Of a stretch of DNA of 64,000 nt, positions 1 through 64,000 are shown one piece after another. Position 1 is the first letter of the stretch; each line of letters starts with the position of its first letter. The translations under genes were made by a program, and so were the position numbers. The notes beneath the pieces were generated by a model. The model did no database searches and was not told where the DNA came from. It saw only the letters and a list, made by a program, of their open reading frames with translations. The stretch comes from Planctomycetota bacterium (GTDB lineage Bacteria; Planctomycetota; UBA1135; UBA2386), in assembly GCA_046290465.1 (NCBI GenBank), contig JBKAGP010000001.1, positions 832,001-896,000 of the forward strand, read 5' to 3'.

Positions 1-1
1 G

Positions 2-1039
2 CACGGCGCCTACGCATCGACGTTCCCCGACGACTGCGACAAGACCGAGAAGCTGCTGCCGGAGCTGCTCGACTGGCTGCAGGACCAGCAGCGCGACGAC
101 GGCTCGTTCGGCAGCCCGCCCGACAACCTGTTCGCGCCGCTGGCGATGCTCAGCAGTGGCAGGTCCAAGTACCGCAAGTCGATCGAACGCGCCGCCCGCT
201 GCCACGCGCGCACGACCAGCGCCAAGGACCACGGCTCGCTGATCAACTGGCGCTACGTGGCGGCCGGGATCTTCTTGTCGGAGTACTACCTGGCCACGCG
301 CGAGAAGTGGGTGCTGGAGGAGCTGCAGCAGGTGCACGACTTCTTGATGCACAGCCAGTACACCGACCGTTCGCAGATCAACCCGAAGGCCTACGAGAGC
401 CACCCCGATGCCGTTCCCAAACAGGCGGGCAAGGCCGAGGGCGGCTGGGGCCACAACCCGGGCTTCGAAGGCTACGGCCCGATCGCGATGATCACCGGCC
501 AGGGTGCGCTGGCGCTGGCACTGATGCAGAAGTGCGGGATCGAGGTCGACCGGCAGCGGCACGAGAGCGCCTACGGGTTCCTCGCGCGCGGCACGGGTCG
601 CAACGGCTACGTCTGGTACGGCGACGAGGTCGCCGGCCACGACCGCTACGCCGACATGGGCCGGACCGGCGCCGCCGGCATCGCCTGTGCGCTGAGCCCG
701 TGGCCCGGCGACTACCGCGAACGCGCGCTCGCCCATGCCCGCTGCATCGGCGCGCATCCCGACAGCTTTCCCGACACGCACGGCAGCCCGACGATGGGCA
801 TGGCGTTCGCCGCGCTCGCCGCCAACGTCGACGAGCCGAGCTTCCGCCGGCTGATGGCGAGCAATCGCTGGTGGTTCACGCTGTCCCGCTGCGCCGACGA
901 CGGCACGTTCTACTACCAGCCCAACCGCGACAACGCCGGCTACGGCGGCGACTCGCGCCGCAAGCCGACGGCGGTGGTCGCGCTGATCTTCTCGATCCCG
1001 CAGAAGAACCTGGTGATCACCGGCAAGCAGGTGAAGTGA
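2..1039 (+). CDS. DUF6288-like (prenyltransferase-like alpha-toroid) protein, 5'-truncated by the window edge
   Basis: Frame is open from base 2 (HGAYASTFPDDCDKTEKLL...QQRDDGSFG). Motifs NWRY..AGIFLSEYYLAT, GGWGH, DTHGSP and DGTFYYQPNRDNAGYG resemble DUF6288 proteins. Confidence 0.7.
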   Translation, partial: HGAYASTFPDDCDKTEKLLPELLDWLQDQQRDDGSFGSPPDNLFAPLAMLSSGRSKYRKSIERAARCHARTTSAKDHGSLINWRYVAAGIFLSEYYLATREKWVLEELQQVHDFLMHSQYTDRSQINPKAYESHPDAVPKQAGKAEGGWGHNPGFEGYGPIAMITGQGALALALMQKCGIEVDRQRHESAYGFLARGTGRNGYVWYGDEVAGHDRYADMGRTGAAGIACALSPWPGDYRERALAHARCIGAHPDSFPDTHGSPTMGMAFAALAANVDEPSFRRLMASNRWWFTLSRCADDGTFYYQPNRDNAGYGGDSRRKPTAVVALIFSIPQKNLVITGKQVK

Positions 1040-1095
1040 CGGCCAGCATGCTGCCGCACCTGGGCAGCCGCCTGCGAGCGATCTACGATCGCGTC

Positions 1096-2346
1096 ATGAA
1101 GGTGTCGTTCGCCGCGGGCCGCCCAGCTCGCCTCGTCGCTGAGATCCTCGCGCTCGCCGGGCCGCTTACCGCCCAGACCACCCACCTCGTCGGTCCGGGC
1201 GGCCACCCGCAGATCCACGACGCCCTGCTCGTCGCCGCGCCGGGCGACACCGTGCTGGTGCAGCAGGGCGCCTACCTGCCGTTCGATCTGGCGGTCGGCG
1301 TGCGCATCGTCGCTCCGGACGGCGCCACCGTCTCGCCGGCAATCGGCGCCGACTTCCAGCGCACCCTCGCGGTGCCGGCGGGACAGCGCGCCACGATCTC
1401 CGGGCTCCAGTTCCGCAGCGTCTCGTCGTATCCACCCGCCATCCACCCGGTGAACCTGACGATCACCGGCCATGCGGTGTTCACCGACTGCGAGTTTTAC
1501 AGCCCCAACGCCGACTTCGACGCACCGCTGACCGTCTGCGGCGGCGACCTGCAGTTCGACCGCTGCTCGTGGATCAACCTGCACGACTGCATGCGGGTCG
1601 TCGGCGGGCGGGTGCTGCTCAACCAGTGCGAACTGCGCGGCATCTACCAGGGCTACAACCCGGGTCCATCGCGCGCGGTCCACGCGACCGGCGGCACCGT
1701 CGTCGCCCACCACTGCGAACTGCGCGGCTCCGCCGGCAGCAGCAGTTCGTCGACGCTCGGGGCGCCGGCGGTCGAACTCGAGGGCAACGCCCGGCTCGAA
1801 CTGACCGACTGCGAGGTGTTCGGCGGCGACAACCTCTACTTCACGACCCCGATCCCGCCCGGCGCCGTCGTCAACCACACCGGTGTGCCGGTCCAGCACG
1901 CGCGCACGACCGCGGTCGGCGGGCTCGGCAACCTGCGCGGCTGGCCGCCGCTGGTTGCCAACGCACCCGGCTTCGTCGGGCCGGCCCAGCAGGTGCCGCT
2001 GGCGGGCGGAGCGGCAGCGGTCCCGACCGCCGGGGCGCCGTTCCAGGCGCTGCTGACGGCCGGCCTCCACGACGTCGTGCTGGTCGGCCTCGGCTTCGCG
2101 CGAGGGCCGGCGCTCGCGGTGCCGTTCGCGGCGCAGCCGGTGCACTTCGACCCGGCGACCGTGATCGCCTACCAGTGGAGCGTCGCGACCACCCCGATCC
2201 CGTCGTGGCCCGGTGCGGCCAGCACGACCGCGCAGACCCCGATGCTGACCGCGGCGATGCTCGGCCAACAGTTCTGGCTGCATCCGCTCAGCTTCGACGG
2301 GATGCAATTCCGCGTCGGCCCGCCGCTCGGCGGCTACGTCCGCTGA
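1096..2346 (+). CDS. Secreted beta-helix (pectin-lyase-like fold) protein with a C-terminal beta domain
   Basis: 3' part of ORF 307..2346. Signal-like N-terminus ending LTAQ, then VGPGGHPQIHDALLVAAPGDTVLV and periodic xxC(E/S)(F/L) strands. ATG 1096 has TACGAT 6 nt upstream; alternative start at 1048. Confidence 0.65.
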   Translation: MKVSFAAGRPARLVAEILALAGPLTAQTTHLVGPGGHPQIHDALLVAAPGDTVLVQQGAYLPFDLAVGVRIVAPDGATVSPAIGADFQRTLAVPAGQRATISGLQFRSVSSYPPAIHPVNLTITGHAVFTDCEFYSPNADFDAPLTVCGGDLQFDRCSWINLHDCMRVVGGRVLLNQCELRGIYQGYNPGPSRAVHATGGTVVAHHCELRGSAGSSSSSTLGAPAVELEGNARLELTDCEVFGGDNLYFTTPIPPGAVVNHTGVPVQHARTTAVGGLGNLRGWPPLVANAPGFVGPAQQVPLAGGAAAVPTAGAPFQALLTAGLHDVVLVGLGFARGPALAVPFAAQPVHFDPATVIAYQWSVATTPIPSWPGAASTTAQTPMLTAAMLGQQFWLHPLSFDGMQFRVGPPLGGYVR

Positions 2347-2362
2347 CGGGCCGTGCGCGCCG

Positions 2363-3532
2363 CTACTGCCAGGTCTGCAGTCCCTCGGCCACCGTCGGCG
2401 TCGGGTCGCCCGACCAGGTGAACGGCGGGTTCTGCCCGAAGTCGCCGGTGTGCGCGAACGTCGTGACGCGGAACGGCGGGTTGGAGACCGCGAACTCGCT
2501 GCGCGGTACGACCATCACGACGGTGTCGCCGCGGATCACGGCGCGGGCCGCCGACGACACCGTCTGGATGTTGTTGCCGGCGCCGACCACCTTGCAGGTC
2601 AGCGTCCAGCCGTTCGTCGGCGTGTAGTTCAGTTCGTACCAGCGGTCGGTATCGGCGAAGAAGTCGTCCGGGAAGCTCGCGGACGGCACGTAGTTGTTGG
2701 CAGGGTTGGCGTCGCTGTCGCAGACGACCGCGTACTGGAAGATCTCGGTCTGCGACGCGAGCGGGATGTCGTCCGACACCGAGTACCAGAAGGTGACGTA
2801 GTCCCCCGCCTGCAGCGGCGCGCCCGGACTGGCCTCGACGGTGAAGCCGTTCGGCCCGGTTCCGGTCGGGAACGTCTCGTTGCCCTCGTCGGTCACCCCG
2901 GTGAACAGCGCCGTCAGCTGCACGATCGTCAAGAACGCCGCGACCGCCCCGAACAACCGCACGTCCTGCGCCAGCGACGGGATCCGCTGCGGCACCAGCG
3001 GGTTGCTGTTGCGGGTCAGCACGCCGACCTGCGCGACCAGGACGCTGGCGAAGAACAGCGTCGCGAACGCCGGCTCCTGCATCAGAGCCAGCACCGCGAA
3101 CGCATTGCTCGCGAACAGCAGGTTGTTCCAGGTGATCGGGAAGTCGCGCGTCGTCGAACCCTCGAGGTATCGGGCGAACACGTTGACGGTCAGCACCGCC
3201 ACCAGCACGACGGTGGTGAACACCTGCACGACGAACTCCTCGCCGGGCGCGAGCGTGACCGTCGGCGTCGGGGTCTCGCAGCCGGCCGGGCAGTCGACCG
3301 AGAACTCCATGTCGCCATTGACGGTGCCGGGCGCGGTCTCGTTGCGCAGCGTCAGCAGGCCGACCAGCACGCTGGTGGTCGCGGCCGGGTTGAGCAGCAC
3401 GTTGCCGCCGCCGATCACGGTGGCCGCAACGACGGCGGGGACATCGACGACCAGCTGGCCGTTCGAGCTGCGGCGGCAGCCGAACAGACCGACGATCACG
3501 ATCAGGAAGACCATCAGGCGGCGCGTGTTCAT
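2363..3532 (-). CDS. Hypothetical lipoprotein, beta-rich
   Basis: MNTRRLMVFLIVIVGLFGC lipobox; consistent GC3-rich codon usage; beta-rich C-terminal domain (YAVVCDSDANPANNY). Confidence 0.7.
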   Translation of the reverse strand: MNTRRLMVFLIVIVGLFGCRRSSNGQLVVDVPAVVAATVIGGGNVLLNPAATTSVLVGLLTLRNETAPGTVNGDMEFSVDCPAGCETPTPTVTLAPGEEFVVQVFTTVVLVAVLTVNVFARYLEGSTTRDFPITWNNLLFASNAFAVLALMQEPAFATLFFASVLVAQVGVLTRNSNPLVPQRIPSLAQDVRLFGAVAAFLTIVQLTALFTGVTDEGNETFPTGTGPNGFTVEASPGAPLQAGDYVTFWYSVSDDIPLASQTEIFQYAVVCDSDANPANNYVPSASFPDDFFADTDRWYELNYTPTNGWTLTCKVVGAGNNIQTVSSAARAVIRGDTVVMVVPRSEFAVSNPPFRVTTFAHTGDFGQNPPFTWSGDPTPTVAEGLQTWQ

Positions 3533-3763
3533 GGCCACCCAGGCGGCAATGGCGGCCGTGCACCGCCAGGAAAGTGCCGCGATTCCGGAGCGTTCGCGGG
3601 CGTTACGGCAGCGCGCAGAGCGAGAGCACCGCGCTCGCCGTCGCGTACGCCTCCATGCCACCGTAGCTCCAGGCGTCGTCGGCCGGCCCGTGCGCGGTCG
3701 CGCCGTCTACGATGCGGTGGCCGGGCAACGCATCGTGCAGCGCCGTTCGCCAGACGTCGGCGT

Positions 3764-3849
3764 GCTAGGAGCGTGTCCATCTAGTGGACGCGCTGCCAAC
3801 CGTGATCGCGGAAGCGGCGTGTACGCGTGCGGACGGGGCTTTGCCCGCT
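3764..3849. repeat. Dispersed ~85-bp palindromic intergenic element, copy 1
   Basis: Matches 27950-28035 except at 5 positions; contains hairpin agcgtgtcca-tctag-tggacgcgct. Confidence 0.9.
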
Positions 3850-4034
3850 CACGGCCGTAGCCGCCATCGCGCGTCGCGGCCTGTCGGCGGCCGGCACGCT
3901 GCGGCCGGATTCCGTGCAGATATCCACAGGCTCCCGGCAAGGTTCTGGCGCATCCGGCCCCGCCCCTCCACAATCCTCGCGCGCGGGATACGTAGGGGTA
4001 CGGCCCGCCGAACCCACTACCGCAACCACAGCTC

Positions 4035-4748
4035 ATGACCGAGACCGATTCCCCGACCCCTGCTCCGAGCCCGGCCGTCACCCCTTCGCCCGCCGGCCCT
4101 GCCGAGAGCGTCATCATCCGGCCGTGGCCGAAGGTCGTGTTCCTCTACCCGACCTTCGTCATCTCGACGATCTTCTTCCTGCTCAGCTGGCTCGACCTCG
4201 GCATCGGGCCGGACGTGCTCGGCAACGCGTGGATGCTCGTGTTCATGCTGAACATCCTGATCTTCGCGTTCGACTTCTCGCGGATCTGGTCGATCGTGAT
4301 GGTGTTCGCCATCGCGCTGGTGGTCGTGCTGTTGTTCTGGCTCGACCTGACCGGCTACATGGGCAAGGTGCTCGGCAAGGTGCACATCGAGATGAACACG
4401 CCGTTCTACGGCTTCATGAGCGGCGGCCTCGGCCTGCTGCTGCTGATCGTGTTCATCAACAGCCGGTTCCACTACTACGAGGTCAACGCGCGCGAGATCC
4501 TGCACCACCACGGCTACCTCGGCGACGTGCGCCGCTGGTCGACCGAGGGCCTCGAGATGAACAAGGAGATCTACGACGTCGCGGAGTACATGCTGCTGCG
4601 CAGCGGCCGGCTGATCTTCAACCCGATGACCTCGAAGAAGGCCGTCGTCGTCGACAACGTCGCCAACGTCAACCGCATCGAGAAGTCGATCAACGACCTG
4701 CTGAGCCACGTCGCGGTCCGCATCAACCAGCGCCCGGGCCCGGGCTAA
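4035..4748 (+). CDS. Membrane protein (~4 TM helices) with a C-terminal soluble, possibly bacterial PH-like, domain
   Basis: Hydrophobic segments at aa ~30-140, followed by YYEVNAREILHHHGYLGD...GRLIF. Confidence 0.75.
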   Translation: MTETDSPTPAPSPAVTPSPAGPAESVIIRPWPKVVFLYPTFVISTIFFLLSWLDLGIGPDVLGNAWMLVFMLNILIFAFDFSRIWSIVMVFAIALVVVLLFWLDLTGYMGKVLGKVHIEMNTPFYGFMSGGLGLLLLIVFINSRFHYYEVNAREILHHHGYLGDVRRWSTEGLEMNKEIYDVAEYMLLRSGRLIFNPMTSKKAVVVDNVANVNRIEKSINDLLSHVAVRINQRPGPG

Positions 4749-4757
4749 TCGTCTGCA

Positions 4758-6911
4758 TTGCCTGAGATCCTGATCGGTCTGGCCTCGTGCCACGAGGCCT
4801 TCGTCGCAGCTCCCCTGATCCAACGACTGCTGGCGCACCCGGCCGGGGCGCGCGTCGCCCTGCTGGGCGGCGAGCCGGAGCTGGCCCACGCTCGCAGCCT
4901 CGGGCTGCCCGAGGTCGAGGTGGAGCTGGCCCGCGAGGTGCGCGGCGAGCGGCTCGACGAGGTCGCCGCCTTCGCTCGTGAAGTGCTGCGCGATGCCGAG
5001 CTCGTGCTGACCGTCGGCAGCGGGCGGCTGGCGACCGCGCTTTGGGACGTCGCGCGCAGCGCCGGCAGCCGGTGCGTGCACGTCGACGCGGGCGAGCGCA
5101 CGGGCGACCACCGCGACCGCATCCGCCGCCTCGCCGACCACGCCGCCGATGCCTGCCTGGTGCGCAGCGACGCCGAACGTGAACACCTGCTGCGCGAAGG
5201 CATGGCCGAGGCCGACCTCGCCGTGGTCGGCTCGTTGACCGGCCAGGCGCTGGCCGCGCTGCCGCCGGCCACAGCACCCGCGCAGCCGTTCGTGTGGCTG
5301 GCCGGTGAGCACCTGCGAGACCCGGAGCTCGAGCAGACCGCGCGCGAGGCGTGCGAACGGCTCGACCTGCAGCTGCAGGTCGCGCAGAAGGACGACGATC
5401 CGCGCAGCCAGCTCGACCGCGCGCGCACCGCGGCGGTGATCGTCACCGACAGCTGCGGCTACCAGGAGTTCGCCGCGGCGGCCGGCATCCCGTGCGTCGT
5501 GCTGGCCCCCGCCGGCGCCCGTTGGGACCTGCTGGTGTCCGGCGGCGCGGTCGTCGCCGAGCACCCGGTCGAGCTGCAGGCGGCGATCGAACATGCGCGG
5601 CAGTCCCGGCTGGCGGCGCCGCCGGCGACCGACGCCGCCGCAGCGATCGTGGCGGCGCTCGAAGCGTGGTCGGGTCCCGACGTCGACGCGGACGCCGACC
5701 AGACGCTGCCGACCGAGGCCAACGCCAGCGGCCGCACGTTCGACGACGCCGAGCTGCGCATGCTGCACGCGGCGCTGCGATCGGGCACGCTCAACTCGAC
5801 GCGCGGCACGTTCGTCAGCCGGTTCGAACGCGAGTTCGCCGAGTGGCTCGGCGTCGAGCATGCGATCGCCTGCGCCAACGGCTCGGCCGCAGTGCACTGC
5901 GCAATCGCGGCGCTGCGGCTGTCCGCCGGCGACGAGGTCGTCACGACTCCCATCACCGACATGGGGGCGCTGACCCCGATCTGGTACGAGGGCGCGGTGC
6001 CGGTGTTCGCGGACGTCGACCCGGACACGCTCAACGTCACCGCCGACACCATCGCTGCGCAGCTGACCGAGCGGACCCGCGCGATCATCGTCACCCACCT
6101 GTTCGGCCGGCCCTGCGACATGGCGCCGATCGTCGCGTTGGCGGAGTCGCGCGGGCTGCCGCTGATCGAGGACACCGCGCAGGCGTTCGGCGCTACGCTC
6201 GGCGAACGGGCCGTCGGCACGTTCGGCAAGGTGTCGGCGTTCTCGCTGCAGCAGGGCAAGCACATCACCACCGGCGAGGGCGGCATCGTCTGCACCGACG
6301 ACGCCGAGATCGCGCGCCGTGTGTTCCTGTTCGTCAACAAGGCGTGGGGCTACGGCGACCCGAAGCCCGACCACTACTTCCCGGCGCTCAACTACCGCAT
6401 GACCGAGCTGCAGGGCGCGGTCGCCTGCGCGCAGCTGCCGAAGCTCGACGAGGTGATCGCGCACCGTCGGATGATCGCCGCCGATTTGCATTCGCGCCTG
6501 CACGGATTGGCCGGCATCCGCTGCCCGGACGACCCCGACAACGGCCAGCACGTCTACTGGAAGTGGTCGTTCCTGGTCGACGCCGAGGTCGTGCCCGGCG
6601 GCGCCGTCGCGCTCGGCGCCCGCATGCGCGAGCAGGGCATCGCCTGCGCGCCGCGCTATGTGCAGAAGCCGGCCTTCGAGTGCCAGCTGTTCCGCGACTG
6701 GCGGTCGCACCCGGTCAGCAGCCTGCCCCTGCAGCACAACCCGCGCGGCACCACCGACGGGCCGCTGTTCGATCGTTCGCAGTATCCCGGCTCGATCCGA
6801 GGCCTCGAGCAGGTCGTGGTGCTGCCGATCAACGAACGCTACCGACCGCACCACGTCGAGATGGTCGCCGACGCGATCCGACGCTGCCACCAGGAGCTGA
6901 CCCGTGGCTGA
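4758..6911 (+). CDS. Fusion of a degenerate UDP-GlcNAc 2-epimerase-like domain and a DegT/DnrJ/EryC1/StrS PLP aminotransferase
   Basis: N-half has VHVDAGERTGD and VIVTDSCGYQE..AAGIPCVVL. C-half has ANGSAAVH, IEDTAQA, FSLQQGKHITTGEGG (PLP Lys) and NYRMTELQGA. TTG start. Confidence 0.85.
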   Translation: MPEILIGLASCHEAFVAAPLIQRLLAHPAGARVALLGGEPELAHARSLGLPEVEVELAREVRGERLDEVAAFAREVLRDAELVLTVGSGRLATALWDVARSAGSRCVHVDAGERTGDHRDRIRRLADHAADACLVRSDAEREHLLREGMAEADLAVVGSLTGQALAALPPATAPAQPFVWLAGEHLRDPELEQTAREACERLDLQLQVAQKDDDPRSQLDRARTAAVIVTDSCGYQEFAAAAGIPCVVLAPAGARWDLLVSGGAVVAEHPVELQAAIEHARQSRLAAPPATDAAAAIVAALEAWSGPDVDADADQTLPTEANASGRTFDDAELRMLHAALRSGTLNSTRGTFVSRFEREFAEWLGVEHAIACANGSAAVHCAIAALRLSAGDEVVTTPITDMGALTPIWYEGAVPVFADVDPDTLNVTADTIAAQLTERTRAIIVTHLFGRPCDMAPIVALAESRGLPLIEDTAQAFGATLGERAVGTFGKVSAFSLQQGKHITTGEGGIVCTDDAEIARRVFLFVNKAWGYGDPKPDHYFPALNYRMTELQGAVACAQLPKLDEVIAHRRMIAADLHSRLHGLAGIRCPDDPDNGQHVYWKWSFLVDAEVVPGGAVALGARMREQGIACAPRYVQKPAFECQLFRDWRSHPVSSLPLQHNPRGTTDGPLFDRSQYPGSIRGLEQVVVLPINERYRPHHVEMVADAIRRCHQELTRG

Positions 6912-7878
6912 GCTCTCGGTCGCGATCCTCGGCTGCGGCGGCATCGCCGATGCCTACCGGCAGGCGCTGCAGCAGCTCGACGGCGTGCGCATCGCCGCGG
7001 TGGTCGATCCGGACGACGTGGCGCGCACGCGCTTCGCCGAGTCGACCGGCGCCGCCGCGTTCGCCGCGCCCGAAGCGATGCCCGACGTCGACACGGCGCT
7101 GGTGCTGAGTCCGCCCGACACCCACGAGCGCCTGACCTGCAGCCTGCTCGCTCGCGGCATGCACGTGCTGTGCGAGAAGCCGCTGGCGCCGACGCTGGCA
7201 GCCGCCGACCGCATGCTCGACGTGGCGCGCGATGCCGACCGGCGGCTGATGATGGGCAGCAAGTTCCGCTACACCCCGGACGTCGCCGAAGCGCGGCAGC
7301 TGCTCGACCGGCAGGTCTGCGGCGACGTCGTGCTCTACGAGAACGTGTTCTGCTCCCACGTCGACATGACCCGGCGCTGGAACAGCCGACCGGAGATCAG
7401 CGGCGGCGGCGTGCTGATCGACAACGGCTGCCACAGCGTCGACCTCGCCCGCTACCTGCTCGGCCCGCTGTCGAAGGTGCAGGTGCAGTTCGGCCGCCGC
7501 GTGCAGGACCTGCCGGTCGAAGACACCGCGCGCATGCTGTTCCAGAGCCGCAGCAACGCGCTCGGCTCGATCGACCTGTCGTGGAGCGTGCACAAGCAGA
7601 CCGACGCCTACGTGCGCATCATCGGCACCCGCGGCACGCTCGAGATCGGCTGGCGCGGGTCGCGCTGGAAGGCCACCGACGGCGACTGGCAGCCGTTCGG
7701 CGTCGGCTACGACAAGGTGACCGCGTTCCGCACCCAGCTGCAGAACTTCTTCGCGTGGGTGCGCGGCGACGCGGCCCCGGTGATCGACGACACCGACGCG
7801 CGCGCTTCGGTCGTGGTCGTCGACTGCGCCTACCGGGCGGCAAAGGAAGAGCGCTGGGTCGAGATCCCGGAGGCCTGA
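6904..7878 (+). CDS. Gfo/Idh/MocA family NAD-dependent oxidoreductase (WbpB-like)
   Basis: ILGCGGIA Rossmann motif, HVLCEKP, SGGGVLIDNGCHSVD; overlaps the upstream stop codon. Confidence 0.9.
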   Translation: MAELSVAILGCGGIADAYRQALQQLDGVRIAAVVDPDDVARTRFAESTGAAAFAAPEAMPDVDTALVLSPPDTHERLTCSLLARGMHVLCEKPLAPTLAAADRMLDVARDADRRLMMGSKFRYTPDVAEARQLLDRQVCGDVVLYENVFCSHVDMTRRWNSRPEISGGGVLIDNGCHSVDLARYLLGPLSKVQVQFGRRVQDLPVEDTARMLFQSRSNALGSIDLSWSVHKQTDAYVRIIGTRGTLEIGWRGSRWKATDGDWQPFGVGYDKVTAFRTQLQNFFAWVRGDAAPVIDDTDARASVVVVDCAYRAAKEERWVEIPEA

Positions 7879-8468
7879 TGGCGGACGACGTACGGATCCA
7901 CGCGACCGCCATCGTCGAACACGACGTCGAGATCGGCGCGCACACGTCGATCTGGGACGGCGTGCACATCCGCCACGGTGCCCGCATCGGCGCGCGCTGC
8001 ATCGTCGGCGAGAAGACCTACATCGCCTACGACGTCACCATCGGCGATCTGTGCAAGCTCAACGCCAACGTCTACGTCTGCGCCGGCGTGACCCTCGAGG
8101 ACGGCGTGATGATCGCCGCCCACACGGTGTTCACCAACGACCTGCTGCCGCGCGCGACCGACCCCGACGTCACCGAGCTGCGATCCAGCGCACCCGACGA
8201 AGCGACGCTGCGCACGTACGTGCAGCAGGGCGCGACCGTCGGCGCCAACTGCACCATCGGCCCCGGCGTCACGCTCGGCGCCTGGTGCATGGTCGGCATG
8301 GGCAGCGTCGTCACGCGCAACGTGGAGCCGCACACGCTGGTGCGCGGCAACCCGGCGCGACCGGTCGGCAAGGTCTGCGCCTGCGGTCGGCTGGTGGCGC
8401 GGGTCGACGCCGATGGCCAGCTGCCACCCGGCCCACACGCGTGCGGCTGCGGCCGGCACGTCGGCTGA
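7878..8468 (+). CDS. Hexapeptide-repeat N-acetyltransferase (WbpD-like)
   Basis: TGATG coupling; IHATAIVE, VFTND..PRA, GATVGANCTIGPGVTLG, GNPARPVGKVCACG. Confidence 0.9.
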   Translation: MADDVRIHATAIVEHDVEIGAHTSIWDGVHIRHGARIGARCIVGEKTYIAYDVTIGDLCKLNANVYVCAGVTLEDGVMIAAHTVFTNDLLPRATDPDVTELRSSAPDEATLRTYVQQGATVGANCTIGPGVTLGAWCMVGMGSVVTRNVEPHTLVRGNPARPVGKVCACGRLVARVDADGQLPPGPHACGCGRHVG

Positions 8469-8528
8469 GGCGGCGCGCGCACGCGCTCGGCCCGCCGGCG
8501 GCTGGCGCGGCGTGTCCGGGGCGTGCGC

Positions 8529-10850
8529 CTACAAACCCGCGTACGACGACGGCAGGCAGTAGTACCACTTGTTCCAGCGGTCGTTCTCGTTGACGTTGCC
8601 GCGCAGCATGCCGCCGTAGGTCAGCGCCTTGGAGCGCACCGCTGGATCGTCGGTCATGTCGGCCAGCAGGTGCAGGCTCGCCAGCAAGAACGTGTGCGCG
8701 CCGCCGAGCGGCGAGTCGCCGAAGTGCGCCCCGACCGACAGCCCGTCCCAGTGGTTGGCGGGCACCGGCGTGCCGTTGTGCGACGCCGGCACGTAGTAGC
8801 GCAGGCCGTTGGTGACGAACCCGAACGTCGGATGGTTCATGTTGGTCACCCACGAGTATTCGACCGTCGTCGCGACGTCTTCGGCGATGTCCATCAGCAC
8901 CGGCTCCCCGAAGCTGCGGTAGGCACCGAGGAAGCCGTAGAGCACCGCGCCGTGCTGCCACGGCATGAAGAACTCGTGGTTGAGCGGGTACTGCGTCGTC
9001 GCGTAGTTCTGCTGGAACATCAGCGCCCGGCTCGGGTGGTTCTTCTTGCGCTGCGTGTCGACGATCTCGTTGACGCGCCGCATCGCGTAGTCCTTGATCG
9101 ACTCGTCCTGGGTCGCCTGGTAGACCTGCGCGAAGCCCTGCATGCACCAGCCTTCGGCGCGCGCCGGCTGGATCCCCTGCGTGTAGTAGTAGGTCAGCCG
9201 CATCAGGCCCTTCAGGCTCTGGCCGAGCTGGCGCAGCTCCTCCTTGGCCCAGGCGTCGCCGCTCATCGTCCAGTAGTCGAACAGCAGGTCGGTCGACCAG
9301 TGCTCGTGGTCGAAGTGCTGCCAGCCGTGCGCCTTCGGCTGGCCGTCGCTGAGGCTGCGGTAGGCAGGGTACGGGTCGCTGTCGCGCAGGACCTTGCGGC
9401 CGAGGTGCTCGCCCGGCAGGTTCAGGTACGGGATGCCGTCCCACAGCAGGATCTGCTGCTCGGCGCCGACCTCGAGGCCGTAGAGGTGGTACGGACGCAT
9501 CGCCTGCGCCCACGCCATCTGCTCGAGCTTCTCGACCAGGCGGTGGTGCTGCCCCTGGATCGCGTGCGCCATCTCGGGACTCAGCGGATGGTTGCGCGGC
9601 GTGCCGGTGGTCGCGGTGACCAGCGGGTCGCTGCGATAGCCCCAGGTGCCGAACCAGTTGGTGCCGTTCCAGCTGCCGTACTCGTTGGCGGCGCGCTGGC
9701 CGGCGTTCGACGGGCCGGGCATCGGCCCACCGACCAGGCCGGCCGCGCCGGTCTCCTCCCAGGCACGCTGCGTCGCCAGCGCGAACAGCGGCTTCTGGAT
9801 CATCGCATCGGCGGTATTGCGCCAACGGTCCTTGTCGGCCTGCGACGCACCGCTCGGCTCGAAGCGCAGCAAGAACCGGTAGCGGCGCGTCTGCGCGTCG
9901 CTGAGGTACGTGTTCTGCATCACGCGGAAGCCGTCGAAGCCGCCGCTCAGCGAGGTCGCGTTCTGGATGTTCTCGCTGCTGGCGCGATACGGGATGCACT
10001 CCGCCGCCCCCTTGCACAGGAAGTAGGCGCCGCGCACGTCCGCGTCGCCGAGCGCGCGCAGGTTGGGGTCGGGGTTGGCGCCCGGGTTGTCGGCGCCGAG
10101 GTAGTCGTTGCCGAGCACCCAGTCGACGACCACGAACGGCATGTCGCGGAACTCGGTGACGTAGTAGGTCGAGGTCAGGTAGTCGCGCCCGATGCCCGGA
10201 CCGCTGACAGCCTCGTGGTAGGTGCGATAACGACGGGTCTCGACCAGCGACGACGTCTGCAGCAGCTCCCCCGCGCCGGTCGCGAAGCTGCGGTACGGCA
10301 CCTGGAACGTGTCGCGCACCTCGGCCCCGAACTCGTACGTGCCGGCAAACTGCGACACCCAGCCGTTGCGTTCGAACGCGCCGGTCAGCGCGGTCTCGTC
10401 GCGCGCGACGACGTACTGCTTGCTCTCACCCGCCTCGAGTTCGTCGGTGAACTGCGCCTGCGCCACCTTGACGCGGCCGTCCGGCCAGAACTGCAGCGGC
10501 ATCCACGCCGTCTGGTGGCCGCTGACCACCATGTTGTCCAGGTCCCCCGGCTGGTAGCCGCCCTGCGGGAACGGCACCGACGCGCGGATCGTCTCGGTGC
10601 GCGCCTTGCTCGCATCGTTGTCGACCGAGAAGTCCAGCACGACCTCCAGCGGGTTGCCGGTGCCGCCAGGACCACCCGGCCCACCGCCGCTGCCGGGATC
10701 CCCGCCACCGCCGCCGCTGCCGTCGGGGTTGCCGGTGCCCCCGGTTTCGTCGCTGCCGGCCCCACATGCTGCCAGTGCTAGAAGGGTGCAGACGGCCATG
10801 CGTCGCGCAAGGCCGCTGCCATGACGATGAGGATGCTTGGTGCAGGTCAT
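8529..10850 (-). CDS. Large lipoprotein, possibly exo-rhamnogalacturonan lyase (PcRGLX/YetA)-like
   Basis: LAAC lipobox, Gly/Pro linker, SVPFPQG...WPDGRVK N-terminal motif, alpha-helical aromatic-rich C-terminal toroid (ARAEGW, PWQHGAV). The start may be the ATG near 10799. Confidence 0.6.
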   Translation of the reverse strand: MTCTKHPHRHGSGLARRMAVCTLLALAACGAGSDETGGTGNPDGSGGGGGDPGSGGGPGGPGGTGNPLEVVLDFSVDNDASKARTETIRASVPFPQGGYQPGDLDNMVVSGHQTAWMPLQFWPDGRVKVAQAQFTDELEAGESKQYVVARDETALTGAFERNGWVSQFAGTYEFGAEVRDTFQVPYRSFATGAGELLQTSSLVETRRYRTYHEAVSGPGIGRDYLTSTYYVTEFRDMPFVVVDWVLGNDYLGADNPGANPDPNLRALGDADVRGAYFLCKGAAECIPYRASSENIQNATSLSGGFDGFRVMQNTYLSDAQTRRYRFLLRFEPSGASQADKDRWRNTADAMIQKPLFALATQRAWEETGAAGLVGGPMPGPSNAGQRAANEYGSWNGTNWFGTWGYRSDPLVTATTGTPRNHPLSPEMAHAIQGQHHRLVEKLEQMAWAQAMRPYHLYGLEVGAEQQILLWDGIPYLNLPGEHLGRKVLRDSDPYPAYRSLSDGQPKAHGWQHFDHEHWSTDLLFDYWTMSGDAWAKEELRQLGQSLKGLMRLTYYYTQGIQPARAEGWCMQGFAQVYQATQDESIKDYAMRRVNEIVDTQRKKNHPSRALMFQQNYATTQYPLNHEFFMPWQHGAVLYGFLGAYRSFGEPVLMDIAEDVATTVEYSWVTNMNHPTFGFVTNGLRYYVPASHNGTPVPANHWDGLSVGAHFGDSPLGGAHTFLLASLHLLADMTDDPAVRSKALTYGGMLRGNVNENDRWNKWYYCLPSSYAGL

Positions 10851-11012
10851 GGTGTGCGAGGCAACGGCCCCCCTACGCAGGAGAACTCGTTGTCGGTCCG
10901 GGAGATCGACGCGGAATGACGGTGTCTGGAGTCGAGACCCTCACGGGATCCCGTTGTGGGGCATCCGGGCTTGGATGGCCCGGTTGCCGCGGCTACGGTG
11001 CGTGCCCCACCG

Positions 11013-11100
11013 GCGAGAGTGGCGGAATTGGCAGACGCACGGGTTTTAGGTGCCCGCGAGCTACTGGCTCATCGGGGTTCGAGTCCCCGCTCTCGCACCA
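11013..11100 (+). tRNA. tRNA-Leu (TAG)
   Basis: Acceptor stem GCGAGAG/CTCTCGC followed by ACCA; D-arm TGGCGGAATTGGCAGACGC; anticodon loop ttTAGgt; long variable arm; GTTCGAGTC T-loop. Confidence 0.97.
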
Positions 11101-11373
11101 CTTACGCGTGGTTCAGGCGCGACGACGAGGCTTCTTGCAGGCTTGGATCGAGGTGGGTCCGCCAGCGAAACGAGGCGAGCAGCTGGCGCCGCCTCTAGGC
11201 GACCGGCTGCCCGAGGTAACGCGGAACGTGCATTGCCATCGGTGTCGGCCATCCGTCGCGAGGCGTCGAACGGCCGTCGCGCAAATGACCCTGCGACCTT
11301 GTGGATTCCCCACCCGTTCCGTCCTAGGCTCGCGCATCTTCCTTCAACCGAAGCCCTTTCGAGAAACGAACGA

Positions 11374-11616
11374 ATGACCCACGTCATCGCGGAACCCTGC
11401 GTCAACGTCAAGGACAAGGCCTGTGTGGACGTCTGCCCGGTGGACTGCATCCACGGCGGAGACGACGACCCGCAGCTCTACATCAACCCGGCCGACTGCA
11501 TCGACTGCACCCTGTGCGTCGACGCGTGCCCGGTGACGGCGATCTTCGCGGAAGAGGATCTGCCCGAGCAGTGGAACGCGTTCACCAAGACGAACGCCGA
11601 CTACTTCGCGAGCTAG
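11374..11616 (+). CDS. fdxA: Dicluster (7Fe/8Fe) ferredoxin, FdxA type
   Basis: MTHVIAEPC...CVDVCPVDCI...YINPADCIDCTLCVDACPVTAIF. Confidence 0.9.
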   Translation: MTHVIAEPCVNVKDKACVDVCPVDCIHGGDDDPQLYINPADCIDCTLCVDACPVTAIFAEEDLPEQWNAFTKTNADYFAS

Positions 11617-11623
11617 GCCCGCG

Positions 11624-12631
11624 TTGGACCGCTACAGCCGGCAGGCCCGCGTCCCCGGCGTCGGCGCCGCCGGCATCGACAAGCTGCGGACCAGCTGCGT
11701 GCTGGTCGTCGGATGCGGCGCCCTGGGCACCCACCTCGCAGACGCGCTGACGCGCGCCGGGGTCGGGACCCTGCACCTGGTCGACCGGGACATCGTCGAG
11801 TGGAGCAACCTGCAGCGGCAGGTCCTGTTCGACGAACGCGACGCCGAGCTGGGTCTGCCGAAGGCGATCGCGGCCAGGGACCGCCTGCGCGCCGTCAACC
11901 GCGACGTGCGCATCGAGGGCCACGTCGCCGATTGCTCGGTGCGCTTCCTCGACGACCTGCCGCAGCGGCCCGATCTGGTGCTCGACGGCACCGACAACTT
12001 CCCGACCCGCTACCTGATCAACGACTGGTGCCGCGAGCATCGGCTGCCGTGGATCTACGCCGGCGCGGTCGGCACCGAGGGCGCCAGCATGGTCGTCACC
12101 CCCGACGGCGCGTGCCTGAGGTGCCTGTGGCCCGAGCCGCCCGCGCAGGCCGACGTCGGCAACTGCGAGACCAGCGGCATCCTGGCGCCCGCGATCGCAT
12201 CGGTCACCGCGTTCCAGGCGGCCGAAGCGCTCAAGCTGCTGCTCGGCGAGCCGCCGACCCGCGGCGTCTATACGTGCGACGTCTGGCGCGGCAGCTACCA
12301 GGTGCTGCCGGTCGCCGACCGCGCCGCGCCGGACTGCGTCGTCTGCGCCCACGGCGAACGTCCGGCGCTGCGCGGGGACGCCGTCGAGGCGGTCAGCCTG
12401 TGCGGTCGCAACGCGGTGCAGGTGCAGCCGCCGGACGCCGCGCCGATCGATCTCGACGCGCTCGCCGGCAAGCTCGGCGGTGTGGTCGAGCAGCTGGTGC
12501 GCACCCCGCACCTGCTGCGCTTCGCGTGCGACGGCGTGCGCTTCACGGTGTTCCCCGGCGGCCGCGCGCTGCTGTTCGGCGTGACCGATCCGCTGCGCGC
12601 ACGCGCGCTGTACGATCGCTGGCTGCGATGA
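11624..12631 (+). CDS. ThiF/MoeB family adenylyltransferase
   Basis: RYSRQ, VGCGALG, DRDIVEWSNLQRQ, DGTDNFPTRYLIND, CLRC/CVVC Zn sites, C-terminal LCGRNAVQ extension. Confidence 0.92.
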   Translation: MDRYSRQARVPGVGAAGIDKLRTSCVLVVGCGALGTHLADALTRAGVGTLHLVDRDIVEWSNLQRQVLFDERDAELGLPKAIAARDRLRAVNRDVRIEGHVADCSVRFLDDLPQRPDLVLDGTDNFPTRYLINDWCREHRLPWIYAGAVGTEGASMVVTPDGACLRCLWPEPPAQADVGNCETSGILAPAIASVTAFQAAEALKLLLGEPPTRGVYTCDVWRGSYQVLPVADRAAPDCVVCAHGERPALRGDAVEAVSLCGRNAVQVQPPDAAPIDLDALAGKLGGVVEQLVRTPHLLRFACDGVRFTVFPGGRALLFGVTDPLRARALYDRWLR

Positions 12632-13725
12632 TCTACCTCGACCACGCCGCCACCAGCTTCCCCAAGCCGCCTGCCGTGGTCGCCGCGGTGCAGCATTGGC
12701 TGACCGAAGTGGGTGTCAGCCCCGACCGCGGCGAGGGGCCGAGCACGCGCGAGAGCGCCGCCGTGGTGCAGCGCTGCCGCGAGGGCATCGCCAGGCGCAC
12801 CGGCCACCGCCCCGAGCGGGTCGCGTTCTGTTCGGGCGCGACCGAAGGGCTCAACCTGGTGCTGCGCGCCCTGGTGAAGCCCGGCGCACGCGTGCTGACG
12901 ACCTGGTGGGAGCACTCCTCGGTGGTGCGGCCGCTGACCGCGCTGCAGCAGGAGCGCGGCGCGAGCATCGAACGCGTCGCGACGGCCGACGAGCTGTGCG
13001 AGCGGATCCGCAGCGAGCCGCCGGACCTGGTCGTGTTCTCGCACGCGAGCAACGTGACCGGCATGGTCACGCCGGCCAGCACGGTCTGCCTGACCGCGCG
13101 CAACCACGGCGTGCCGGTGGTGCTCGACGCCAGCCAGACCGCCGGCTACCGGCAGCTCGACGAGGGCGCCGACTGCGTCGTCGCCAGCGCCCACAAGGGC
13201 CTGCACGCGCCGCCCGGCCTCGGCTTCGTCAGCGTCGACGAACGGCTCGAACTCGCCCCGCAGAAGCAGGGCGGCACCGGCTCGAGCGTCGCGCTCGACC
13301 GCCACCCCACCGATTGGCCGCAGGCGTTCGAGGCCGGCACGCCCAACATGCCGGCGCTGTTCGGCCTGGCGGCGGCCCTGACCTGGCTCGAACAGCAGGA
13401 GCAGCGCGGCCAGATGCTGTGGGCGGGCGAGCGGATCGGCGAGCTGGTGGCAGGTCTGAGGGGCCTGCCCGGGATCCGCGTGGTCGGCCAGCCGCGCGGC
13501 AACTCCACGCCGGTGCTGTCGCTGGTGCACGAGTCGTACGATCCGCTCGAGCTCGGCTCGATCCTGGCCGGCGCCGGCATCCACGTGCGCGCCGGCTACC
13601 ACTGTGCCCCCTGGGCCCACGAACGGCTGGGCACCGCGGCGACCGGCACGCTGCGCATCTCGGCCGGTCCGTCGACCCGCTCGACCGAGATCGACGCCGT
13701 GCTCGACGTGCTGCGAACGCTCTGA
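12628..13725 (+). CDS. Cysteine desulfurase family (class V aminotransferase)
   Basis: ATGA overlap with the upstream gene; IYLDHAATSFPKP, HASNVTG, DASQTAG, SAHKGL (PLP Lys), RAGYHCAP catalytic Cys. Confidence 0.92.
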   Translation: MIYLDHAATSFPKPPAVVAAVQHWLTEVGVSPDRGEGPSTRESAAVVQRCREGIARRTGHRPERVAFCSGATEGLNLVLRALVKPGARVLTTWWEHSSVVRPLTALQQERGASIERVATADELCERIRSEPPDLVVFSHASNVTGMVTPASTVCLTARNHGVPVVLDASQTAGYRQLDEGADCVVASAHKGLHAPPGLGFVSVDERLELAPQKQGGTGSSVALDRHPTDWPQAFEAGTPNMPALFGLAAALTWLEQQEQRGQMLWAGERIGELVAGLRGLPGIRVVGQPRGNSTPVLSLVHESYDPLELGSILAGAGIHVRAGYHCAPWAHERLGTAATGTLRISAGPSTRSTEIDAVLDVLRTL

Positions 13726-13754
13726 GCCAGGCGGCCAGCGCCGCCTTCCCTCCG

Positions 13755-16700
13755 TCACTGGACCGTGACCGGGATCTGCAGTTCGGTGCGGTTGCCCGCC
13801 CGGTCGAGCACGACCAGCGTCAGCTGGCCCGACGCCGCAAGCCCCGGGTGCTCGAGCTTCCAGGTGCCCTGCTTGGCGACCCCACCACCGGGCGAAAGCC
13901 GGGCCCGCTGTTCGCCGATCGTGGTGCCCCTGCGCTTGAGGCCCCCGTCGTCGACCCAGGTGCCTTCGATCGTGAATGGCTGGCCGCGCACCGCCGTGAC
14001 CGGACCCGAGACCTCGACCTTGGGCGGCTCGGTGTCGAGCCAGCCGATGAACGGGAACGCCCCCGCCTCACCCGCGTCGTTGGCGACGACCAGCGAGATC
14101 CTCGTCGACTTGCACTGCTCGGGCAGCGCCGGGGCGATCGAGAACAACCCGTCGCCGTCGCGCGGCAGCACCACGCCGTTGGCCATCACCCGCGCGTTGG
14201 CGTCGTCGCTGTCGACACGAAGCCTGCTGTCGGCACTGAAGAACGCCTGGCGGTCCTTGCGCACCGGCCGTTCGCTGCCGTCGCCGGCGACGACCACCAG
14301 CCCTCGCAGCAGAGGCTTCTGCATCGACGCAGAACGCGTGATCGACAGCGTGCGCGCGGCGGTCCGGCCGAAGCAGTTGGTCGCGCGCAGCACGACCTCG
14401 TTGCCGCCCGCGTCCAGCGGCACCCGGCCGCCGAACGTGCGCGTGTTGGCGTCGCGCGACAGCGGCGTCTCGACGCCGCCGCGCACCGCGACCACCCGGT
14501 CGGTCCACAGATCGCAGCGCACCCGCACGGCGTAGGCGTCACCGGTCACCCGGTCCTCGGCCCGCGTCTCGCCGACCAGCTCGAGCTGCGGATCGCCGAC
14601 CCGCGTCACCTCGAGCGTCTGCGTGACCGGCTGGTGGAAGCGGCGCTCGAACTGGACCACCAGCTGGTTCCGTCCCGGCGCCACCGGCAGCGTGACGACG
14701 GCATCGCGCCCCTGCCAGTCGACGCCCTCGACCAGTTCGCCATTGACGCGCAGCCGTTCGGCCTTCGGGGCGACGCGCGCGCTCAGCTGCACGGTCGCAG
14801 CGTCGGTGCCCCACACGCCGCCGCGCCGTTCGGCGACGTCGGTCAGCGTGCAGCCGTCCTCGAAGCTCAGCTCGCCGAGGCGGCGCGTGACCACCACGGT
14901 GCGGTTGCCCTGGCGGCCGCGGCCGGACCACTGCAGCCGGATCGGCGACGGGCTCTCCAGATCGGACCGCACCGGATGCACGTAGCGGGCCGCGTCGCGC
15001 TCGACCTTGCGGCCGTCGATGACCAGGCTGCAGTCGAGCGGCAGCGTCACCACCAGCTCGGCGCCCGCATCGCCGACCAGCTCGACCCGGGCCGGCTCGA
15101 CCGACAGCGTCGGCGCGCCCGATGGAGCCGGCGCGGCCGGGTTGCCAGCCGGGTTATTCGTCTGGTTCGCCGGCTGGGTCTCCGGCTCGATGGCGACCGG
15201 CGACTTCGGCTGCTCGCCGACCTCGTTCGCCGTCCCCTCGTAGAGCACGGTCCAGTCCCGCAGCGTCACCACGTAGCCGCCCGCGAGCGTCGCGCGCACC
15301 GGCACCGTGGCACGTCCCTGCAGGTTGCGCGTCCCCGCGAACGTGCCGTCGTCGCCCAGCTCGACCGCCTCCCCGTCGATCGACAGCGCCGTGACCATCG
15401 CCGACGCCAGCCGGCCGCGGAAGCGCACCGGCGCGCCGGCGGCCACCGGCACCTCGCCGGGAGCGCGGCGCACCAGCTGCGCATCGATCGCCATCGCGGC
15501 CTTGGCGAGCGCCGCGCGCCGCAGGCTGCCCGCATCGTCCGAGTTCGCCAACGACTCGCTCTTGTCTACCTGCGCGAGCGCGCCGCGGAAGTCGCCGTCC
15601 GACAGCAGCTGGCGCGCCCAGGCGAGGTGCAGCGCCGCCAGCCGCTGGTCTTTGCCGGGCAGCAGCGGGCGGCCGGCGAACACCCGCTGGGTCTCCCGCT
15701 CGGCATCGGCGAAGCGCCGTTCGCGCAGCATCGCGTCGGCGACGGCGAACGGCGAGCCGTCGGTCGCTGCATCGCGCCACGGTTGCCAGAGCCACAGCGC
15801 CACCGCGGCCGCGGCGACGACCAGCGACCCGACCAGCAGCGACCCGGCCGGCCGCCCGCCACTGCCGCCCTTTCTGGGCTGCGGCTGCGGCTTGCCACCG
15901 CCACCCCGGCGCGACGCCGGCGACACCATCGTCTGGCCTTCGTCCTCGCCGGCGACGCCCTGCGCCTGTTCGTCGAGCCAGAACTTGATCTTGGCCAGCG
16001 TCTTGGCCGGCGGTGGGGACAGCAGCGTCTGGTGCTCCTCACCTTCCTCGACCGCACCGAGGTCGCGCAGCGACTCGCGGCGCGTCTCGAGACGCTGGAT
16101 CGCGTCGGCCATCTCGCGGGCATCGGCGAAGCGGTCGGCGGGGTCCTTGGCGGTGGCCCGTTCGATCAGGCCGGCGACGTCGTCGGGCACGTCCGGCCGC
16201 TGCTCGCGAACGTCCGGGAACGGCTGCAGCACGATCCGCTGCATGATGCGCGGCAGCGAGTCCTTGGCGATCGCCTCGCCGCCGACGAGCAGGTAGTAGA
16301 GCGTCGCGCCAAGCGCCCAGACGTCGGCGGCCGGCGTCACCGTCGCGGTGTTCTCCCACTGCTCGGGCGGCATGTACTGCGGCGTGCCCATCACCACGTT
16401 GGTGCCCGACAGCATCGACATCTGGCCCGAACCCGACGGCTTGGCGAGGCCGAGGTCGGCGACCTTGACGGCGCCGCTCTGGCAGATCATCAGGTTGTCC
16501 GGCTTGATGTCGCGGTGGATGAAGCCCTTGCTGTGCGCTTCGCCGAGGCCCTGTGCGGCGCCGTGCAGGATCTCGAGCGCCTCGCCGACCTTGAGGCTGC
16601 CCTTGCGCTGCACGCGCTGGCGGGCGGTCTCGCCCTGCACCAGCTCCATCACGATGTAGTGCAGGCCGCCGTCCTCCGAGACGTCGAAGACCCGCACGAC

Positions 16701-17012
16701 GTTCTGGTGGTTGATGCGCGCCGCGGAGCGGGCCTCGCGCTTGAAGCGCACCACGAACTGCTCGTCCTCGCCGGTCAGGTCCGGTTTGAGGCACTTGACG
16801 GCGACGTCGATGTCGAGGTTGAGGTGGCGGCCGCGGTAGACCGCGCCCATGCCGCCCTGACCGATCTTGCCGTAGAGCACGCAGGGCGGAAGGACCTTGT
16901 AGCCTTCGACCTCCTGCACACGTTCGAGGTTGGAGTCGCTTTGCAGCATCGGGGACTTCGGGGCGCCGGCGGGACGGCCGGCCAACAGGGTCTTCGACTC
17001 GGTCTGGTCCAT
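13755..17012 (-). CDS. Membrane Ser/Thr protein kinase with an extracellular TPR-like segment and Ig-like repeats
   Basis: IGQGGMGAVY, VAVK, HRDIKPDN, DLGLA, GTPQYMPPEQ; TM segment LLVGSLVVAAAAVALWLW; C-terminal DTEPP...DRAGN Ig-like motifs. Confidence 0.92.
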   Translation of the reverse strand: MDQTESKTLLAGRPAGAPKSPMLQSDSNLERVQEVEGYKVLPPCVLYGKIGQGGMGAVYRGRHLNLDIDVAVKCLKPDLTGEDEQFVVRFKREARSAARINHQNVVRVFDVSEDGGLHYIVMELVQGETARQRVQRKGSLKVGEALEILHGAAQGLGEAHSKGFIHRDIKPDNLMICQSGAVKVADLGLAKPSGSGQMSMLSGTNVVMGTPQYMPPEQWENTATVTPAADVWALGATLYYLLVGGEAIAKDSLPRIMQRIVLQPFPDVREQRPDVPDDVAGLIERATAKDPADRFADAREMADAIQRLETRRESLRDLGAVEEGEEHQTLLSPPPAKTLAKIKFWLDEQAQGVAGEDEGQTMVSPASRRGGGGKPQPQPRKGGSGGRPAGSLLVGSLVVAAAAVALWLWQPWRDAATDGSPFAVADAMLRERRFADAERETQRVFAGRPLLPGKDQRLAALHLAWARQLLSDGDFRGALAQVDKSESLANSDDAGSLRRAALAKAAMAIDAQLVRRAPGEVPVAAGAPVRFRGRLASAMVTALSIDGEAVELGDDGTFAGTRNLQGRATVPVRATLAGGYVVTLRDWTVLYEGTANEVGEQPKSPVAIEPETQPANQTNNPAGNPAAPAPSGAPTLSVEPARVELVGDAGAELVVTLPLDCSLVIDGRKVERDAARYVHPVRSDLESPSPIRLQWSGRGRQGNRTVVVTRRLGELSFEDGCTLTDVAERRGGVWGTDAATVQLSARVAPKAERLRVNGELVEGVDWQGRDAVVTLPVAPGRNQLVVQFERRFHQPVTQTLEVTRVGDPQLELVGETRAEDRVTGDAYAVRVRCDLWTDRVVAVRGGVETPLSRDANTRTFGGRVPLDAGGNEVVLRATNCFGRTAARTLSITRSASMQKPLLRGLVVVAGDGSERPVRKDRQAFFSADSRLRVDSDDANARVMANGVVLPRDGDGLFSIAPALPEQCKSTRISLVVANDAGEAGAFPFIGWLDTEPPKVEVSGPVTAVRGQPFTIEGTWVDDGGLKRRGTTIGEQRARLSPGGGVAKQGTWKLEHPGLAASGQLTLVVLDRAGNRTELQIPVTVQ

Positions 17013-17149
17013 CGTCTGAGGCAACCCGACAACGGACCTGCGGCGCGGCTGTTGCACCGCGCCGGGCATCTCTCTCGAGCATGCTCACCGGGCCCGTGAC
17101 GCCGCGCAAGCGAGCGGGCGCGCAAACGGCGGCAGCAGCGGCCGCTCGG

Positions 17150-18685
17150 TCAGCGCAGCCGGTATTCAGACGGCACCGGCCCGACCGGCCGGTCGAGGAA
17201 CTCGTACAGCTCGACCGCGATCTCGAAGAAGCCGTCGTCGCGGTCGAGACCGGTCGGGAAGTAGCGCAGGTGGGTCTTGATCTGCGGCCGGTACTTGCCG
17301 CCGCCCGGCTTGCTACCGACCAGCATCAGGTCGCGGATCAGCTCCCGTTCTGCCCGCCACGGCGCGATCCCGGGGTGCGTGCCCCACCGCCACAGCCGCA
17401 GCTCCAGTTCCTCGCGCACCGTGCGACGCGAGGCGCGCCCGTCCGCGACCAGGCCCGCCAGTTCCGCCAGCCGCGGGTCCGCCGGCACCCCGACGCGCGG
17501 GTAGCCGCCGCCGCTGGCCCAGACCACGAACGACCACTCCGGCACGCCTTCGAGGCCGACCCGGATCGGCCGCTCGACCCGCTGCAGACACAGCCGCAGC
17601 GCCAGCGCCACGGCGACGTCGGTGCGGATCCGTTCGTCGGCGCCCCAGACCTCGCGCTGCCGGACCACCTCGTCGATCGGCATCCACAGCGCGTAGGCGA
17701 CCCCGAGCCGCGCCGGCCGTTCGTCGAGCGCCGGCGGCGTCGGCTTCAGCCACTTGCGCAACACCGGCCGGCTCGCCGACTGGCTCGCGGCCAGGTGCAG
17801 CATGCGCCAGTCGAGCGGCGGCGAACCGGCGTCGAGCCGGCCGGCGCGCGCCAGCAGCAGCATCGCGGCCTCGCGCTCGTCGAACTGCCGCGCGTCGGTG
17901 ACCCGCAGCAGATCGCGCGCCGGCTGCAGCAGCGTCGGCTCGGTGCCGTCGAGGCCGAGCCGCCAGCCCTCGCCGAGCAAGGCGCCGCGCTGGAACAGGC
18001 CCGAGTGGCGGTCGCTCCGCCGCCACTGCCGGGCCTGCGACGTCGACGCGATCGGCATGCCGGCGAATGCCGCGGCGGCCAGCAGCCCGGGATCGTTCGA
18101 TTCGAGCCGGCCGACGCCGCGGGCCGCGCGCGGGTAGCGCGCCGCGGCCAGCCGCACCGCCAGATCGAGCAGGTCCTCGGGCTCCTTGTTGGGCCCGAGG
18201 AAGCGCTGCACGAAGTCCTCCATCGGCCGGCTGCGATGCGGACCGAGGGCGACCAGCAGGGCCGCCATGGTGCGTTCCTGGAACAACGGCTTCTGTTGGT
18301 CCAGCAATGAGAACAGCCGCTCGTCCTCGGCAGGCCCGCCGGCCACCACTGCCGCGATCAACAACACCAGCCGCCGATCGACGCTCGAGCGCTCCGCCGC
18401 GAACATCTGCCACAGCAGCGGTACCACCGGCCGCCCGAGGTCGCGCGCGAGCTGCCAGCCGACGCTCAGATCGCGGCTCGGCTGGTCCAGCAGCAGCTGC
18501 CGGAACCGCTGGGTGTAGGCCCGATGGCTCGCATCGATCCACGGATCGTCCGAGCCGCGGGCTTGTCCCGATGCAGGTTGAGCCAGCGCCAGGGCCCAAC
18601 CGATAAGCCCGACCGAAGCGAACCGCCGCCACCCCGCCCCAGAAGGGCCGGGCCGATCGGCGAACCGCTTGGTGTGATCACGCAT
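17150..18685 (-). CDS. Hypothetical secreted alpha-helical protein
   Basis: Signal peptide WRRFASVGLIGWALALAQPASGQ; Leu/Arg/Ala-rich helical body. Start uncertain (ATG 18685 chosen). Confidence 0.65.
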   Translation of the reverse strand: MRDHTKRFADRPGPSGAGWRRFASVGLIGWALALAQPASGQARGSDDPWIDASHRAYTQRFRQLLLDQPSRDLSVGWQLARDLGRPVVPLLWQMFAAERSSVDRRLVLLIAAVVAGGPAEDERLFSLLDQQKPLFQERTMAALLVALGPHRSRPMEDFVQRFLGPNKEPEDLLDLAVRLAAARYPRAARGVGRLESNDPGLLAAAAFAGMPIASTSQARQWRRSDRHSGLFQRGALLGEGWRLGLDGTEPTLLQPARDLLRVTDARQFDEREAAMLLLARAGRLDAGSPPLDWRMLHLAASQSASRPVLRKWLKPTPPALDERPARLGVAYALWMPIDEVVRQREVWGADERIRTDVAVALALRLCLQRVERPIRVGLEGVPEWSFVVWASGGGYPRVGVPADPRLAELAGLVADGRASRRTVREELELRLWRWGTHPGIAPWRAERELIRDLMLVGSKPGGGKYRPQIKTHLRYFPTGLDRDDGFFEIAVELYEFLDRPVGPVPSEYRLR

Positions 18686-21600
18686 GACGGACAACCGGGA
18701 GATCCTGAACGACGCGGAGGTCGACTTCCTGCTGCAGGGAGCCGAGACCGATGCGGCCACTGAAGCGCCCCAGCTCGAGGACGGCAACCAGACCGTCACG
18801 ATGCACGGCGATCTCGATCAGATCAGCCTGGCAGACATCTTCCAGACCCTGGCGATGTCGAAGATGGAGGGCGTGCTGCGGGTTCGCAACCCCCTCGAAG
18901 AACGGCAGGTCTACTGCTCCGACGGCTATGTGCGGATCCTGGTCCCGGCCCGGCTGACCCTGCGACGCCTCGGCCAGCGCCTGATCCAGGCCGGCCTGCT
19001 GCAGGCCGACCAGCTGCGCAGCGCGCTGGTCGAACAGCGCAAGGACCGCATCCCGCTCGGGCAGCTGCTGGTCCGCGACGGCCTGATCACGCAGGAGGAA
19101 CTCGACGAGATCATCGGCATGCAGGTCGCCGAGGACCTGTTCGCGCTGTTCACGTGGAAGCACGGCACGTTCGAGTTCTTCAAGGGCGACCCCGGTTCGA
19201 CCGTGCTGCGCTCGCAGTTCGAGTCGTGCCCCGAATACGAGGTCAACAGCCTGCTGCTCGAGGTGGCGCGCCGTTCGGACGAGTGGCAGCTGATCCTCGA
19301 CCAGGTGCAGAGCCTCGACGAGATCCCCAAGCAGGTCGCCCAGCCGGCCAACCCCGACGACCTGGACGAGACCCACGATGCGGTGCTGAACGGCATCGAC
19401 GGGCGCTCGACCTACCGGCAGCTGGCCGACCAGACCACGCTCGGCCTGTTCGACTTCTCGCGGGCCGCGCGCGACCTGGCCCAGGGCGGCATCCTCGAGA
19501 ACATCGACGACCCGCAGCTGATCCAGGTCGCGACCGAGCTCGCCGAAGAAGGCGAGAGCAAGCGCGCGGTGGTGCTGCTGCAGACGCTGCGGGACCGCCC
19601 CGGTGATCGCAGCCTCGGCGTCATCCGCGGCATGGCCGAGGTGCTCGAGCAGGTCGGCGAGCGGCGCTTTGCCAGCTCGCTGCTGCTGGAGGCCGCGCAG
19701 CGCTCGGCGGTCGCCGAGGAGGCGCTCGAGCTGGCCCGCGCTGCGCGGGCGCTGGTGCCGTACGACCCGGGCACGCTCAGCTTCCTGCGCACGGTGCTGG
19801 TCGCGCACTGCGAACCGGACTCCGCCGAACTCGAGAAGGTCACCATCGACCTGCTCGACGCGCTGATCGACGGCGACCTGGTGCCGACCGCCCTCGAGAT
19901 CATCGAGGACGCGCGCCGCACCGATACCGTTCGGCCGCAGATCCTGATGCGCGAGGCCCGCGCGCGCCAGAAGGCCAAGGACGTCGACGGCGCCGTCGAG
20001 AGCCTGCTCGAACTCGCCGAGTGCTACCTGGAGGACGGCAACCGCGAGAAGGCCGCCGAGGCCTACGACGCCGTGATGCGGCTGGACCGTTCTCGCAAGG
20101 ACGTGCAGCGGCAGCTGGCGGCGCTCAAGCGCACCAGGCTCGGCAGCATGATCCGGCTGGCCGCGATCCTGCTGGTCACGGCGCTGGTCGGCGGCATGGG
20201 CTTCGTCTGGTGGCAGCAGAGTGCGTTCGAGGCGGCGCTGCAGAACGCCCAGGGCGAGATCCAGCAGCTGCTCGACCAGGGCGACCGCAACGGCGCCCGC
20301 ACCTCGCTGGACAAGTGGCGCACCGCGCTCGGCGACTGCGAGACGATCCAGGACCTCGCCAGCCGGGTCGCGTTCGCCGACGCCGCCGAGAACAAGCGCC
20401 TCGAGAAGATCCGCCGCGGCCGCCTGACCGAGCGCATGAGCGAGGCCGCCGAACGGCTCGGCCGCGGCGAACTCGCCGCCGCGCTGGCGATCTACGTCGA
20501 GGTGCACGCCGAGCGCGGCATGTCGACCGAGGTCACCGGCGTCGTCAGCACCCGCCTGCAGGCGATGCTGACCGAGCTGCAGCGCTCGACCAAGGAGCTG
20601 GACGGCCAGCTGCCGCCCGACCCTGCCGAGCTGTTCGATCGCGGCCAGCTGGCGACCAACCTCGCCTCGATGCAGGAAGCCTGCCCGCCGGCGCTGCTGC
20701 GCGCGCACGACGAACTGGCGGCGATGCAGAGCCGCTCGGAGCTGCCGGAGTTCCTGACTGCCGTGGAGCTGCGCAAGATCGACGAGGCGCTCGCCGCGGT
20801 GCGGCCGGCCGTCGAGCGGATCCGCGCCCGCAGCACCGCCTACACCGCGGCCCTGCAGCGCAACGACACCGAGCGCCGGCTCGACCCGCTGTTCAAGGCG
20901 GCCGTCGAGAAGGAGACCGCGCACGACTTCGAAGGGGCGCTCGAGCTCTACCGCAAGCTCGAGGCCCAACCGACCGGCGACCCCGAGCTGCGCGCGCACT
21001 TCCGCGATCGGGTGACCCGCAACGCAACCATCACCCGGCTGCTGAAGGAGCTCGACACGGCGACCAACGCCGGCGACTTCGGCGGCGCGCAGCAGCAGCT
21101 GAAGGCGTTGCGCATGTCGTTCCCGGAGGTGCCGTTCGACACGCTGGTGCGGCTGCCGCTGACCGTCGTCAGCCAGCCGCCGGGCGCCACCGTGCTGGTC
21201 AACGGCCTCGACGTCGGCGCGACGCCGATCGTGCTGAAGCGCGTGCCGGCCGAACCGACGGTCGTCGCGGTGTCTGTCGACGGCTTCGACCAGGTCGAGC
21301 AGACGTTCACCGGCGACCAGAACTCGACCTGGACCGCCCAGCTGACCCTGCAGCCGCTGCGGGTGCGCAGCCACGACGGCGCCGTCGAGACGCCGCCGAC
21401 GCTGCTGCCGTCCGGCGACCTGGTGTTCGTCGACCGCAGCGGCGACGTCACCCGCCTCGACCCGACCCTGCGCGCCGCCGCCTGGAAGTTCCCGAGCAAC
21501 GACCTGTCCGGCTACCTGTCGCCGGCGCTGCTGGTCGACGACCAGCTGCTGGTCGCGTCGCTAGACGGCAAGCTGCGCGGCATCGGCGCCGACGACGGCA

Positions 21601-22304
21601 AGCTGCGCTGGGAACTGGCGGAGCTGCCCTGTGAGGTGGCGCCGGCGCTGGTCGGGCGCATGCTGGCGCTCGCGACCAGCGACGGCCGCCTGCACACGAT
21701 CGACCTCGCCGAACGCCGCCGGATCGCCGTCGACCTCGGCCAGCGCGCCTGCGACGACCTGCTGCAGCACGCCGGCAACGCGATCGTGGTTGGCGACCGC
21801 GGCCGGATCAGCTGCTGGTCGATGGACCTGAAGCCGGTCTGGAAGCGCGACCTCGACGGCGTCGACAGCCCGCGCGCCCGGCTCTCGGGCGACGTCGTCG
21901 TGGTCGGCGACGACCAGGGCCGGCTGTTCGGACTGGCCGCGAAGACCGGCGAGGTGGTCTGGCGCCGGGACGTCGGCCAGGCTCCGCTCGGACGCTTCGA
22001 AGTGGCCGCGAGCCGGGTGCTGGTCGCGACCCCGGAGCAGATCGCCCGGTTCGATGCCGCCACCGGCGCCGTGCTGGATCCGTTCCCGCGGTGCCGCGCC
22101 GACTGGGCGAGCCGCCCGTACGTGATCGGCAACCGGCTGGTTGCTGCGATGCGCGACGGCGACCTGCAGGTTCTCGATCGCGACAGCGGCAAGCCGCTCT
22201 ACCTGCTGGCGGGAGACGCCAGGAGTCGCGTGCTGCAGACGGCCGGCCGACTGTTCGTGGTCACGCCCGAACGCGAGGTCCGGTACCATGGGCCGCTGCG
22301 CTGA
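18684..22304 (+). CDS. Multidomain membrane protein: FliM-N-like peptide, DUF4388 with MshEN-type motif, TPR-like helices, TM, PEGA, PQQ-like beta-propeller
   Basis: MHGDLDQISLADIFQTL...EGVLRV and LFTWKHGTFEF (DUF4388); RLGQRLIQAGLL (MshEN); VVSQPPGATVLVNG...GATP (PEGA); DGKLRW and TGEVVW propeller blades. Confidence 0.85.
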   Translation: MTDNREILNDAEVDFLLQGAETDAATEAPQLEDGNQTVTMHGDLDQISLADIFQTLAMSKMEGVLRVRNPLEERQVYCSDGYVRILVPARLTLRRLGQRLIQAGLLQADQLRSALVEQRKDRIPLGQLLVRDGLITQEELDEIIGMQVAEDLFALFTWKHGTFEFFKGDPGSTVLRSQFESCPEYEVNSLLLEVARRSDEWQLILDQVQSLDEIPKQVAQPANPDDLDETHDAVLNGIDGRSTYRQLADQTTLGLFDFSRAARDLAQGGILENIDDPQLIQVATELAEEGESKRAVVLLQTLRDRPGDRSLGVIRGMAEVLEQVGERRFASSLLLEAAQRSAVAEEALELARAARALVPYDPGTLSFLRTVLVAHCEPDSAELEKVTIDLLDALIDGDLVPTALEIIEDARRTDTVRPQILMREARARQKAKDVDGAVESLLELAECYLEDGNREKAAEAYDAVMRLDRSRKDVQRQLAALKRTRLGSMIRLAAILLVTALVGGMGFVWWQQSAFEAALQNAQGEIQQLLDQGDRNGARTSLDKWRTALGDCETIQDLASRVAFADAAENKRLEKIRRGRLTERMSEAAERLGRGELAAALAIYVEVHAERGMSTEVTGVVSTRLQAMLTELQRSTKELDGQLPPDPAELFDRGQLATNLASMQEACPPALLRAHDELAAMQSRSELPEFLTAVELRKIDEALAAVRPAVERIRARSTAYTAALQRNDTERRLDPLFKAAVEKETAHDFEGALELYRKLEAQPTGDPELRAHFRDRVTRNATITRLLKELDTATNAGDFGGAQQQLKALRMSFPEVPFDTLVRLPLTVVSQPPGATVLVNGLDVGATPIVLKRVPAEPTVVAVSVDGFDQVEQTFTGDQNSTWTAQLTLQPLRVRSHDGAVETPPTLLPSGDLVFVDRSGDVTRLDPTLRAAAWKFPSNDLSGYLSPALLVDDQLLVASLDGKLRGIGADDGKLRWELAELPCEVAPALVGRMLALATSDGRLHTIDLAERRRIAVDLGQRACDDLLQHAGNAIVVGDRGRISCWSMDLKPVWKRDLDGVDSPRARLSGDVVVVGDDQGRLFGLAAKTGEVVWRRDVGQAPLGRFEVAASRVLVATPEQIARFDAATGAVLDPFPRCRADWASRPYVIGNRLVAAMRDGDLQVLDRDSGKPLYLLAGDARSRVLQTAGRLFVVTPEREVRYHGPLR

Positions 22305-22627
22305 CGGCGGACCGACGTCGGTTCCACGACACCCCGTCTGGAAAAGGCCACGGTTGCCGCGCGAGCTTGCGGTCCCTCCGTTGCGAACGACGGTGCAGCG
22401 CATGCAGCGGCGCTCCGATCGGTTGCCCGGGCCCGAAACCCGTCCGAGAAAGGCGACTAGAAGGCCGCACCCGCCCACGTTGCGGTGTGCGGATCGGCAG
22501 CTTCAGCCCGCGCGGTTCCCCCGACGGGACCCGCAGCACCCTCGGTTGTCCCGGTGCCATGGGCCGTTGCCGTCGAGACCCGGTGCCAGCCAAACCTTTT
22601 CGGATTCTGATGCACCAGACATGCAAC

Positions 22628-22644
22628 GCGGCACGTGCCTTGCT
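22628..22644 (+). promoter_or_regulatory. Sigma54 (-24/-12) promoter upstream of the PEP-CTERM gene
   Basis: gcGGCACGtgccTTGCt, with GG at 22630-31 and GC at 22642-43 (exact 10-nt spacing), ~50 nt before ATG 22692. Confidence 0.75.
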
Positions 22645-22691
22645 CGTTGCGTGGCAGCCCCCGCGCTTCCAAGTGCGGACCTGAGATACCC

Positions 22692-23162
22692 ATGCGCAAG
22701 TTCCTGTCCATCAACCTGCTGATCGCCTGCTTCGCCCTGCCGTCGTGCTCCGACGGCGCCGGCACCCTCGTCACCTCGACGGACGGTCCCGAGGCACCGA
22801 TCAACGACCCGGACTCCGGCGTGTTCAACCCGGGCAACGGTGGCTCCAACGGCGGCTCGAGCGGCGGTGGCAACACGGCCGAGCCGACCGGCAACGGCGG
22901 CAGCGGCGCGAGCGGCGGCGCCGGCTCCGAAGGTGGCGAGCAGATCGATCCGGGCGGTGGCGGCGGCGGCGGCAACGGTTCGTCCGGGGCCAACAACGGC
23001 GGTAGCGCCGGCGGCGGCGGCTCGAGCGTCGGCCAGGAAGGCGGCGGCAGCAGCAGCCAGCCGGTCCCCGAGCCGGGCACCCTGCTGCTGGTCGGCAGCG
23101 GCCTCGCCGGAGTCGGCGCCTCGCTGCTGCGCCGGCGCCGCAAGCGCGAGCAGACGGCGTGA
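22692..23162 (+). CDS. Gly-rich PEP-CTERM sorting-domain protein with a probable lipoprotein signal
   Basis: N-terminal ...FALPSC; C-terminal VPEPGTLLLVGSGLAGVGASLLRRRRKR. Confidence 0.9.
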   Translation: MRKFLSINLLIACFALPSCSDGAGTLVTSTDGPEAPINDPDSGVFNPGNGGSNGGSSGGGNTAEPTGNGGSGASGGAGSEGGEQIDPGGGGGGGNGSSGANNGGSAGGGGSSVGQEGGGSSSQPVPEPGTLLLVGSGLAGVGASLLRRRRKREQTA

Positions 23163-23253
23163 CGCAGCCGGCCTGACGAACGGCCCCCGCGCGGCGCGCC
23201 GAACGCCGCCCCTCGCAACGCCGGCACCCTGCCCGCAAGATGACGGGCAGCCG

Positions 23254-24204
23254 ATGTCCCGCCCCGAGCCGCACCCGATCGTCCTGACCTCGCGCATCCC
23301 CAACGAGGCCGCGGGACGCACCCTGCTCGAGTTCCTGGCGCAGCGGTTCCGCTACCACGACGGCGCCCACTGGCAGCAGGAACTCGCCCAGCGGCGGCTG
23401 CAGCTCGACGGACGGCCGGCGGCCGGTGACGAAGTCCTGCGCCCCGGCATGCGGCTGCGCTACGAGAAGCTGCACCGGGAGCCGGCCGTCGACCTCGGCT
23501 ACACCGTGCTGCACGAGGACCGCCACCTGCTGGTGGTCGACAAGCCGGCGCACCTGCCGATGCACGCCGACGGGCCGTTCATCCGCAACACCCTGATCTG
23601 GAAGCTGCGACAGGACCACGGCGAGACCCTGCAGCTGGTGCACCGGCTCGACCGCGAAACCAGCGGCGCGGTGGTCGTGGCACGCGACAAGCGCGCGCAG
23701 GCGGCGATCCAGCGGCAGTTCGGCGAAGGGCTGCACAAGCGCTACCTGGCGGTCGTGCGCGGCGAGGTGACGGAGCCCCTCGTATGCGACGAGCCGATCG
23801 GCCACCACGCGCGCAGTGAGGTCCGGCTGCGCCGCAGCGCCGCACCAGACGCCGAACGGCCGCAGGCCGCGCGCACCGCGGTGACCCCGGTGCGGCGCGG
23901 TACCGGCCGTTCGCTGGTCGCGTGCGAGCCGACCACCGGCCGCACCCACCAACTGCGCGCCCACCTCGAACACCGCGGCCACCCGATCGTCGGCGACAAG
24001 CTCTACGGCCGCCCCGACGCCGACTACCTCGCCTTCGTGCGCCGGATGAAGGCCGGCGACAGCGTGTTCGTCGAACGCGACGGCGAGCCCAACCGGCAGC
24101 TGCTGCACGCGGCCGCGATCACGTTCTGCCATCCACAGGACGGTCGCCAGGTGACCTACACGGCGCCGTTGCCCGACGAGTTCGAGCGCTGGCTGTTGTG
24201 CTAG
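23254..24204 (+). CDS. RluA-family pseudouridine synthase
   Basis: LLVVDKPAHLPMH, LVHRLDRETSG (catalytic Asp), TGRTHQLRAHL, GHPIVGDKLYG, LLHA. Confidence 0.93.
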   Translation: MSRPEPHPIVLTSRIPNEAAGRTLLEFLAQRFRYHDGAHWQQELAQRRLQLDGRPAAGDEVLRPGMRLRYEKLHREPAVDLGYTVLHEDRHLLVVDKPAHLPMHADGPFIRNTLIWKLRQDHGETLQLVHRLDRETSGAVVVARDKRAQAAIQRQFGEGLHKRYLAVVRGEVTEPLVCDEPIGHHARSEVRLRRSAAPDAERPQAARTAVTPVRRGTGRSLVACEPTTGRTHQLRAHLEHRGHPIVGDKLYGRPDADYLAFVRRMKAGDSVFVERDGEPNRQLLHAAAITFCHPQDGRQVTYTAPLPDEFERWLLC

Positions 24205-24229
24205 CAGGCGCTGCGTGCACGATCTCGGC

Positions 24230-24982
24230 ATGCAGTGGATCGGCATGCACTGGAACCGCACGTGGACCGCGCTTCTGGCCTCGTTGCTGTTGGTCGCCTG
24301 CGAGGGCACCCCGCCGCCCGCGCCGCGGCCGACGGACGGCGGTGCGGTCCGGCATGCACCGCCGCCCGATGACGTCGAGGCCGCCTGCCGCGCGCTGCAC
24401 CAAGCCCCCGCGCACCGCTGGACCGAACTGCTGCCGGCCGTGACCGCCGCCGGGGCGCGCGCCGAACAGCCGCTGATCGCGCTGCTCCGCCAGCAGCCAG
24501 CCGCCGACGGGGCGCAGGCGAGCCTGGCCGCGCTGGGGCGGATCGGCGGCGCGGCCGCCGTGACGTTCTGTCGGCAGCTGGTCGAAGAGCGCGCGCCGCA
24601 GGCGGTCGAAGCCGCGCTGGCGCTCGCCGAACTGCCCGGCGAAGCCGACGACGAGGTGCTGCTCGCGTGCCTGCAGGATCGCCACAGCGACGCGTCGCTG
24701 CGCACCGCCGCGGCGTGCGCGCTCGCCCGCCACGGCGAACGAGACCACGCCGCGCGCTGGGTCGGGGCCGTGGTGCGCGCCGGCACCCCCGCCGGCCGCG
24801 CCGACGAACGCGCGCTCGGCCTGCCGGGCAAGTCGCGCTGGGCGCGCGAACGCTACTTCGTGCAGCGCACCCTGCTGGCGCTCGGCCACCGGGACCTGTG
24901 CGAACGTCTCGACACCGACGCCTCGTGGCCGACGCTCGAGAAGCTCGCACCGGAGATCGAAGCGCGCCTGCGCGGCAACTGA
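24230..24982 (+). CDS. HEAT-repeat-like lipoprotein
   Basis: LLLVAC lipobox; ALGRIGG and LRTAAACALA helical repeats. Start may be 24245. Confidence 0.7.
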   Translation: MQWIGMHWNRTWTALLASLLLVACEGTPPPAPRPTDGGAVRHAPPPDDVEAACRALHQAPAHRWTELLPAVTAAGARAEQPLIALLRQQPAADGAQASLAALGRIGGAAAVTFCRQLVEERAPQAVEAALALAELPGEADDEVLLACLQDRHSDASLRTAAACALARHGERDHAARWVGAVVRAGTPAGRADERALGLPGKSRWARERYFVQRTLLALGHRDLCERLDTDASWPTLEKLAPEIEARLRGN

Positions 24983-25072
24983 GCACCGGTGCGCGGATGC
25001 GGCGGCCAATGCTGCCGCTGGGGTGTGCTGCCGCTGGGCTTGCTGCCGTTGGCTGCCCTGCCGCCGCGGCCC

Positions 25073-25642
25073 CTACGGGAACGCCTGCGCCACCGTCTGC
25101 ACGTGCACGTCGCTGACCGAACCGTTGCGCATCACCACGCGCCCCTTGCACGGCATGCCGTTGCGTTCGGCCTCGACCTGGACCTCGATCTCGTCGGTGA
25201 ACTGCGCGTCGGTCAGGTCGCCGAGCAGCCGCAGGTTGCGGTAGCCCAGCTGCAGCAGGCGGGTCTCGATGACCGCGACGATGCGGCTGGCCGGCGAGTC
25301 CGCGCGGCCGACGTGCTCGGCGGGGTCGCCGTCGACCGCCGCAGCCGGCGTCGTCGCCGGGATCTTGACGACGTGCTCGCTGGCACGCTGGGTCACCTCG
25401 CGCAGGTCCTCGAGGTCGTCGTGCAACCGATCCAGCTGCTCGGTGACGCGGCCCAGGCCCTTCTTGTCGACGCTCGCCGCCAGCTCGCGCACCCGGTCGT
25501 CGAGCGACTTGAGGCGCTCGTCGAGGCTGCGGATGCCGGCGAGCTTCTGCAGGTGTTCTTCGAAGCGCACCATGCGAAGGTGCACCAGCACGTAGCCCAC
25601 GAGGAGCGCGACGAAGAACAGGGTGAACTGCAGGGGACTCAT
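25073..25642 (-). CDS. Hypothetical protein: N-terminal TM, coiled coil, small C-terminal domain
   Basis: FTLFFVALLVGYVLVHL followed by heptad LDERLKSLDDRVREL; TAGAAT -10 box upstream. Confidence 0.75.
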   Translation of the reverse strand: MSPLQFTLFFVALLVGYVLVHLRMVRFEEHLQKLAGIRSLDERLKSLDDRVRELAASVDKKGLGRVTEQLDRLHDDLEDLREVTQRASEHVVKIPATTPAAAVDGDPAEHVGRADSPASRIVAVIETRLLQLGYRNLRLLGDLTDAQFTDEIEVQVEAERNGMPCKGRVVMRNGSVSDVHVQTVAQAFP

Positions 25643-25722
25643 CTACGCGGGCATTCTAGCAGCAAGCGCCGTCCCGACGTAGTGCGCACGCAAAACGTCT
25701 GCGGAGCGCCGCTGCGGCGGCG

Positions 25723-27870
25723 TCACGCCGCCTGGCTGCGCCGCGACGCGTCGCGCCCGAAGACCAGCAGGAACGCGACCAGCGCGGCCGGACCGAGCAA
25801 CATCGACAGCCACCACCACGAAGTCCCGAGCAGCACCATCGGCAGGTAGCCGCACAGTGTCGCCGTTGCCATGGTCAGCACCGCGTACGGGATCTGCGTC
25901 TGCACGTGGTGCAGGTGGTCGCAGCGGGTGCCGAGCGACGACAGCACGGTGGTGTCGCTGATCGGGGAGCAGTGGTCGCCGAAGATCGAACCCTCGAGCA
26001 CCGAACCGATCGTCAGCACCATCAGCGCCGGCCCTCCAAACGACGACTCGGCGCCGATCGTGTGCGACAGCACCACCACGTTGGGCAGCAGGATCGCCAT
26101 CGTGCCGTACGACGTGCCGGTCGCGAACGCGATCAGGCCGGCCAGCAGGAACATCAGGATCGGCAGGATCGCCGCGCTCATCAGGTCGCGGAACGCCGCA
26201 GTCAGGTAGAACGCGGTGCCGAGGTCCTTGCAGGTCTGGCCGATGCACCACGCCAGCAGCAGGATCACGATCGCGATGCCGAGCGACTTCGCCGACCGCA
26301 AGGCGCTGCCGACCACCTGCGACACCGACAGGATGCGCTGGCCGATCGCCAGGCCCGCCGCGGTCACCAGGGCCCACATCGCCGACCACATCAGCGCCTT
26401 TTCGGTGGATGACTGGCCGAGGATGTAGCGCGACCGTTCGAGCAGGCCGTCGAGCGAGTCCGGCACCGCGTAGTTGCCGTCCGCGTCGTAGGCGCCGTAA
26501 TAGTAGATCAGGTACAGCGTCACCGCGATCAGCACGCCGACCGGCAGGAAGCCGTTGATCGCGCGCCGCGGCGCGCCTTCGGGCGGCTGCATCTCGGCGA
26601 TGTCGCCGCCGACCATCGGGTTGGCGTCGTCGGCGATCGGCTTGCCCTCGTGCCGCGCGCGGCGTTCGGCCTTGAGCATCGGCCCGAAGTCGCGCCGCAT
26701 CAGGATCGACAGCCCGATCAGCATCAGCGCGAACAGGCAGTAGAAGCGGAACGGGATCGTCTGCACGAACACCGCGAACGCGTCGCTGGCGAGATACGGA
26801 TCGCCGGCCTCGTTGGTCACCAGCGTCAACGGCGCGCGGTACTGCGTGATCTCGTAGGCGATCCAGGTCGAGAAGATCGACAGGCCCGCGATCGGAGCGG
26901 CGGTCGAGTCGACGATGTAGGCGATCTTCTCGCGGCTGACGCCGTTCTTGTCGCCGAGCGGCTGCATCGTCGTGCCGGCGATGATGCAGTTGCTGTAGTC
27001 GTCGAAGAAGATCAGCAGGCCCGTCAGCCAGGTGCAGATCTGCGTGCTGACCGGCCCCTTCGCGAAGCGGCTGATCCACTGCACCATGCCCTGGATGCCG
27101 CCGCTCTTGGACATCACGCCGATGGCCATGAACAGGAACACGACGAACACGATGATGCGCGCCTGGAAGCCGGCGCTCGACGTCCAGACCGGCTCACTGT
27201 CGCCGATGCCGAGCCAGGTCTGCGGCTGGCCCAGGATGTCGGACCAGAGCGTGTCCGACAGCAGGTGCCACAGCCCGGTCAACGGCGACAGCAACGCGCC
27301 GCCGATGCCGACGTCGGCGCCGACCGCGCCCATGCCGGTCGCGAGGTACCAGGCCGTTCCGGCCAGCGAACCGAGGAACAGCGACATCACGATGCGCTGC
27401 GTCGCGATCGCCAGGATGATCGCCAGGAACGCGGGGATCAGGCTGCCGCGGCTCGGATAGGCCCAGGTCTCGGTCGGCCCGCCCTCGCCCAGCTGCGCCT
27501 GCACGCCGTGGTCGCCGGCCAGGATCAGCATGCCGATCGGTGCCCGGTCCTGGTCGACGAAGCGTTTGTCGGCTTCGGTGCCGGCCTCGATCGTGCGCGC
27601 GGCGGCCCACTCGGCCGCGGCCCGCTGGCAGTCGGCGGCCTGCTCGGCCGAGACCACCGGGTCCATCGGACTGAGCCGGTACTCGACCAGGATCGGCGGG
27701 ATGCCGCCGTTCTCGACCAGGTCCGCGAGCGGTCCGTCAGCGGCCAGCAGCCACTCGCGCACCTTCAGCGTTCCCAGGTAGGCCCGGCCGGTGGTCGTGT
27801 CCGGCGACGGGATCAGGAAGAACAGCAGCGCGAACGCGGCGGCCGTGATCAGACGGAGGCGACGATTCAT
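25723..27870 (-). CDS. Na+/H+ antiporter NhaC family protein
   Basis: IFFDDYSN, SREKIAYIVDSTAAP, FATGTSYGTM, FGDHCSPISDTTVLSS, HVQTQIPYA. Confidence 0.92.
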   Translation of the reverse strand: MNRRLRLITAAAFALLFFLIPSPDTTTGRAYLGTLKVREWLLAADGPLADLVENGGIPPILVEYRLSPMDPVVSAEQAADCQRAAAEWAAARTIEAGTEADKRFVDQDRAPIGMLILAGDHGVQAQLGEGGPTETWAYPSRGSLIPAFLAIILAIATQRIVMSLFLGSLAGTAWYLATGMGAVGADVGIGGALLSPLTGLWHLLSDTLWSDILGQPQTWLGIGDSEPVWTSSAGFQARIIVFVVFLFMAIGVMSKSGGIQGMVQWISRFAKGPVSTQICTWLTGLLIFFDDYSNCIIAGTTMQPLGDKNGVSREKIAYIVDSTAAPIAGLSIFSTWIAYEITQYRAPLTLVTNEAGDPYLASDAFAVFVQTIPFRFYCLFALMLIGLSILMRRDFGPMLKAERRARHEGKPIADDANPMVGGDIAEMQPPEGAPRRAINGFLPVGVLIAVTLYLIYYYGAYDADGNYAVPDSLDGLLERSRYILGQSSTEKALMWSAMWALVTAAGLAIGQRILSVSQVVGSALRSAKSLGIAIVILLLAWCIGQTCKDLGTAFYLTAAFRDLMSAAILPILMFLLAGLIAFATGTSYGTMAILLPNVVVLSHTIGAESSFGGPALMVLTIGSVLEGSIFGDHCSPISDTTVLSSLGTRCDHLHHVQTQIPYAVLTMATATLCGYLPMVLLGTSWWWLSMLLGPAALVAFLLVFGRDASRRSQAA

Positions 27871-27949
27871 GGCGGGCCGCTATCTGAGCAGACGACCACG
27901 CCCATCGCTAGCCGAAGCAGCGGGCGGAGGCAGGCTCGGGACCGCAGGG

Positions 27950-28035
27950 GCTAGGAGCGCGTCCATGTAGTGGACGCGCTGCCAACCGTGATCACGGAAG
28001 CGGCGTGTACGCATGCGGACGGGGCTTTGCCTGCT
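27950..28035. repeat. Dispersed ~85-bp palindromic intergenic element, copy 2
   Basis: Near-identical to 3764-3849; perfect 10-bp stem agcgcgtcca/tggacgcgct; GCTAG at both ends. Confidence 0.9.
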
Positions 28036-29095
28036 AGCGACCGCGCAGCGCGTCGCGCAGGCTGCGGCCGCGCTCGTCGAGTTCGTCGGACAGCAGCAGG
28101 GCGCGCACCAGCCAGAGCCGCGCCAGCCGCGGCGCCGCAGCGTGCACCGCGGCCAGGCCCATCTCGATCGCCTCCCGCTGGGTCGAGTCGACCGGTTCGA
28201 CCGCGATCGTCGCGACCGTCGGATAGCTCTGTCCGCTGGCGCTGCGCAGGTGCACGGTGGTGCGCTGCGGCCGCGTGCCGGCCACCGCACCTTCCTGCAA
28301 GCCCTCCTGCCACAGCAGCCGCACGCGCCGCTTGCGCGGCAGCGGCGCAGCGCTCGGCAGGCCGTCGGTGCCGACGGCGGCCGACCAGTCCTCCCCCAGC
28401 TCGGCCATCGCGGCGAGCTCGCTGGCCGGCGCCCAGCGCGTGTCACCGGCGAGGCGCTCAACCACCAGATCGGCCGCCAGCACCTCCCCGGCGCGCAGGT
28501 GCGCGACGATCGCCGCCTCGGCCGCCTGCTCGGCGCGCGCCAGTCGCTCGGCAAACTGCTGCACGGCGCGCGCCTGCTCCTGGTCGCCGCCGACCTGCGG
28601 GCGCAGCCGCTGCAGCAGCTCGCTGGCGCGCGGCAACGCACCGTCGTCGAGATGCGCGCGCAGCAGCGACATCAGGCTGGCGAAGCGATCGGGTTCGAGG
28701 CCCGGCTCGGGCTCCGGCAGGCGGGCGCGCTCGCTCGCCGGCTTGCCCGGCAGGCCTGCGCCCGACGCGTCGGTCTCGGGATCCGCAGCGGGGTCCGTCT
28801 CTCCGGTGGGCGCCGCCGCGAGCACGTTGCCCGGACCCGCGCCGTCCGCCGGCTGCCGGCGATCCCCGTCGACGCGCTGGCCCTGGCCGTCGACCTTTTC
28901 GGCGTCCGGCTGCGAGCCGCGCCGTTCGCCCTGGTCGCCGCGCCCCGGATCGCTGGCCGAACCGAACCAGCCCATGCCGTAGCCGAGCAGCCACAGGGCC
29001 CCGGCGACCAGCAGCGCGTAGGCGGAGCGACGACGACGCCGGCCGCGGGGTCGCTTCGGGGCGGAGCGCAGCTGGTTGTCGTCGACCTGGGCCAT
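28034..29095 (-). CDS. Hypothetical membrane-anchored protein
   Basis: Arg-rich N-terminus, TM ALLVAGALWLLGYGMGWF, low-complexity linker, helical C-terminus. Confidence 0.65.
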   Translation of the reverse strand: MAQVDDNQLRSAPKRPRGRRRRRSAYALLVAGALWLLGYGMGWFGSASDPGRGDQGERRGSQPDAEKVDGQGQRVDGDRRQPADGAGPGNVLAAAPTGETDPAADPETDASGAGLPGKPASERARLPEPEPGLEPDRFASLMSLLRAHLDDGALPRASELLQRLRPQVGGDQEQARAVQQFAERLARAEQAAEAAIVAHLRAGEVLAADLVVERLAGDTRWAPASELAAMAELGEDWSAAVGTDGLPSAAPLPRKRRVRLLWQEGLQEGAVAGTRPQRTTVHLRSASGQSYPTVATIAVEPVDSTQREAIEMGLAAVHAAAPRLARLWLVRALLLSDELDERGRSLRDALRGR

Positions 29096-29099
29096 GCCT

Positions 29100-29660
29100 C
29101 TATTGTCGCACTTCGACCGCCTTGCGATGAAGCCGAAGCACGCTCTCCTCGGTAGTGAACTGCGCAAGCTCCGCCACCGGCACCCACTCGAGCCGGTTGG
29201 ACTCGTCCGACATCACCAGCTGCTGGCCCGGCTCGGCCTGCAGCAGGAAGCGCACGTCCCAGTGCAGGTGCTCGGGGTCCTGCCGGCGCGCCGGGATCGG
29301 GTGCACGTCGAGATCGAGCGGCACCAAGGCCGCGCCCGCCCACGGTACGAACGTGAACCGCTGCATGCCCGACTCCTCCTGCGCTTCGCGCAGGCAGGCC
29401 CGCTCGACCGCGGCCTCGCCGTCGACGTGGCCGCCGAGCTGCAGCCACTTGCCGAGCTTCTTGTGGTGCGTCAGCAGCGCGTGCCGCCCGTCCGGCGACA
29501 GGATCCACGCCGACGCAGTGACGTGCCCGGGCACGCACGAACGCAGCAGGCAGTCGTCGTGGGCAGCGACGAACCGCTTGAACCGCGCCGTGCGCTGCCG
29601 TTCGTCCGGCCAACGCTCGCCGTAGCGGCGCAGCAGCTCCTGCAGCGGGTCCCGATGCAT
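29100..29660 (-). CDS. Nudix hydrolase
   Basis: GHVTASAWI, HHKKLGKWLQLGGHVDG...CLREAQEESG Nudix box, HLHWDVRF; TGATG coupling to the upstream gene. Confidence 0.9.
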   Translation of the reverse strand: MHRDPLQELLRRYGERWPDERQRTARFKRFVAAHDDCLLRSCVPGHVTASAWILSPDGRHALLTHHKKLGKWLQLGGHVDGEAAVERACLREAQEESGMQRFTFVPWAGAALVPLDLDVHPIPARRQDPEHLHWDVRFLLQAEPGQQLVMSDESNRLEWVPVAELAQFTTEESVLRLHRKAVEVRQ

Positions 29661-31171
29661 CACGACAGCATGCCGCGCAGCGCGGCCTCGTCGACCTTGC
29701 CGTTGGCGTTGTGCGGCAGCGCCGGCAAGACCTCGAGCACGCCGGGCTGCATGTACGACGGCAACCGCGAACGGCATCGCCGCCGCAGCGCCTGCCGCAG
29801 CGCCTGGTCGGCCGGGTCCCCCACGCAGCACAGCGCGATGCGGTGGCCGTCGGCACCACCGTCGAGACCGAGCACCCACACCTCGCCGACCCCCTCCATG
29901 CCGACGACCGCCTGCGCCACCTCGTCCGGCGACACGCGGTGGCCATGCACCTTCAGCATCCGGTCCATGCGCCCGACGAAGTAGTGGCGGCCGCGCTCGT
30001 CGCGCCGCACCAGGTCGCCCGAGTAGACGACCCGGCCCGCCCCCCCGCGCGGATCCGGTCGGAACCTGCGCGCCTCGGCGTCGGGACGGTTCCAGTAGCC
30101 GCGCGCGACCAGTTCGCCGGCGTGCACGAGCTCGCCGGTCGCCGGCCCGTCCAGCACTTCGCCGGTCGTAGGCGCGACCAGCAGCAGCTCGACCCCTTCG
30201 ATCGCGTAGCCGAACGAGTCGGGATGCGCGTCGAACTCCTCGGGCGGCAGGAACGCGCTGCGGAAGGCCTCGGTCAGTCCGTACATCGCGTAGACGTCGC
30301 AGTGCGGCCAACGCCGCCGCAGCACCTGCGTGTCGGCGCCGCGCAGCGCGCCGCCGCTGTTGGTGACGTAGCGCAGCGAAGAGCCGTCGTCGTCGCCGAG
30401 CGTGCCGGCGTCGAGACCGGCCGCGACCTCGTGCCACAGCGACGGCACCCCCGCGAGCCCAGTCGGCCGATGCGTGCGCAGCAGCGACGCCAGTTCGCCG
30501 ACCCCGAGGTGCTCGGCCGTCGTCAGCCGGCAGCCGACCAGCAGCGCCGTCAGCAGTTGGTTGAGGCCGTAGTCGAAGCTGAACGACAGCAGCGCCAGGA
30601 TGTGGTCGTCTTGATCCAGCCGCAGGTAGCGGGAGACGATCTCCGCGCCGCGGGCCTGGTTGCCGTGCGTCTGCACGATGCCCTTGGCGGGGCCGGTGCT
30701 GCCGCTGGTGTAGAGCAGCACCGCTGGGTCGCCCGTCTCGACGGCCAGCACCTGCTCGGCGGCGGCCCCCGCAAGGTCGGCGTGCGGATCCAGCAGACGC
30801 TGGCCGCGCAGCACGTCGTCGGCGTCGCGCAGCCCGACCGTTCGCGCGGCGTTGGTGACACACAGCCGCGGCGCCGCATCCTGGAGTACGTGCCGGACCT
30901 GGTCGTCCTTCAGCTTGGCGTGGATCGGCACGGCGATCGCACCGGCCGCCATGCCCGCGACCAGCGCCACCGCCTCGTCGACGCCGCGCGGCAACAGGAT
31001 CGCCACCCGATCCCCGCGCTGGAGGCCGTGCGCACGCAGGCTCGCGATCGCGGTGCGCACCCGTTCTGCAAACGCCGCAAACGTGCAGGTGCGGCCCTGC
31101 GCGCACAGGAACGGCCGGTCGGCGAAGCGCGTGGCGCTGTGCTCGAGCAGTTCGGCGACGGTCCGGGGCAT
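29660..31171 (-). CDS. AMP-forming acyl-CoA ligase resembling the exosortase/PEP-CTERM-associated family
   Basis: YTSGSTGPAKG, FSFDYGLNQL, MYGLTEAFRS, GELVHAG.LVARGYW, SGDLV, LPHNANGKVD. Confidence 0.85.
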   Translation of the reverse strand: MPRTVAELLEHSATRFADRPFLCAQGRTCTFAAFAERVRTAIASLRAHGLQRGDRVAILLPRGVDEAVALVAGMAAGAIAVPIHAKLKDDQVRHVLQDAAPRLCVTNAARTVGLRDADDVLRGQRLLDPHADLAGAAAEQVLAVETGDPAVLLYTSGSTGPAKGIVQTHGNQARGAEIVSRYLRLDQDDHILALLSFSFDYGLNQLLTALLVGCRLTTAEHLGVGELASLLRTHRPTGLAGVPSLWHEVAAGLDAGTLGDDDGSSLRYVTNSGGALRGADTQVLRRRWPHCDVYAMYGLTEAFRSAFLPPEEFDAHPDSFGYAIEGVELLLVAPTTGEVLDGPATGELVHAGELVARGYWNRPDAEARRFRPDPRGGAGRVVYSGDLVRRDERGRHYFVGRMDRMLKVHGHRVSPDEVAQAVVGMEGVGEVWVLGLDGGADGHRIALCCVGDPADQALRQALRRRCRSRLPSYMQPGVLEVLPALPHNANGKVDEAALRGMLS

Positions 31172-31241
31172 GGCTACAGCATCGCGTCGGGGTCGGACGG
31201 CTGCACCCCCGGCAGCCTCGACCGGTCGGCAAAGACCGGCC

Positions 31242-31279
31242 AAAAGAAAACGCCCGTCACCTCTCGGCGACGGGCGTCT
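31242..31279 (-). terminator. Rho-independent terminator after tRNA-Glu
   Basis: Stem acgcccgtc/gacgggcgt followed on the minus strand by TTTCTTTT. Confidence 0.85.
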
Positions 31280-31280
31280 T

Positions 31281-31358
31281 TGGTATCCCGTAGGGGATTC
31301 GAACCCCTGTTACTAGAATGAAAATCTAGGGTCCTAGGCCAGGCTAGACGAACGGGAC
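31281..31358 (-). tRNA. tRNA-Glu (TTC)
   Basis: Reverse complement reads GTCCCGTTCGTCTAGCCTGGCCTAGGAC CCTAGA ttTTCat TCTAG...GGTTCGAATCC...ACGGGATACCA. Confidence 0.97.
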
Positions 31359-31461
31359 GTCCGTTTGCGGCGGGCAAGTTAGCGAACCGGGAAGAGGAAT
31401 GCAAGCCTGCATTCCGGTGCTTCTTGCGCCCCCACCGAATCCTGATGGCGGCCCCGACCGG

Positions 31462-32802
31462 TCAGCCGAGGTTCTTCCACTCCTTGACGCTCGGCAGGTC
31501 CTGCAGCGACTCGAGGCCGAAGCGCTCGAGGAAGTGCGGGGTGGTGCCGTACTGCAGCGGACGGCCCGGCACGTCGGCGCGGCCGGCGACCTTGACCAGC
31601 TTGTGCTGCAGCAGCGTGCGCAGCATCGGCCCGGCTTTCACGCCGCGGATCGCCTCGATCTCGCTGCGCATCACCGGCTGCCGGTAGGCGATCACGGCGA
31701 GCGTCTCGAGCGCGGCCGGCGACAGCCGTTCGAGCTTCTTGACGCCCTTGAGGCGCTGCAGGTAGGGGAACGCCGACGCCGTCGACATCCAGCGAACGGT
31801 GTCGCCGACGCGGGTCAGCTCGACCGGCAGGCCGAGCCCGCGCAGCTGGCCCTGCAGCAGATCGAGGGCCTCCTCGACCAGCTTCTGGCTGGTGTTGCAC
31901 GCCTGCGCCAGGCGGAAGATCGTCATGCCGTCGCGCGACGTCAGCATCAGCACGAACAGCGTGCGGCTGAGCTCGGTCGCGTCGGTCAGCTCCGGCACGA
32001 TCGGCAGGCCGTCGTCACCGAGTTCGGTGTCGACGATCTCGTCGAGGTCGCGTTCGACACTGGCGGTGCCGGCCTCGGCCGCGACGGCGGCCTGCGCGGC
32101 CTCGGCGTCGATCTCGTCGCTCTCCGGGGCCTCGGCCTCGGCGGCTTCCGGTTCGTCGGCCTGCTCGGTCTCGTCGACCTGTGCTTCCTCGTCGACCTGG
32201 GTTTCCTGGTCGACCTGGGCTTCCTGGTCGACCTGGGCTTCCTGGTCGACCTGGGCTTCCTGGTCGACCTGGGCTTCCTGGTCGACCGGCTCGGCCTCGA
32301 CGCCTTGTTCCGTCTCGACGTCCAGGTCGGTCTCCGCCGCAGCCCCTTCCGCCGTTGCAGGATCTTCGTGCTCGGCGGGCTCGCCGTCGGCTTCGTCGGC
32401 CTCCTGCTCGGCGCGTTCGTCCTGCTCGCCAGAATCCTGGCGAGCTGAATCCTGATGCTCAGAATCCTCGTGCCCAGAACCTTGCTCGTGCGCACCTTGC
32501 TCGTGCGCACCTTGCTCGTGCGCACCTTGCTCGTGCGCACCAGGCGCGTCGCCGAGCGGTTCGTCCAGCTCGCTGCTGGCCATCACCAGTTCATCCTCGA
32601 CCGGCTCCGGCTGCACGCGATCGGCGAGGAACTGGGCCCCCATGCCGGCGAGGCGGTCGCCCAGCGCGAGCGATTCGTCGGCCTGGTCGTCGCCGACCAA
32701 CCCTCGCTCGAACCTGACCAACTCTTCCGGACCTTTCTGCTGCGCGCTGACCGGAGCTGCGCCGGAATCATCCGGCGGCAACTCACGCGAGATGTCGTCC
32801 AT
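31462..32802 (-). CDS. scpB: SMC-Scp complex subunit ScpB with a long acidic N-terminal extension
   Basis: LSPAALETLAVIAYRQPVMRSEIEAIRGV, GRPLQYGTTPHFLERFGLESLQDLP. Confidence 0.93.
   Translation of the reverse strand: MDDISRELPPDDSGAAPVSAQQKGPEELVRFERGLVGDDQADESLALGDRLAGMGAQFLADRVQPEPVEDELVMASSELDEPLGDAPGAHEQGAHEQGAHEQGAHEQGSGHEDSEHQDSARQDSGEQDERAEQEADEADGEPAEHEDPATAEGAAAETDLDVETEQGVEAEPVDQEAQVDQEAQVDQEAQVDQEAQVDQETQVDEEAQVDETEQADEPEAAEAEAPESDEIDAEAAQAAVAAEAGTASVERDLDEIVDTELGDDGLPIVPELTDATELSRTLFVLMLTSRDGMTIFRLAQACNTSQKLVEEALDLLQGQLRGLGLPVELTRVGDTVRWMSTASAFPYLQRLKGVKKLERLSPAALETLAVIAYRQPVMRSEIEAIRGVKAGPMLRTLLQHKLVKVAGRADVPGRPLQYGTTPHFLERFGLESLQDLPSVKEWKNLG
32173..32287. repeat. In-frame 18-bp tandem repeat, 6 units plus a partial (VDQEAQ)
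   Basis: gtcgacctgggcttcctg units within scpB. Confidence 0.95.
32480..32539. repeat. In-frame 15-bp tandem repeat, 4 perfect units (GAHEQ)
   Basis: ccttgctcgtgcgca units within scpB. Confidence 0.95.
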
Positions 32803-32833
32803 GCGGCAAATCTAGCAGGACGAAAGCCTGGAG

Positions 32834-33862
32834 TCACTTGCCGGACTCCTGCGACTTCCGCTCTTCTTCGTTGCGCCAGCGCATCGTGTAGGCCGTCGTC
32901 TCCAGCGGCGAGATCGGCTGCTGCTCCAGGTCGGCGTCGATCTCGGCCCGCACCTGCTCGAACGGCACGTCGCGGCCGGGACGGTGCTCGAGGCAGTAGA
33001 CCACGAACCAGCGCTGCTCGCCGCCCCAGGTGGCCTCGAACGGCTCGCAGACCTCGCCGGCCTGCAGCTCGAACGCGTGGGTCGCGGCCGGGTGCCGGAA
33101 GCCCTCGCCGAAGGCCGGCAACAGGCCGCCGTCGCGACGCGACGGGTCCTCGGACCAGCGCAGCGCCAGCGTCGCGAAGTCGGCGCCGACCCGCACCTTG
33201 TCGACGACCTCCTGGGCGACCTTGCGGTCCTTGTGCACCAGGAACCGCACCTGCACGCGGTCCTCGCGCAGCGCCAGGTAGCGCAGCACGTAGCCCTGGT
33301 AGAGCCGCTGCGCCGTGCGCAGCCGCAGGGCCGCCTGCCAGTCCCCTTCGCGCATGCCGAACAGCCGCCAGACGTAGTCAACGAACGTCACGCCCTCGAG
33401 CTCGGCCTGCACCTGCCGGCGGAGTTCGCGTTCTTCCTCGGACGCCAGCTCCTCGACGCGCGCTTCGCTGACCCGGATGCCGTACTGCTCGGCATGGCGC
33501 GCCACCAGCACGTCGAACACCAGCAGGTCGACCGCCGACAGCGCCAGCTTCGGGTGCGCGCTCAGCAGCCGCGTGTAGGCGTGGCTCTGCCGCAGCACCA
33601 GCGAACCGACGCGCGCGACCTCGGCGTCGCCGGCAGCCGGATCCGGCAGCAGGATCTCGGGGCCGAGGCCCTCGGCGAAGCGCGGCGGCTGCGGTGCGGC
33701 GATGACCGGCGGCTGGTCGGGCAGCGGGTCACGGCCGCCGCCGCGCGTGCCGTCCCCGCCACCGAGCGGCGGCAGCCGTTGGGGCCCGCCGGCGCACGCG
33801 GCCAGCGACAGCACCGCCAGCAGCAGGCAGCGCCGGTGCCCTCGGCGAGCCGGCACCGGCAC
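32834..33862 (-). CDS. PpiC/parvulin-type peptidyl-prolyl isomerase lipoprotein (SurA/PrsA-like)
   Basis: LSLAAC lipobox; GADFATLALRWSEDPSRRDGGLL, AFELQAGEVCEPF. GTG start overlaps the upstream TAG; start uncertain. Confidence 0.85.
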   Translation of the reverse strand: MPVPARRGHRRCLLLAVLSLAACAGGPQRLPPLGGGDGTRGGGRDPLPDQPPVIAAPQPPRFAEGLGPEILLPDPAAGDAEVARVGSLVLRQSHAYTRLLSAHPKLALSAVDLLVFDVLVARHAEQYGIRVSEARVEELASEEERELRRQVQAELEGVTFVDYVWRLFGMREGDWQAALRLRTAQRLYQGYVLRYLALREDRVQVRFLVHKDRKVAQEVVDKVRVGADFATLALRWSEDPSRRDGGLLPAFGEGFRHPAATHAFELQAGEVCEPFEATWGGEQRWFVVYCLEHRPGRDVPFEQVRAEIDADLEQQPISPLETTAYTMRWRNEEERKSQESGK

Positions 33863-35367
33863 TAGTACGCCTTGAAGCTGCGCACCCACTTGGTGTTCTG
33901 GCAGAGGTAGCACTTCATGCGCACCATCTTGCCCTCGGGGCCGATCTCCGGGGTGGTGCCCGCGCCGTAGCACGAGATGCACTGCTGCGCGGTCGCGAAC
34001 TTGACCTTCAGCTGGCCGCCGTACTCGGCGTAGTAGGCCCGCAGCCAGCTGGCCTGCTCGGACTTGCTGGCGTCGCTCCACCAGCCCTCCTCGGTCTGCT
34101 CGCGCTGGCCGCCCTGCTGGGCCTGGCCGCGGCGGCGTTCCATCGCCTGCCGCAGCAGCTTGGCGAAGCGCTCGATGTTGCGGTCGTTGCCGCCACCGGC
34201 GTTGTCCTGCTTGTTGGCGTCCTGCTTGTCCTTGGCCTTGCCGGCGGCCGTGTCCTTGAGGATCTCCTTCTCGCCGAGCACCCACGAGCCGACGCCGTAG
34301 GCGAAGTACTCGGTGCGCTTGCCGATCGGGTACTCCTCGCGCTTCTCCCACATCGACTTGATCTCGGCCTCCTCGAGCTCGAGCGACTTGACCAGCCGTT
34401 CGACGATCTTGTCGGTCATCTCGTTCTCGGCGAAGTCGCGCGCCGCCTGCAGCGTCAGGCCGCCCTCGGAGATCGCCTTCTTGGCGACCAGCTGGATCGA
34501 CTTGCGCCACTGGTCAGCGACCTTCTGGGTCAGGTAGCGATCGCGGGCCTTGTCGAAGCGGTCCTTGGCGCGATCGAACTCGGCCTTCAGCTTGCTGTTC
34601 GGAAACTCCTTCTCGAACGTCGCGACCAGCTCGACGCCCTTCTGGAAGTCCTTCAGCTTGCCGCGGCTGCGGTAGGCCTGCAGCTGCTCGATCATGCCCA
34701 GCTCCTTGGCCGCGGCCTTGTAGCGCTTCAGCCGGTCGATCAGCTTGTCGAGCCGGGCCGGATCGGTGGCGTTGCCGAGGTCCTTGGCCTGGTCGAGGTG
34801 CTCCGAGGCGCGGTCGTAGTCGCGGAACTTGACCAGCTCCTCGGCCAGCAGCATGTGCTTGTTGGCGTCCTCACCGGGCGCGAACCTGGCGAGCGCGTCG
34901 GTGTAGAACTCCTCCTTGGTGTAGACCTGCGTGGCCGGCACCTCGATCGTGCGCACGCCCTTCAGGTTGCGGCGCGGGACCGGATAGGGCACGCCCTTGG
35001 CCTGCACGACCAGCGGATCGCCCGACGGGTCGGTGATCCGGCCGATCACGGTCTGGCGGGTGCCGTTGCTCAGGTAGACGACCTCGGTCGCGCGCACCAG
35101 GACCTCGTCCTGGGCGTCGCCGATCAGGTCGAACTCCTTCTTCCAGCGGGTCGCGCTGGCCGTGCTGAGGTGGTCCCAGCGCAGGTCGAGCATGCCGCCG
35201 TTGTCGAGGCGGCGCACGCGCAGGCCTTCGCCGTCGGCGTTCTCGACCGACGCCAACAGCACGCGGCCGTCGGCGAGCTGCACGGACTGTGCGGTCGCCT
35301 GCGGCAGCAGGAACGCGAACAGCGCCGCCGCGGCGGCGAGGACGGGGAGCAGACGTTGCATCGACAT
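33862..35367 (-). CDS. Secreted hypothetical protein with a C-terminal CxxC..CxxC Zn-finger-like motif
   Basis: Signal peptide ending ATAQ; VQLADGRVL; C-terminal CISCYGAG...CYLCQNT. Start between 35361 and 35370. Confidence 0.75.
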   Translation of the reverse strand: MSMQRLLPVLAAAAALFAFLLPQATAQSVQLADGRVLLASVENADGEGLRVRRLDNGGMLDLRWDHLSTASATRWKKEFDLIGDAQDEVLVRATEVVYLSNGTRQTVIGRITDPSGDPLVVQAKGVPYPVPRRNLKGVRTIEVPATQVYTKEEFYTDALARFAPGEDANKHMLLAEELVKFRDYDRASEHLDQAKDLGNATDPARLDKLIDRLKRYKAAAKELGMIEQLQAYRSRGKLKDFQKGVELVATFEKEFPNSKLKAEFDRAKDRFDKARDRYLTQKVADQWRKSIQLVAKKAISEGGLTLQAARDFAENEMTDKIVERLVKSLELEEAEIKSMWEKREEYPIGKRTEYFAYGVGSWVLGEKEILKDTAAGKAKDKQDANKQDNAGGGNDRNIERFAKLLRQAMERRRGQAQQGGQREQTEEGWWSDASKSEQASWLRAYYAEYGGQLKVKFATAQQCISCYGAGTTPEIGPEGKMVRMKCYLCQNTKWVRSFKAY

Positions 35368-35398
35368 CACCTCTTGGATCTAGCTGGTTCGGGGGGCG

Positions 35399-35869
35399 CT
35401 AGCGGGGAGCCTCCGCGGCCCCTTCCTGGAACGACAGGACCCGGTCGCGCATCGGCAGCTGCCGCGGCACGATCCGAAGGAACTGCTCGACCACCGGCTC
35501 GCCTTCTTCAAGCCACCTGGCCTCGATCTTGACGAGCCACAGCAGCGGCCGGTTCTCGTCCTCGGTCGCCGTGGCCGACCACGTCATGCCGGGGAAGCCC
35601 GGCACCGGCTGGTCGATCAGCGGCACGAACTCAAGCTGGTCCGGCGTGCTGCTGCCGCTGACCGAGCGGATCGACTCGTAGCGCACGCGGTGCATCGCGA
35701 GGTCGCACAGCGCGGTCAGCTCGTGGCGCGCGTCGGTGGTCCGCCGCTGGCTGATGCTCGACGACAGCGCGCCGAGCAGCGCGGTCACGCCGAACAGCAG
35801 GATCGCCAGCGCCGCCAGCATCTCGGCGAGCGTGAAGCCGCCTTCGTCTCGGTTGGTTCGGCTAGCCAT
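35399..35869 (-). CDS. Minor (pseudo)pilin, PilV/GspI-like
   Basis: Prepilin motif EGG|FTLAEMLAALAILLFG; short (156 aa). Confidence 0.85.
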   Translation of the reverse strand: MASRTNRDEGGFTLAEMLAALAILLFGVTALLGALSSSISQRRTTDARHELTALCDLAMHRVRYESIRSVSGSSTPDQLEFVPLIDQPVPGFPGMTWSATATEDENRPLLWLVKIEARWLEEGEPVVEQFLRIVPRQLPMRDRVLSFQEGAAEAPR

Positions 35870-37088
35870 TCCAGTCGTCCTTGGCGTGCAGCACGGGCAC
35901 GACGAACTCGACCGTGCGGCCGACGTTGACGACCGTGCCGGCCTGGTGTTCGAGGATCTTGGTGGCGCGCTGGCCGCGCTTGCAGCCGACCAGGCGGTCG
36001 CCGTCGAGCTCCGCGTAGCGGATCCACTCGGCACCGAGCTTGACGTAGCCGCCGTCCGGGTTGCCCGGGAACGACGTGCCGTCGTACAGGTAGATGCTGG
36101 TGTCCTCGGCGCCGAGGAAGCTCGCCAGCACGCCCTCGGGGCTCGCGTCGCGGTCCTGCGCCACCACCACGCGCACCAGGATGCCGTGCGGATGGATGTC
36201 GTCGGTCGGGTCGTCCTCGCTGGCAGGGCCGAGGTCGAACGCGAACTCGCCGCCGCTCTGCCGGTCGACCAGCCAGCCGCCGCGCGCGCTGTCCCAGATC
36301 GCCTGCGGGAACTGCAGGTTGCCGGCGGCACCCGACTGGTAGCCGTGCAACGGCCCGCGCTCGTCGCCCCACGACGTCGTGCGCTGCGACCACAGGCCGA
36401 ACTCGACGTGCAGCAGGTCCTGCAGGATCGGCTCGGTTAGCTCGAAGACGGTCAGGCCCGGCAGCTCGTCGCCGCCCGGCACGATCACGTCGAACGGATC
36501 GACGAAGCTGTCGACGCCGGCGGGGATCTGCTGGCCCGGCAGGAACCAGCCGGCGCGCAGTTCGAGCAGCGCGTCGTCGTCGCCCTCCTGGCGCCACGGC
36601 AGCATCAGCAGGTTGCCGATGCCGCGCAGCGGTTCGACCGCGGCCCGCTTCTGGACCTCGGCGACGATCTCCTCCGGCGTCAGCCCCGGGTCCTGCTCGA
36701 ACACGTCGGCGGCCAGCCGCTTGCCGACGATGGCGAGCTCGCGGGCCGGATCGAGGTGCACTGCGCCGCGCAGCACCTGCACCAGCGTCGCGCCCCGCTC
36801 GGGCGCGCGCGGCAGGCCGATCGGCAGCATCTGCACGACCAGGCGGTCCTCGACCTCGGTGCGGTCGCGGCCGGTCGAGCTGCCGCGCAGGCGTGAGAGT
36901 TCCTGACGCACGACCTGCTGGGCGCGCGCGCCGCGGTCGGCCAGCACCTGGCTGGTCTCGCCGTCCCGGAACATCGTCAGGCCACTGTCGACCAGCGACA
37001 CCAGCATCACCAGGAAGCCGCTCAGGATGCCCATCACGACCAGCAGTTCGATCAGGGTGAAGCCGTGCTGTTGCGTGCGTGCGTTCAT
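35862..37088 (-). CDS. Minor (pseudo)pilin, PilW/GspJ-like
   Basis: QHG|FTLIELLVVMGIL; ATGA overlap with the upstream gene. Confidence 0.85.
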   Translation of the reverse strand: MNARTQQHGFTLIELLVVMGILSGFLVMLVSLVDSGLTMFRDGETSQVLADRGARAQQVVRQELSRLRGSSTGRDRTEVEDRLVVQMLPIGLPRAPERGATLVQVLRGAVHLDPARELAIVGKRLAADVFEQDPGLTPEEIVAEVQKRAAVEPLRGIGNLLMLPWRQEGDDDALLELRAGWFLPGQQIPAGVDSFVDPFDVIVPGGDELPGLTVFELTEPILQDLLHVEFGLWSQRTTSWGDERGPLHGYQSGAAGNLQFPQAIWDSARGGWLVDRQSGGEFAFDLGPASEDDPTDDIHPHGILVRVVVAQDRDASPEGVLASFLGAEDTSIYLYDGTSFPGNPDGGYVKLGAEWIRYAELDGDRLVGCKRGQRATKILEHQAGTVVNVGRTVEFVVPVLHAKDDWNG

Positions 37089-40000
37089 CGCGCGGTCACC
37101 TGCTCGTCGAGGATGCGGCTCTGGCCTTCGTACTGCACGCGCACGTCCTCGACCCGCGCCGACGTCTTCCAGCCGTGCTGGGTGAACGCCTGCAGGTCGA
37201 GGCAGCCGGGCTGGTAGACCGTGTGGAAGCGGACCTCCAGGCGCGATGCCTGCCGGCCGATGCGGTGCGGCTTGCTGTCGGACGAACCGCCGGAGAACTC
37301 CCACAGCCCGGGGAACTCGTCGGGCACCGCCGTCCACGGCGCCAGGCTGTCGGTGCGCACCCGGCAGATCACGCGCACGCGCGGATCGATGGTCTCCTCG
37401 CGCCACTGCAGGTCGCGGTAGTAGACCGGCGCCTCGTTGGTCGTGAACTGGAAGTAGCTCAGCTCCGGATCGTCGCTGAAGTCCGCGTAGCGGTCCCAGT
37501 GACGGAACGGGAACTGGATCACCACCTCGCCGCTCGCGGCTCCCTGCGGCGCCGTGCCGTAGCGGCCGCGGAACAGGCCGCGCGCCGCCGACGTGCTGGT
37601 GTCGACGGTGCCGTCCGGATTCGGCGGATACCAGTTGGGCATCTCGAGCGTGTTCGCGTTGCGCCGCGACCAGCTGTAGTGCAGCAGTTCCTGGCCCATC
37701 AGCAGCGTGCCCGCGAGCGGCAGCGGCCCGATGTCCTGCACCGTCAGCACCGACTCGTTGCCGCCGACGCCGCCGGCCAGGATCGCCGCCGGCCGGTGCG
37801 ACAGGAACTTGACCCGCGCGCCGCGGTCGTGGCCGCGCGCCTCGGTGTTCAACAGGCCGCGACCGTTGTTCGCGATCGTGAACACGCCGTTGGCGCGCGC
37901 CGAGTACGCCATCACCTCGTCGTCGACCTGGATCAGGCCACCGGACTCCGGGAACCTGGCGCTGAGGTCGGCGCCGCCGGCCCACAGCGCCCCGAGCGAC
38001 GTGTTGGTGAAGAACGGGTTGGTCGTCAACTGCTGCGCGTTGGCGTCCATGATCTCGTCGAGCACCAGGTCGGGCGCGACGTGCGAGACCACCTCGACCT
38101 CGTCGACGACGCCCTGCATCTGCTGCTCGCCGTTGACGCCGCCGCCGATCGACGGGTTCGGACAGAAGGCCGCCGGCAGCTCGCCGCTCGGGAACTTGAC
38201 GATCCGGTCGTACTGGCGCGGATCCTGGATCTGGGTGTTCTGCGGCGGGCCGATGTACTGGTTGCGCACCTCGTCGCGGAACGCGATCAGCTGGAACGGC
38301 TTGGGCCCGAACAGCTCGGGCGGCGTGCGGTCCTGCTGCAGGTTGTCCGAGCCGAACCGGCGCGCCCCCCACGTGCAGGTGTGCCACTCGACCGCCGGCC
38401 GCGACGTGCCGCTCGCGACCGAGCCCTGCACCAGAGCGACGCGGTCGTGGCGTCCGACCCGGCCGGTGTAGGCGCCGTAGTTGCCCCACAGCAGCTGCAC
38501 CCGCTGGCACTGCGTCACCTGCGCGTTGTTCTGCGGGTGCGACGACGTGCCGGTGAACGGATCGCCGCGGAACGCCAGCCGGCGACGCGCCCAGTGGATC
38601 TGCGGGAACGTGCTCTCGAGCTGCGGCGTGTAGCCGATGAAGTTGGCCGACGCGGTGACCGTGCCCCACGGCGGCGTGGTCGGCACCGTCGGGGCGTCGG
38701 GGCCGAGCTGGCCGATGCCGACCCGGGTGCGCGTCACGGTCCGGGTCAGCTCCTGGAACAGGCTCTGCCAGGCGCTGCGGTTGCCGCGCACCAGGAAGCG
38801 GTTGTCGGCGATCGCGTCGTAGCGCACCCACTCGAGGTCGGCGTCCTGGCCGGCCGGCAGCAGCTGCACCCACTCGCTGGTGTTGGTGACCGCCGGGTCC
38901 CAGATGACGTTGGCGTTCTGCACCGTGATCGACACCGGCACCACCCACAGGATGCGCGTCGGCAGGTCGTCCCAGGTGCCCTCGCCACCGGCGAGCTGCC
39001 AGTCGTTCGGGTAGTCGGTGATGAACTTGCGGGCCTGGGCGTTGTAGAGATCGTTGCTGATCCGGTTGTCCTCGCCCGGCAGCGTCTGCGCGCGCTGCAC
39101 GTTGACCAGCCGCGTGCCCTGCCGCGACGCGTAGCGGATCAGTTCGATGCCGCCGACCTCGGCCGGCGTGCCGCTGATCTGGCCGTTGGTGTTGTTCTCG
39201 AAGCCGATGCGCTCCTGCAGCAGCAGCGCGTAGCCGCCGCTGGTCGAGAACGCGCTGGCGATCTCGTCGGACGCGTTCGGCGGCGGCTGGTCGTCGCCGG
39301 TCGGCACCGGGTCGGCGAGCTCGAGGTCGCCGGTCCAGTTCTCGTCGATGCCAACGCCGACCGGGATCGGCGGGCCCTGCAGCGGCACCAGCGAGATCGG
39401 ATCGGGGTTGCTGACGAAGCCGCGCGCGACCGCGAACTGGCCGATCGCGTCGGCCAGCTGGGTCTTGCCGACCATCATCGGCGTGTCTTCGGTCAGCACC
39501 GCGCCGTAGCCGTACAGCTCGACCAGCGAACCGACCGGGTGCTCCGGGAACACGTCGAGGTTGAGGCCCTGGAACTGCGGGTCGTTGACATCGACCGTCG
39601 GTTCGCCGTTCTGGTCGACCGGGATGTTCGGGCGGTGCTCGCGACCGATCTGGCGCGCGCCGCGCCCGCCGAGCGAATCGCGCCACTCGCAGACGAACGT
39701 GTTGCCGCTGATCGACGAGTACTCGAACAGCTCGAGGCCGATGCGCAGCACGCCGACCTGCGGAAAGTTCTCGGTCGACTCGACGGTGATGCTGAGGAAC
39801 CGTTCGTTGCCGTTGGTGGCGTTGGGGTCCTGGCCGTAGCCGACCGAGTTGTTGGCCAGCGTCGGGTCGAACGCCGGGATCGGCGCCGACAGGTAGGTGC
39901 AGTAGTTGCGCTTGCCGCGCGTCATGCCATCGACGAACACCGACATGTCGCCGGGCCGGCCGGTCGGCGCGCTGACGTTGAGGTGCACCGGCGTGTTGGC

Positions 40001-42268
40001 CGGCAGGCCGAGTTCGGCGAGCGGCAGGTTGACCTGCACCGCGGTGCGCTCGACGCCGGCCGGCGAGTCGCTCGGGTTGGGGTCGATGCCGGCCTCGTCG
40101 ATCACTTCGACCACCAGGTTGCCGTCGCGAGAGAGCACTGCGAGCCGGTTGCGGTCCGGGTCGCCGTCACCGTGGTCGAACAGGATCCGGTTCTCGAGCG
40201 TCTGCGGCTCGAGCCAGAACGAGGTCGCGAACCGCCCCATGAAGCCGCCGTCCACCGAGAACGGGAACGAGATCTGGTCGTGGCGACGGTTGCCGCCGGT
40301 CTGCGGCTGGCCACCGGGCTCGGTCGGCCCGGTGTTGTTCATGATGTAGGGGCCTTCCTTCTGCACGTCGCGGCCGCGCCGGTTGGGACCGAACGAGAAC
40401 GACTCGAGGCCGACGATGCCCTGCGCACCGCGCCACTGGCCGCGTCGCGAGATCGACGTCGCCGGCTCGATGCCGGAGTCGGCCGGATCGTCGACCGCGT
40501 AGCGGGCTGCGCCGAGGCCCATGCTCGGGTAGGCGATCGGCACCAGATGCGGCAGGTAGCGCGAGGCCGGGTCGTTGCCGGTCGAGGTCGGCTGCAGGTG
40601 GCCGAGGTTGATCGGCGACGTCAGCCAGAACGGCGACCGACGATCGAGCACGAACGCGTCCTCGAACTCGATCTGCGTCTCCCAGCGGCGCTCCATCTGG
40701 AAGCCGGGCAGGATCGCGGCCTTGCCGGTGCGTTCGTGGCGGCCGACCACGCCCGGCGCGACCACGCTGCGCTTCTTGCTGGCGGCGGCGCGGTAGGTCA
40801 CCCACGGCCCCGACTTGAAGCAGAGCGGCGCGGTGCCCATCTCGAGCACGCTGTCGCGGCCGGTGCGCACGTTGCGGTACAGGTCGACCCACTTGTTGCG
40901 GCCCTGGTTGTTGCCCTCGGCCTGCAGCTTCGGCGCGAAGAAGCGCTCGACCAGGTCCTGCCAGCCGGTGAACGGGCCCCCGCCCGCCACGCCGGTCGCT
41001 TGGAAGCGCAGCATCACGATCTCGTCGGCCAGCTCGGCGGCGGCGCGCGGCGAGATGTTCGGCGGCGCGCTGCTGCGGCGCTGGTTGTCGGCCGGGATCT
41101 GCAGGCCGTCGCTGCGGCGCACGTGCGCGAACAGCGCGGTCAGCACCTCGCGCGGCGCGGTGTTGACGTTGACCGGTGCCGGCACCAGCGGCTCGACCAC
41201 CGTGTCGACGGCCGGGAAGCCCTTCTGCACCGGCATCAGCAGGTCGAGATGGAACACCGACGGCAGCTGCAGCTGGGCCCGGCCCGGCTGCTGGGTCGCC
41301 GCCCGCATCAGCACCCCGTACTCGGACTCACCGGTGGCGACGTTGCGGATCCGGACCGTGCTGCCGGCCCCGAGGTGCAGCGCCGACTTGACCGTCAGGC
41401 GCCGCGACATGCCGGCCTGCAGCTCGTTGAAGACGCGCTCGGGGCGCCCCCACGACGGCGCCGTCTCGGCCTGCGCGTCGACCGCGAACGCCCGCGCGAA
41501 CGCGTCCATCTCGGCGGCCGTGAACGCCCCCATCTCGGCCTTCTGGATCTCGAGCAGCTCGCCGACGCTCTTGTACGGCACCCGCTTGCCGTCGCGATCC
41601 GGCCCGAAGAACGGCCAGATCGCCGCCAGCACGCAGCGGTAGTCGAGCACCAGCGCCTGCTGGCGCACCCCGGCGGTGCCGTCGGCGAAGCCGTATTCCT
41701 GCAGCAGGCCGCGCTGCACGCCGAGCAGCGAGCTGCCGTCCTTGCTGTCGTAGCTGACGACCTCGTTGGCGAGCCACAGGTAGCCCTGTTCGGGCAGCTT
41801 CGACGCGTCGTCGACGACCATCGTGGTCGCGTCGGGTTCGAAGTCCTCGCCCAGGCGCGTCGCGGTGCCGATCACGTTGGCGAGCAGCAGCGGGGACGCC
41901 GAGTCCAGCGACAGGAAGCGCTGCAGGTCGGTGACCTCGCCGCCGAGCAGCACGCGGCCGTCCTCGCGGATCGCGTCGAACGCCTCGGGCAGGTCGACGC
42001 CGGCCGGCCACTCGTCGAGGCCGTCGTAGTCGGGCGTCTCGTCGAACGCCGGGTGCGACATCGCGACGTCGGCCAGCAGCAGGTCGCGCACGCTCGCCGA
42101 GGCCTGCTCGGTGGCAGCCTGGTCGACGTCGCGCATGGCCGCGTCGGCGCCGACGCTCATCGACACCGCGAACGGCAGCGCCAGCAGCATCAGCAGGGTC
42201 AACGCGAACAGCACGGCGAGCAGGGCCAGGCCCCGTTCGTCCCGCTCCGGATGCACGTCACGGATCAT
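37085..42268 (-). CDS. Giant (1727 aa) PilX/GspK-like minor pilin with a LamG-like domain and repeated beta modules
   Basis: ERG|LALLAVLFALTLL lacks Glu5, as PilX/GspK do; VNVNTAPREVL is a GspK-like motif; ATSFWLEP...VFVDG and GVVDEV are LamG-like. Confidence 0.8.
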   Translation of the reverse strand: MIRDVHPERDERGLALLAVLFALTLLMLLALPFAVSMSVGADAAMRDVDQAATEQASASVRDLLLADVAMSHPAFDETPDYDGLDEWPAGVDLPEAFDAIREDGRVLLGGEVTDLQRFLSLDSASPLLLANVIGTATRLGEDFEPDATTMVVDDASKLPEQGYLWLANEVVSYDSKDGSSLLGVQRGLLQEYGFADGTAGVRQQALVLDYRCVLAAIWPFFGPDRDGKRVPYKSVGELLEIQKAEMGAFTAAEMDAFARAFAVDAQAETAPSWGRPERVFNELQAGMSRRLTVKSALHLGAGSTVRIRNVATGESEYGVLMRAATQQPGRAQLQLPSVFHLDLLMPVQKGFPAVDTVVEPLVPAPVNVNTAPREVLTALFAHVRRSDGLQIPADNQRRSSAPPNISPRAAAELADEIVMLRFQATGVAGGGPFTGWQDLVERFFAPKLQAEGNNQGRNKWVDLYRNVRTGRDSVLEMGTAPLCFKSGPWVTYRAAASKKRSVVAPGVVGRHERTGKAAILPGFQMERRWETQIEFEDAFVLDRRSPFWLTSPINLGHLQPTSTGNDPASRYLPHLVPIAYPSMGLGAARYAVDDPADSGIEPATSISRRGQWRGAQGIVGLESFSFGPNRRGRDVQKEGPYIMNNTGPTEPGGQPQTGGNRRHDQISFPFSVDGGFMGRFATSFWLEPQTLENRILFDHGDGDPDRNRLAVLSRDGNLVVEVIDEAGIDPNPSDSPAGVERTAVQVNLPLAELGLPANTPVHLNVSAPTGRPGDMSVFVDGMTRGKRNYCTYLSAPIPAFDPTLANNSVGYGQDPNATNGNERFLSITVESTENFPQVGVLRIGLELFEYSSISGNTFVCEWRDSLGGRGARQIGREHRPNIPVDQNGEPTVDVNDPQFQGLNLDVFPEHPVGSLVELYGYGAVLTEDTPMMVGKTQLADAIGQFAVARGFVSNPDPISLVPLQGPPIPVGVGIDENWTGDLELADPVPTGDDQPPPNASDEIASAFSTSGGYALLLQERIGFENNTNGQISGTPAEVGGIELIRYASRQGTRLVNVQRAQTLPGEDNRISNDLYNAQARKFITDYPNDWQLAGGEGTWDDLPTRILWVVPVSITVQNANVIWDPAVTNTSEWVQLLPAGQDADLEWVRYDAIADNRFLVRGNRSAWQSLFQELTRTVTRTRVGIGQLGPDAPTVPTTPPWGTVTASANFIGYTPQLESTFPQIHWARRRLAFRGDPFTGTSSHPQNNAQVTQCQRVQLLWGNYGAYTGRVGRHDRVALVQGSVASGTSRPAVEWHTCTWGARRFGSDNLQQDRTPPELFGPKPFQLIAFRDEVRNQYIGPPQNTQIQDPRQYDRIVKFPSGELPAAFCPNPSIGGGVNGEQQMQGVVDEVEVVSHVAPDLVLDEIMDANAQQLTTNPFFTNTSLGALWAGGADLSARFPESGGLIQVDDEVMAYSARANGVFTIANNGRGLLNTEARGHDRGARVKFLSHRPAAILAGGVGGNESVLTVQDIGPLPLAGTLLMGQELLHYSWSRRNANTLEMPNWYPPNPDGTVDTSTSAARGLFRGRYGTAPQGAASGEVVIQFPFRHWDRYADFSDDPELSYFQFTTNEAPVYYRDLQWREETIDPRVRVICRVRTDSLAPWTAVPDEFPGLWEFSGGSSDSKPHRIGRQASRLEVRFHTVYQPGCLDLQAFTQHGWKTSARVEDVRVQYEGQSRILDEQVTAR

Positions 42269-43224
42269 CGGCCAGCCTCCACGGCGTCCAGGTCCTCGTA
42301 GGTGATCACGGGGGCATCGACCGCTTCGCCGCGCTTGTCGTAGGTGAAGCGGAAGGTCTCGGTCGGCTGCAGCTCCATCGGCAGGTACTGCGGCGGCGCG
42401 AACGCGAACGCCAGCAGCCGCACCTCGTCGACGATGCCCGGGATCGCGGAGCCGACCGGCGAGATGTCGAGCGCCATGTTCTGCTCCTGCTCGGGCACGC
42501 CGCTCGCCGCTACGCGCGCGAACTCGCGCTCGTCGACCTGGAGCCAGAACGAACGGCCGTCGTAGCCGACCTCGAGCGTCGACCAGCGCCGCAGCGGCAT
42601 CGACAGTTGGCTCTGCAGCGACTTGCGCTGCGCCTGGCCCTGGCCGTCGGTCACCCGCAGGCGCGCATCGGGCCGCAGGTCGTCATCGAGGCGCACTTCG
42701 AGCATCGGCGGCATCTCGAGCACGACGCAGTCCTGACGTTCTTCGAGGAACAGGTCGAGGCGCAGCACGAAGCCGTCGCGCAGGTCCGCCAGCCGCGGCG
42801 GCAGCGGCCAGCGCAGCAGCGGCACCTTGTCGTCCTCGAGCGGCCGGCGCGCCGCGCCGAACCGGCCCGCAGTGACCTCTTCGCCGGCGAGGGCGGGGCG
42901 CATGCGCGCATCGAGGAACGGCTGGCCGGGCTCGAACTGGAACGACACCACCGGCTCGAGCAGCCGCGACTGCACCATCGCCGGCTCGCCCTCGGCGCCG
43001 GGCCGCACCCAGACCTCGGTCGGCACGCCTTCGGCGCGGGCCGTCATCTGCGCCGCCCGTCGCTCGCCGCGCAGGATCGTCTGCGCGACCATGTCGGGGT
43101 CGGTGCGGCCGAGGTAGCCGAGGCCGATGCCCATCAGCACCGAGATGATGCCGATGACGGCCAGCAGCTCGAGCAGCGTGAAGCCCGCCTCGGCCGCGTG
43201 GAATCGGGGTGCGGCGCGGTGCAT
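42265..43224 (-). CDS. Minor pilin (GspH/FimT-like) with a LamG-like domain
   Basis: EAG|FTLLELLAVIGII; WSTLEVGYDG...LQVD and GIVDEVRL. Confidence 0.82.
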   Translation of the reverse strand: MHRAAPRFHAAEAGFTLLELLAVIGIISVLMGIGLGYLGRTDPDMVAQTILRGERRAAQMTARAEGVPTEVWVRPGAEGEPAMVQSRLLEPVVSFQFEPGQPFLDARMRPALAGEEVTAGRFGAARRPLEDDKVPLLRWPLPPRLADLRDGFVLRLDLFLEERQDCVVLEMPPMLEVRLDDDLRPDARLRVTDGQGQAQRKSLQSQLSMPLRRWSTLEVGYDGRSFWLQVDEREFARVAASGVPEQEQNMALDISPVGSAIPGIVDEVRLLAFAFAPPQYLPMELQPTETFRFTYDKRGEAVDAPVITYEDLDAVEAGR

Positions 43225-43225
43225 G

Positions 43226-43882
43226 TCAGTTGGACGGCCAGACGACGTCGTCGTCAGTGCCGAAATCGAGATCGGGGCCGGCGCTGAGCAGCTGGAACTT
43301 GCGCTGGCCGTAGTACGAACCGTCCTCGCGCTTCTTCGCCTTGACGGTGACCGCCGCCTCGCCGACCGCCGGAACGACCTGCTGCGGCTTGTCGATGTTG
43401 AGCTTGCTGAAGTAGGCCATCGGCGTGCCCCAGCCGTCGGCGACCTCGTAGCGGCCGCGCATGCCGTCGAGCAGCGGCAGCGCTTCGCCGTGGCTGTCCT
43501 CGTCGGTGTTGATCAGCGCGTCGCCGAGGTCGGCCAGGCTGGTGCCGTCCTTCTTGTTCTGGCTCAGCATCACCACCAGCGACTCGATCCCGGTGTTCTT
43601 GCCGTTGTCGGCCTTCCAGGTCGGCTTCTTGTTGGCGCGCAGGTACTTGAGGTCGTCGCTCGGGTAGGTCCCGTTGACCCGCTCGAACTTCTCGATCGCG
43701 TTCTTCAGCTGCAGCATGCGCGCCTCGGTCGCCGCCTGGTCGGCGGCGCCGCGGGTGTCGAGCACGCGCGGCAGCAGCACCGCGGCGAGCGTGCCGATGA
43801 TCGCGATCACGATCAGCAGTTCGATCAGCGTGAAGCCGCGCTGGCCGGCCAAAGGGGCGGAGAGATCGGAACGAACGGTCAC
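43226..43882 (-). CDS. Major pseudopilin, GspG/PulG-like
   Basis: QRG|FTLIELLIVIAIIGTLAAVLLP; DGWGTPMAY; C-terminal SAGPDLDFGTDDD. Confidence 0.88.
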   Translation of the reverse strand: MTVRSDLSAPLAGQRGFTLIELLIVIAIIGTLAAVLLPRVLDTRGAADQAATEARMLQLKNAIEKFERVNGTYPSDDLKYLRANKKPTWKADNGKNTGIESLVVMLSQNKKDGTSLADLGDALINTDEDSHGEALPLLDGMRGRYEVADGWGTPMAYFSKLNIDKPQQVVPAVGEAAVTVKAKKREDGSYYGQRKFQLLSAGPDLDFGTDDDVVWPSN

Positions 43883-46596
43883 TAGCGGGCCTCCTTGCGG
43901 CGCTCGAGTCGGTAGTTGTCGAAGGCGACGTCGGTGTGCGCCCGCTTGTTGCCGGACGTGAACAGGATCGTCTTCAATGCCGTGTTGGTGCTGCGGGTCA
44001 GCAGCTTGAGCTGCTGGCTGTGCACCATCGCATCGTTGCAGTAGACCTGCAGGATCAGCTGCCGGGCGTCCTCGTCACCGTTGGGCACGACCCGCAGCTC
44101 GAGCTCCTGGGAGCCGCTGCGCATCAGGCTCTGCGGCAGCTTCTTGCGCACCGGCTCGGCGGCGTTGTTGCCGCCGGCGCCGTCGACGACGGTGACCATC
44201 GGCTGGCCCTGGTAGACGCCGACCCGCGCCGAGAAGTCGACGCCCTGGCGGCCGCGATGGATCTCGATGCCGATGCCGTTCCACGACTCGCTGGTGTCGG
44301 TGCCGGGCAGCACCTCCAGCTCGACGCTGGTGGCGAGGAAGTTCTTGCCGCGCGCGATCGCGTCGACCCGCTCGGCATAGACCTCGCCAGCTCCGCTCGT
44401 CGAGAACGTGCCATCGAAGACCAGGCGGCCGTCGCGGATCCTGGCGCCGAGCGCCTTGTCGGCATCCCAGCTCCACAGGTCCCCCGGCGCATCGCGGTCG
44501 AAGCTGTCGCCGAGCGCCTCCTTCTGCGCGTGCGTCTCGATCGCCGACAGCGTCGCGCCGGCCCACTTGCCGAGCTCGCTGTCGCGGCCGAGGTCGCGTT
44601 CGACGCGCTCGAGCGTGGTGACGGCGTCGTCGACGCGGTTGCGGCTGTAGGCGACCACCGCCAGCGCGCCCTTGGCGTAGCCGCGCGCGGCGTCGTTCTC
44701 GACCAGGTCGCGCGCAGCCTCGAACGCGGCGCGGGCGGCGCGGCGGTCGGCGGCCTGGAACGCGCGCAGGCCCTGCAGCTCGAGCAGTTCGAGCTCCGGC
44801 TGCGGCGACAGCGCCACGGCCCGGTCCTGGTAGCGTCGCGCGGCCAGCCAGGCGGCCGCCTGGTCGGTGCCGGCCGCGTTCTGACCGAGCTCGTCCTGCA
44901 CCGCCGACATCTCGGCGATCGCGTGCACGAAGTCGTCGCGCACCCGCAGGCACTGCGTCAGCGCCTGCTCGGCGTCGCCGTACTGGCCCATCAGGCGCAG
45001 CGTGCGGCCCTTCAGGTAGAGCGCGTAGGGATCGTTGGGCGAAGCCTCGAGGGCCCGGTCGCAGTAGGCCAGCGCGGCCTCGAACTGGCTGGTGCGCGAG
45101 AACAGCAGCCCGAGGCCGGTCCAGGCACGGTGGCGCAGCAGCGGGTCCTCGTCGGCGATCTGCGTCAGCAGCGTGTAGGCCTCCTGCCACGAACCGCCGT
45201 TGAGCAGGCAGGCGGCGCGGCCGAGCCGGGCGGCGGCCGCGTCGTCGCTGGTCGCGGCCTGCTCGAACATCGAACGGGCGGCCGCCATGTCACCGGACGC
45301 GTAGGCGACGCAGCCGCGCAGGTAGCTGCGACCCGGCTCGCTCGGCGCCAGCTGGCGCGCGGCGGCGAGGTCACCGACGGCGAGCTGGCAGCCGACGATC
45401 GTGCGCACGATCTCGGCGCGCGCGACCGGGTCCTGCACGCTGCCGAGCGTCTGCTGGGCGCGGCGCGCGGCGTTGAGCGCCGGGATCGTGCGACCGCGCT
45501 TGCGGTAGAACTCGGCCAGCGTCCCGTGCGTCCTCGCGTCGGTCGGCGCCTTCTCGGTCGCCGCCCGCAGGTGCTGCTCGGCCTCGATCCACAGGCCGAG
45601 GCGCGCCTTGATGACGCCGAGGCCCATCAGGCGGAACGCGTCGGCCTCGTTGTCGCCGGTCGTTCCCTCGAGCAGCTTGACCTCTTCGGCGAGGTTGCCC
45701 ATCGCCTGCAGCACGCGCTGCATGATCCGGCGGCCGTCGAGGTTCTGCCCCGACATCTGCAGGTAGGCCTCCGACTGCTTCAGCGCCTCGTCGTAGACCC
45801 ACGCCTCGACCTTGGCCTGCTCGAGCAGCCACTCGATCAGCTGCAGGCGTTCGCCCTGGCGGCTGGCGTCGTTGGTCGGTACCGCGCGCACGCGGCGGGT
45901 CACCTCGTTGCGCAGCGTGTTTGCCAGCTCGAAGCGCGCCACCGGCTGGTTGCCGTCGCCGAACGGTTGCGGGCTGCCGAGCTTGCGCTTCTGCAGGCTG
46001 AACACGCGGAAGCGGATCTTGACGCCGTCGAAGGTGCGCCGCTGCTCGAGCTCGAACGGGTCGATACCCATCGCCGAGTCGAGCACGCCGTAGAACGGCT
46101 TGTTCAGGCCCTGCACGTAGAGGCGGTCGTAGAGCTTGGCCGCCTGCTCCTCGGTCATCGGCCCGACGCCGGTGTCCTGTGCGTCCTGCTCGCCGTCGCC
46201 GACCTCCTCGCCGTCGCCGGCTTCGGCGCCGCCCCCACCGGTGCGGTCGATGGTGACGTCCTCGACCTGTGCGCCGTCGAGGCGCAGCAGCCACGAGTGG
46301 CGGAAGTCGGGCCCGAAGTCGAGCGGCATGCCGCACAGCGACAGCGGCGGACGCGGCGGGAACTCGAGTTCGCGCGGCGGCAGCGGCTGGGTCTCGCTCG
46401 GCTCGGTGAAGAAGTTGCGCCGCGCCATCTCGGCGGCGTCGCCGTCGACCAGCGACGCCTCCTGGAACGCGCTCGGCTCGACCTCGATCGGATCGGGGTT
46501 GTAGCTGACGCGCAGCGGCTGGACCTCGAAGTAGTCGGTCGAGCAGTAGGCCGCCAACAGCACGACCAGGATCAACAGCACCTGTTCCTTGCGCAT
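43882..46596 (-). CDS. TPR-repeat exported protein with a C-terminal beta domain
   Basis: N-terminal hydrophobic segment ending LAAYC; multiple TPRs (e.g. ALEASPNDPYALYLKGRTLRLMGQYGDAEQAL). Confidence 0.82.
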   Translation of the reverse strand: MRKEQVLLILVVLLAAYCSTDYFEVQPLRVSYNPDPIEVEPSAFQEASLVDGDAAEMARRNFFTEPSETQPLPPRELEFPPRPPLSLCGMPLDFGPDFRHSWLLRLDGAQVEDVTIDRTGGGGAEAGDGEEVGDGEQDAQDTGVGPMTEEQAAKLYDRLYVQGLNKPFYGVLDSAMGIDPFELEQRRTFDGVKIRFRVFSLQKRKLGSPQPFGDGNQPVARFELANTLRNEVTRRVRAVPTNDASRQGERLQLIEWLLEQAKVEAWVYDEALKQSEAYLQMSGQNLDGRRIMQRVLQAMGNLAEEVKLLEGTTGDNEADAFRLMGLGVIKARLGLWIEAEQHLRAATEKAPTDARTHGTLAEFYRKRGRTIPALNAARRAQQTLGSVQDPVARAEIVRTIVGCQLAVGDLAAARQLAPSEPGRSYLRGCVAYASGDMAAARSMFEQAATSDDAAAARLGRAACLLNGGSWQEAYTLLTQIADEDPLLRHRAWTGLGLLFSRTSQFEAALAYCDRALEASPNDPYALYLKGRTLRLMGQYGDAEQALTQCLRVRDDFVHAIAEMSAVQDELGQNAAGTDQAAAWLAARRYQDRAVALSPQPELELLELQGLRAFQAADRRAARAAFEAARDLVENDAARGYAKGALAVVAYSRNRVDDAVTTLERVERDLGRDSELGKWAGATLSAIETHAQKEALGDSFDRDAPGDLWSWDADKALGARIRDGRLVFDGTFSTSGAGEVYAERVDAIARGKNFLATSVELEVLPGTDTSESWNGIGIEIHRGRQGVDFSARVGVYQGQPMVTVVDGAGGNNAAEPVRKKLPQSLMRSGSQELELRVVPNGDEDARQLILQVYCNDAMVHSQQLKLLTRSTNTALKTILFTSGNKRAHTDVAFDNYRLERRKEAR

Positions 46597-46597
46597 G

Positions 46598-47401
46598 CTA
46601 CGCGTCCTCCTCTTGCTTCACGAACGCGATCCCCGACAGCGTCGCCTTGACCGTGATCGGCTCGCCCGGCCGCGCCGCCTCGGTCACCGTCAGGCGGTCG
46701 AGCACCAGCGTGCGGCCCGGCTTGCGGCACGACTCCAGGAAGTAGGCGAGCGTCGCCTCGTCGCACTGGAACTGCAGGTTGACGCGCTGCTGCTTGATCA
46801 GCTCGCTGATGTCGACGCCGCCGCGCCGGCGGCCCCGGCCGCGTCCGATCGTGCGCCGGCCGCGGTTGCTCTCGAGCTTGACGAACGCGATCGCGCTCAG
46901 CCCCTGGGCGTCCTCGTTCTCCTTGACGACGCGGTCGTGCGCGGCGAACAGCCGCTGCTGGGCCGCGTCGATCAGGTCGAGGCCGAACAGCGTGTCGCGG
47001 ATCTGGTCGATGCCGCTCGGCACCTCCCAGCTGATGTCGCTCTCCTCGACCAGCACGTCGCGGTCGCTCGCCGCGTTGACGATCTGCAGCCGCAGGTCGC
47101 GGCCGGTCTGGAACAGGTGGGTGTCGGCGGTGCCGGTCCACTGCCGGAACTTCGGCGCGACCTCGAAGGCCAGCTCCTTGGTCAGGCGCTCGCGCTCGGC
47201 GCCGAGCTTCTCGTTCTCATCCTGCGCGATCGACAGCGCCTCGCGGTTGTAGGCGTCGCGCAGGCGGTCCTGCTGGCGCGGGGTCGCGCCCGGCCCGGTC
47301 ACCGAGTCGATCACGGCGCTGCCGATCAGCCAGACGACCGCGCCGATCGCGCAGCCGACCAGCCACGGCTTGTTCTCCTGGGCGAATTCTCCGATGTCCA
47401 T
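46598..47401 (-). CDS. PilO/GspM-like alignment-complex protein
   Basis: N-terminal TM and coiled coil; C-terminal VNLQFQC....LAYFLE...LVLDRLTV ferredoxin-like pattern; directly follows pilMN. Confidence 0.65.
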   Translation of the reverse strand: MDIGEFAQENKPWLVGCAIGAVVWLIGSAVIDSVTGPGATPRQQDRLRDAYNREALSIAQDENEKLGAERERLTKELAFEVAPKFRQWTGTADTHLFQTGRDLRLQIVNAASDRDVLVEESDISWEVPSGIDQIRDTLFGLDLIDAAQQRLFAAHDRVVKENEDAQGLSAIAFVKLESNRGRRTIGRGRGRRRGGVDISELIKQQRVNLQFQCDEATLAYFLESCRKPGRTLVLDRLTVTEAARPGEPITVKATLSGIAFVKQEEDA

Positions 47402-49011
47402 CAGTTCGCCTCCAATTCGACGGTGAGCACGACGCGCTTGGCGCTGTCGGGGCTGGGACGTTCCTTCATGTCGGACACCAGCCGATCCTTGATCAGCGGA
47501 TCGGTGCGGAAGCTCTCGTAGAAGTTGACGATCTCGCGGCTCGGCTCGACGCCGTTGAGCTCCTTGGCCGCGAGCTCGACGGTCACGACCGGCAGCGCCT
47601 GGGCGCCGGCGCGGCCGCGCTTGTTGCCGACCTCGAACTTCTCGACCCACAGCTGCGGCTGCAGGTGCCGCGTGATCGCGCGCTGCACCCGCAGCACGCC
47701 GTGCAGCGGCAGCGCCCGCTGGCGCAGGTTCTGCACCAGCGCGCGGTCGATCTCGTTCTGCTCGATCAGCGCCGCGGCCTCTTCGTGGGTGCGGTTCTTG
47801 CCCGACACCATCTGCCGCATCTTGGTCTGGTAGCTGTTCTGCGCGGCCGCCGCCTCCTGGTTGTGGTTCACCTGCAGCGCGAACAGCGCCACGATCACCA
47901 CGCCGGCCAGGATGTTGAAGATCGTGCGCTGCTGGAAACGCTGCTTCTTGCGCACCGCCTCGGGCAGGATCTCGAGCGAATAGAGCGTGTCGTCGAGGCG
48001 GCCGACGGCGAGGCCGAGCGCGACCACGGCCTCGTGACGCATCTGCTCGAGCTGCTCGGCGTCGTCCGGCGGCAGCGCGCTCAGGTCGAGGTTGGCGAAC
48101 GGGTCGAACAGCTCGACCGGGCAGCGCAGGTTCTCGCGCAGCAGACCGCGCAGGCCGCGCAGGCGCGCGCCGCCGCCGCAGATCAGCACCTTGTCGAGGC
48201 GCAGGTCGCTGATCTTGGTCTGCGCCTTGCAGAACGACAGCGAACTGTTGATCGCCGCCGGGATCGACGTGGCCGCGCCGGCGGCGGCCATCGTGACCTT
48301 CTCGGCCTGGCCCGACTTGTAGTTGCCGCGACTGGCAGGATCGAGGTCGAGCAGGTCCTTCTTCAGCACCTCGGCCTTGCGCGCCGACACGTTGAAGTTG
48401 TTTGCGATCGCCTCGTCGAGCACCTTGGTGCCGCTGGTCAGGTTGCGCGCGAACAGCAGGTCGGTGCCGCGCACGATCGCCAGGTCGATGGTCTCGTGGC
48501 CGATGTTGACCAGCGCGACCACGGCGTCGGCGTCGACCGGCCCGCACTTCAGGTAGGCGTTGTAGAGCGCCGTGCAGTTGGGCACGAACGCCCCCACCGC
48601 GCCGCCACCGGCCACCACGTCGCCCTGCAGGCGTTCGAGCGCGTCGTCCTTGGCGAGCGCCAGCAGCACCGTGTCACTGCCCGACTCGTCGTCGATCGGC
48701 AGCAGGTTGTAGTCGGCCGAGAGCGCGCCGCCCGACTGTTGCGCCAGGTCCTGGATCTCCAGGTCCATCAGGTTGCGCAGCTGCCAGTCCGGGGTCGGCG
48801 GCACCTGGCTGTAGCGCAGCGTCATGTCGCGGCCGGCGAGGCCGCAGGTACTGTCCTTCAACGGGATGCCGGCTTCGGCCAGCGACATGTTGCCTTCGGC
48901 GCCCGGCAGGCCGGCGAAGCGCAGGACGCTGACGCCGTGCTTGCCGACCTGGGCGACGAGGACCTTGGCGCTGTGGCTGCCGATATCGACGGCGGTTGCT
49001 TTGCTTGCCAT
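47401..49011 (-). CDS. pilM: PilM-PilN fusion (GspL-like architecture)
   Basis: AVDIGSHSAKV, VNIGHETIDLAI and ICGGGARLRGL actin-like motifs; then a PilN-like LEILPE motif, TM and periplasmic domain. Confidence 0.85.
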   Translation of the reverse strand: MASKATAVDIGSHSAKVLVAQVGKHGVSVLRFAGLPGAEGNMSLAEAGIPLKDSTCGLAGRDMTLRYSQVPPTPDWQLRNLMDLEIQDLAQQSGGALSADYNLLPIDDESGSDTVLLALAKDDALERLQGDVVAGGGAVGAFVPNCTALYNAYLKCGPVDADAVVALVNIGHETIDLAIVRGTDLLFARNLTSGTKVLDEAIANNFNVSARKAEVLKKDLLDLDPASRGNYKSGQAEKVTMAAAGAATSIPAAINSSLSFCKAQTKISDLRLDKVLICGGGARLRGLRGLLRENLRCPVELFDPFANLDLSALPPDDAEQLEQMRHEAVVALGLAVGRLDDTLYSLEILPEAVRKKQRFQQRTIFNILAGVVIVALFALQVNHNQEAAAAQNSYQTKMRQMVSGKNRTHEEAAALIEQNEIDRALVQNLRQRALPLHGVLRVQRAITRHLQPQLWVEKFEVGNKRGRAGAQALPVVTVELAAKELNGVEPSREIVNFYESFRTDPLIKDRLVSDMKERPSPDSAKRVVLTVELEAN

Positions 49012-49077
49012 TCTGGTCTGTGGTGGTTGAGCTCTTGGTTGGGCCCGGCGGTTTGGTCCCCCGCCGGGGCTGCGGCG

Positions 49078-51135
49078 TCAGTCCTTGCCTTCGCCCGCCT
49101 CCGACGATCCGTCGCCGTCGTCCGCGGTCTCCGGCAGGTGCTTGCCGATGTAGTCCTGCACCATCTTCTGCAGGCCCGGGTGCGCGGCCGAACCGAACGC
49201 CTTGGCGAGCAGCGTCAGGCGCTCCCGCTGCGACTGGTAGGTGGTCCGGTCGAACGCCCGCAGGCGCTGTTGGGCCTTCTGCTGCAGCTCGCGCTGCGCC
49301 GCCAGGTCCTCGATGTTGGCCTCGCCGTACAGCTCGACCAGCTGGTCGACTCCCTCGGCCACCCGCTCGTAACCGCCGCGGGTGTCGAAGAAGCCGGCCT
49401 CCTCGAAGTCCTTCTGCAGCTGCCGCGCGGCGGTGGCCTGCTCGGCCAGGATCGCGGTGCGCAGCTGCTGGGCGTTGCCGAGCTCTTCGGAGTCCATCGG
49501 CCAGGTCGCGAACACCTCGGCGATCGTCGCCAGCGCCTCGCCGGGACGGCCCTCCCGGTGCGCCTGGCGCGCGTCGCGCACGAGGTTGCCGGCCTGCAGC
49601 CGCTCGCTGCGGAAGCCGACCAGCAGCCTGGCCTTGGCGGTCTCGACGCAGAGGCCGTAGACGCCGCCGCCGACCACGCCGCGCACCGGCGTCGCGGCCT
49701 CGAACTGCAGCATGCCGCGGGTGCCGAAGCTGCCGAACAGCACGCTCTGCGCCGAGAACTCCGAGGCTGCCGCGGTCGATGCCCAGCGGCCGTCCTCGCC
49801 GGCGGCCATCACGCCGCTGCCCGAGTCGGCCGGCAGCACGAACTTGAGCGCGCCGACGCCGCTCGCTTCGAGCTGGAAGCCGCCCTCGTCCTGGCTGCAG
49901 GCGAGCGTCCCGCCGACGTCGGACAGCACGCACTGGCCGGCCTCGTGCAGCTTCTTCAGCGCCGCCGGCACCTGGTCGGGCACCACCGCCAGCACCGTCG
50001 CCGGATGCTGCGGATCGGCCGAACGCACCGCCAGCGCCGTGCCGAAGCCGAGCGCGGTCTCCCCCGATCCGAGCTTGTGCTCGACGACGTTCTTGTCGCC
50101 GCCCTCGGTGATCGCGACGTCGTCGACGTTGGCCTCGGCGCCGTCGCTCGGCAGCACCGCGACGACCTCGACCTGCAGGCGATCGCAGCCGGGCGGCACC
50201 GTGACGACCGCCTCGACGCGCTCCCAGCCGTCGCGAACGGCGATCTCGGAGCCGCTGACGAAGCGGAACGGCAACTCGTCGTTGTCGGCGAACGCGACCG
50301 CGCGCACGCCGATCTGCGCGTCCTCGAGCGTGCGGCAGTGGGCGGCGACGGTCAGCGTGCGGCCGGCGAACACCTGCACCGGCTCGCCGAGCTGCAGGAT
50401 CGCGAAGTCGTCGTCGGACTTCGGCGCGGTGGTCTTGCCGCCGGCAGCCTCGCCATCGCCGGCCCCGCCGTCGCCGGCCCCGTCGTCGTTGCCGCGGTAG
50501 GCGGCGAAGCCGTTGCCGCCGGTGTGGGCGTCGCCGCTGGCACGGAAGCCGAGGCCGCCGGCCTTCAGGTTCCAGCCCTCGTCGGTCTCGCAGTCGGCCA
50601 GTGCCTGGTCGAGCCGGTTGCCGGGCACCGACAGCGGGTCGCGGCGCTTCTGCGCGGTCGCGCCGCCGGTCGCCTGCTGCTGCTCCTGCTGCATCCACCA
50701 CCAGTAGCCGCCGCCGCCGCCGAGCACGACCAGCAGGATCAGCAGCAGACCGATCGGGCTGCCGCGCTTCTGCAGGCGCGCCGCGTCGAGCTTGCGCAGC
50801 GAGAACTCCTCGCCGTCGCCGTCCGCCGCCGCCGCCTCGTCGCCCTCGCTGCGGAACTTGACGCGCAGCCGGCCGACGGTGACGACGTCACCAGGGGTCA
50901 GCACCATCTCGGTGACGCGCTTGCCGTCGAGGAACGTGCCGTTGGTGGAGCCGAGGTCCTTCAGCACGAGTCGGTCGCCTTCCGGCGCGATCTCGCAGTG
51001 GACGCCCGACGTCTTCTCATCGGCGAGGACGAGGTCGTTGCCCGGTTTGCGGCCGATGCGCAGCACGGCATCGCCCACGGGCAGAACTTCGCCAGCGCGA
51101 TCCCCATCGAGGATCTCGAGGACGTAGTTGGCCAT
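49078..51135 (-). CDS. FHA-domain membrane protein with a periplasmic carbohydrate-binding-like domain
   Basis: IGRKPGNDLVL...SGVHC...DLGSTNGTFLDG (FHA); TM IGLLLILLVVLG; DGWERVEAVVTVPP...VDDVAI (CBM-like). Confidence 0.85.
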   Translation of the reverse strand: MANYVLEILDGDRAGEVLPVGDAVLRIGRKPGNDLVLADEKTSGVHCEIAPEGDRLVLKDLGSTNGTFLDGKRVTEMVLTPGDVVTVGRLRVKFRSEGDEAAAADGDGEEFSLRKLDAARLQKRGSPIGLLLILLVVLGGGGGYWWWMQQEQQQATGGATAQKRRDPLSVPGNRLDQALADCETDEGWNLKAGGLGFRASGDAHTGGNGFAAYRGNDDGAGDGGAGDGEAAGGKTTAPKSDDDFAILQLGEPVQVFAGRTLTVAAHCRTLEDAQIGVRAVAFADNDELPFRFVSGSEIAVRDGWERVEAVVTVPPGCDRLQVEVVAVLPSDGAEANVDDVAITEGGDKNVVEHKLGSGETALGFGTALAVRSADPQHPATVLAVVPDQVPAALKKLHEAGQCVLSDVGGTLACSQDEGGFQLEASGVGALKFVLPADSGSGVMAAGEDGRWASTAAASEFSAQSVLFGSFGTRGMLQFEAATPVRGVVGGGVYGLCVETAKARLLVGFRSERLQAGNLVRDARQAHREGRPGEALATIAEVFATWPMDSEELGNAQQLRTAILAEQATAARQLQKDFEEAGFFDTRGGYERVAEGVDQLVELYGEANIEDLAAQRELQQKAQQRLRAFDRTTYQSQRERLTLLAKAFGSAAHPGLQKMVQDYIGKHLPETADDGDGSSEAGEGKD

Positions 51136-51359
51136 ATGGATAGTGGTGAGGGGTCGTTGCGACGCCGTGAGGCGCCGTGACCGGCGGGGCGACCGGTGAA
51201 GGCTCGTCTCCGCCGGACGCGAAGGGAACCGTCTTGCATGCCCAGGGGGAGAGCGGGCGATACAGGACCATCACAAACTACCCGGTCCCGCCGGCACCGC
51301 AAGGTACTGTCGTGCGGACCAGCCGTTACAACGGACCGAACTTCCCGCGCGCACGTCGG

Positions 51360-52049
51360 ATGGCCAACCTCTACCACGTTCCAGGACTGCCCGATGCGGG
51401 CGAGGCGACGATCACCGGCGACGTCGCCCACCACCTGCTGCGCGTGCTGCGCATGCGCGAAGGCGACCGGATCGTGCTCGGCGACGGCCGCGGCCGGACC
51501 GCGCGGGCCACGATCCGGCAGGCCGGCAAGCGCGAGCTGGTCGCCGCGGTCGAACCCGCCATCGTGCACCGGCCCGTGCGCCCAGGGGTCACCGTGGCGT
51601 TCGCGTGCCCGAGGCCGGCGCGCACGGACTGGCTGATCGAGCACGGCACCGAGATCGGGGTGGCCCGCTTCCAGCCGCTGTGGACGACGCGCAGCCGGCC
51701 GCAGGCGCTGCGCGCCGACCGCTGGCGCAAGATCGCCGCGGCGGCCGCCGGCCAGTGCGCGCGGCCGTTCCTGCCCGAGGTGCGGGAGCCGCTGGAGCTC
51801 GCCGCGTTCCTGGCGACGGAGCTACCGTCGTGCCGGCTGCTCGCCGACGCGGCTGGCGACGTGCTCGACGGCGCGGGCGAAGCCGACGCAGCGGTGCTGC
51901 TGGTCGGGCCCGAAGGTGGCTTCGGCGAGCAGGAGCGCGCCGATGCGCTCGGGCACGGCTTCTCGGCCGTGCGGTTCGGCCCGCACATCCTGCGGACCGA
52001 GACCGCCGCGCTGCTCGGCGCGGCGGTGCTGCTGCGGGCCGCGACCTAG
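51360..52049 (+). CDS. rsmE: 16S rRNA m3U1498 methyltransferase
   Basis: HHLLRVLRMREGD, AAAGQCAR, LVGPEGGF, GPHILRTETAA. Confidence 0.93.
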   Translation: MANLYHVPGLPDAGEATITGDVAHHLLRVLRMREGDRIVLGDGRGRTARATIRQAGKRELVAAVEPAIVHRPVRPGVTVAFACPRPARTDWLIEHGTEIGVARFQPLWTTRSRPQALRADRWRKIAAAAAGQCARPFLPEVREPLELAAFLATELPSCRLLADAAGDVLDGAGEADAAVLLVGPEGGFGEQERADALGHGFSAVRFGPHILRTETAALLGAAVLLRAAT

Positions 52050-52095
52050 CGCGGCCCCGAGGCCGTGCCGGATCGAGGCGCCGTGCGGTGGCCGG

Positions 52096-54174
52096 CTAGT
52101 TGCCGACCGTGACGCGCACGCCGTTCGACGTGATCACGCCCAGCTGGTTGGCCGGCACGTCGACGCACACCCACTGGTGGAACGCCGCGAGGCCGGCGAG
52201 CGCCGGGTTGTTCGGGATCACGATGCCGTAGCTGGCCGTGCCGATCGCCGTCGTCGGCACGCCGTTGAGCGCGTCGGGCGAGACCAGGATGTCGCAGCCC
52301 GGCGCGTTCGGCAGCGGAGCCGGCAGCGCGACGCCACCGCCCGTCTGGTCGGAGTAGCCCGAGACCAGCACCGCGAGGCTCGACGGAGCCGCGTCGGTCA
52401 GCTCGACGTTGTAGGTCGTGCCGAGGATCGGCAGCGCGTCGGCGCTCGCCGACGGCGTCAGGTTGAGCGGCTGGTTGGTGCAGTCGACGGTCCACGACGG
52501 ACGCATGATCTGGAAGCTCCACGGGCCGTTGCCGGTGCGCGCGTAGCCCAGGTTGACGTTGCCGGCCGACAGGTCGCTGAGGTAGGTCGTCTGCGGCGTG
52601 TTGTCGATGCCGATGTAGAAGTTCGCCGGCACCTGGATCGGCGGGTCGAACGTCGCCGTGTAGAAGCCCGGCGTCGCGCCGATCGTCATCGTCGTGGTCG
52701 CCAGCGGCGTCGGACCCGGGACGTTGCCCTGCACGCCGTAGATGCGCGCCGGCACCGTGACCTGACCGCCGGTCGAGGCGGTGAAGATCTGGAACTGGGT
52801 CAGCGTCGTCGCGGTCGACTGGCCGACGCGGTAGACGTACTCGTCGGTCGACGTGACCTGCGCCAGCGGGCCGCCGGCCGAGTTGAACGACGCACAGGTC
52901 GGCACCGCGATCTGCGTCGAGCCGACGCAGCCCGCGCCGAACGTGCCGTTCGAGGCGATCGTCGTGCCGCCGGGGACCTCGGTCTGGACCTGCACCGTCA
53001 TGGCGCCGGCACCCGGGCGGGCCTGCGTCAGCTCACAGAGCGACGTGCCCGGCGCGATGTCGGCGTCGAAGCCGAAGTTGTAGATCGTGTTCCACTCGAG
53101 CGCGTTCTGGCCGACCGGGGCGCTGAACACGATGCGGTTGTTGACGCGCGCGGCGGACCAGTCGTTGCTGGCGTCGTCGTCGAGGTCGCCGAACGTGAAG
53201 TTCGTCGCCGTCGCGGCCGCGTCGATCGGGACCTCGAAGGTCGCGCCGGCGCGGCTGTTGTCGACGTTGTGCACCGCGTACTCGTAGTGGTACTGGCCAC
53301 CGCCGAGCGGCGTGACCTTGACCGCGACGTAGAAGCGGCCGTCGTCGCTGCCGTTCGAGCCCGACTCGATCGACGCGCCCTGCCAGCGGCTCAGCACCGT
53401 GCCGAGCTGCATCGACGTGTTCGACTGGAAGAACCAGGTGCCGCCCGACTGGTTGGGCGTGAAGCCGCGGTGCGCGAGGTTGTCGCCGCGGTTGGCGACG
53501 TCCTCACCTTCGAGCACGAGGTGCAGCGCGTAGTAGTACTCGGCGCCGGCCACGAGCATGTCCTGCTCCTTGACCGTGCAGCGGTTGTCGACGCTGTCGA
53601 AGATGTTGGTCGCCAGGCTGAAGTTGCCGTCGGCCGGAGCCGGGTAGCCGGCCTGGTTCGGGTCGCCGATGTCGAAGTAGCTGCCGACCGGGTCCCACTC
53701 GCCCAGCCACGGGTTGATCTCCTCCGGCGGACCGAGGTCCGAGCGGTCGGCGTTGTTGCCGGCGCCGTAGGCGTCACCGCAGCCGAGGCCCATCTGGTTC
53801 CCCGGCGTGCTGGTGTTGCAGTTCGAGTTGCAGCCGGCGACCGTGTAGTTGACCGACAGCCACGCGTGCTTGCAGAACGACCACTCGTTGATCTGCTCGA
53901 TCTTGTCGTCGTGCACGCGCACGATCTGGAACCCGAAGAACGGGTGGTTCGGGTTCATCGCCGCGAACCACGGGATGTTCACGGTGCCCGGGTTGCACAT
54001 CTCGTTCATGAACGACATGCCGACCTCCCCGTTGTTGGTCGGACCGCGGCGACCCCAGTAGGTCAGGTTGCCGATGTCGATGACGGCCCCGTCGAGGCCG
54101 GGGACGATGTTCTGTTGGGCGGCGACGCCAGCCGCCAGCAGCATGGTGGCCGCGTAGGCAGAGATGCGATGCAT
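52096..54174 (-). CDS. Secreted multidomain protein, paralog A
   Basis: Signal peptide ending VAAQ; Cys-rich N-domain; C-terminal ...IPNNPALAG...HQW..D..ANQLG..TSNG domain. Confidence 0.85.
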   Translation of the reverse strand: MHRISAYAATMLLAAGVAAQQNIVPGLDGAVIDIGNLTYWGRRGPTNNGEVGMSFMNEMCNPGTVNIPWFAAMNPNHPFFGFQIVRVHDDKIEQINEWSFCKHAWLSVNYTVAGCNSNCNTSTPGNQMGLGCGDAYGAGNNADRSDLGPPEEINPWLGEWDPVGSYFDIGDPNQAGYPAPADGNFSLATNIFDSVDNRCTVKEQDMLVAGAEYYYALHLVLEGEDVANRGDNLAHRGFTPNQSGGTWFFQSNTSMQLGTVLSRWQGASIESGSNGSDDGRFYVAVKVTPLGGGQYHYEYAVHNVDNSRAGATFEVPIDAAATATNFTFGDLDDDASNDWSAARVNNRIVFSAPVGQNALEWNTIYNFGFDADIAPGTSLCELTQARPGAGAMTVQVQTEVPGGTTIASNGTFGAGCVGSTQIAVPTCASFNSAGGPLAQVTSTDEYVYRVGQSTATTLTQFQIFTASTGGQVTVPARIYGVQGNVPGPTPLATTTMTIGATPGFYTATFDPPIQVPANFYIGIDNTPQTTYLSDLSAGNVNLGYARTGNGPWSFQIMRPSWTVDCTNQPLNLTPSASADALPILGTTYNVELTDAAPSSLAVLVSGYSDQTGGGVALPAPLPNAPGCDILVSPDALNGVPTTAIGTASYGIVIPNNPALAGLAAFHQWVCVDVPANQLGVITSNGVRVTVGN
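53042..54100. repeat. ~1.06-kb near-identical duplicated segment, copy A
   Basis: Matches 55388-56446 at a constant offset of 2346 bp. Confidence 0.95.
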
Positions 54175-54435
54175 CGGGGGGATCTCCAGAGGTGGGGTCA
54201 GGGGCAGAGACGCGAGAGCGGGTTCGCTCCAGCGAGTCGAGCGTAGCGCGCCGCCGGCCGCAGCACCAAGCCCCTCGCCCCCCTCCTTTCAAAGGACTTG
54301 CGCCGACCTGTCGGGCAGGCTTCCGCTCCATGGCACCGGCACGAAGCACACGCGCCCCGCCGCACGTTGGTGCGACGGGGCGCGCTGCGGCCGAGCGACC
54401 CGGCATGGCCGGACGCTTTGCGGACCGACCGGCGA

Positions 54436-56523
54436 TCAGTTGCCGATGGTGGCGATGCCGGCGTTCGACATCACGATCTTCAGGTTGTTGACCGTCGGGT
54501 CCCAGATGCCCCACTGGTGGAACACCGCGAGGCCGGTCAGCGCCGAGTTGTTCGGCACGACCATCGGCGACTGGGCGTTGCCCTGCGCGTCGGTGATCGC
54601 CAGCTCGAGCGACTCGGCGGCAACCAGCAGGTCACAGCCCGGCGCGTTCGGCAGGGGCAGCGGCAGCGGCAGACCGTTGTAGGCCTGGTCGGAAAGACCC
54701 GAGACCAGCACCGCAAACGTGTTCTCCAGCGCGTCGCTGACCGACGGGTTGTAGGTCGTGCCGAGCTGCGGCAGGCCGTTCACCGACATCGCCGGCGTCA
54801 GGTTGACCGAACCGGTGTTGCAGTTGACGCGCCAGGACGGCCGCTGGACCAGGCCCGACTGGTTCCAGGTCGTGCTCGATGTGCGGTAGAAGCCGACGCC
54901 GCCCGCACCCGCGGTCAGGTTGGAGATCACGCCGCTCGGCGAGTTCTCGTAGCCGATGTAGAACGTGCCGCTGACCGCGACCGGGGTCGCGAACGTCGCC
55001 GTGTAGAAGCCGGGCTGGGTGCCGACCGTGATCGTCGTCGACGCGAGCGGCGTCGCCGACGGGCCCCCGCCGACGTCGGCGTAGATGTGCGCCGGACGCG
55101 TCAGCGTGCCGTTGTTCGACTGCGTGTAGATGTCGAACGAGCTGACGTCGAATGCGGCACCGTTGGTGACGCGGAACGTGTACTCGTACTGGTTGGTGCT
55201 GCCCGACAGCGTGCCGCCCGAGCCGTTGAGCTCTTCCTGGCAGGTCACGACCGGCTCGGTCGCCGAGCCGGCGCAGCCAGCGCCGAACGTGCCGAACGTC
55301 GCGATCGTCGAGCCACCCGGCACCTGCGTCTGGACCTGCACCTCGTTGGCGCCGGCACCCGGACGGGCCTGCACCAGATCGGCGAACGACGTGCCCGGCG
55401 CGATGTCGGCGTCGAAGCCGAAGTTGTAGATGGTGTTCCACTCGAGCGCGTTCTGGCCGGCCGGCGCGCTGAACACGATGGTGTCGTTGACGCGCGCGGC
55501 GCTCCAGTCGTTGCTGGCGTCGTCGTCGAGGTCGCCGAACGTGAAGTTCGTCGCCGTCGCGGCCGGATCGATCGGGACCTCGAAGGTCGCGCCACCGCGG
55601 CTGTTGTCGACGTTGTGCACGGCGTACTCGTAGTGGTACTGGCCACCGCCCAGCGGCGTGACCTTGACCGCGACGTAGAAGCGGCCGTCGTCGTTGCCGT
55701 TCGAGCCCGACTCGATCGACGCGCCCTGCCAGCGGCTCAGCACCGTGCCGAGCTGCATCGAGGTGTTCGACTGGAAGAACCAGGTGCCGCCCGACTGGCC
55801 CGGCGTGAAGCCGCGGTGCGCGAGGTTGTCGCCGCGGTTGGCGACGTCCTCACCTTCGAGCACGAGGTGCAGCGCGTAGTAGTACTCGGCGCCGGCCACG
55901 AGCATGTCCTGCTCCTTGACCGTGCAGCGGTTGTCGACGCTGTCGAAGATGTTGGTCGCCAGGCTGAAGTTGCCGTCGGCCAGCGCCGGGTAGCCGGCCT
56001 GGTTCGGGTCGCCGATGTCGAAGTAGCTGCCGACCGGGTCCCACTCGCCGAGCCACGGGTTGATCTCCTCCGGCGGACCGAGGTCCGAGCGGTCGGCGTT
56101 GTTGCCGGCGCCGTAGGCGTCACCGCAGCCGAGGCCCATCTGGTTGCCCGGCGTGCTGGTGTTGCAGTTCGAGTTGCAGCCGGCGACCGTGTAGTTGACC
56201 GACAGCCACGCGTGCTTGCAGAACGACCACTCGTTGATCTGCTCGATCTTGTCGTCGTGCACGCGCACGATCTGGAACCCGAAGAACGGGTGGTTCGGGT
56301 TCATCGCCGCATACCACGGGATGTTGACCGTGCCCGGGTTGCACATCTCGTTGCGGAACGACATGCCGACCTCGCCGTTGTTGGTCGGGCCGCGGCGACC
56401 CCAGTAGGTCAGGTTGCCGATGTCGATGACGGCCCCGTCGAGGCCGCTGACCACGTTGCTCTGGGCCAACACGCCCGAAGCTGCGAGGGAACAAACGAGG
56501 AGGGATCGCGCGATGCGTTGCAT
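54436..56523 (-). CDS. Secreted multidomain protein, paralog B
   Basis: MQRIARSLLVCSLAASGVLAQ signal peptide; same architecture as 52096-54174. Confidence 0.85.
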   Translation of the reverse strand: MQRIARSLLVCSLAASGVLAQSNVVSGLDGAVIDIGNLTYWGRRGPTNNGEVGMSFRNEMCNPGTVNIPWYAAMNPNHPFFGFQIVRVHDDKIEQINEWSFCKHAWLSVNYTVAGCNSNCNTSTPGNQMGLGCGDAYGAGNNADRSDLGPPEEINPWLGEWDPVGSYFDIGDPNQAGYPALADGNFSLATNIFDSVDNRCTVKEQDMLVAGAEYYYALHLVLEGEDVANRGDNLAHRGFTPGQSGGTWFFQSNTSMQLGTVLSRWQGASIESGSNGNDDGRFYVAVKVTPLGGGQYHYEYAVHNVDNSRGGATFEVPIDPAATATNFTFGDLDDDASNDWSAARVNDTIVFSAPAGQNALEWNTIYNFGFDADIAPGTSFADLVQARPGAGANEVQVQTQVPGGSTIATFGTFGAGCAGSATEPVVTCQEELNGSGGTLSGSTNQYEYTFRVTNGAAFDVSSFDIYTQSNNGTLTRPAHIYADVGGGPSATPLASTTITVGTQPGFYTATFATPVAVSGTFYIGYENSPSGVISNLTAGAGGVGFYRTSSTTWNQSGLVQRPSWRVNCNTGSVNLTPAMSVNGLPQLGTTYNPSVSDALENTFAVLVSGLSDQAYNGLPLPLPLPNAPGCDLLVAAESLELAITDAQGNAQSPMVVPNNSALTGLAVFHQWGIWDPTVNNLKIVMSNAGIATIGN
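55388..56446. repeat. ~1.06-kb near-identical duplicated segment, copy B
   Basis: Matches 53042-54100. Confidence 0.95.
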
Positions 56524-56919
56524 GATCTGGAGAGGATTTCGGGAACAGGTCTGGGTAGGGGTTCGCGGCACGCCGGGCTCACCTCGTCTCCCGCCGGGCG
56601 CGGTGCCCGTGCGGGCACGCGAGTAGGGCGGCACGGCGCGACGCCGGCACGCCCGCCGACGGCGGGGAATGCGCTTGCATGAGGTGGAGAGAGGCCCGGT
56701 GCGACCGGGCGGTTGAGGCGAGGCAGGGTGGGTGCGGCTGCACCCGGCAGATCGAAGCGGCGGGCCGATAGGGCCGTCGGGGCAGGACGGCGATGGAGAT
56801 CGCAGAAGACTACCACGACCGCCCGCACGGTTACACGATGCAGACGCCGACGATCACCGCAGATCCCCTCGGGCTGCGGCCTTGCGCCGGAGCGCCACGC
56901 CCCCGATCGTGCACCGCGC

Positions 56920-59900
56920 ATGCGACGTCCCCTCCTTGCCATTGCGTCTTCCGGCCTGCTGGCGTTCGCGCCGACGGCCGACCTGTCCGCGCAGACCCGG
57001 CTGCTGCGCCACCCCGACATCCACGAAGACCAGATCGTGTTCACGTACGGCGGCGACCTGTGGCGCGCGTCGGTCGACGGCGGCACCGCCACCAGGCTGA
57101 CGGCGACGCCGGGCGTCGAACTGTTCGCCAAGTTCTCGCCCGACGGCCGCTGGATCGCGTTCACCGGTCAGGTCAACGGGGACGAGCAGGTCTGCGTGAT
57201 CCCGAGCGATGGCGGCGAGATCCGCCAGCTGACCTGGTACCCCGCGGACGGCCCGCTGCCGGCGCGCTGGGGCTACGACCACCAGGTCTACGGCTGGACC
57301 CCGGACGGCACCGCGGTGCTGTTCCGCAGCCTGCGGCAGGCGTGGACGCTGACCGGCGGCCGCCTCTACACCGTCGCGCTGCCGGCCGTGGCGCGGCGCC
57401 GCGGCGCGCTGCCGGTGCCGCTGCCGATGCCCGAGGCCGGCGCCGGCGAGTTCTCGCCCGACGGCGAACGCATCGTCTACGCGCCGCTGTTCCGCGACTT
57501 CCGCACCTGGAAGCGCTACCAGGGCGGCTGGGCGCAGGACCTGTTCGTGTTCGACCCGCAGACCAAGCGGGCGACCAACATCAGCAACCACGTGCGCACC
57601 GACCGCGACCCGATGTGGATCGGCGACCGGATCTGGTTCGCCAGCGACCGCAGCGGCACGCTCAACCTGTGGAGCTACGACTTCGCGTCGCGGACGGGCA
57701 ACCAGGAGACCGGCGGCACGACCTGGGACGTTCGCTGGCCGAGCGCCGGCGGCCCGCAGGACCGCCGCATCGTCTACGAGAAGGGCGGCCAGCTGTGCTG
57801 GCTCGACACCCGGACCCGCGAGGAGCACCGCATCGAGGTGCGCGTGCCCGACGACGGCATCTCGCAGCGGCGCCAGCTGGTCGACGCCAAAGACCAGATC
57901 GAGGGCTACGACCTGAGCCTGGGTGGCCGCCGCACCGCGTTCGCCGCGCGCGGCGAACTGCTGACCGTGCCCAAGGAGCACGGCGACGTGCGCAACCTCA
58001 GCAACACCCCCGGCGCGCACGAGAAGCACCCGTCGTTCTCGCCGGACGGCGCGACGCTGGCGTTCGTCAGCGACCGCAGCGGCGAGGAACAGATCTGGCT
58101 CGTCGACCACCTCGGCGAACGGCCGGCGCGGCAGCTGACCCGCGGCCTGCGCGCGATGCTCTACGAGCCCAACTGGTCGCCCGACGGCAAGCGGATCGCG
58201 TTCGGCGACAAGGACGGCGTGCTGCGCATCTGCGAGGTCGCGACCGGGACCCTGACCGAGGTCGCCGACGAGCCGCGCGGCCAGCTGCGCGACCACCGCT
58301 GGTCGCCGTGCTCGGGGCACCTGACGTTCTCGATGAGCGGCGCGACGCCGCTGCCGCAGGTCTACGTCTACACGCTCGCCGACCGGCAGCTGCGCTGCGT
58401 CTCGCGACCGCTCAGCAACGACAGCTCGCCGGTGTTCGGCCCGCGCGGCGAACGGCTGTTCTTCCGCGGCCTGCGCGGCTTCCAGCCGCGCCTGCCCGGC
58501 GCCTACGAGTGGGACTTCCAGATCGACCGCGGCTACGGCATCTACGCGCTGGCGCTGCGCAAGGACCTGCCGGCGCTGTTCGGCAAGCGCAGCGACGAGG
58601 CGGTGGCGGCCGACGAGCAGGACGAGCCGCCGAAGTTCGACGCCCCCATCGCGATCGACTTCGACGGCCTCGCCGACCGCGTCGAGCAGGTCCCGGTCGA
58701 ACTCGACAACTATTGGGGCCTGAGCGTCGCCGACGGCCACCTGATGTATGCCAGACGCGGCGGCTCGTACTACGGCCGCGGCAGCGACAAGCCGACGACC
58801 CTGCACGCCTACTCGCTGCGCGACCGCAAGGAGGCCGAGCTGGCGTCGGGCATCGGCGGCTACTCGCTGTCGCCCGACGGCAAGCACGTGCTGATCCAGA
58901 AGGGCGCGACGTTCGCGGTCACCAAGGCGTCGACCGCCGGCAAGGACGGCCAGCAGCAGCTCGACCTGTCGCAGCTGCGCACCACCAAGGTCGCGGCCGA
59001 CGAGTACTGGCAGATCTTCCACGAGGTCTGGCGGCGCTACCGAGACTTCTTCTACGTCGCCAACATGCACGGCCACGACTGGGTCGAGCTGCGCGAACAG
59101 TACGCGCCGCTGGTCGCCCACGTGCGCCACCGCAGCGACCTCAACCACCTGCTCGGCGAGATGATCGCCGAACTCAACGTCGGCCACGCCTACGTCGCCG
59201 GCGGCGACCTCGGCGCACCCGATCGGCCGCGCGTGGCGCTGCCGGGCGTCGTGCTCGAGTTCGACACCGCCGCCAGCCGCTACCGCGTCGCGCGCCTGCT
59301 GCGCGGCGAGAACGACAGCGAGGCCTACCGTTCGCCGGCGTCGGCGGTCGGCGTGCAGCTCAAGCAGGGCGACTACCTGCTGGCGATCGACGGCCACGAG
59401 CTGCAGCCGCAGGACAACCCCTACGAGCTGCTGCAGGGCAAGCTGTCGCGCACCGTGCACCTGACCGTGCACGGCCAGCCGTCGCTGCAGGACGCGCGCA
59501 CGGTCGCGATCGAACCGATCCGCAGCGAGTCCAACCTGCACTACCACGCGTGGGTCGAACGCAACCGCGCCCGCGTGCACGAGCTCAGCGAAGGCAGGCT
59601 CGGCTACGTGCACCTGCCCAACATGGGCGCCGACGGCATCCGCGAGTTCCTGCGCCAGTACTACCCGCAGCGCGACAAGCAGGGCCTGGTCATCGACGAC
59701 CGCTACAACGGCGGCGGCAACGTCAGCGAGATGGTCATCAACCGGCTGTCGCGCGAACTGATGATGTGCACGTTCGGCCGCACCACCGGCTACGACCCGT
59801 ACCCGAACTCGCTGTTCCACGGCCACCTGATCTGCCTGCTCAACCAGACGTCGGCCAGCGACGGCGACATCTTTCCGGCGATGTTCCGCCGCGCGAAGCT

Positions 59901-60201
59901 CGGCAAGCTGGTCGGCAAACGCAGCTGGGGCGGCATCATCGGCATCACCAACCGCGGCATGCTGATGGACGGCGGCACCGTCAACGTGCCGGAGTTCGGC
60001 AACACCGAGCCGGGCCCGGCGTGGACCATCGAGGGCTACGGCGTCGACCCCGACATCGAGGTCGACAACGACCTCGCGTCGCTGCTGCGCGGCGAGGACC
60101 CGCAGCTGCAGCGCGGCGTCGCAGAACTGCTGCAGCAGATCGCGGCCGATCCGCGCTCGCTGCCGAAGGCGCCCCCCGCACCCGTGAAGACCGGTCGATG
60201 A
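56920..60201 (+). CDS. Tricorn protease (S41 family) with PD40 propellers and PDZ domain
   Basis: LLRHPDI..IVFTYGGDLW, WKRYQGG, ELNVGHAY, IDDRYNGGG, SASDGDIF (catalytic Ser), IEGYGVDPDIEV. Confidence 0.95.
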   Translation: MRRPLLAIASSGLLAFAPTADLSAQTRLLRHPDIHEDQIVFTYGGDLWRASVDGGTATRLTATPGVELFAKFSPDGRWIAFTGQVNGDEQVCVIPSDGGEIRQLTWYPADGPLPARWGYDHQVYGWTPDGTAVLFRSLRQAWTLTGGRLYTVALPAVARRRGALPVPLPMPEAGAGEFSPDGERIVYAPLFRDFRTWKRYQGGWAQDLFVFDPQTKRATNISNHVRTDRDPMWIGDRIWFASDRSGTLNLWSYDFASRTGNQETGGTTWDVRWPSAGGPQDRRIVYEKGGQLCWLDTRTREEHRIEVRVPDDGISQRRQLVDAKDQIEGYDLSLGGRRTAFAARGELLTVPKEHGDVRNLSNTPGAHEKHPSFSPDGATLAFVSDRSGEEQIWLVDHLGERPARQLTRGLRAMLYEPNWSPDGKRIAFGDKDGVLRICEVATGTLTEVADEPRGQLRDHRWSPCSGHLTFSMSGATPLPQVYVYTLADRQLRCVSRPLSNDSSPVFGPRGERLFFRGLRGFQPRLPGAYEWDFQIDRGYGIYALALRKDLPALFGKRSDEAVAADEQDEPPKFDAPIAIDFDGLADRVEQVPVELDNYWGLSVADGHLMYARRGGSYYGRGSDKPTTLHAYSLRDRKEAELASGIGGYSLSPDGKHVLIQKGATFAVTKASTAGKDGQQQLDLSQLRTTKVAADEYWQIFHEVWRRYRDFFYVANMHGHDWVELREQYAPLVAHVRHRSDLNHLLGEMIAELNVGHAYVAGGDLGAPDRPRVALPGVVLEFDTAASRYRVARLLRGENDSEAYRSPASAVGVQLKQGDYLLAIDGHELQPQDNPYELLQGKLSRTVHLTVHGQPSLQDARTVAIEPIRSESNLHYHAWVERNRARVHELSEGRLGYVHLPNMGADGIREFLRQYYPQRDKQGLVIDDRYNGGGNVSEMVINRLSRELMMCTFGRTTGYDPYPNSLFHGHLICLLNQTSASDGDIFPAMFRRAKLGKLVGKRSWGGIIGITNRGMLMDGGTVNVPEFGNTEPGPAWTIEGYGVDPDIEVDNDLASLLRGEDPQLQRGVAELLQQIAADPRSLPKAPPAPVKTGR

Positions 60202-61388
60202 GTCGCGGCCCTCGACAACCAGGTGGCGCACGCGGCCGCAAGCTGCCGGAGCTGCGGCTCAAGGTGCGCGCGCTCGGCCGGCATCCGTGGTTCTACCGCA
60301 AGATGATCCAGAAGCCGAAGGAGCCGCTGCCGGCGGGCTCCACGGTCAAGGTGCGCGACCGCGAGGGCCGCCTGGTCGGCACCGGCTTCTACAACCCGCG
60401 CGCCGAACTGGCGCTGCGCATGTTCTCGGACGGCGAGGTCAAGGATCCCCAAGGCCACTTCGTCGAGCAGCTCAACCAGGCGATCCTGCTGCGCGAGGAG
60501 GTCCTGCAGGTCACCCGCGTCACCGACTCCTACCGGCTGGTGCACGCCGAGGCCGACGGCTTCCCAGGCCTGGTCGTCGACAAGCTCGGCACCGCGATCG
60601 TCGCCCAGGTCGCCTCGCTCGGCATGCAGCAGCAGCTCGAGCCGCTCGGCGAGTCGCTGCTGCGGCACTATCCGAAGAGCCGGCTGGTGCTGCTGCAGGA
60701 CAAGGACTGGGCCGAGCGCGAAGGCATGGACAAGCTGCCGCGACCGAGCCCGGTGCACACGGTGGTTCGCGAGCACGGCATCCGCTACCAGGTGCAGGCC
60801 GGCACCGGCCACAAGACCGGCTTCTTCGCCGACCAGCGCGACAACCGGCTGACGGTGCGCATGCTGGCGCGCAACCGCGACGTGCTCGACCTCTGCTGCA
60901 ACAGCGGCGGCTTCGCGATGAACGCGGTCAAGGGCGGCGCCGTGCGGGTGCTGGCCGGCGACCTCGACGAGGCGATGGTGGCGCAGACCGAGGCCAACGC
61001 GAAGCAGAACAAGCTGTCGCTCGACTGCGTGCACGCCGACGCGTTCGACATGCTGCGCGAGGCCAAGCCGGGCCGGCACGATCTGATCGTGCTCGACCCG
61101 CCCAAGTGGGTCGCCAACAAGAACGAGATCGACCAGGGCCTGCAGCGCTACCAGGACCTCAACCGGCTCGGCTTCGAGAAGGTCGCGCGCGGCGGCATCG
61201 TCGTGACCTGCTCGTGCTCGGGCAGCGTCAGCGAAGAACGGTTCGTGCGCATGCTGCGCGAGGCGGCGGCCGCCGCGCGCCGCGACGTGCGCGTCACCGC
61301 GCTGCGCTCGGCCGGCGGCGACCACCCGTTCGCGCTCGAGTGCCCGGAGACCCGCTACCTCAAGGTCGCGTTCCTGCAGGTGCGCTGA
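60198..61388 (+). CDS. rlmI: Class I SAM-dependent rRNA m5C methyltransferase (RlmI-like)
   Basis: HPWFY PUA domain, RLVHAEADGFPGLVVD, GHKTGFFADQRDNR, DLIVLDPP, TCSCS, ETRYLK. Confidence 0.88.
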   Translation: MSRGPRQPGGARGRKLPELRLKVRALGRHPWFYRKMIQKPKEPLPAGSTVKVRDREGRLVGTGFYNPRAELALRMFSDGEVKDPQGHFVEQLNQAILLREEVLQVTRVTDSYRLVHAEADGFPGLVVDKLGTAIVAQVASLGMQQQLEPLGESLLRHYPKSRLVLLQDKDWAEREGMDKLPRPSPVHTVVREHGIRYQVQAGTGHKTGFFADQRDNRLTVRMLARNRDVLDLCCNSGGFAMNAVKGGAVRVLAGDLDEAMVAQTEANAKQNKLSLDCVHADAFDMLREAKPGRHDLIVLDPPKWVANKNEIDQGLQRYQDLNRLGFEKVARGGIVVTCSCSGSVSEERFVRMLREAAAAARRDVRVTALRSAGGDHPFALECPETRYLKVAFLQVR

Positions 61389-61576
61389 TGCACGTGTTCC
61401 GGATGTCGCTCGGCTGGCAGCTGTGCCTGTGCTCGATCCCGGTGCTCGGCTGCGCCGCGATGATGGTCGGGATCGCGCCGTCGCTGCTGTTCGACGAGGC
61501 TCCGTCCGAGCCCGAGCGGCTCGGGCCCGAGAGCCCCGCCCGGGCGACGCTGGCCGGGCTGCGCTTCGAGGACTGA
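61388..61576 (+). CDS. Small membrane protein (62 aa)
   Basis: TGATG coupling to rlmI; one hydrophobic segment. Confidence 0.45.
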   Translation: MHVFRMSLGWQLCLCSIPVLGCAAMMVGIAPSLLFDEAPSEPERLGPESPARATLAGLRFED

Positions 61577-61634
61577 CGGCGCGAATCGGCCGGCACCGGC
61601 CTCGACCCACCCCACGGGGAACCCAAGGACGCTG

Positions 61635-62105
61635 TTGCTGTGGCTCGTCGCGACGACGCCGCTCTCTGCGCAGGCGTGGATCACCGCGCCGGCCACGCCG
61701 ATGCCCGAACGCCACCTGGCCTCGGTCGCCTACGACCCGGCGGCGGCCCGCGCGGCCGTGTTCAGCGGCAACACGCTGCTGGCCGACACGTGGAGCCTGC
61801 AGGACGGCCAGTGGACCGACCTGACCGGCCCGATCGCACCGCCGCCGCGGTCGTCGGGGGCGATGGCCTACGACCCGGTGACCGGTGGCCTGCTGCTGTT
61901 CGGCGGCAGCGCCAGCGGCACCGATTCGCTGCTGCTCGGCGACACCTGGCTGCTGCTCGGCAACACCTGGCAGCCATTGTCGCCGAGCAACTCCCCGACC
62001 GCGCGCTGGGCCCACGCGATGGTCTACGACCAGGCGGCCGGCCGCGTCGTGCTGTACGGTGGACGCGACGTCAGCGGCCTCGGCGCGACCATTGGCTGGC
62101 AGTAG
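61635..62105 (+). pseudogene. Kelch-repeat protein fragment, probably truncated
   Basis: Only ~2.5 Kelch repeats (AYDP...FSG..DTW; MAYDP..LLFGG..DTW; MVYD..LYGG) before the stop; weak TTG start. Confidence 0.6.
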
Positions 62106-62152
62106 CGGCTGCCAGTAGCGGCCCGCGGTCGCCCGCCGGCCGCCGCCCACGG

Positions 62153-63022
62153 TCACTGGAAGCGGTCGAGGAACCGTTCGAAGCCGATCTCGCGGCACAG
62201 CGGAGCGAGGTCGGGGGTGACGCCGCGCCACTGCAGGTCGTCGAGCGATTCCTGCAGCGGCACGTCGGTGCGCAGCGTCGCCAGCGTGCGATACAGTTCG
62301 GCCTCCGAGCGGTGTGCGCGCAGCACGTCGGCGAGGCCCTTGCGGCCGCGCACCTCGACCTGCCAGTCGTCGGCGTCGTCGGGGATCTGCTCGAGGTGGC
62401 CGTAGCCGACCAGCACGGCGGCGGTCGACTTGGCCCCCCACTTGGGCAGGCCCGGGATGCCGTCCTGCGCGTCGCCGACCAGCGCCAGGTAGTCCGGGAT
62501 CGACTCGGGCGGCACGCCGAACTTCTCGTAGACGGCGTCCTCGTCGTAGAGCTTCTGCTGCTTGCGGTCGTACTGCACGACCTTGCCGCCGACCATCTGG
62601 CCGAGGTCCTTGTCGGGCGTGCAGATGTAGACACGCTCGACCCGTTCGTCGGCGGCGAACCGCACCGCGCCCGCGGCGAGGCCGTCGTCGGCCTCGAACT
62701 CGACCATCGGCCAGACCACGCAGCCGAGCGCCTGGACCGCGCGCTCGGCCAGCGGAAACTGCGCCCACAGGTCCTCGTCCATGCCTTCGCCGGTCTTGTA
62801 GCCGTCGAACAGCTCGTTGCGGAACGACTCCACCACCGTGTCGAACGCGACCGCCACGTGCGACGTGAACTCGTCGCGCAGCAGCGCCCCCATGCTGGAC
62901 AGGAGGCCGCGCACGGCGCCGACCTCGCGGCCGTCGGGGGCCTGCGCCGGGGGCGCACCGAAGAAGCTGCGGAACAACTCGTAGGTGCCGTCGACCAGGT
63001 GCACGTTGACGCGCGCGGACAT
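62153..63022 (-). CDS. Stand-alone 5'-3' exonuclease / flap endonuclease
   Basis: HLVDGTYELFR, SFRNELFDGYK, FEADD, DKDLGQ, DYLALVGDAQDGIPGLPKWGAKS. Confidence 0.93.
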   Translation of the reverse strand: MSARVNVHLVDGTYELFRSFFGAPPAQAPDGREVGAVRGLLSSMGALLRDEFTSHVAVAFDTVVESFRNELFDGYKTGEGMDEDLWAQFPLAERAVQALGCVVWPMVEFEADDGLAAGAVRFAADERVERVYICTPDKDLGQMVGGKVVQYDRKQQKLYDEDAVYEKFGVPPESIPDYLALVGDAQDGIPGLPKWGAKSTAAVLVGYGHLEQIPDDADDWQVEVRGRKGLADVLRAHRSEAELYRTLATLRTDVPLQESLDDLQWRGVTPDLAPLCREIGFERFLDRFQ

Positions 63023-63042
63023 GCACGACATCTTGCCGCGGC

Positions 63043-63612
63043 GTGTTCGACGTCGACACACAACTTCGACAACGGCTGCGAGAAGTCGGCGGCTGGCAGC
63101 CGACCGAGCTGCGCCGCGCCGCCGTGCTGTGCCCGATCGTGGCGCGGGACGGGGTCGACCACCTGCTGTTCGGACTGCGGCCGCAAAGCCGCGACGCGCA
63201 CGCCGGCCAGATCGCGTTTCCGGGCGGCAAGGTCGAGGGCGACGAACGGCCGGTGGAGACCGCGCTGCGCGAGTGCCTCGAGGAGGTCGGCATGCCGCCC
63301 GAGAACGTCACCCCGCTCGGCGAACTGCCGCCGCGCACCAGCACGTCGCGCTTCTACGTGCACTGCGTGGTCGGGCGGGTGCGGCCGTTCGAGCTGCGGC
63401 TGGATCCACGCGAGGTCGATCGCGCCCTGTTCGTGCCGCTGCCGGACCTGCAGCGCGCCGACCGCTGGCGCGAACTGCCGCCGCCGGTGCCGACCCGCGT
63501 CGCGCAGCCGCGCACCAGCCCGCACTTCGTGTTCGGCGAGGATCGCATCTGGGGGCTGACCGGCCGGTTCGTGCGCGAACTGGTCGGCCTGCTCGGGGAG
63601 CTGCGGCCGTGA
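63043..63612 (+). CDS. Nudix CoA pyrophosphatase (NudL-like)
   Basis: AAVL, HAGQIAFPGGKVE...ALRECLEEVG, IWGLTG. Confidence 0.9.
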   Translation: MFDVDTQLRQRLREVGGWQPTELRRAAVLCPIVARDGVDHLLFGLRPQSRDAHAGQIAFPGGKVEGDERPVETALRECLEEVGMPPENVTPLGELPPRTSTSRFYVHCVVGRVRPFELRLDPREVDRALFVPLPDLQRADRWRELPPPVPTRVAQPRTSPHFVFGEDRIWGLTGRFVRELVGLLGELRP

Positions 63613-64000
63613 TCCCGCGCCTGGTGGCCCTGCTGCTGCTGGCCGGGATCGTGGTGTGGGTGCTGCAGCGCCGCCGCTGTGCCGCCGCAGCGATGCGGCG
63701 TGCTGGTGGCGACGGCGACCTGTTCGACGAGCTGCAGCAGCACTTCGAGCAGGTCGAGCAGGCGCGCGAGCAGGCGAGCCACTGGAGCGATCGCGAGGTG
63801 CGGCTGGCGGTCGAGCAGTACCTGTTCAAGATCGCGCACAGCGACGACGACGGCGACCTCGGCCGGCAGATCGCGCAGCAGCCGCAGCTGGCGCGCAAGC
63901 ACGCGCTGGCGACGCTGCGCGACCCGGACATGCAGACCCGCCTGCAGAAGCGCGAACGCAGCGAGACGCCGTGGGTGCGCGCCTGCCGGCTGCTCGACGC
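63609..64000 (+). CDS. Hypothetical membrane-anchored protein, 3'-truncated by the window edge
   Basis: GTGA overlap with the upstream stop; MIPRLVALLLLAGIVVWVLQRRR; frame stays open to the window end. Confidence 0.65.
   Translation, partial: MIPRLVALLLLAGIVVWVLQRRRCAAAAMRRAGGDGDLFDELQQHFEQVEQAREQASHWSDREVRLAVEQYLFKIAHSDDDGDLGRQIAQQPQLARKHALATLRDPDMQTRLQKRERSETPWVRACRLLD

Follow-up and report, generated by a model that had tools for sequence, protein, structure and literature searches.

The locus analysed here raises the question of which kind of machine is encoded by an operon that joins PilM-type alignment proteins to T2SS-type pilins and a giant tip subunit, and which motor and pore would serve it. 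The window, i.e., the whole stretch of 64,000 nucleotides of planctomycete DNA that was analysed, contains the following features, given in gene order.

32834..51135, minus strand: operon, 11 genes from the FHA protein to the parvulin
49078..51135, minus strand: FHA protein, 685 aa, bitopic, Pfam FHA E 1e-17
47401..49011, minus strand: PilM-PilN fusion (PilMN), 536 aa, with an actin-like PilM domain, a TM segment at ~361-380 and a PilN-like periplasmic part
46598..47401, minus strand: PilO/GspM-like protein, 267 aa (profile against PDB: M. xanthus PilO, E 3.1e-5)
43882..46596, minus strand: TPR protein, 904 aa, in the PilP/GspC position, TPR Pfams
43226..43882, minus strand: GspG-type major pilin G, 218 aa, TIGR01710
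42265..43224, minus strand: GspH/FimU-like minor pilin H, 319 aa, with a LamG domain
37085..42268, minus strand: GspK/PilX-type tip pilin K, 1727 aa
35862..37088, minus strand: GspJ/PilW-like minor pilin J, 408 aa
35399..35869, minus strand: GspI/PilV-like minor pilin I, 156 aa
33862..35370, minus strand: zinc-ribbon exported protein, ~500 aa, with a signal peptide and a C-terminal CxxC...CxxC
32834..33865, minus strand: PrsA/SurA-like parvulin, ~343 aa, Pfam Rotamase E 4e-8 and NCBIfam
31462..32802, minus strand: scpB (Pfam SMC_ScpB), conserved downstream neighbour

As described in the first-pass annotation, the eleven reading frames are co-oriented in this order, all on the minus strand, and most of them overlap or abut, with spacings of -8 to +28 nt from PilMN through the parvulin; the gap between the FHA gene and PilMN is 66 nt. 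Pfam assigned the labels FHA, PilM_2, TPR, N_methyl (G, H, J and I) and Rotamase, with a weak T2SSK match in the 1727-aa gene, and orthologue profiles built from 21 in-class loci were used to confirm the weaker labels. The earlier reading of the locus depended on this order being conserved in relatives, and it was: 35 of the 41 fetched loci, selected because a long contig carried K, have the order intact, among them loci from genomes at 25-30% identity, and the operon is therefore not a product of chance. The giant K was present in all 41 genomes, in 119/121 genomes of the class and in 116/201 of the phylum, so that the suggestion of a possibly lineage-specific system does not hold in a narrow sense. 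Since the operon is single-copy, near-universal in the class and retained in genomes of 2.2-2.5 Mb, and occurs in about half of the sampled phylum, it probably represents a core envelope machine of these bacteria.

Hydropathy and profiles indicated that the FHA protein consists of a cytoplasmic FHA domain, one TM helix (~125-145), a periplasmic CBM4/9-like beta-sandwich, and further beta and helical parts. Its phosphothreonine-binding motif is intact, with G28, R29, S43, H46, N65 and G66 conserved at 90% or above across 25 rows, and its profile matched an endoglucanase with a CBM (E 9e-5) as well as a phage central fibre (E 9e-8). The second gene had been called a PilM-PilN fusion, and indeed one chain matches both M. 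xanthus PilM (E 1.7e-39) and PilN (E 3.8e-7); the two parts are fused in 38/38 aligned rows, unlike the separate PilM and PilN of T4aP. That the fusion is a GspL was rejected, based on these profile matches and on the nucleotide-site motif GG(G/S/T)(A/S), which is kept in 29/41 PilMN orthologues. GspL was absent among the 30 matches listed for the PilMN profile, and the GspL-like gene of the genome is a separate, distant paralogue of PilMN, so that the operon lacks the GspL-type alignment protein of a T2SS. The best NCBIfam model for PilMN was NF045709 (Amuc_1101 family), at 126.5 bits against a cut-off of 650. The PilO-like protein gave a weak hhalign match to the T4aP PilO of the genome. The TPR protein is composed of an N-terminal anchor, a conserved R(D/N)xFxxP motif, which we take to resemble the PilP motif, a small beta domain, a TPR array, and a C-terminal beta-rich domain. 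Its Atlas look-alikes (0.83-0.84) were named GspC N-terminal, a lead for a PilP-like role, and the protein is likely the connector.

The class III signal motif G-FTLxE was found in 21/22 G, 15/17 H, 17/18 J and 18/18 I sequences. G scored 53.7 bits on TIGR01710 (cut-off 88.85) compared to 32.7 on the PilA model, and a C-terminal loop, SxGxDxxxGxxxD, is present in 14/22 G sequences. The LamG domain of H matched the profiles of neurexin LNS (E 3e-9) and AbnA domain 4 (E 5e-6), while residues 317-391 of J correspond to one copy of a beta repeat of K.

K itself consists of a Glu5-less prepilin helix, a GspK-like N-terminal part, a ConA/LamG core with large insertions, repeats, and a short conserved tail. 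The proposal of a giant tip pilin of GspK/PilX type is supported by the absence of Glu5, which none of the 38 rows with a recognised motif contains, and by the GspK model NF037980, which matched 37/41 K orthologues (best E 1.7e-13), with K at 21 bits against a cut-off of 130. K matched the T2SS GspK of the genome weakly in hhalign, and a PDB sequence search with the K profile returned nothing significant. The repeat, of ~75 aa, occurs in about five copies and is shared with tail and baseplate proteins of phages (PHROG 2885/4406/1101/11439). An AF2 model of residues 560-1727 (pLDDT 83, pTM 0.83) was comparable to AbnA domain 4, with a VIA Z of 14.4, an rmsd of 3.0 and 169 aligned residues; Foldseek gave low-TM matches only, to phage tail parts and LNS proteins, and no new fold is shown. 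The tail at the extreme C-terminus is conserved in 41/41 rows and is unstructured in this model, which lacks the N-terminal part. Based on these comparisons the head of K is predicted to be lectin-like; a LamG fold does not by itself show glycan binding. Two other affiliations of K were unsupported: TIGR02600, of the Verru_Chthon A family, matched 5/41 N-terminal halves weakly (best E 2e-6), and the 1645-aa K-position pilin of genome G176 has an unrelated head.

The zinc-ribbon protein is built from two small beta domains, the first SHD1-like, a TPR and helical body, and the zinc ribbon, in which the four cysteines are at least 90% conserved in 37 rows. Its AF2 model (pLDDT 90.5) matched SHD1 with Z 7.8 and TPR structures with Z up to 9.8; structure comparison gave no whole-chain match, and no new fold is shown. 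The parvulin carries a lipobox, LAAC, and several orthologues have one as well.

As had been noted from the sequence, no ATPase, platform protein or secretin is encoded in the window; the genome-wide search returned 7 secretin, 13 ATPase and 12 platform domain matches, the nearest 126 kb off. Of GspD, GspE and GspF, expected in a single locus for a T2SS, none is encoded within 126 kb of the operon. An assembly ATPase, a platform protein and a prepilin peptidase are present elsewhere in the genome, where T2SS, T4aP and Tad each have a separate set of genes, with gspD-E-F accompanying another pilin set. In two small genomes of 2.3-2.4 Mb, G061 and G062, the search recovered no ATPases other than T2SS GspE and those of a pilB1-pilT-pilB2 cluster followed directly by pilC, an elimination that, at 88-89% completeness, is not proof. 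Their T2SS is supplied with D, E, F, pilins, K and L of its own, and no stand-alone T4aP PilM or PilQ was found in either genome. The motor locus has no adjoining pilins in operon-bearing genomes (L166, L169, L172, L194-L197); in G176 and G143, both K-negative, G-(G)-H-I-J and a K-position pilin of 1645 or 1399 aa come immediately after this motor. A PilB2 orthologue was identified in 33/34 K-positive genomes, but also in 37/40 K-negative ones, and its co-occurrence with K therefore says little. Each of the three ATPases has intact Walker A, Asp and His boxes; PilT scores above the TIGR01420 cut-off and is encoded between pilB1 and pilB2 in most loci, while G317 lacks it in the motor locus. 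This gene context points to pilB1-pilT-pilB2-pilC as the likely motor, remote and dedicated. The first-pass annotation had suggested a borrowed motor; that it must be encoded elsewhere, like the pore, stands, whereas the evidence favors a dedicated cluster, and probably a dedicated pair of secretins, over the parts of the T2SS or T4aP.

On balance, we lean towards a reading in which a dedicated type IV filament machine draws its inner-membrane alignment complex and all of its pilins from the operon, with the remote cluster as its likely motor, twin TPR-secretins as its likely exit, and a giant lectin-like tip that is predicted to bind surface glycans or particles and to draw them back to the cell. 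This is in accordance with the initial description of a hybrid T4P/T2SS-like machine that combines PilM-type alignment proteins, T2SS-type pilins and a giant tip subunit. In such a machine all five pilins (G, H, I, J and K) would be processed by PilD, as suggested by their motifs and the pilD gene. Considering a published model (PMC13533445) and the conserved tail, Glu5-less K would sit on top of an initiation complex of K, J, I and H, completing its own pilin sheet with its C-terminal tail, and its head of ~1200 residues would replace a PilY1-type adhesin. Gene content and order suggest that polymerisation of G would be the task of PilB1 and PilB2 acting on PilC, with PilMN-PilO and the TPR connector holding them in place, and that PilT would retract the G filament. 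The parvulin may help to fold exported subunits, and the FHA protein may couple the machine to Ser/Thr phosphorylation.

Alternatively, the operon could form a second T2SS-like system, in which folded proteins or large molecules pass through a secretin, driven by a short periplasmic pseudopilus that acts as a piston, with K as the cargo-binding head. A major pilin that is GspG-like instead of PilA-like, the GspK-like K, the dispensability of PilT in at least one family and the absence of a PilY1-type gene from the eleven would suit a piston. We nevertheless consider it unlikely, given that the alignment protein is of PilM type and retains the nucleotide motif, that the genome has a complete separate T2SS, that PilT lies between two PilBs in most loci, and that LamG on H and K and the phage-fibre-like repeats suit an outward-facing adhesin.

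For the dedicated filament machine, the likely pore, judged from gene neighbourhoods, is the locus in which two TPR-secretins surround ExbB-ExbD-ExbD. Both secretins are retained in 5/5 small genomes, but sequences of their type occur in 192/201 phylum genomes. They lie within 45 kb of pilMN in 19/71 genomes and 7/24 families, compared to 0/27 for pilB2, and are co-oriented just upstream of the operon in G315, G197 and G319. The linked families fall on three separate deep branches of the PilMN tree, a quick version with several open forks. Linkage was seen in 0/13 genomes of the class, and the two loci are ~810 kb apart in the window genome. The linkage may also reflect inertia, because the conserved neighbourhood holds unrelated genes as well (UDG, HAD, asnB, scpB and rsmE). 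In family f18 a second PilMN-O-like set directly precedes secretin A, and the secretin may therefore serve another alignment complex. The candidate secretin matches the Amuc_1098 model over residues 192-713 (81 bits against a cut-off of 750); Akkermansia has a 907-aa TPR-secretin (PMC4960237), paired with the Amuc_1101 PilM protein.

The same filament and motor could instead exit through the short lipoprotein secretin encoded beside gspK, or through GspD, with the twin secretins forming a separate ExbBD-driven system. The short secretin is likewise kept in 5/5 small genomes, and the twin secretins are near-universal in the phylum and have their own PilMN-O-like genes in f18. However, the short secretin adjoins the T2SS gspK in G000, G061, G029 and G049, and operon linkage was seen for the twin secretins, which also have the Akkermansia parallel, with short-secretin linkage compared in the class only; this exit appears quite improbable. 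It is very improbable that the operon is a spare alignment and minor-pilin module plugged into an ordinary T4aP or T2SS of the genome: several bacteria swap minor-pilin sets on one motor and this genome holds many TFF parts in split loci, but the operon persists where no T4aP pilM, pilQ or pilT-pilB-pilC was found and brings a major pilin and alignment proteins of its own, and the T2SS is itself equipped with a full set of pilins.

Judged by its predicted parts, the dedicated machine would behave as a type IV filament, yet it does not qualify as a T2SS, a T4aP or the MUL2 system of Akkermansia (Amuc_1098-1102). Its pilins, including the major one, carry the class III signal peptides of the type IV filament superfamily, and an ATPase, a platform and a prepilin peptidase are available, although we infer which of them serve the operon. 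It resembles the T2SS pseudopilus in its GspG-like major pilin, in having one each of H, I and J, and in K, which lacks Glu5, has a GspK-like region and, like T2SS GspK, probably donates its C-terminal strand in cis (PMC13533445). It differs from T2SS in the size, LamG core and phage-like repeats of K, in the extra domains of H and J, in having PilM-PilN in place of GspL, and in a likely motor with two PilBs and PilT. G and K match the GspG and GspK models best, but below the cut-offs. With T4aP it shares PilM-, PilN- and PilO-type alignment parts, a multi-locus layout and, if correctly linked to the operon, a PilB/PilT/PilC motor, and it differs in the PilM/PilN fusion, the twin PilBs, and the extra FHA, TPR, zinc-ribbon and parvulin genes. 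PilP, PilQ and PilY1 had no Pfam or NCBIfam match among the eleven operon genes, and G, scoring higher on GspG, is not a PilA-type pilin. As in MUL2, the closest NCBIfam relative of PilMN is Amuc_1101 and the candidate secretin joins TPRs to a secretin domain in the way of Amuc_1098, but both score far below the cut-offs, so that PilMN falls outside the Amuc_1101 family proper. MUL2 comprises four genes and an archaeal-type pilin-like protein instead of G/H/K/J/I, and it lacks the arrangement of two secretins around ExbB-ExbD-ExbD. Its TPR-secretin is adjacent; the twin secretins are not adjacent to the operon in the window genome, but lie within 45 kb of pilMN in 19/71 genomes. The NCBIfam search gave no match to an Amuc_1102-like pilin or to Amuc_1099/1100. 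The phyla of Akkermansia and of the window genome are related, and a role in glycan capture has been proposed (PMC13174399). K homologues with large adhesin insertions are known from Caulobacter CpaL and from Thermus and Vibrio competence pili (PMC13533445). Similar to these and to the Verru_Chthon cassette (TIGR02600), an oversized pilin in the K position would replace a separate tip adhesin; however, no sequence relation to K was found beyond the pilin region, and no window protein matched the Verru_Chthon models (TIGR02600/02596). TFF systems are often multi-locus (PMC6668835), and the oddities of the present one, i.e., split loci, PilMN fusion and oversized K, each have precedents.

A broader reading, possible but doubtful, is that one ancient Planctomycetota machine is made up of the operon together with the twin-PilB motor and the twin-secretin/ExbB-ExbD-ExbD locus; in it, a retractile filament with a phage-fibre-like lectin head would capture polysaccharides or prey surfaces and reel them through a two-subunit secretin gated by proton-driven ExbBD, under Ser/Thr-phosphorylation control via the FHA protein. 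If true, it would represent a TonB-independent uptake of macromolecules and might account for the still unexplained selfish uptake seen in planctomycetes, which take up polysaccharides by an unknown route (PMC11131199). In Saltatorellota, PilB and PilT are among the type IV pilus genes noted, and what these genes contribute to the odd movement of the group is left open (10.1101/817700). No description of the operon was found in the open-access literature searched, although the supplements of that preprint (Fig. S5, Tables S2-S3) may list some of its genes. The system may be a machine, so far undescribed, that seizes large molecules and pulls them in, and a candidate motor, pore and tip make the questions of uptake and movement specific. 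K would extend the beta-strand licensing model to a 1727-residue pilin of lectin fold with phage-tail-like repeats.

Downstream of the operon, scpB starts 31 nt past the parvulin gene, adjoins it in most loci and is conserved there almost as faithfully as the parvulin; it is probably co-transcribed with the operon, and is unrelated to the machine and outside it. A tRNA-Leu called by ARAGORN within K (39528-39607) had no Rfam support and was discarded. Sigma-54 control via an FHA-GAF activator was likewise set aside, a crude motif scan having matched 2/18 upstream regions, that of the window not among them. Such an FHA-GAF activator sits upstream of the operon in other families.

The genome bearing the window (G000; 6.59 Mb, one contig) encodes all eleven genes that the first-pass annotation had described as co-oriented. 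They lie on the minus strand at window positions 32834-51135, neighbours mostly overlapping or abutting, and each is present in one copy in the genome. GC content is ~70% in the window, with composition unbroken at the operon, which is followed downstream by scpB and a tRNA-Glu gene and preceded by a divergent rsmE. Other features of the window are:

31462-32802, minus: scpB, extended N-terminally by a long stretch that is acidic and repetitive; scpA does not adjoin it
52096-54174 and 54436-56472, minus: two tandem, closely similar exported proteins of ~680-690 aa (one scanned, Pfam negative)
39528-39607, plus: ARAGORN tRNA-Leu call antisense within the giant pilin gene; Rfam finds none there and the call is probably false

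Profile searches agreed with the earlier labels for several components. The 536-aa protein is a true PilM-PilN fusion, as first annotated: positions 4-344 of its profile match M. xanthus PilM and positions 351-474 match PilN. Among curated families it scored highest for Akkermansia Amuc_1101, below the cut-off. The PilO-like assignment held, G scored as GspG-like, and LamG was detected in the GspH-like H. The FHA protein keeps its phosphothreonine-binding residues and has a CBM-like domain on the periplasmic side. The 904-aa TPR protein, with a conserved RDxFxxP motif, occupies the PilP/GspC position; comparison with GspC N-termini gave a weak Atlas lead and nothing stronger. The exported zinc-ribbon protein has a confident predicted fold of small beta domains, TPR helices and a Cys4 ribbon, for which structure comparison gave no match over the whole chain. 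Parvulin has a lipobox.

The GspK/PilX-like identity proposed for the 1727-aa pilin, K, was borne out by the GspK model, which matched 37/41 N-terminal halves of the orthologues, and Glu5 is absent from all 38 rows with a recognised motif (41 aligned). Residues 560-1727 are predicted as a single compact body (pLDDT 83, pTM 0.83), and structure comparison matched it best to ConA/LamG domains (Z 14.4, rmsd 3.0 A, 169 residues). The stretch over which they align extends across 770-980 residues, so that large insertions split the ConA/LamG core. K has about five copies, and J one, of a ~75-aa beta repeat for which PHROG families of phage baseplate, tail and virion proteins gave matches, the strongest at E 6e-16 for an orthologue. 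Tip assembly is reported to require that the K sheet be completed by a C-terminal strand, which PilY1 supplies in trans and GspK or CpaL in cis, sometimes across a large insertion (PMC13533445). Every K orthologue has a similar C-terminal tail of ~10 residues, unstructured in the model built without the N-terminal part. We infer that K may combine a K pilin and an adhesin in a single chain.

K was found in 41/41 genomes of the order, 119/121 of the class and 116/201 of the phylum, counts that include G000 and, for the phylum, weak matches; searches of some families gave no match (0/12, 0/11). Phylum-wide, the zinc-ribbon profile matched 115/201 genomes and PilMN 140/201. The gene order, on whose conservation the first-pass proposal depended, is complete in 35 of the 41 fetched loci (20/21 within the class, 15/20 outside). 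An FHA match was missing from one in-class locus; in one out-of-class locus there was no match for FHA, PilO, the zinc-ribbon protein or the parvulin; and four loci held K by itself; for one of these, in G319, the remaining operon lies elsewhere, in order and without K.

G000 has seven secretins and 13 ATPase matches in total, and its type IV filament (TFF) parts comprise:

Split T2SS: gspD-E-F; gspG-H-I-J; gspK; gspL-M
T4aP set: pilM-N-O-Q; pilT-B-C-pilin with pilD
Tad locus
L021:6103-16083: another complete TFF locus; its PilMN-like protein is divergent, its pilins resemble GspG, its secretin has a TPR tail and its ATPase gene is transcribed divergently
L018:7415-11980 and L024:6523-7689: pilB1-pilT-pilB2 triplet and orphan pilC, a single locus in many relatives, with a histidine kinase behind
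L025:9042-13524: short (495-aa) lipoprotein secretin adjoining T2SS gspK, an arrangement kept in three other genomes (G061, G029, G049)
L026:3134-15420 (G000:C1:1693134-1705420): twin TPR-secretins flanking a 960-aa TPR protein, a 372-aa protein and exbB-exbD-exbD

The short secretin sits beside gspK though the T2SS already has GspD. Several other families have a sulfatase-like gene inserted ahead of the second twin secretin. TFFs encoded at several loci have been noted, as have many unclassified 'generic' TFFs (PMC6668835). The first-pass annotation was right that the window contains no motor, but since the filament sets of G000 are split over loci, this is ordinary for the genome.

The motor was sought in five small class members keeping K. 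In G061 and G062 (88-89% complete), the sole ATPases found were GspE and pilB1-pilT-pilB2, with the pilC that stands alone in G000 directly 3' of the triplet; the only PilM-family matches were the operon fusion and GspL, and a search for PilQ found none. The other three genomes each have one extra TFF locus. No pilins lie beside the twin-PilB motor locus in the operon-bearing genomes examined. In K-negative G176 and G143, the motor is directly followed by G/H/I/J-type pilins and a K-position pilin; such pilins in K-negative families measure 1645 aa (L188:3069-8006) and 1399 aa (L199:5155-9354), the 1645-aa protein, of G176, having a head unrelated to window K. The content of G061 and G062 and the gene order of G176 and G143 argue that a twin-PilB motor spread across the phylum is paired with a giant-K cassette, and that in operon-bearing lineages the operon would be that cassette. 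PilB2 orthologues occur in 33/34 K-positive genomes and also in 37/40 K-negative ones, which, like the G317 motor locus without PilT, counts against over-reading this link.

For the pore, at least 19/71 genomes (7/24 families) have pilMN and a twin secretin on one contig no more than 45 kb apart, a lower bound given fragmented assemblies and based on listed coordinates, which include 150 of the 513 secretin matches; by the same measure pilB2 is linked in 0/27. The twin-secretin locus is just upstream of the operon and co-oriented in three genomes (G315, G197, G319) and divergent to it in two (G168, G300). In a quick PilMN tree, families with the linkage are spread over three deep branches, which suggests that the adjacency is old and since lost in the window's class, where linkage is 0/13. 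A parallel is found in Akkermansia, whose abundant 907-aa TPR-secretin (PMC4960237) adjoins the MUL2 locus (Amuc_1098-1102) with its PilM protein, a proposed mediator of glycan attachment (PMC13174399). Three points count against the link: secretins related to the twin type match 192/201 phylum genomes, unrelated genes share the neighbourhood, and in one family (f18) secretin A is immediately preceded by another PilMN-like gene. On balance, we lean towards the twin secretins being linked to the operon machine.

Taken from sequence, the machine would work in the manner of type IV filaments, combining pilins of T2SS type with alignment and motor parts of T4aP type and carrying its adhesin within the tip, in keeping with the hybrid first proposed. 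By membership tests, it appears to fall outside T2SS, T4aP, MUL2 and the Verru_Chthon cassette, and literature searches found no prior account of the operon. Three pilQ-like genes are reported as dispensable in culture in Planctopirus (PMC11958385), and selfish uptake by planctomycetes has been called unexplained (PMC11131199).

An FHA-GAF-sigma54 activator is found just upstream of the operon FHA gene in four families (f18, f30, f36, f49). In G000, such an activator is followed by a 1085-aa Ser/Thr kinase at L198:6251-11621 (G000:C1:68251-73621), and a crude motif count gave 63 Ser/Thr kinase-like proteins. G000, which may itself belong to the Saltatorellota/UBA1135 lineage, also encodes, 1 kb from the twin-secretin locus, a MamK-family actin (L026:16430-17521; above the NCBIfam cut-off) resembling the 'saltatorellin' described from that lineage (10.1101/817700).
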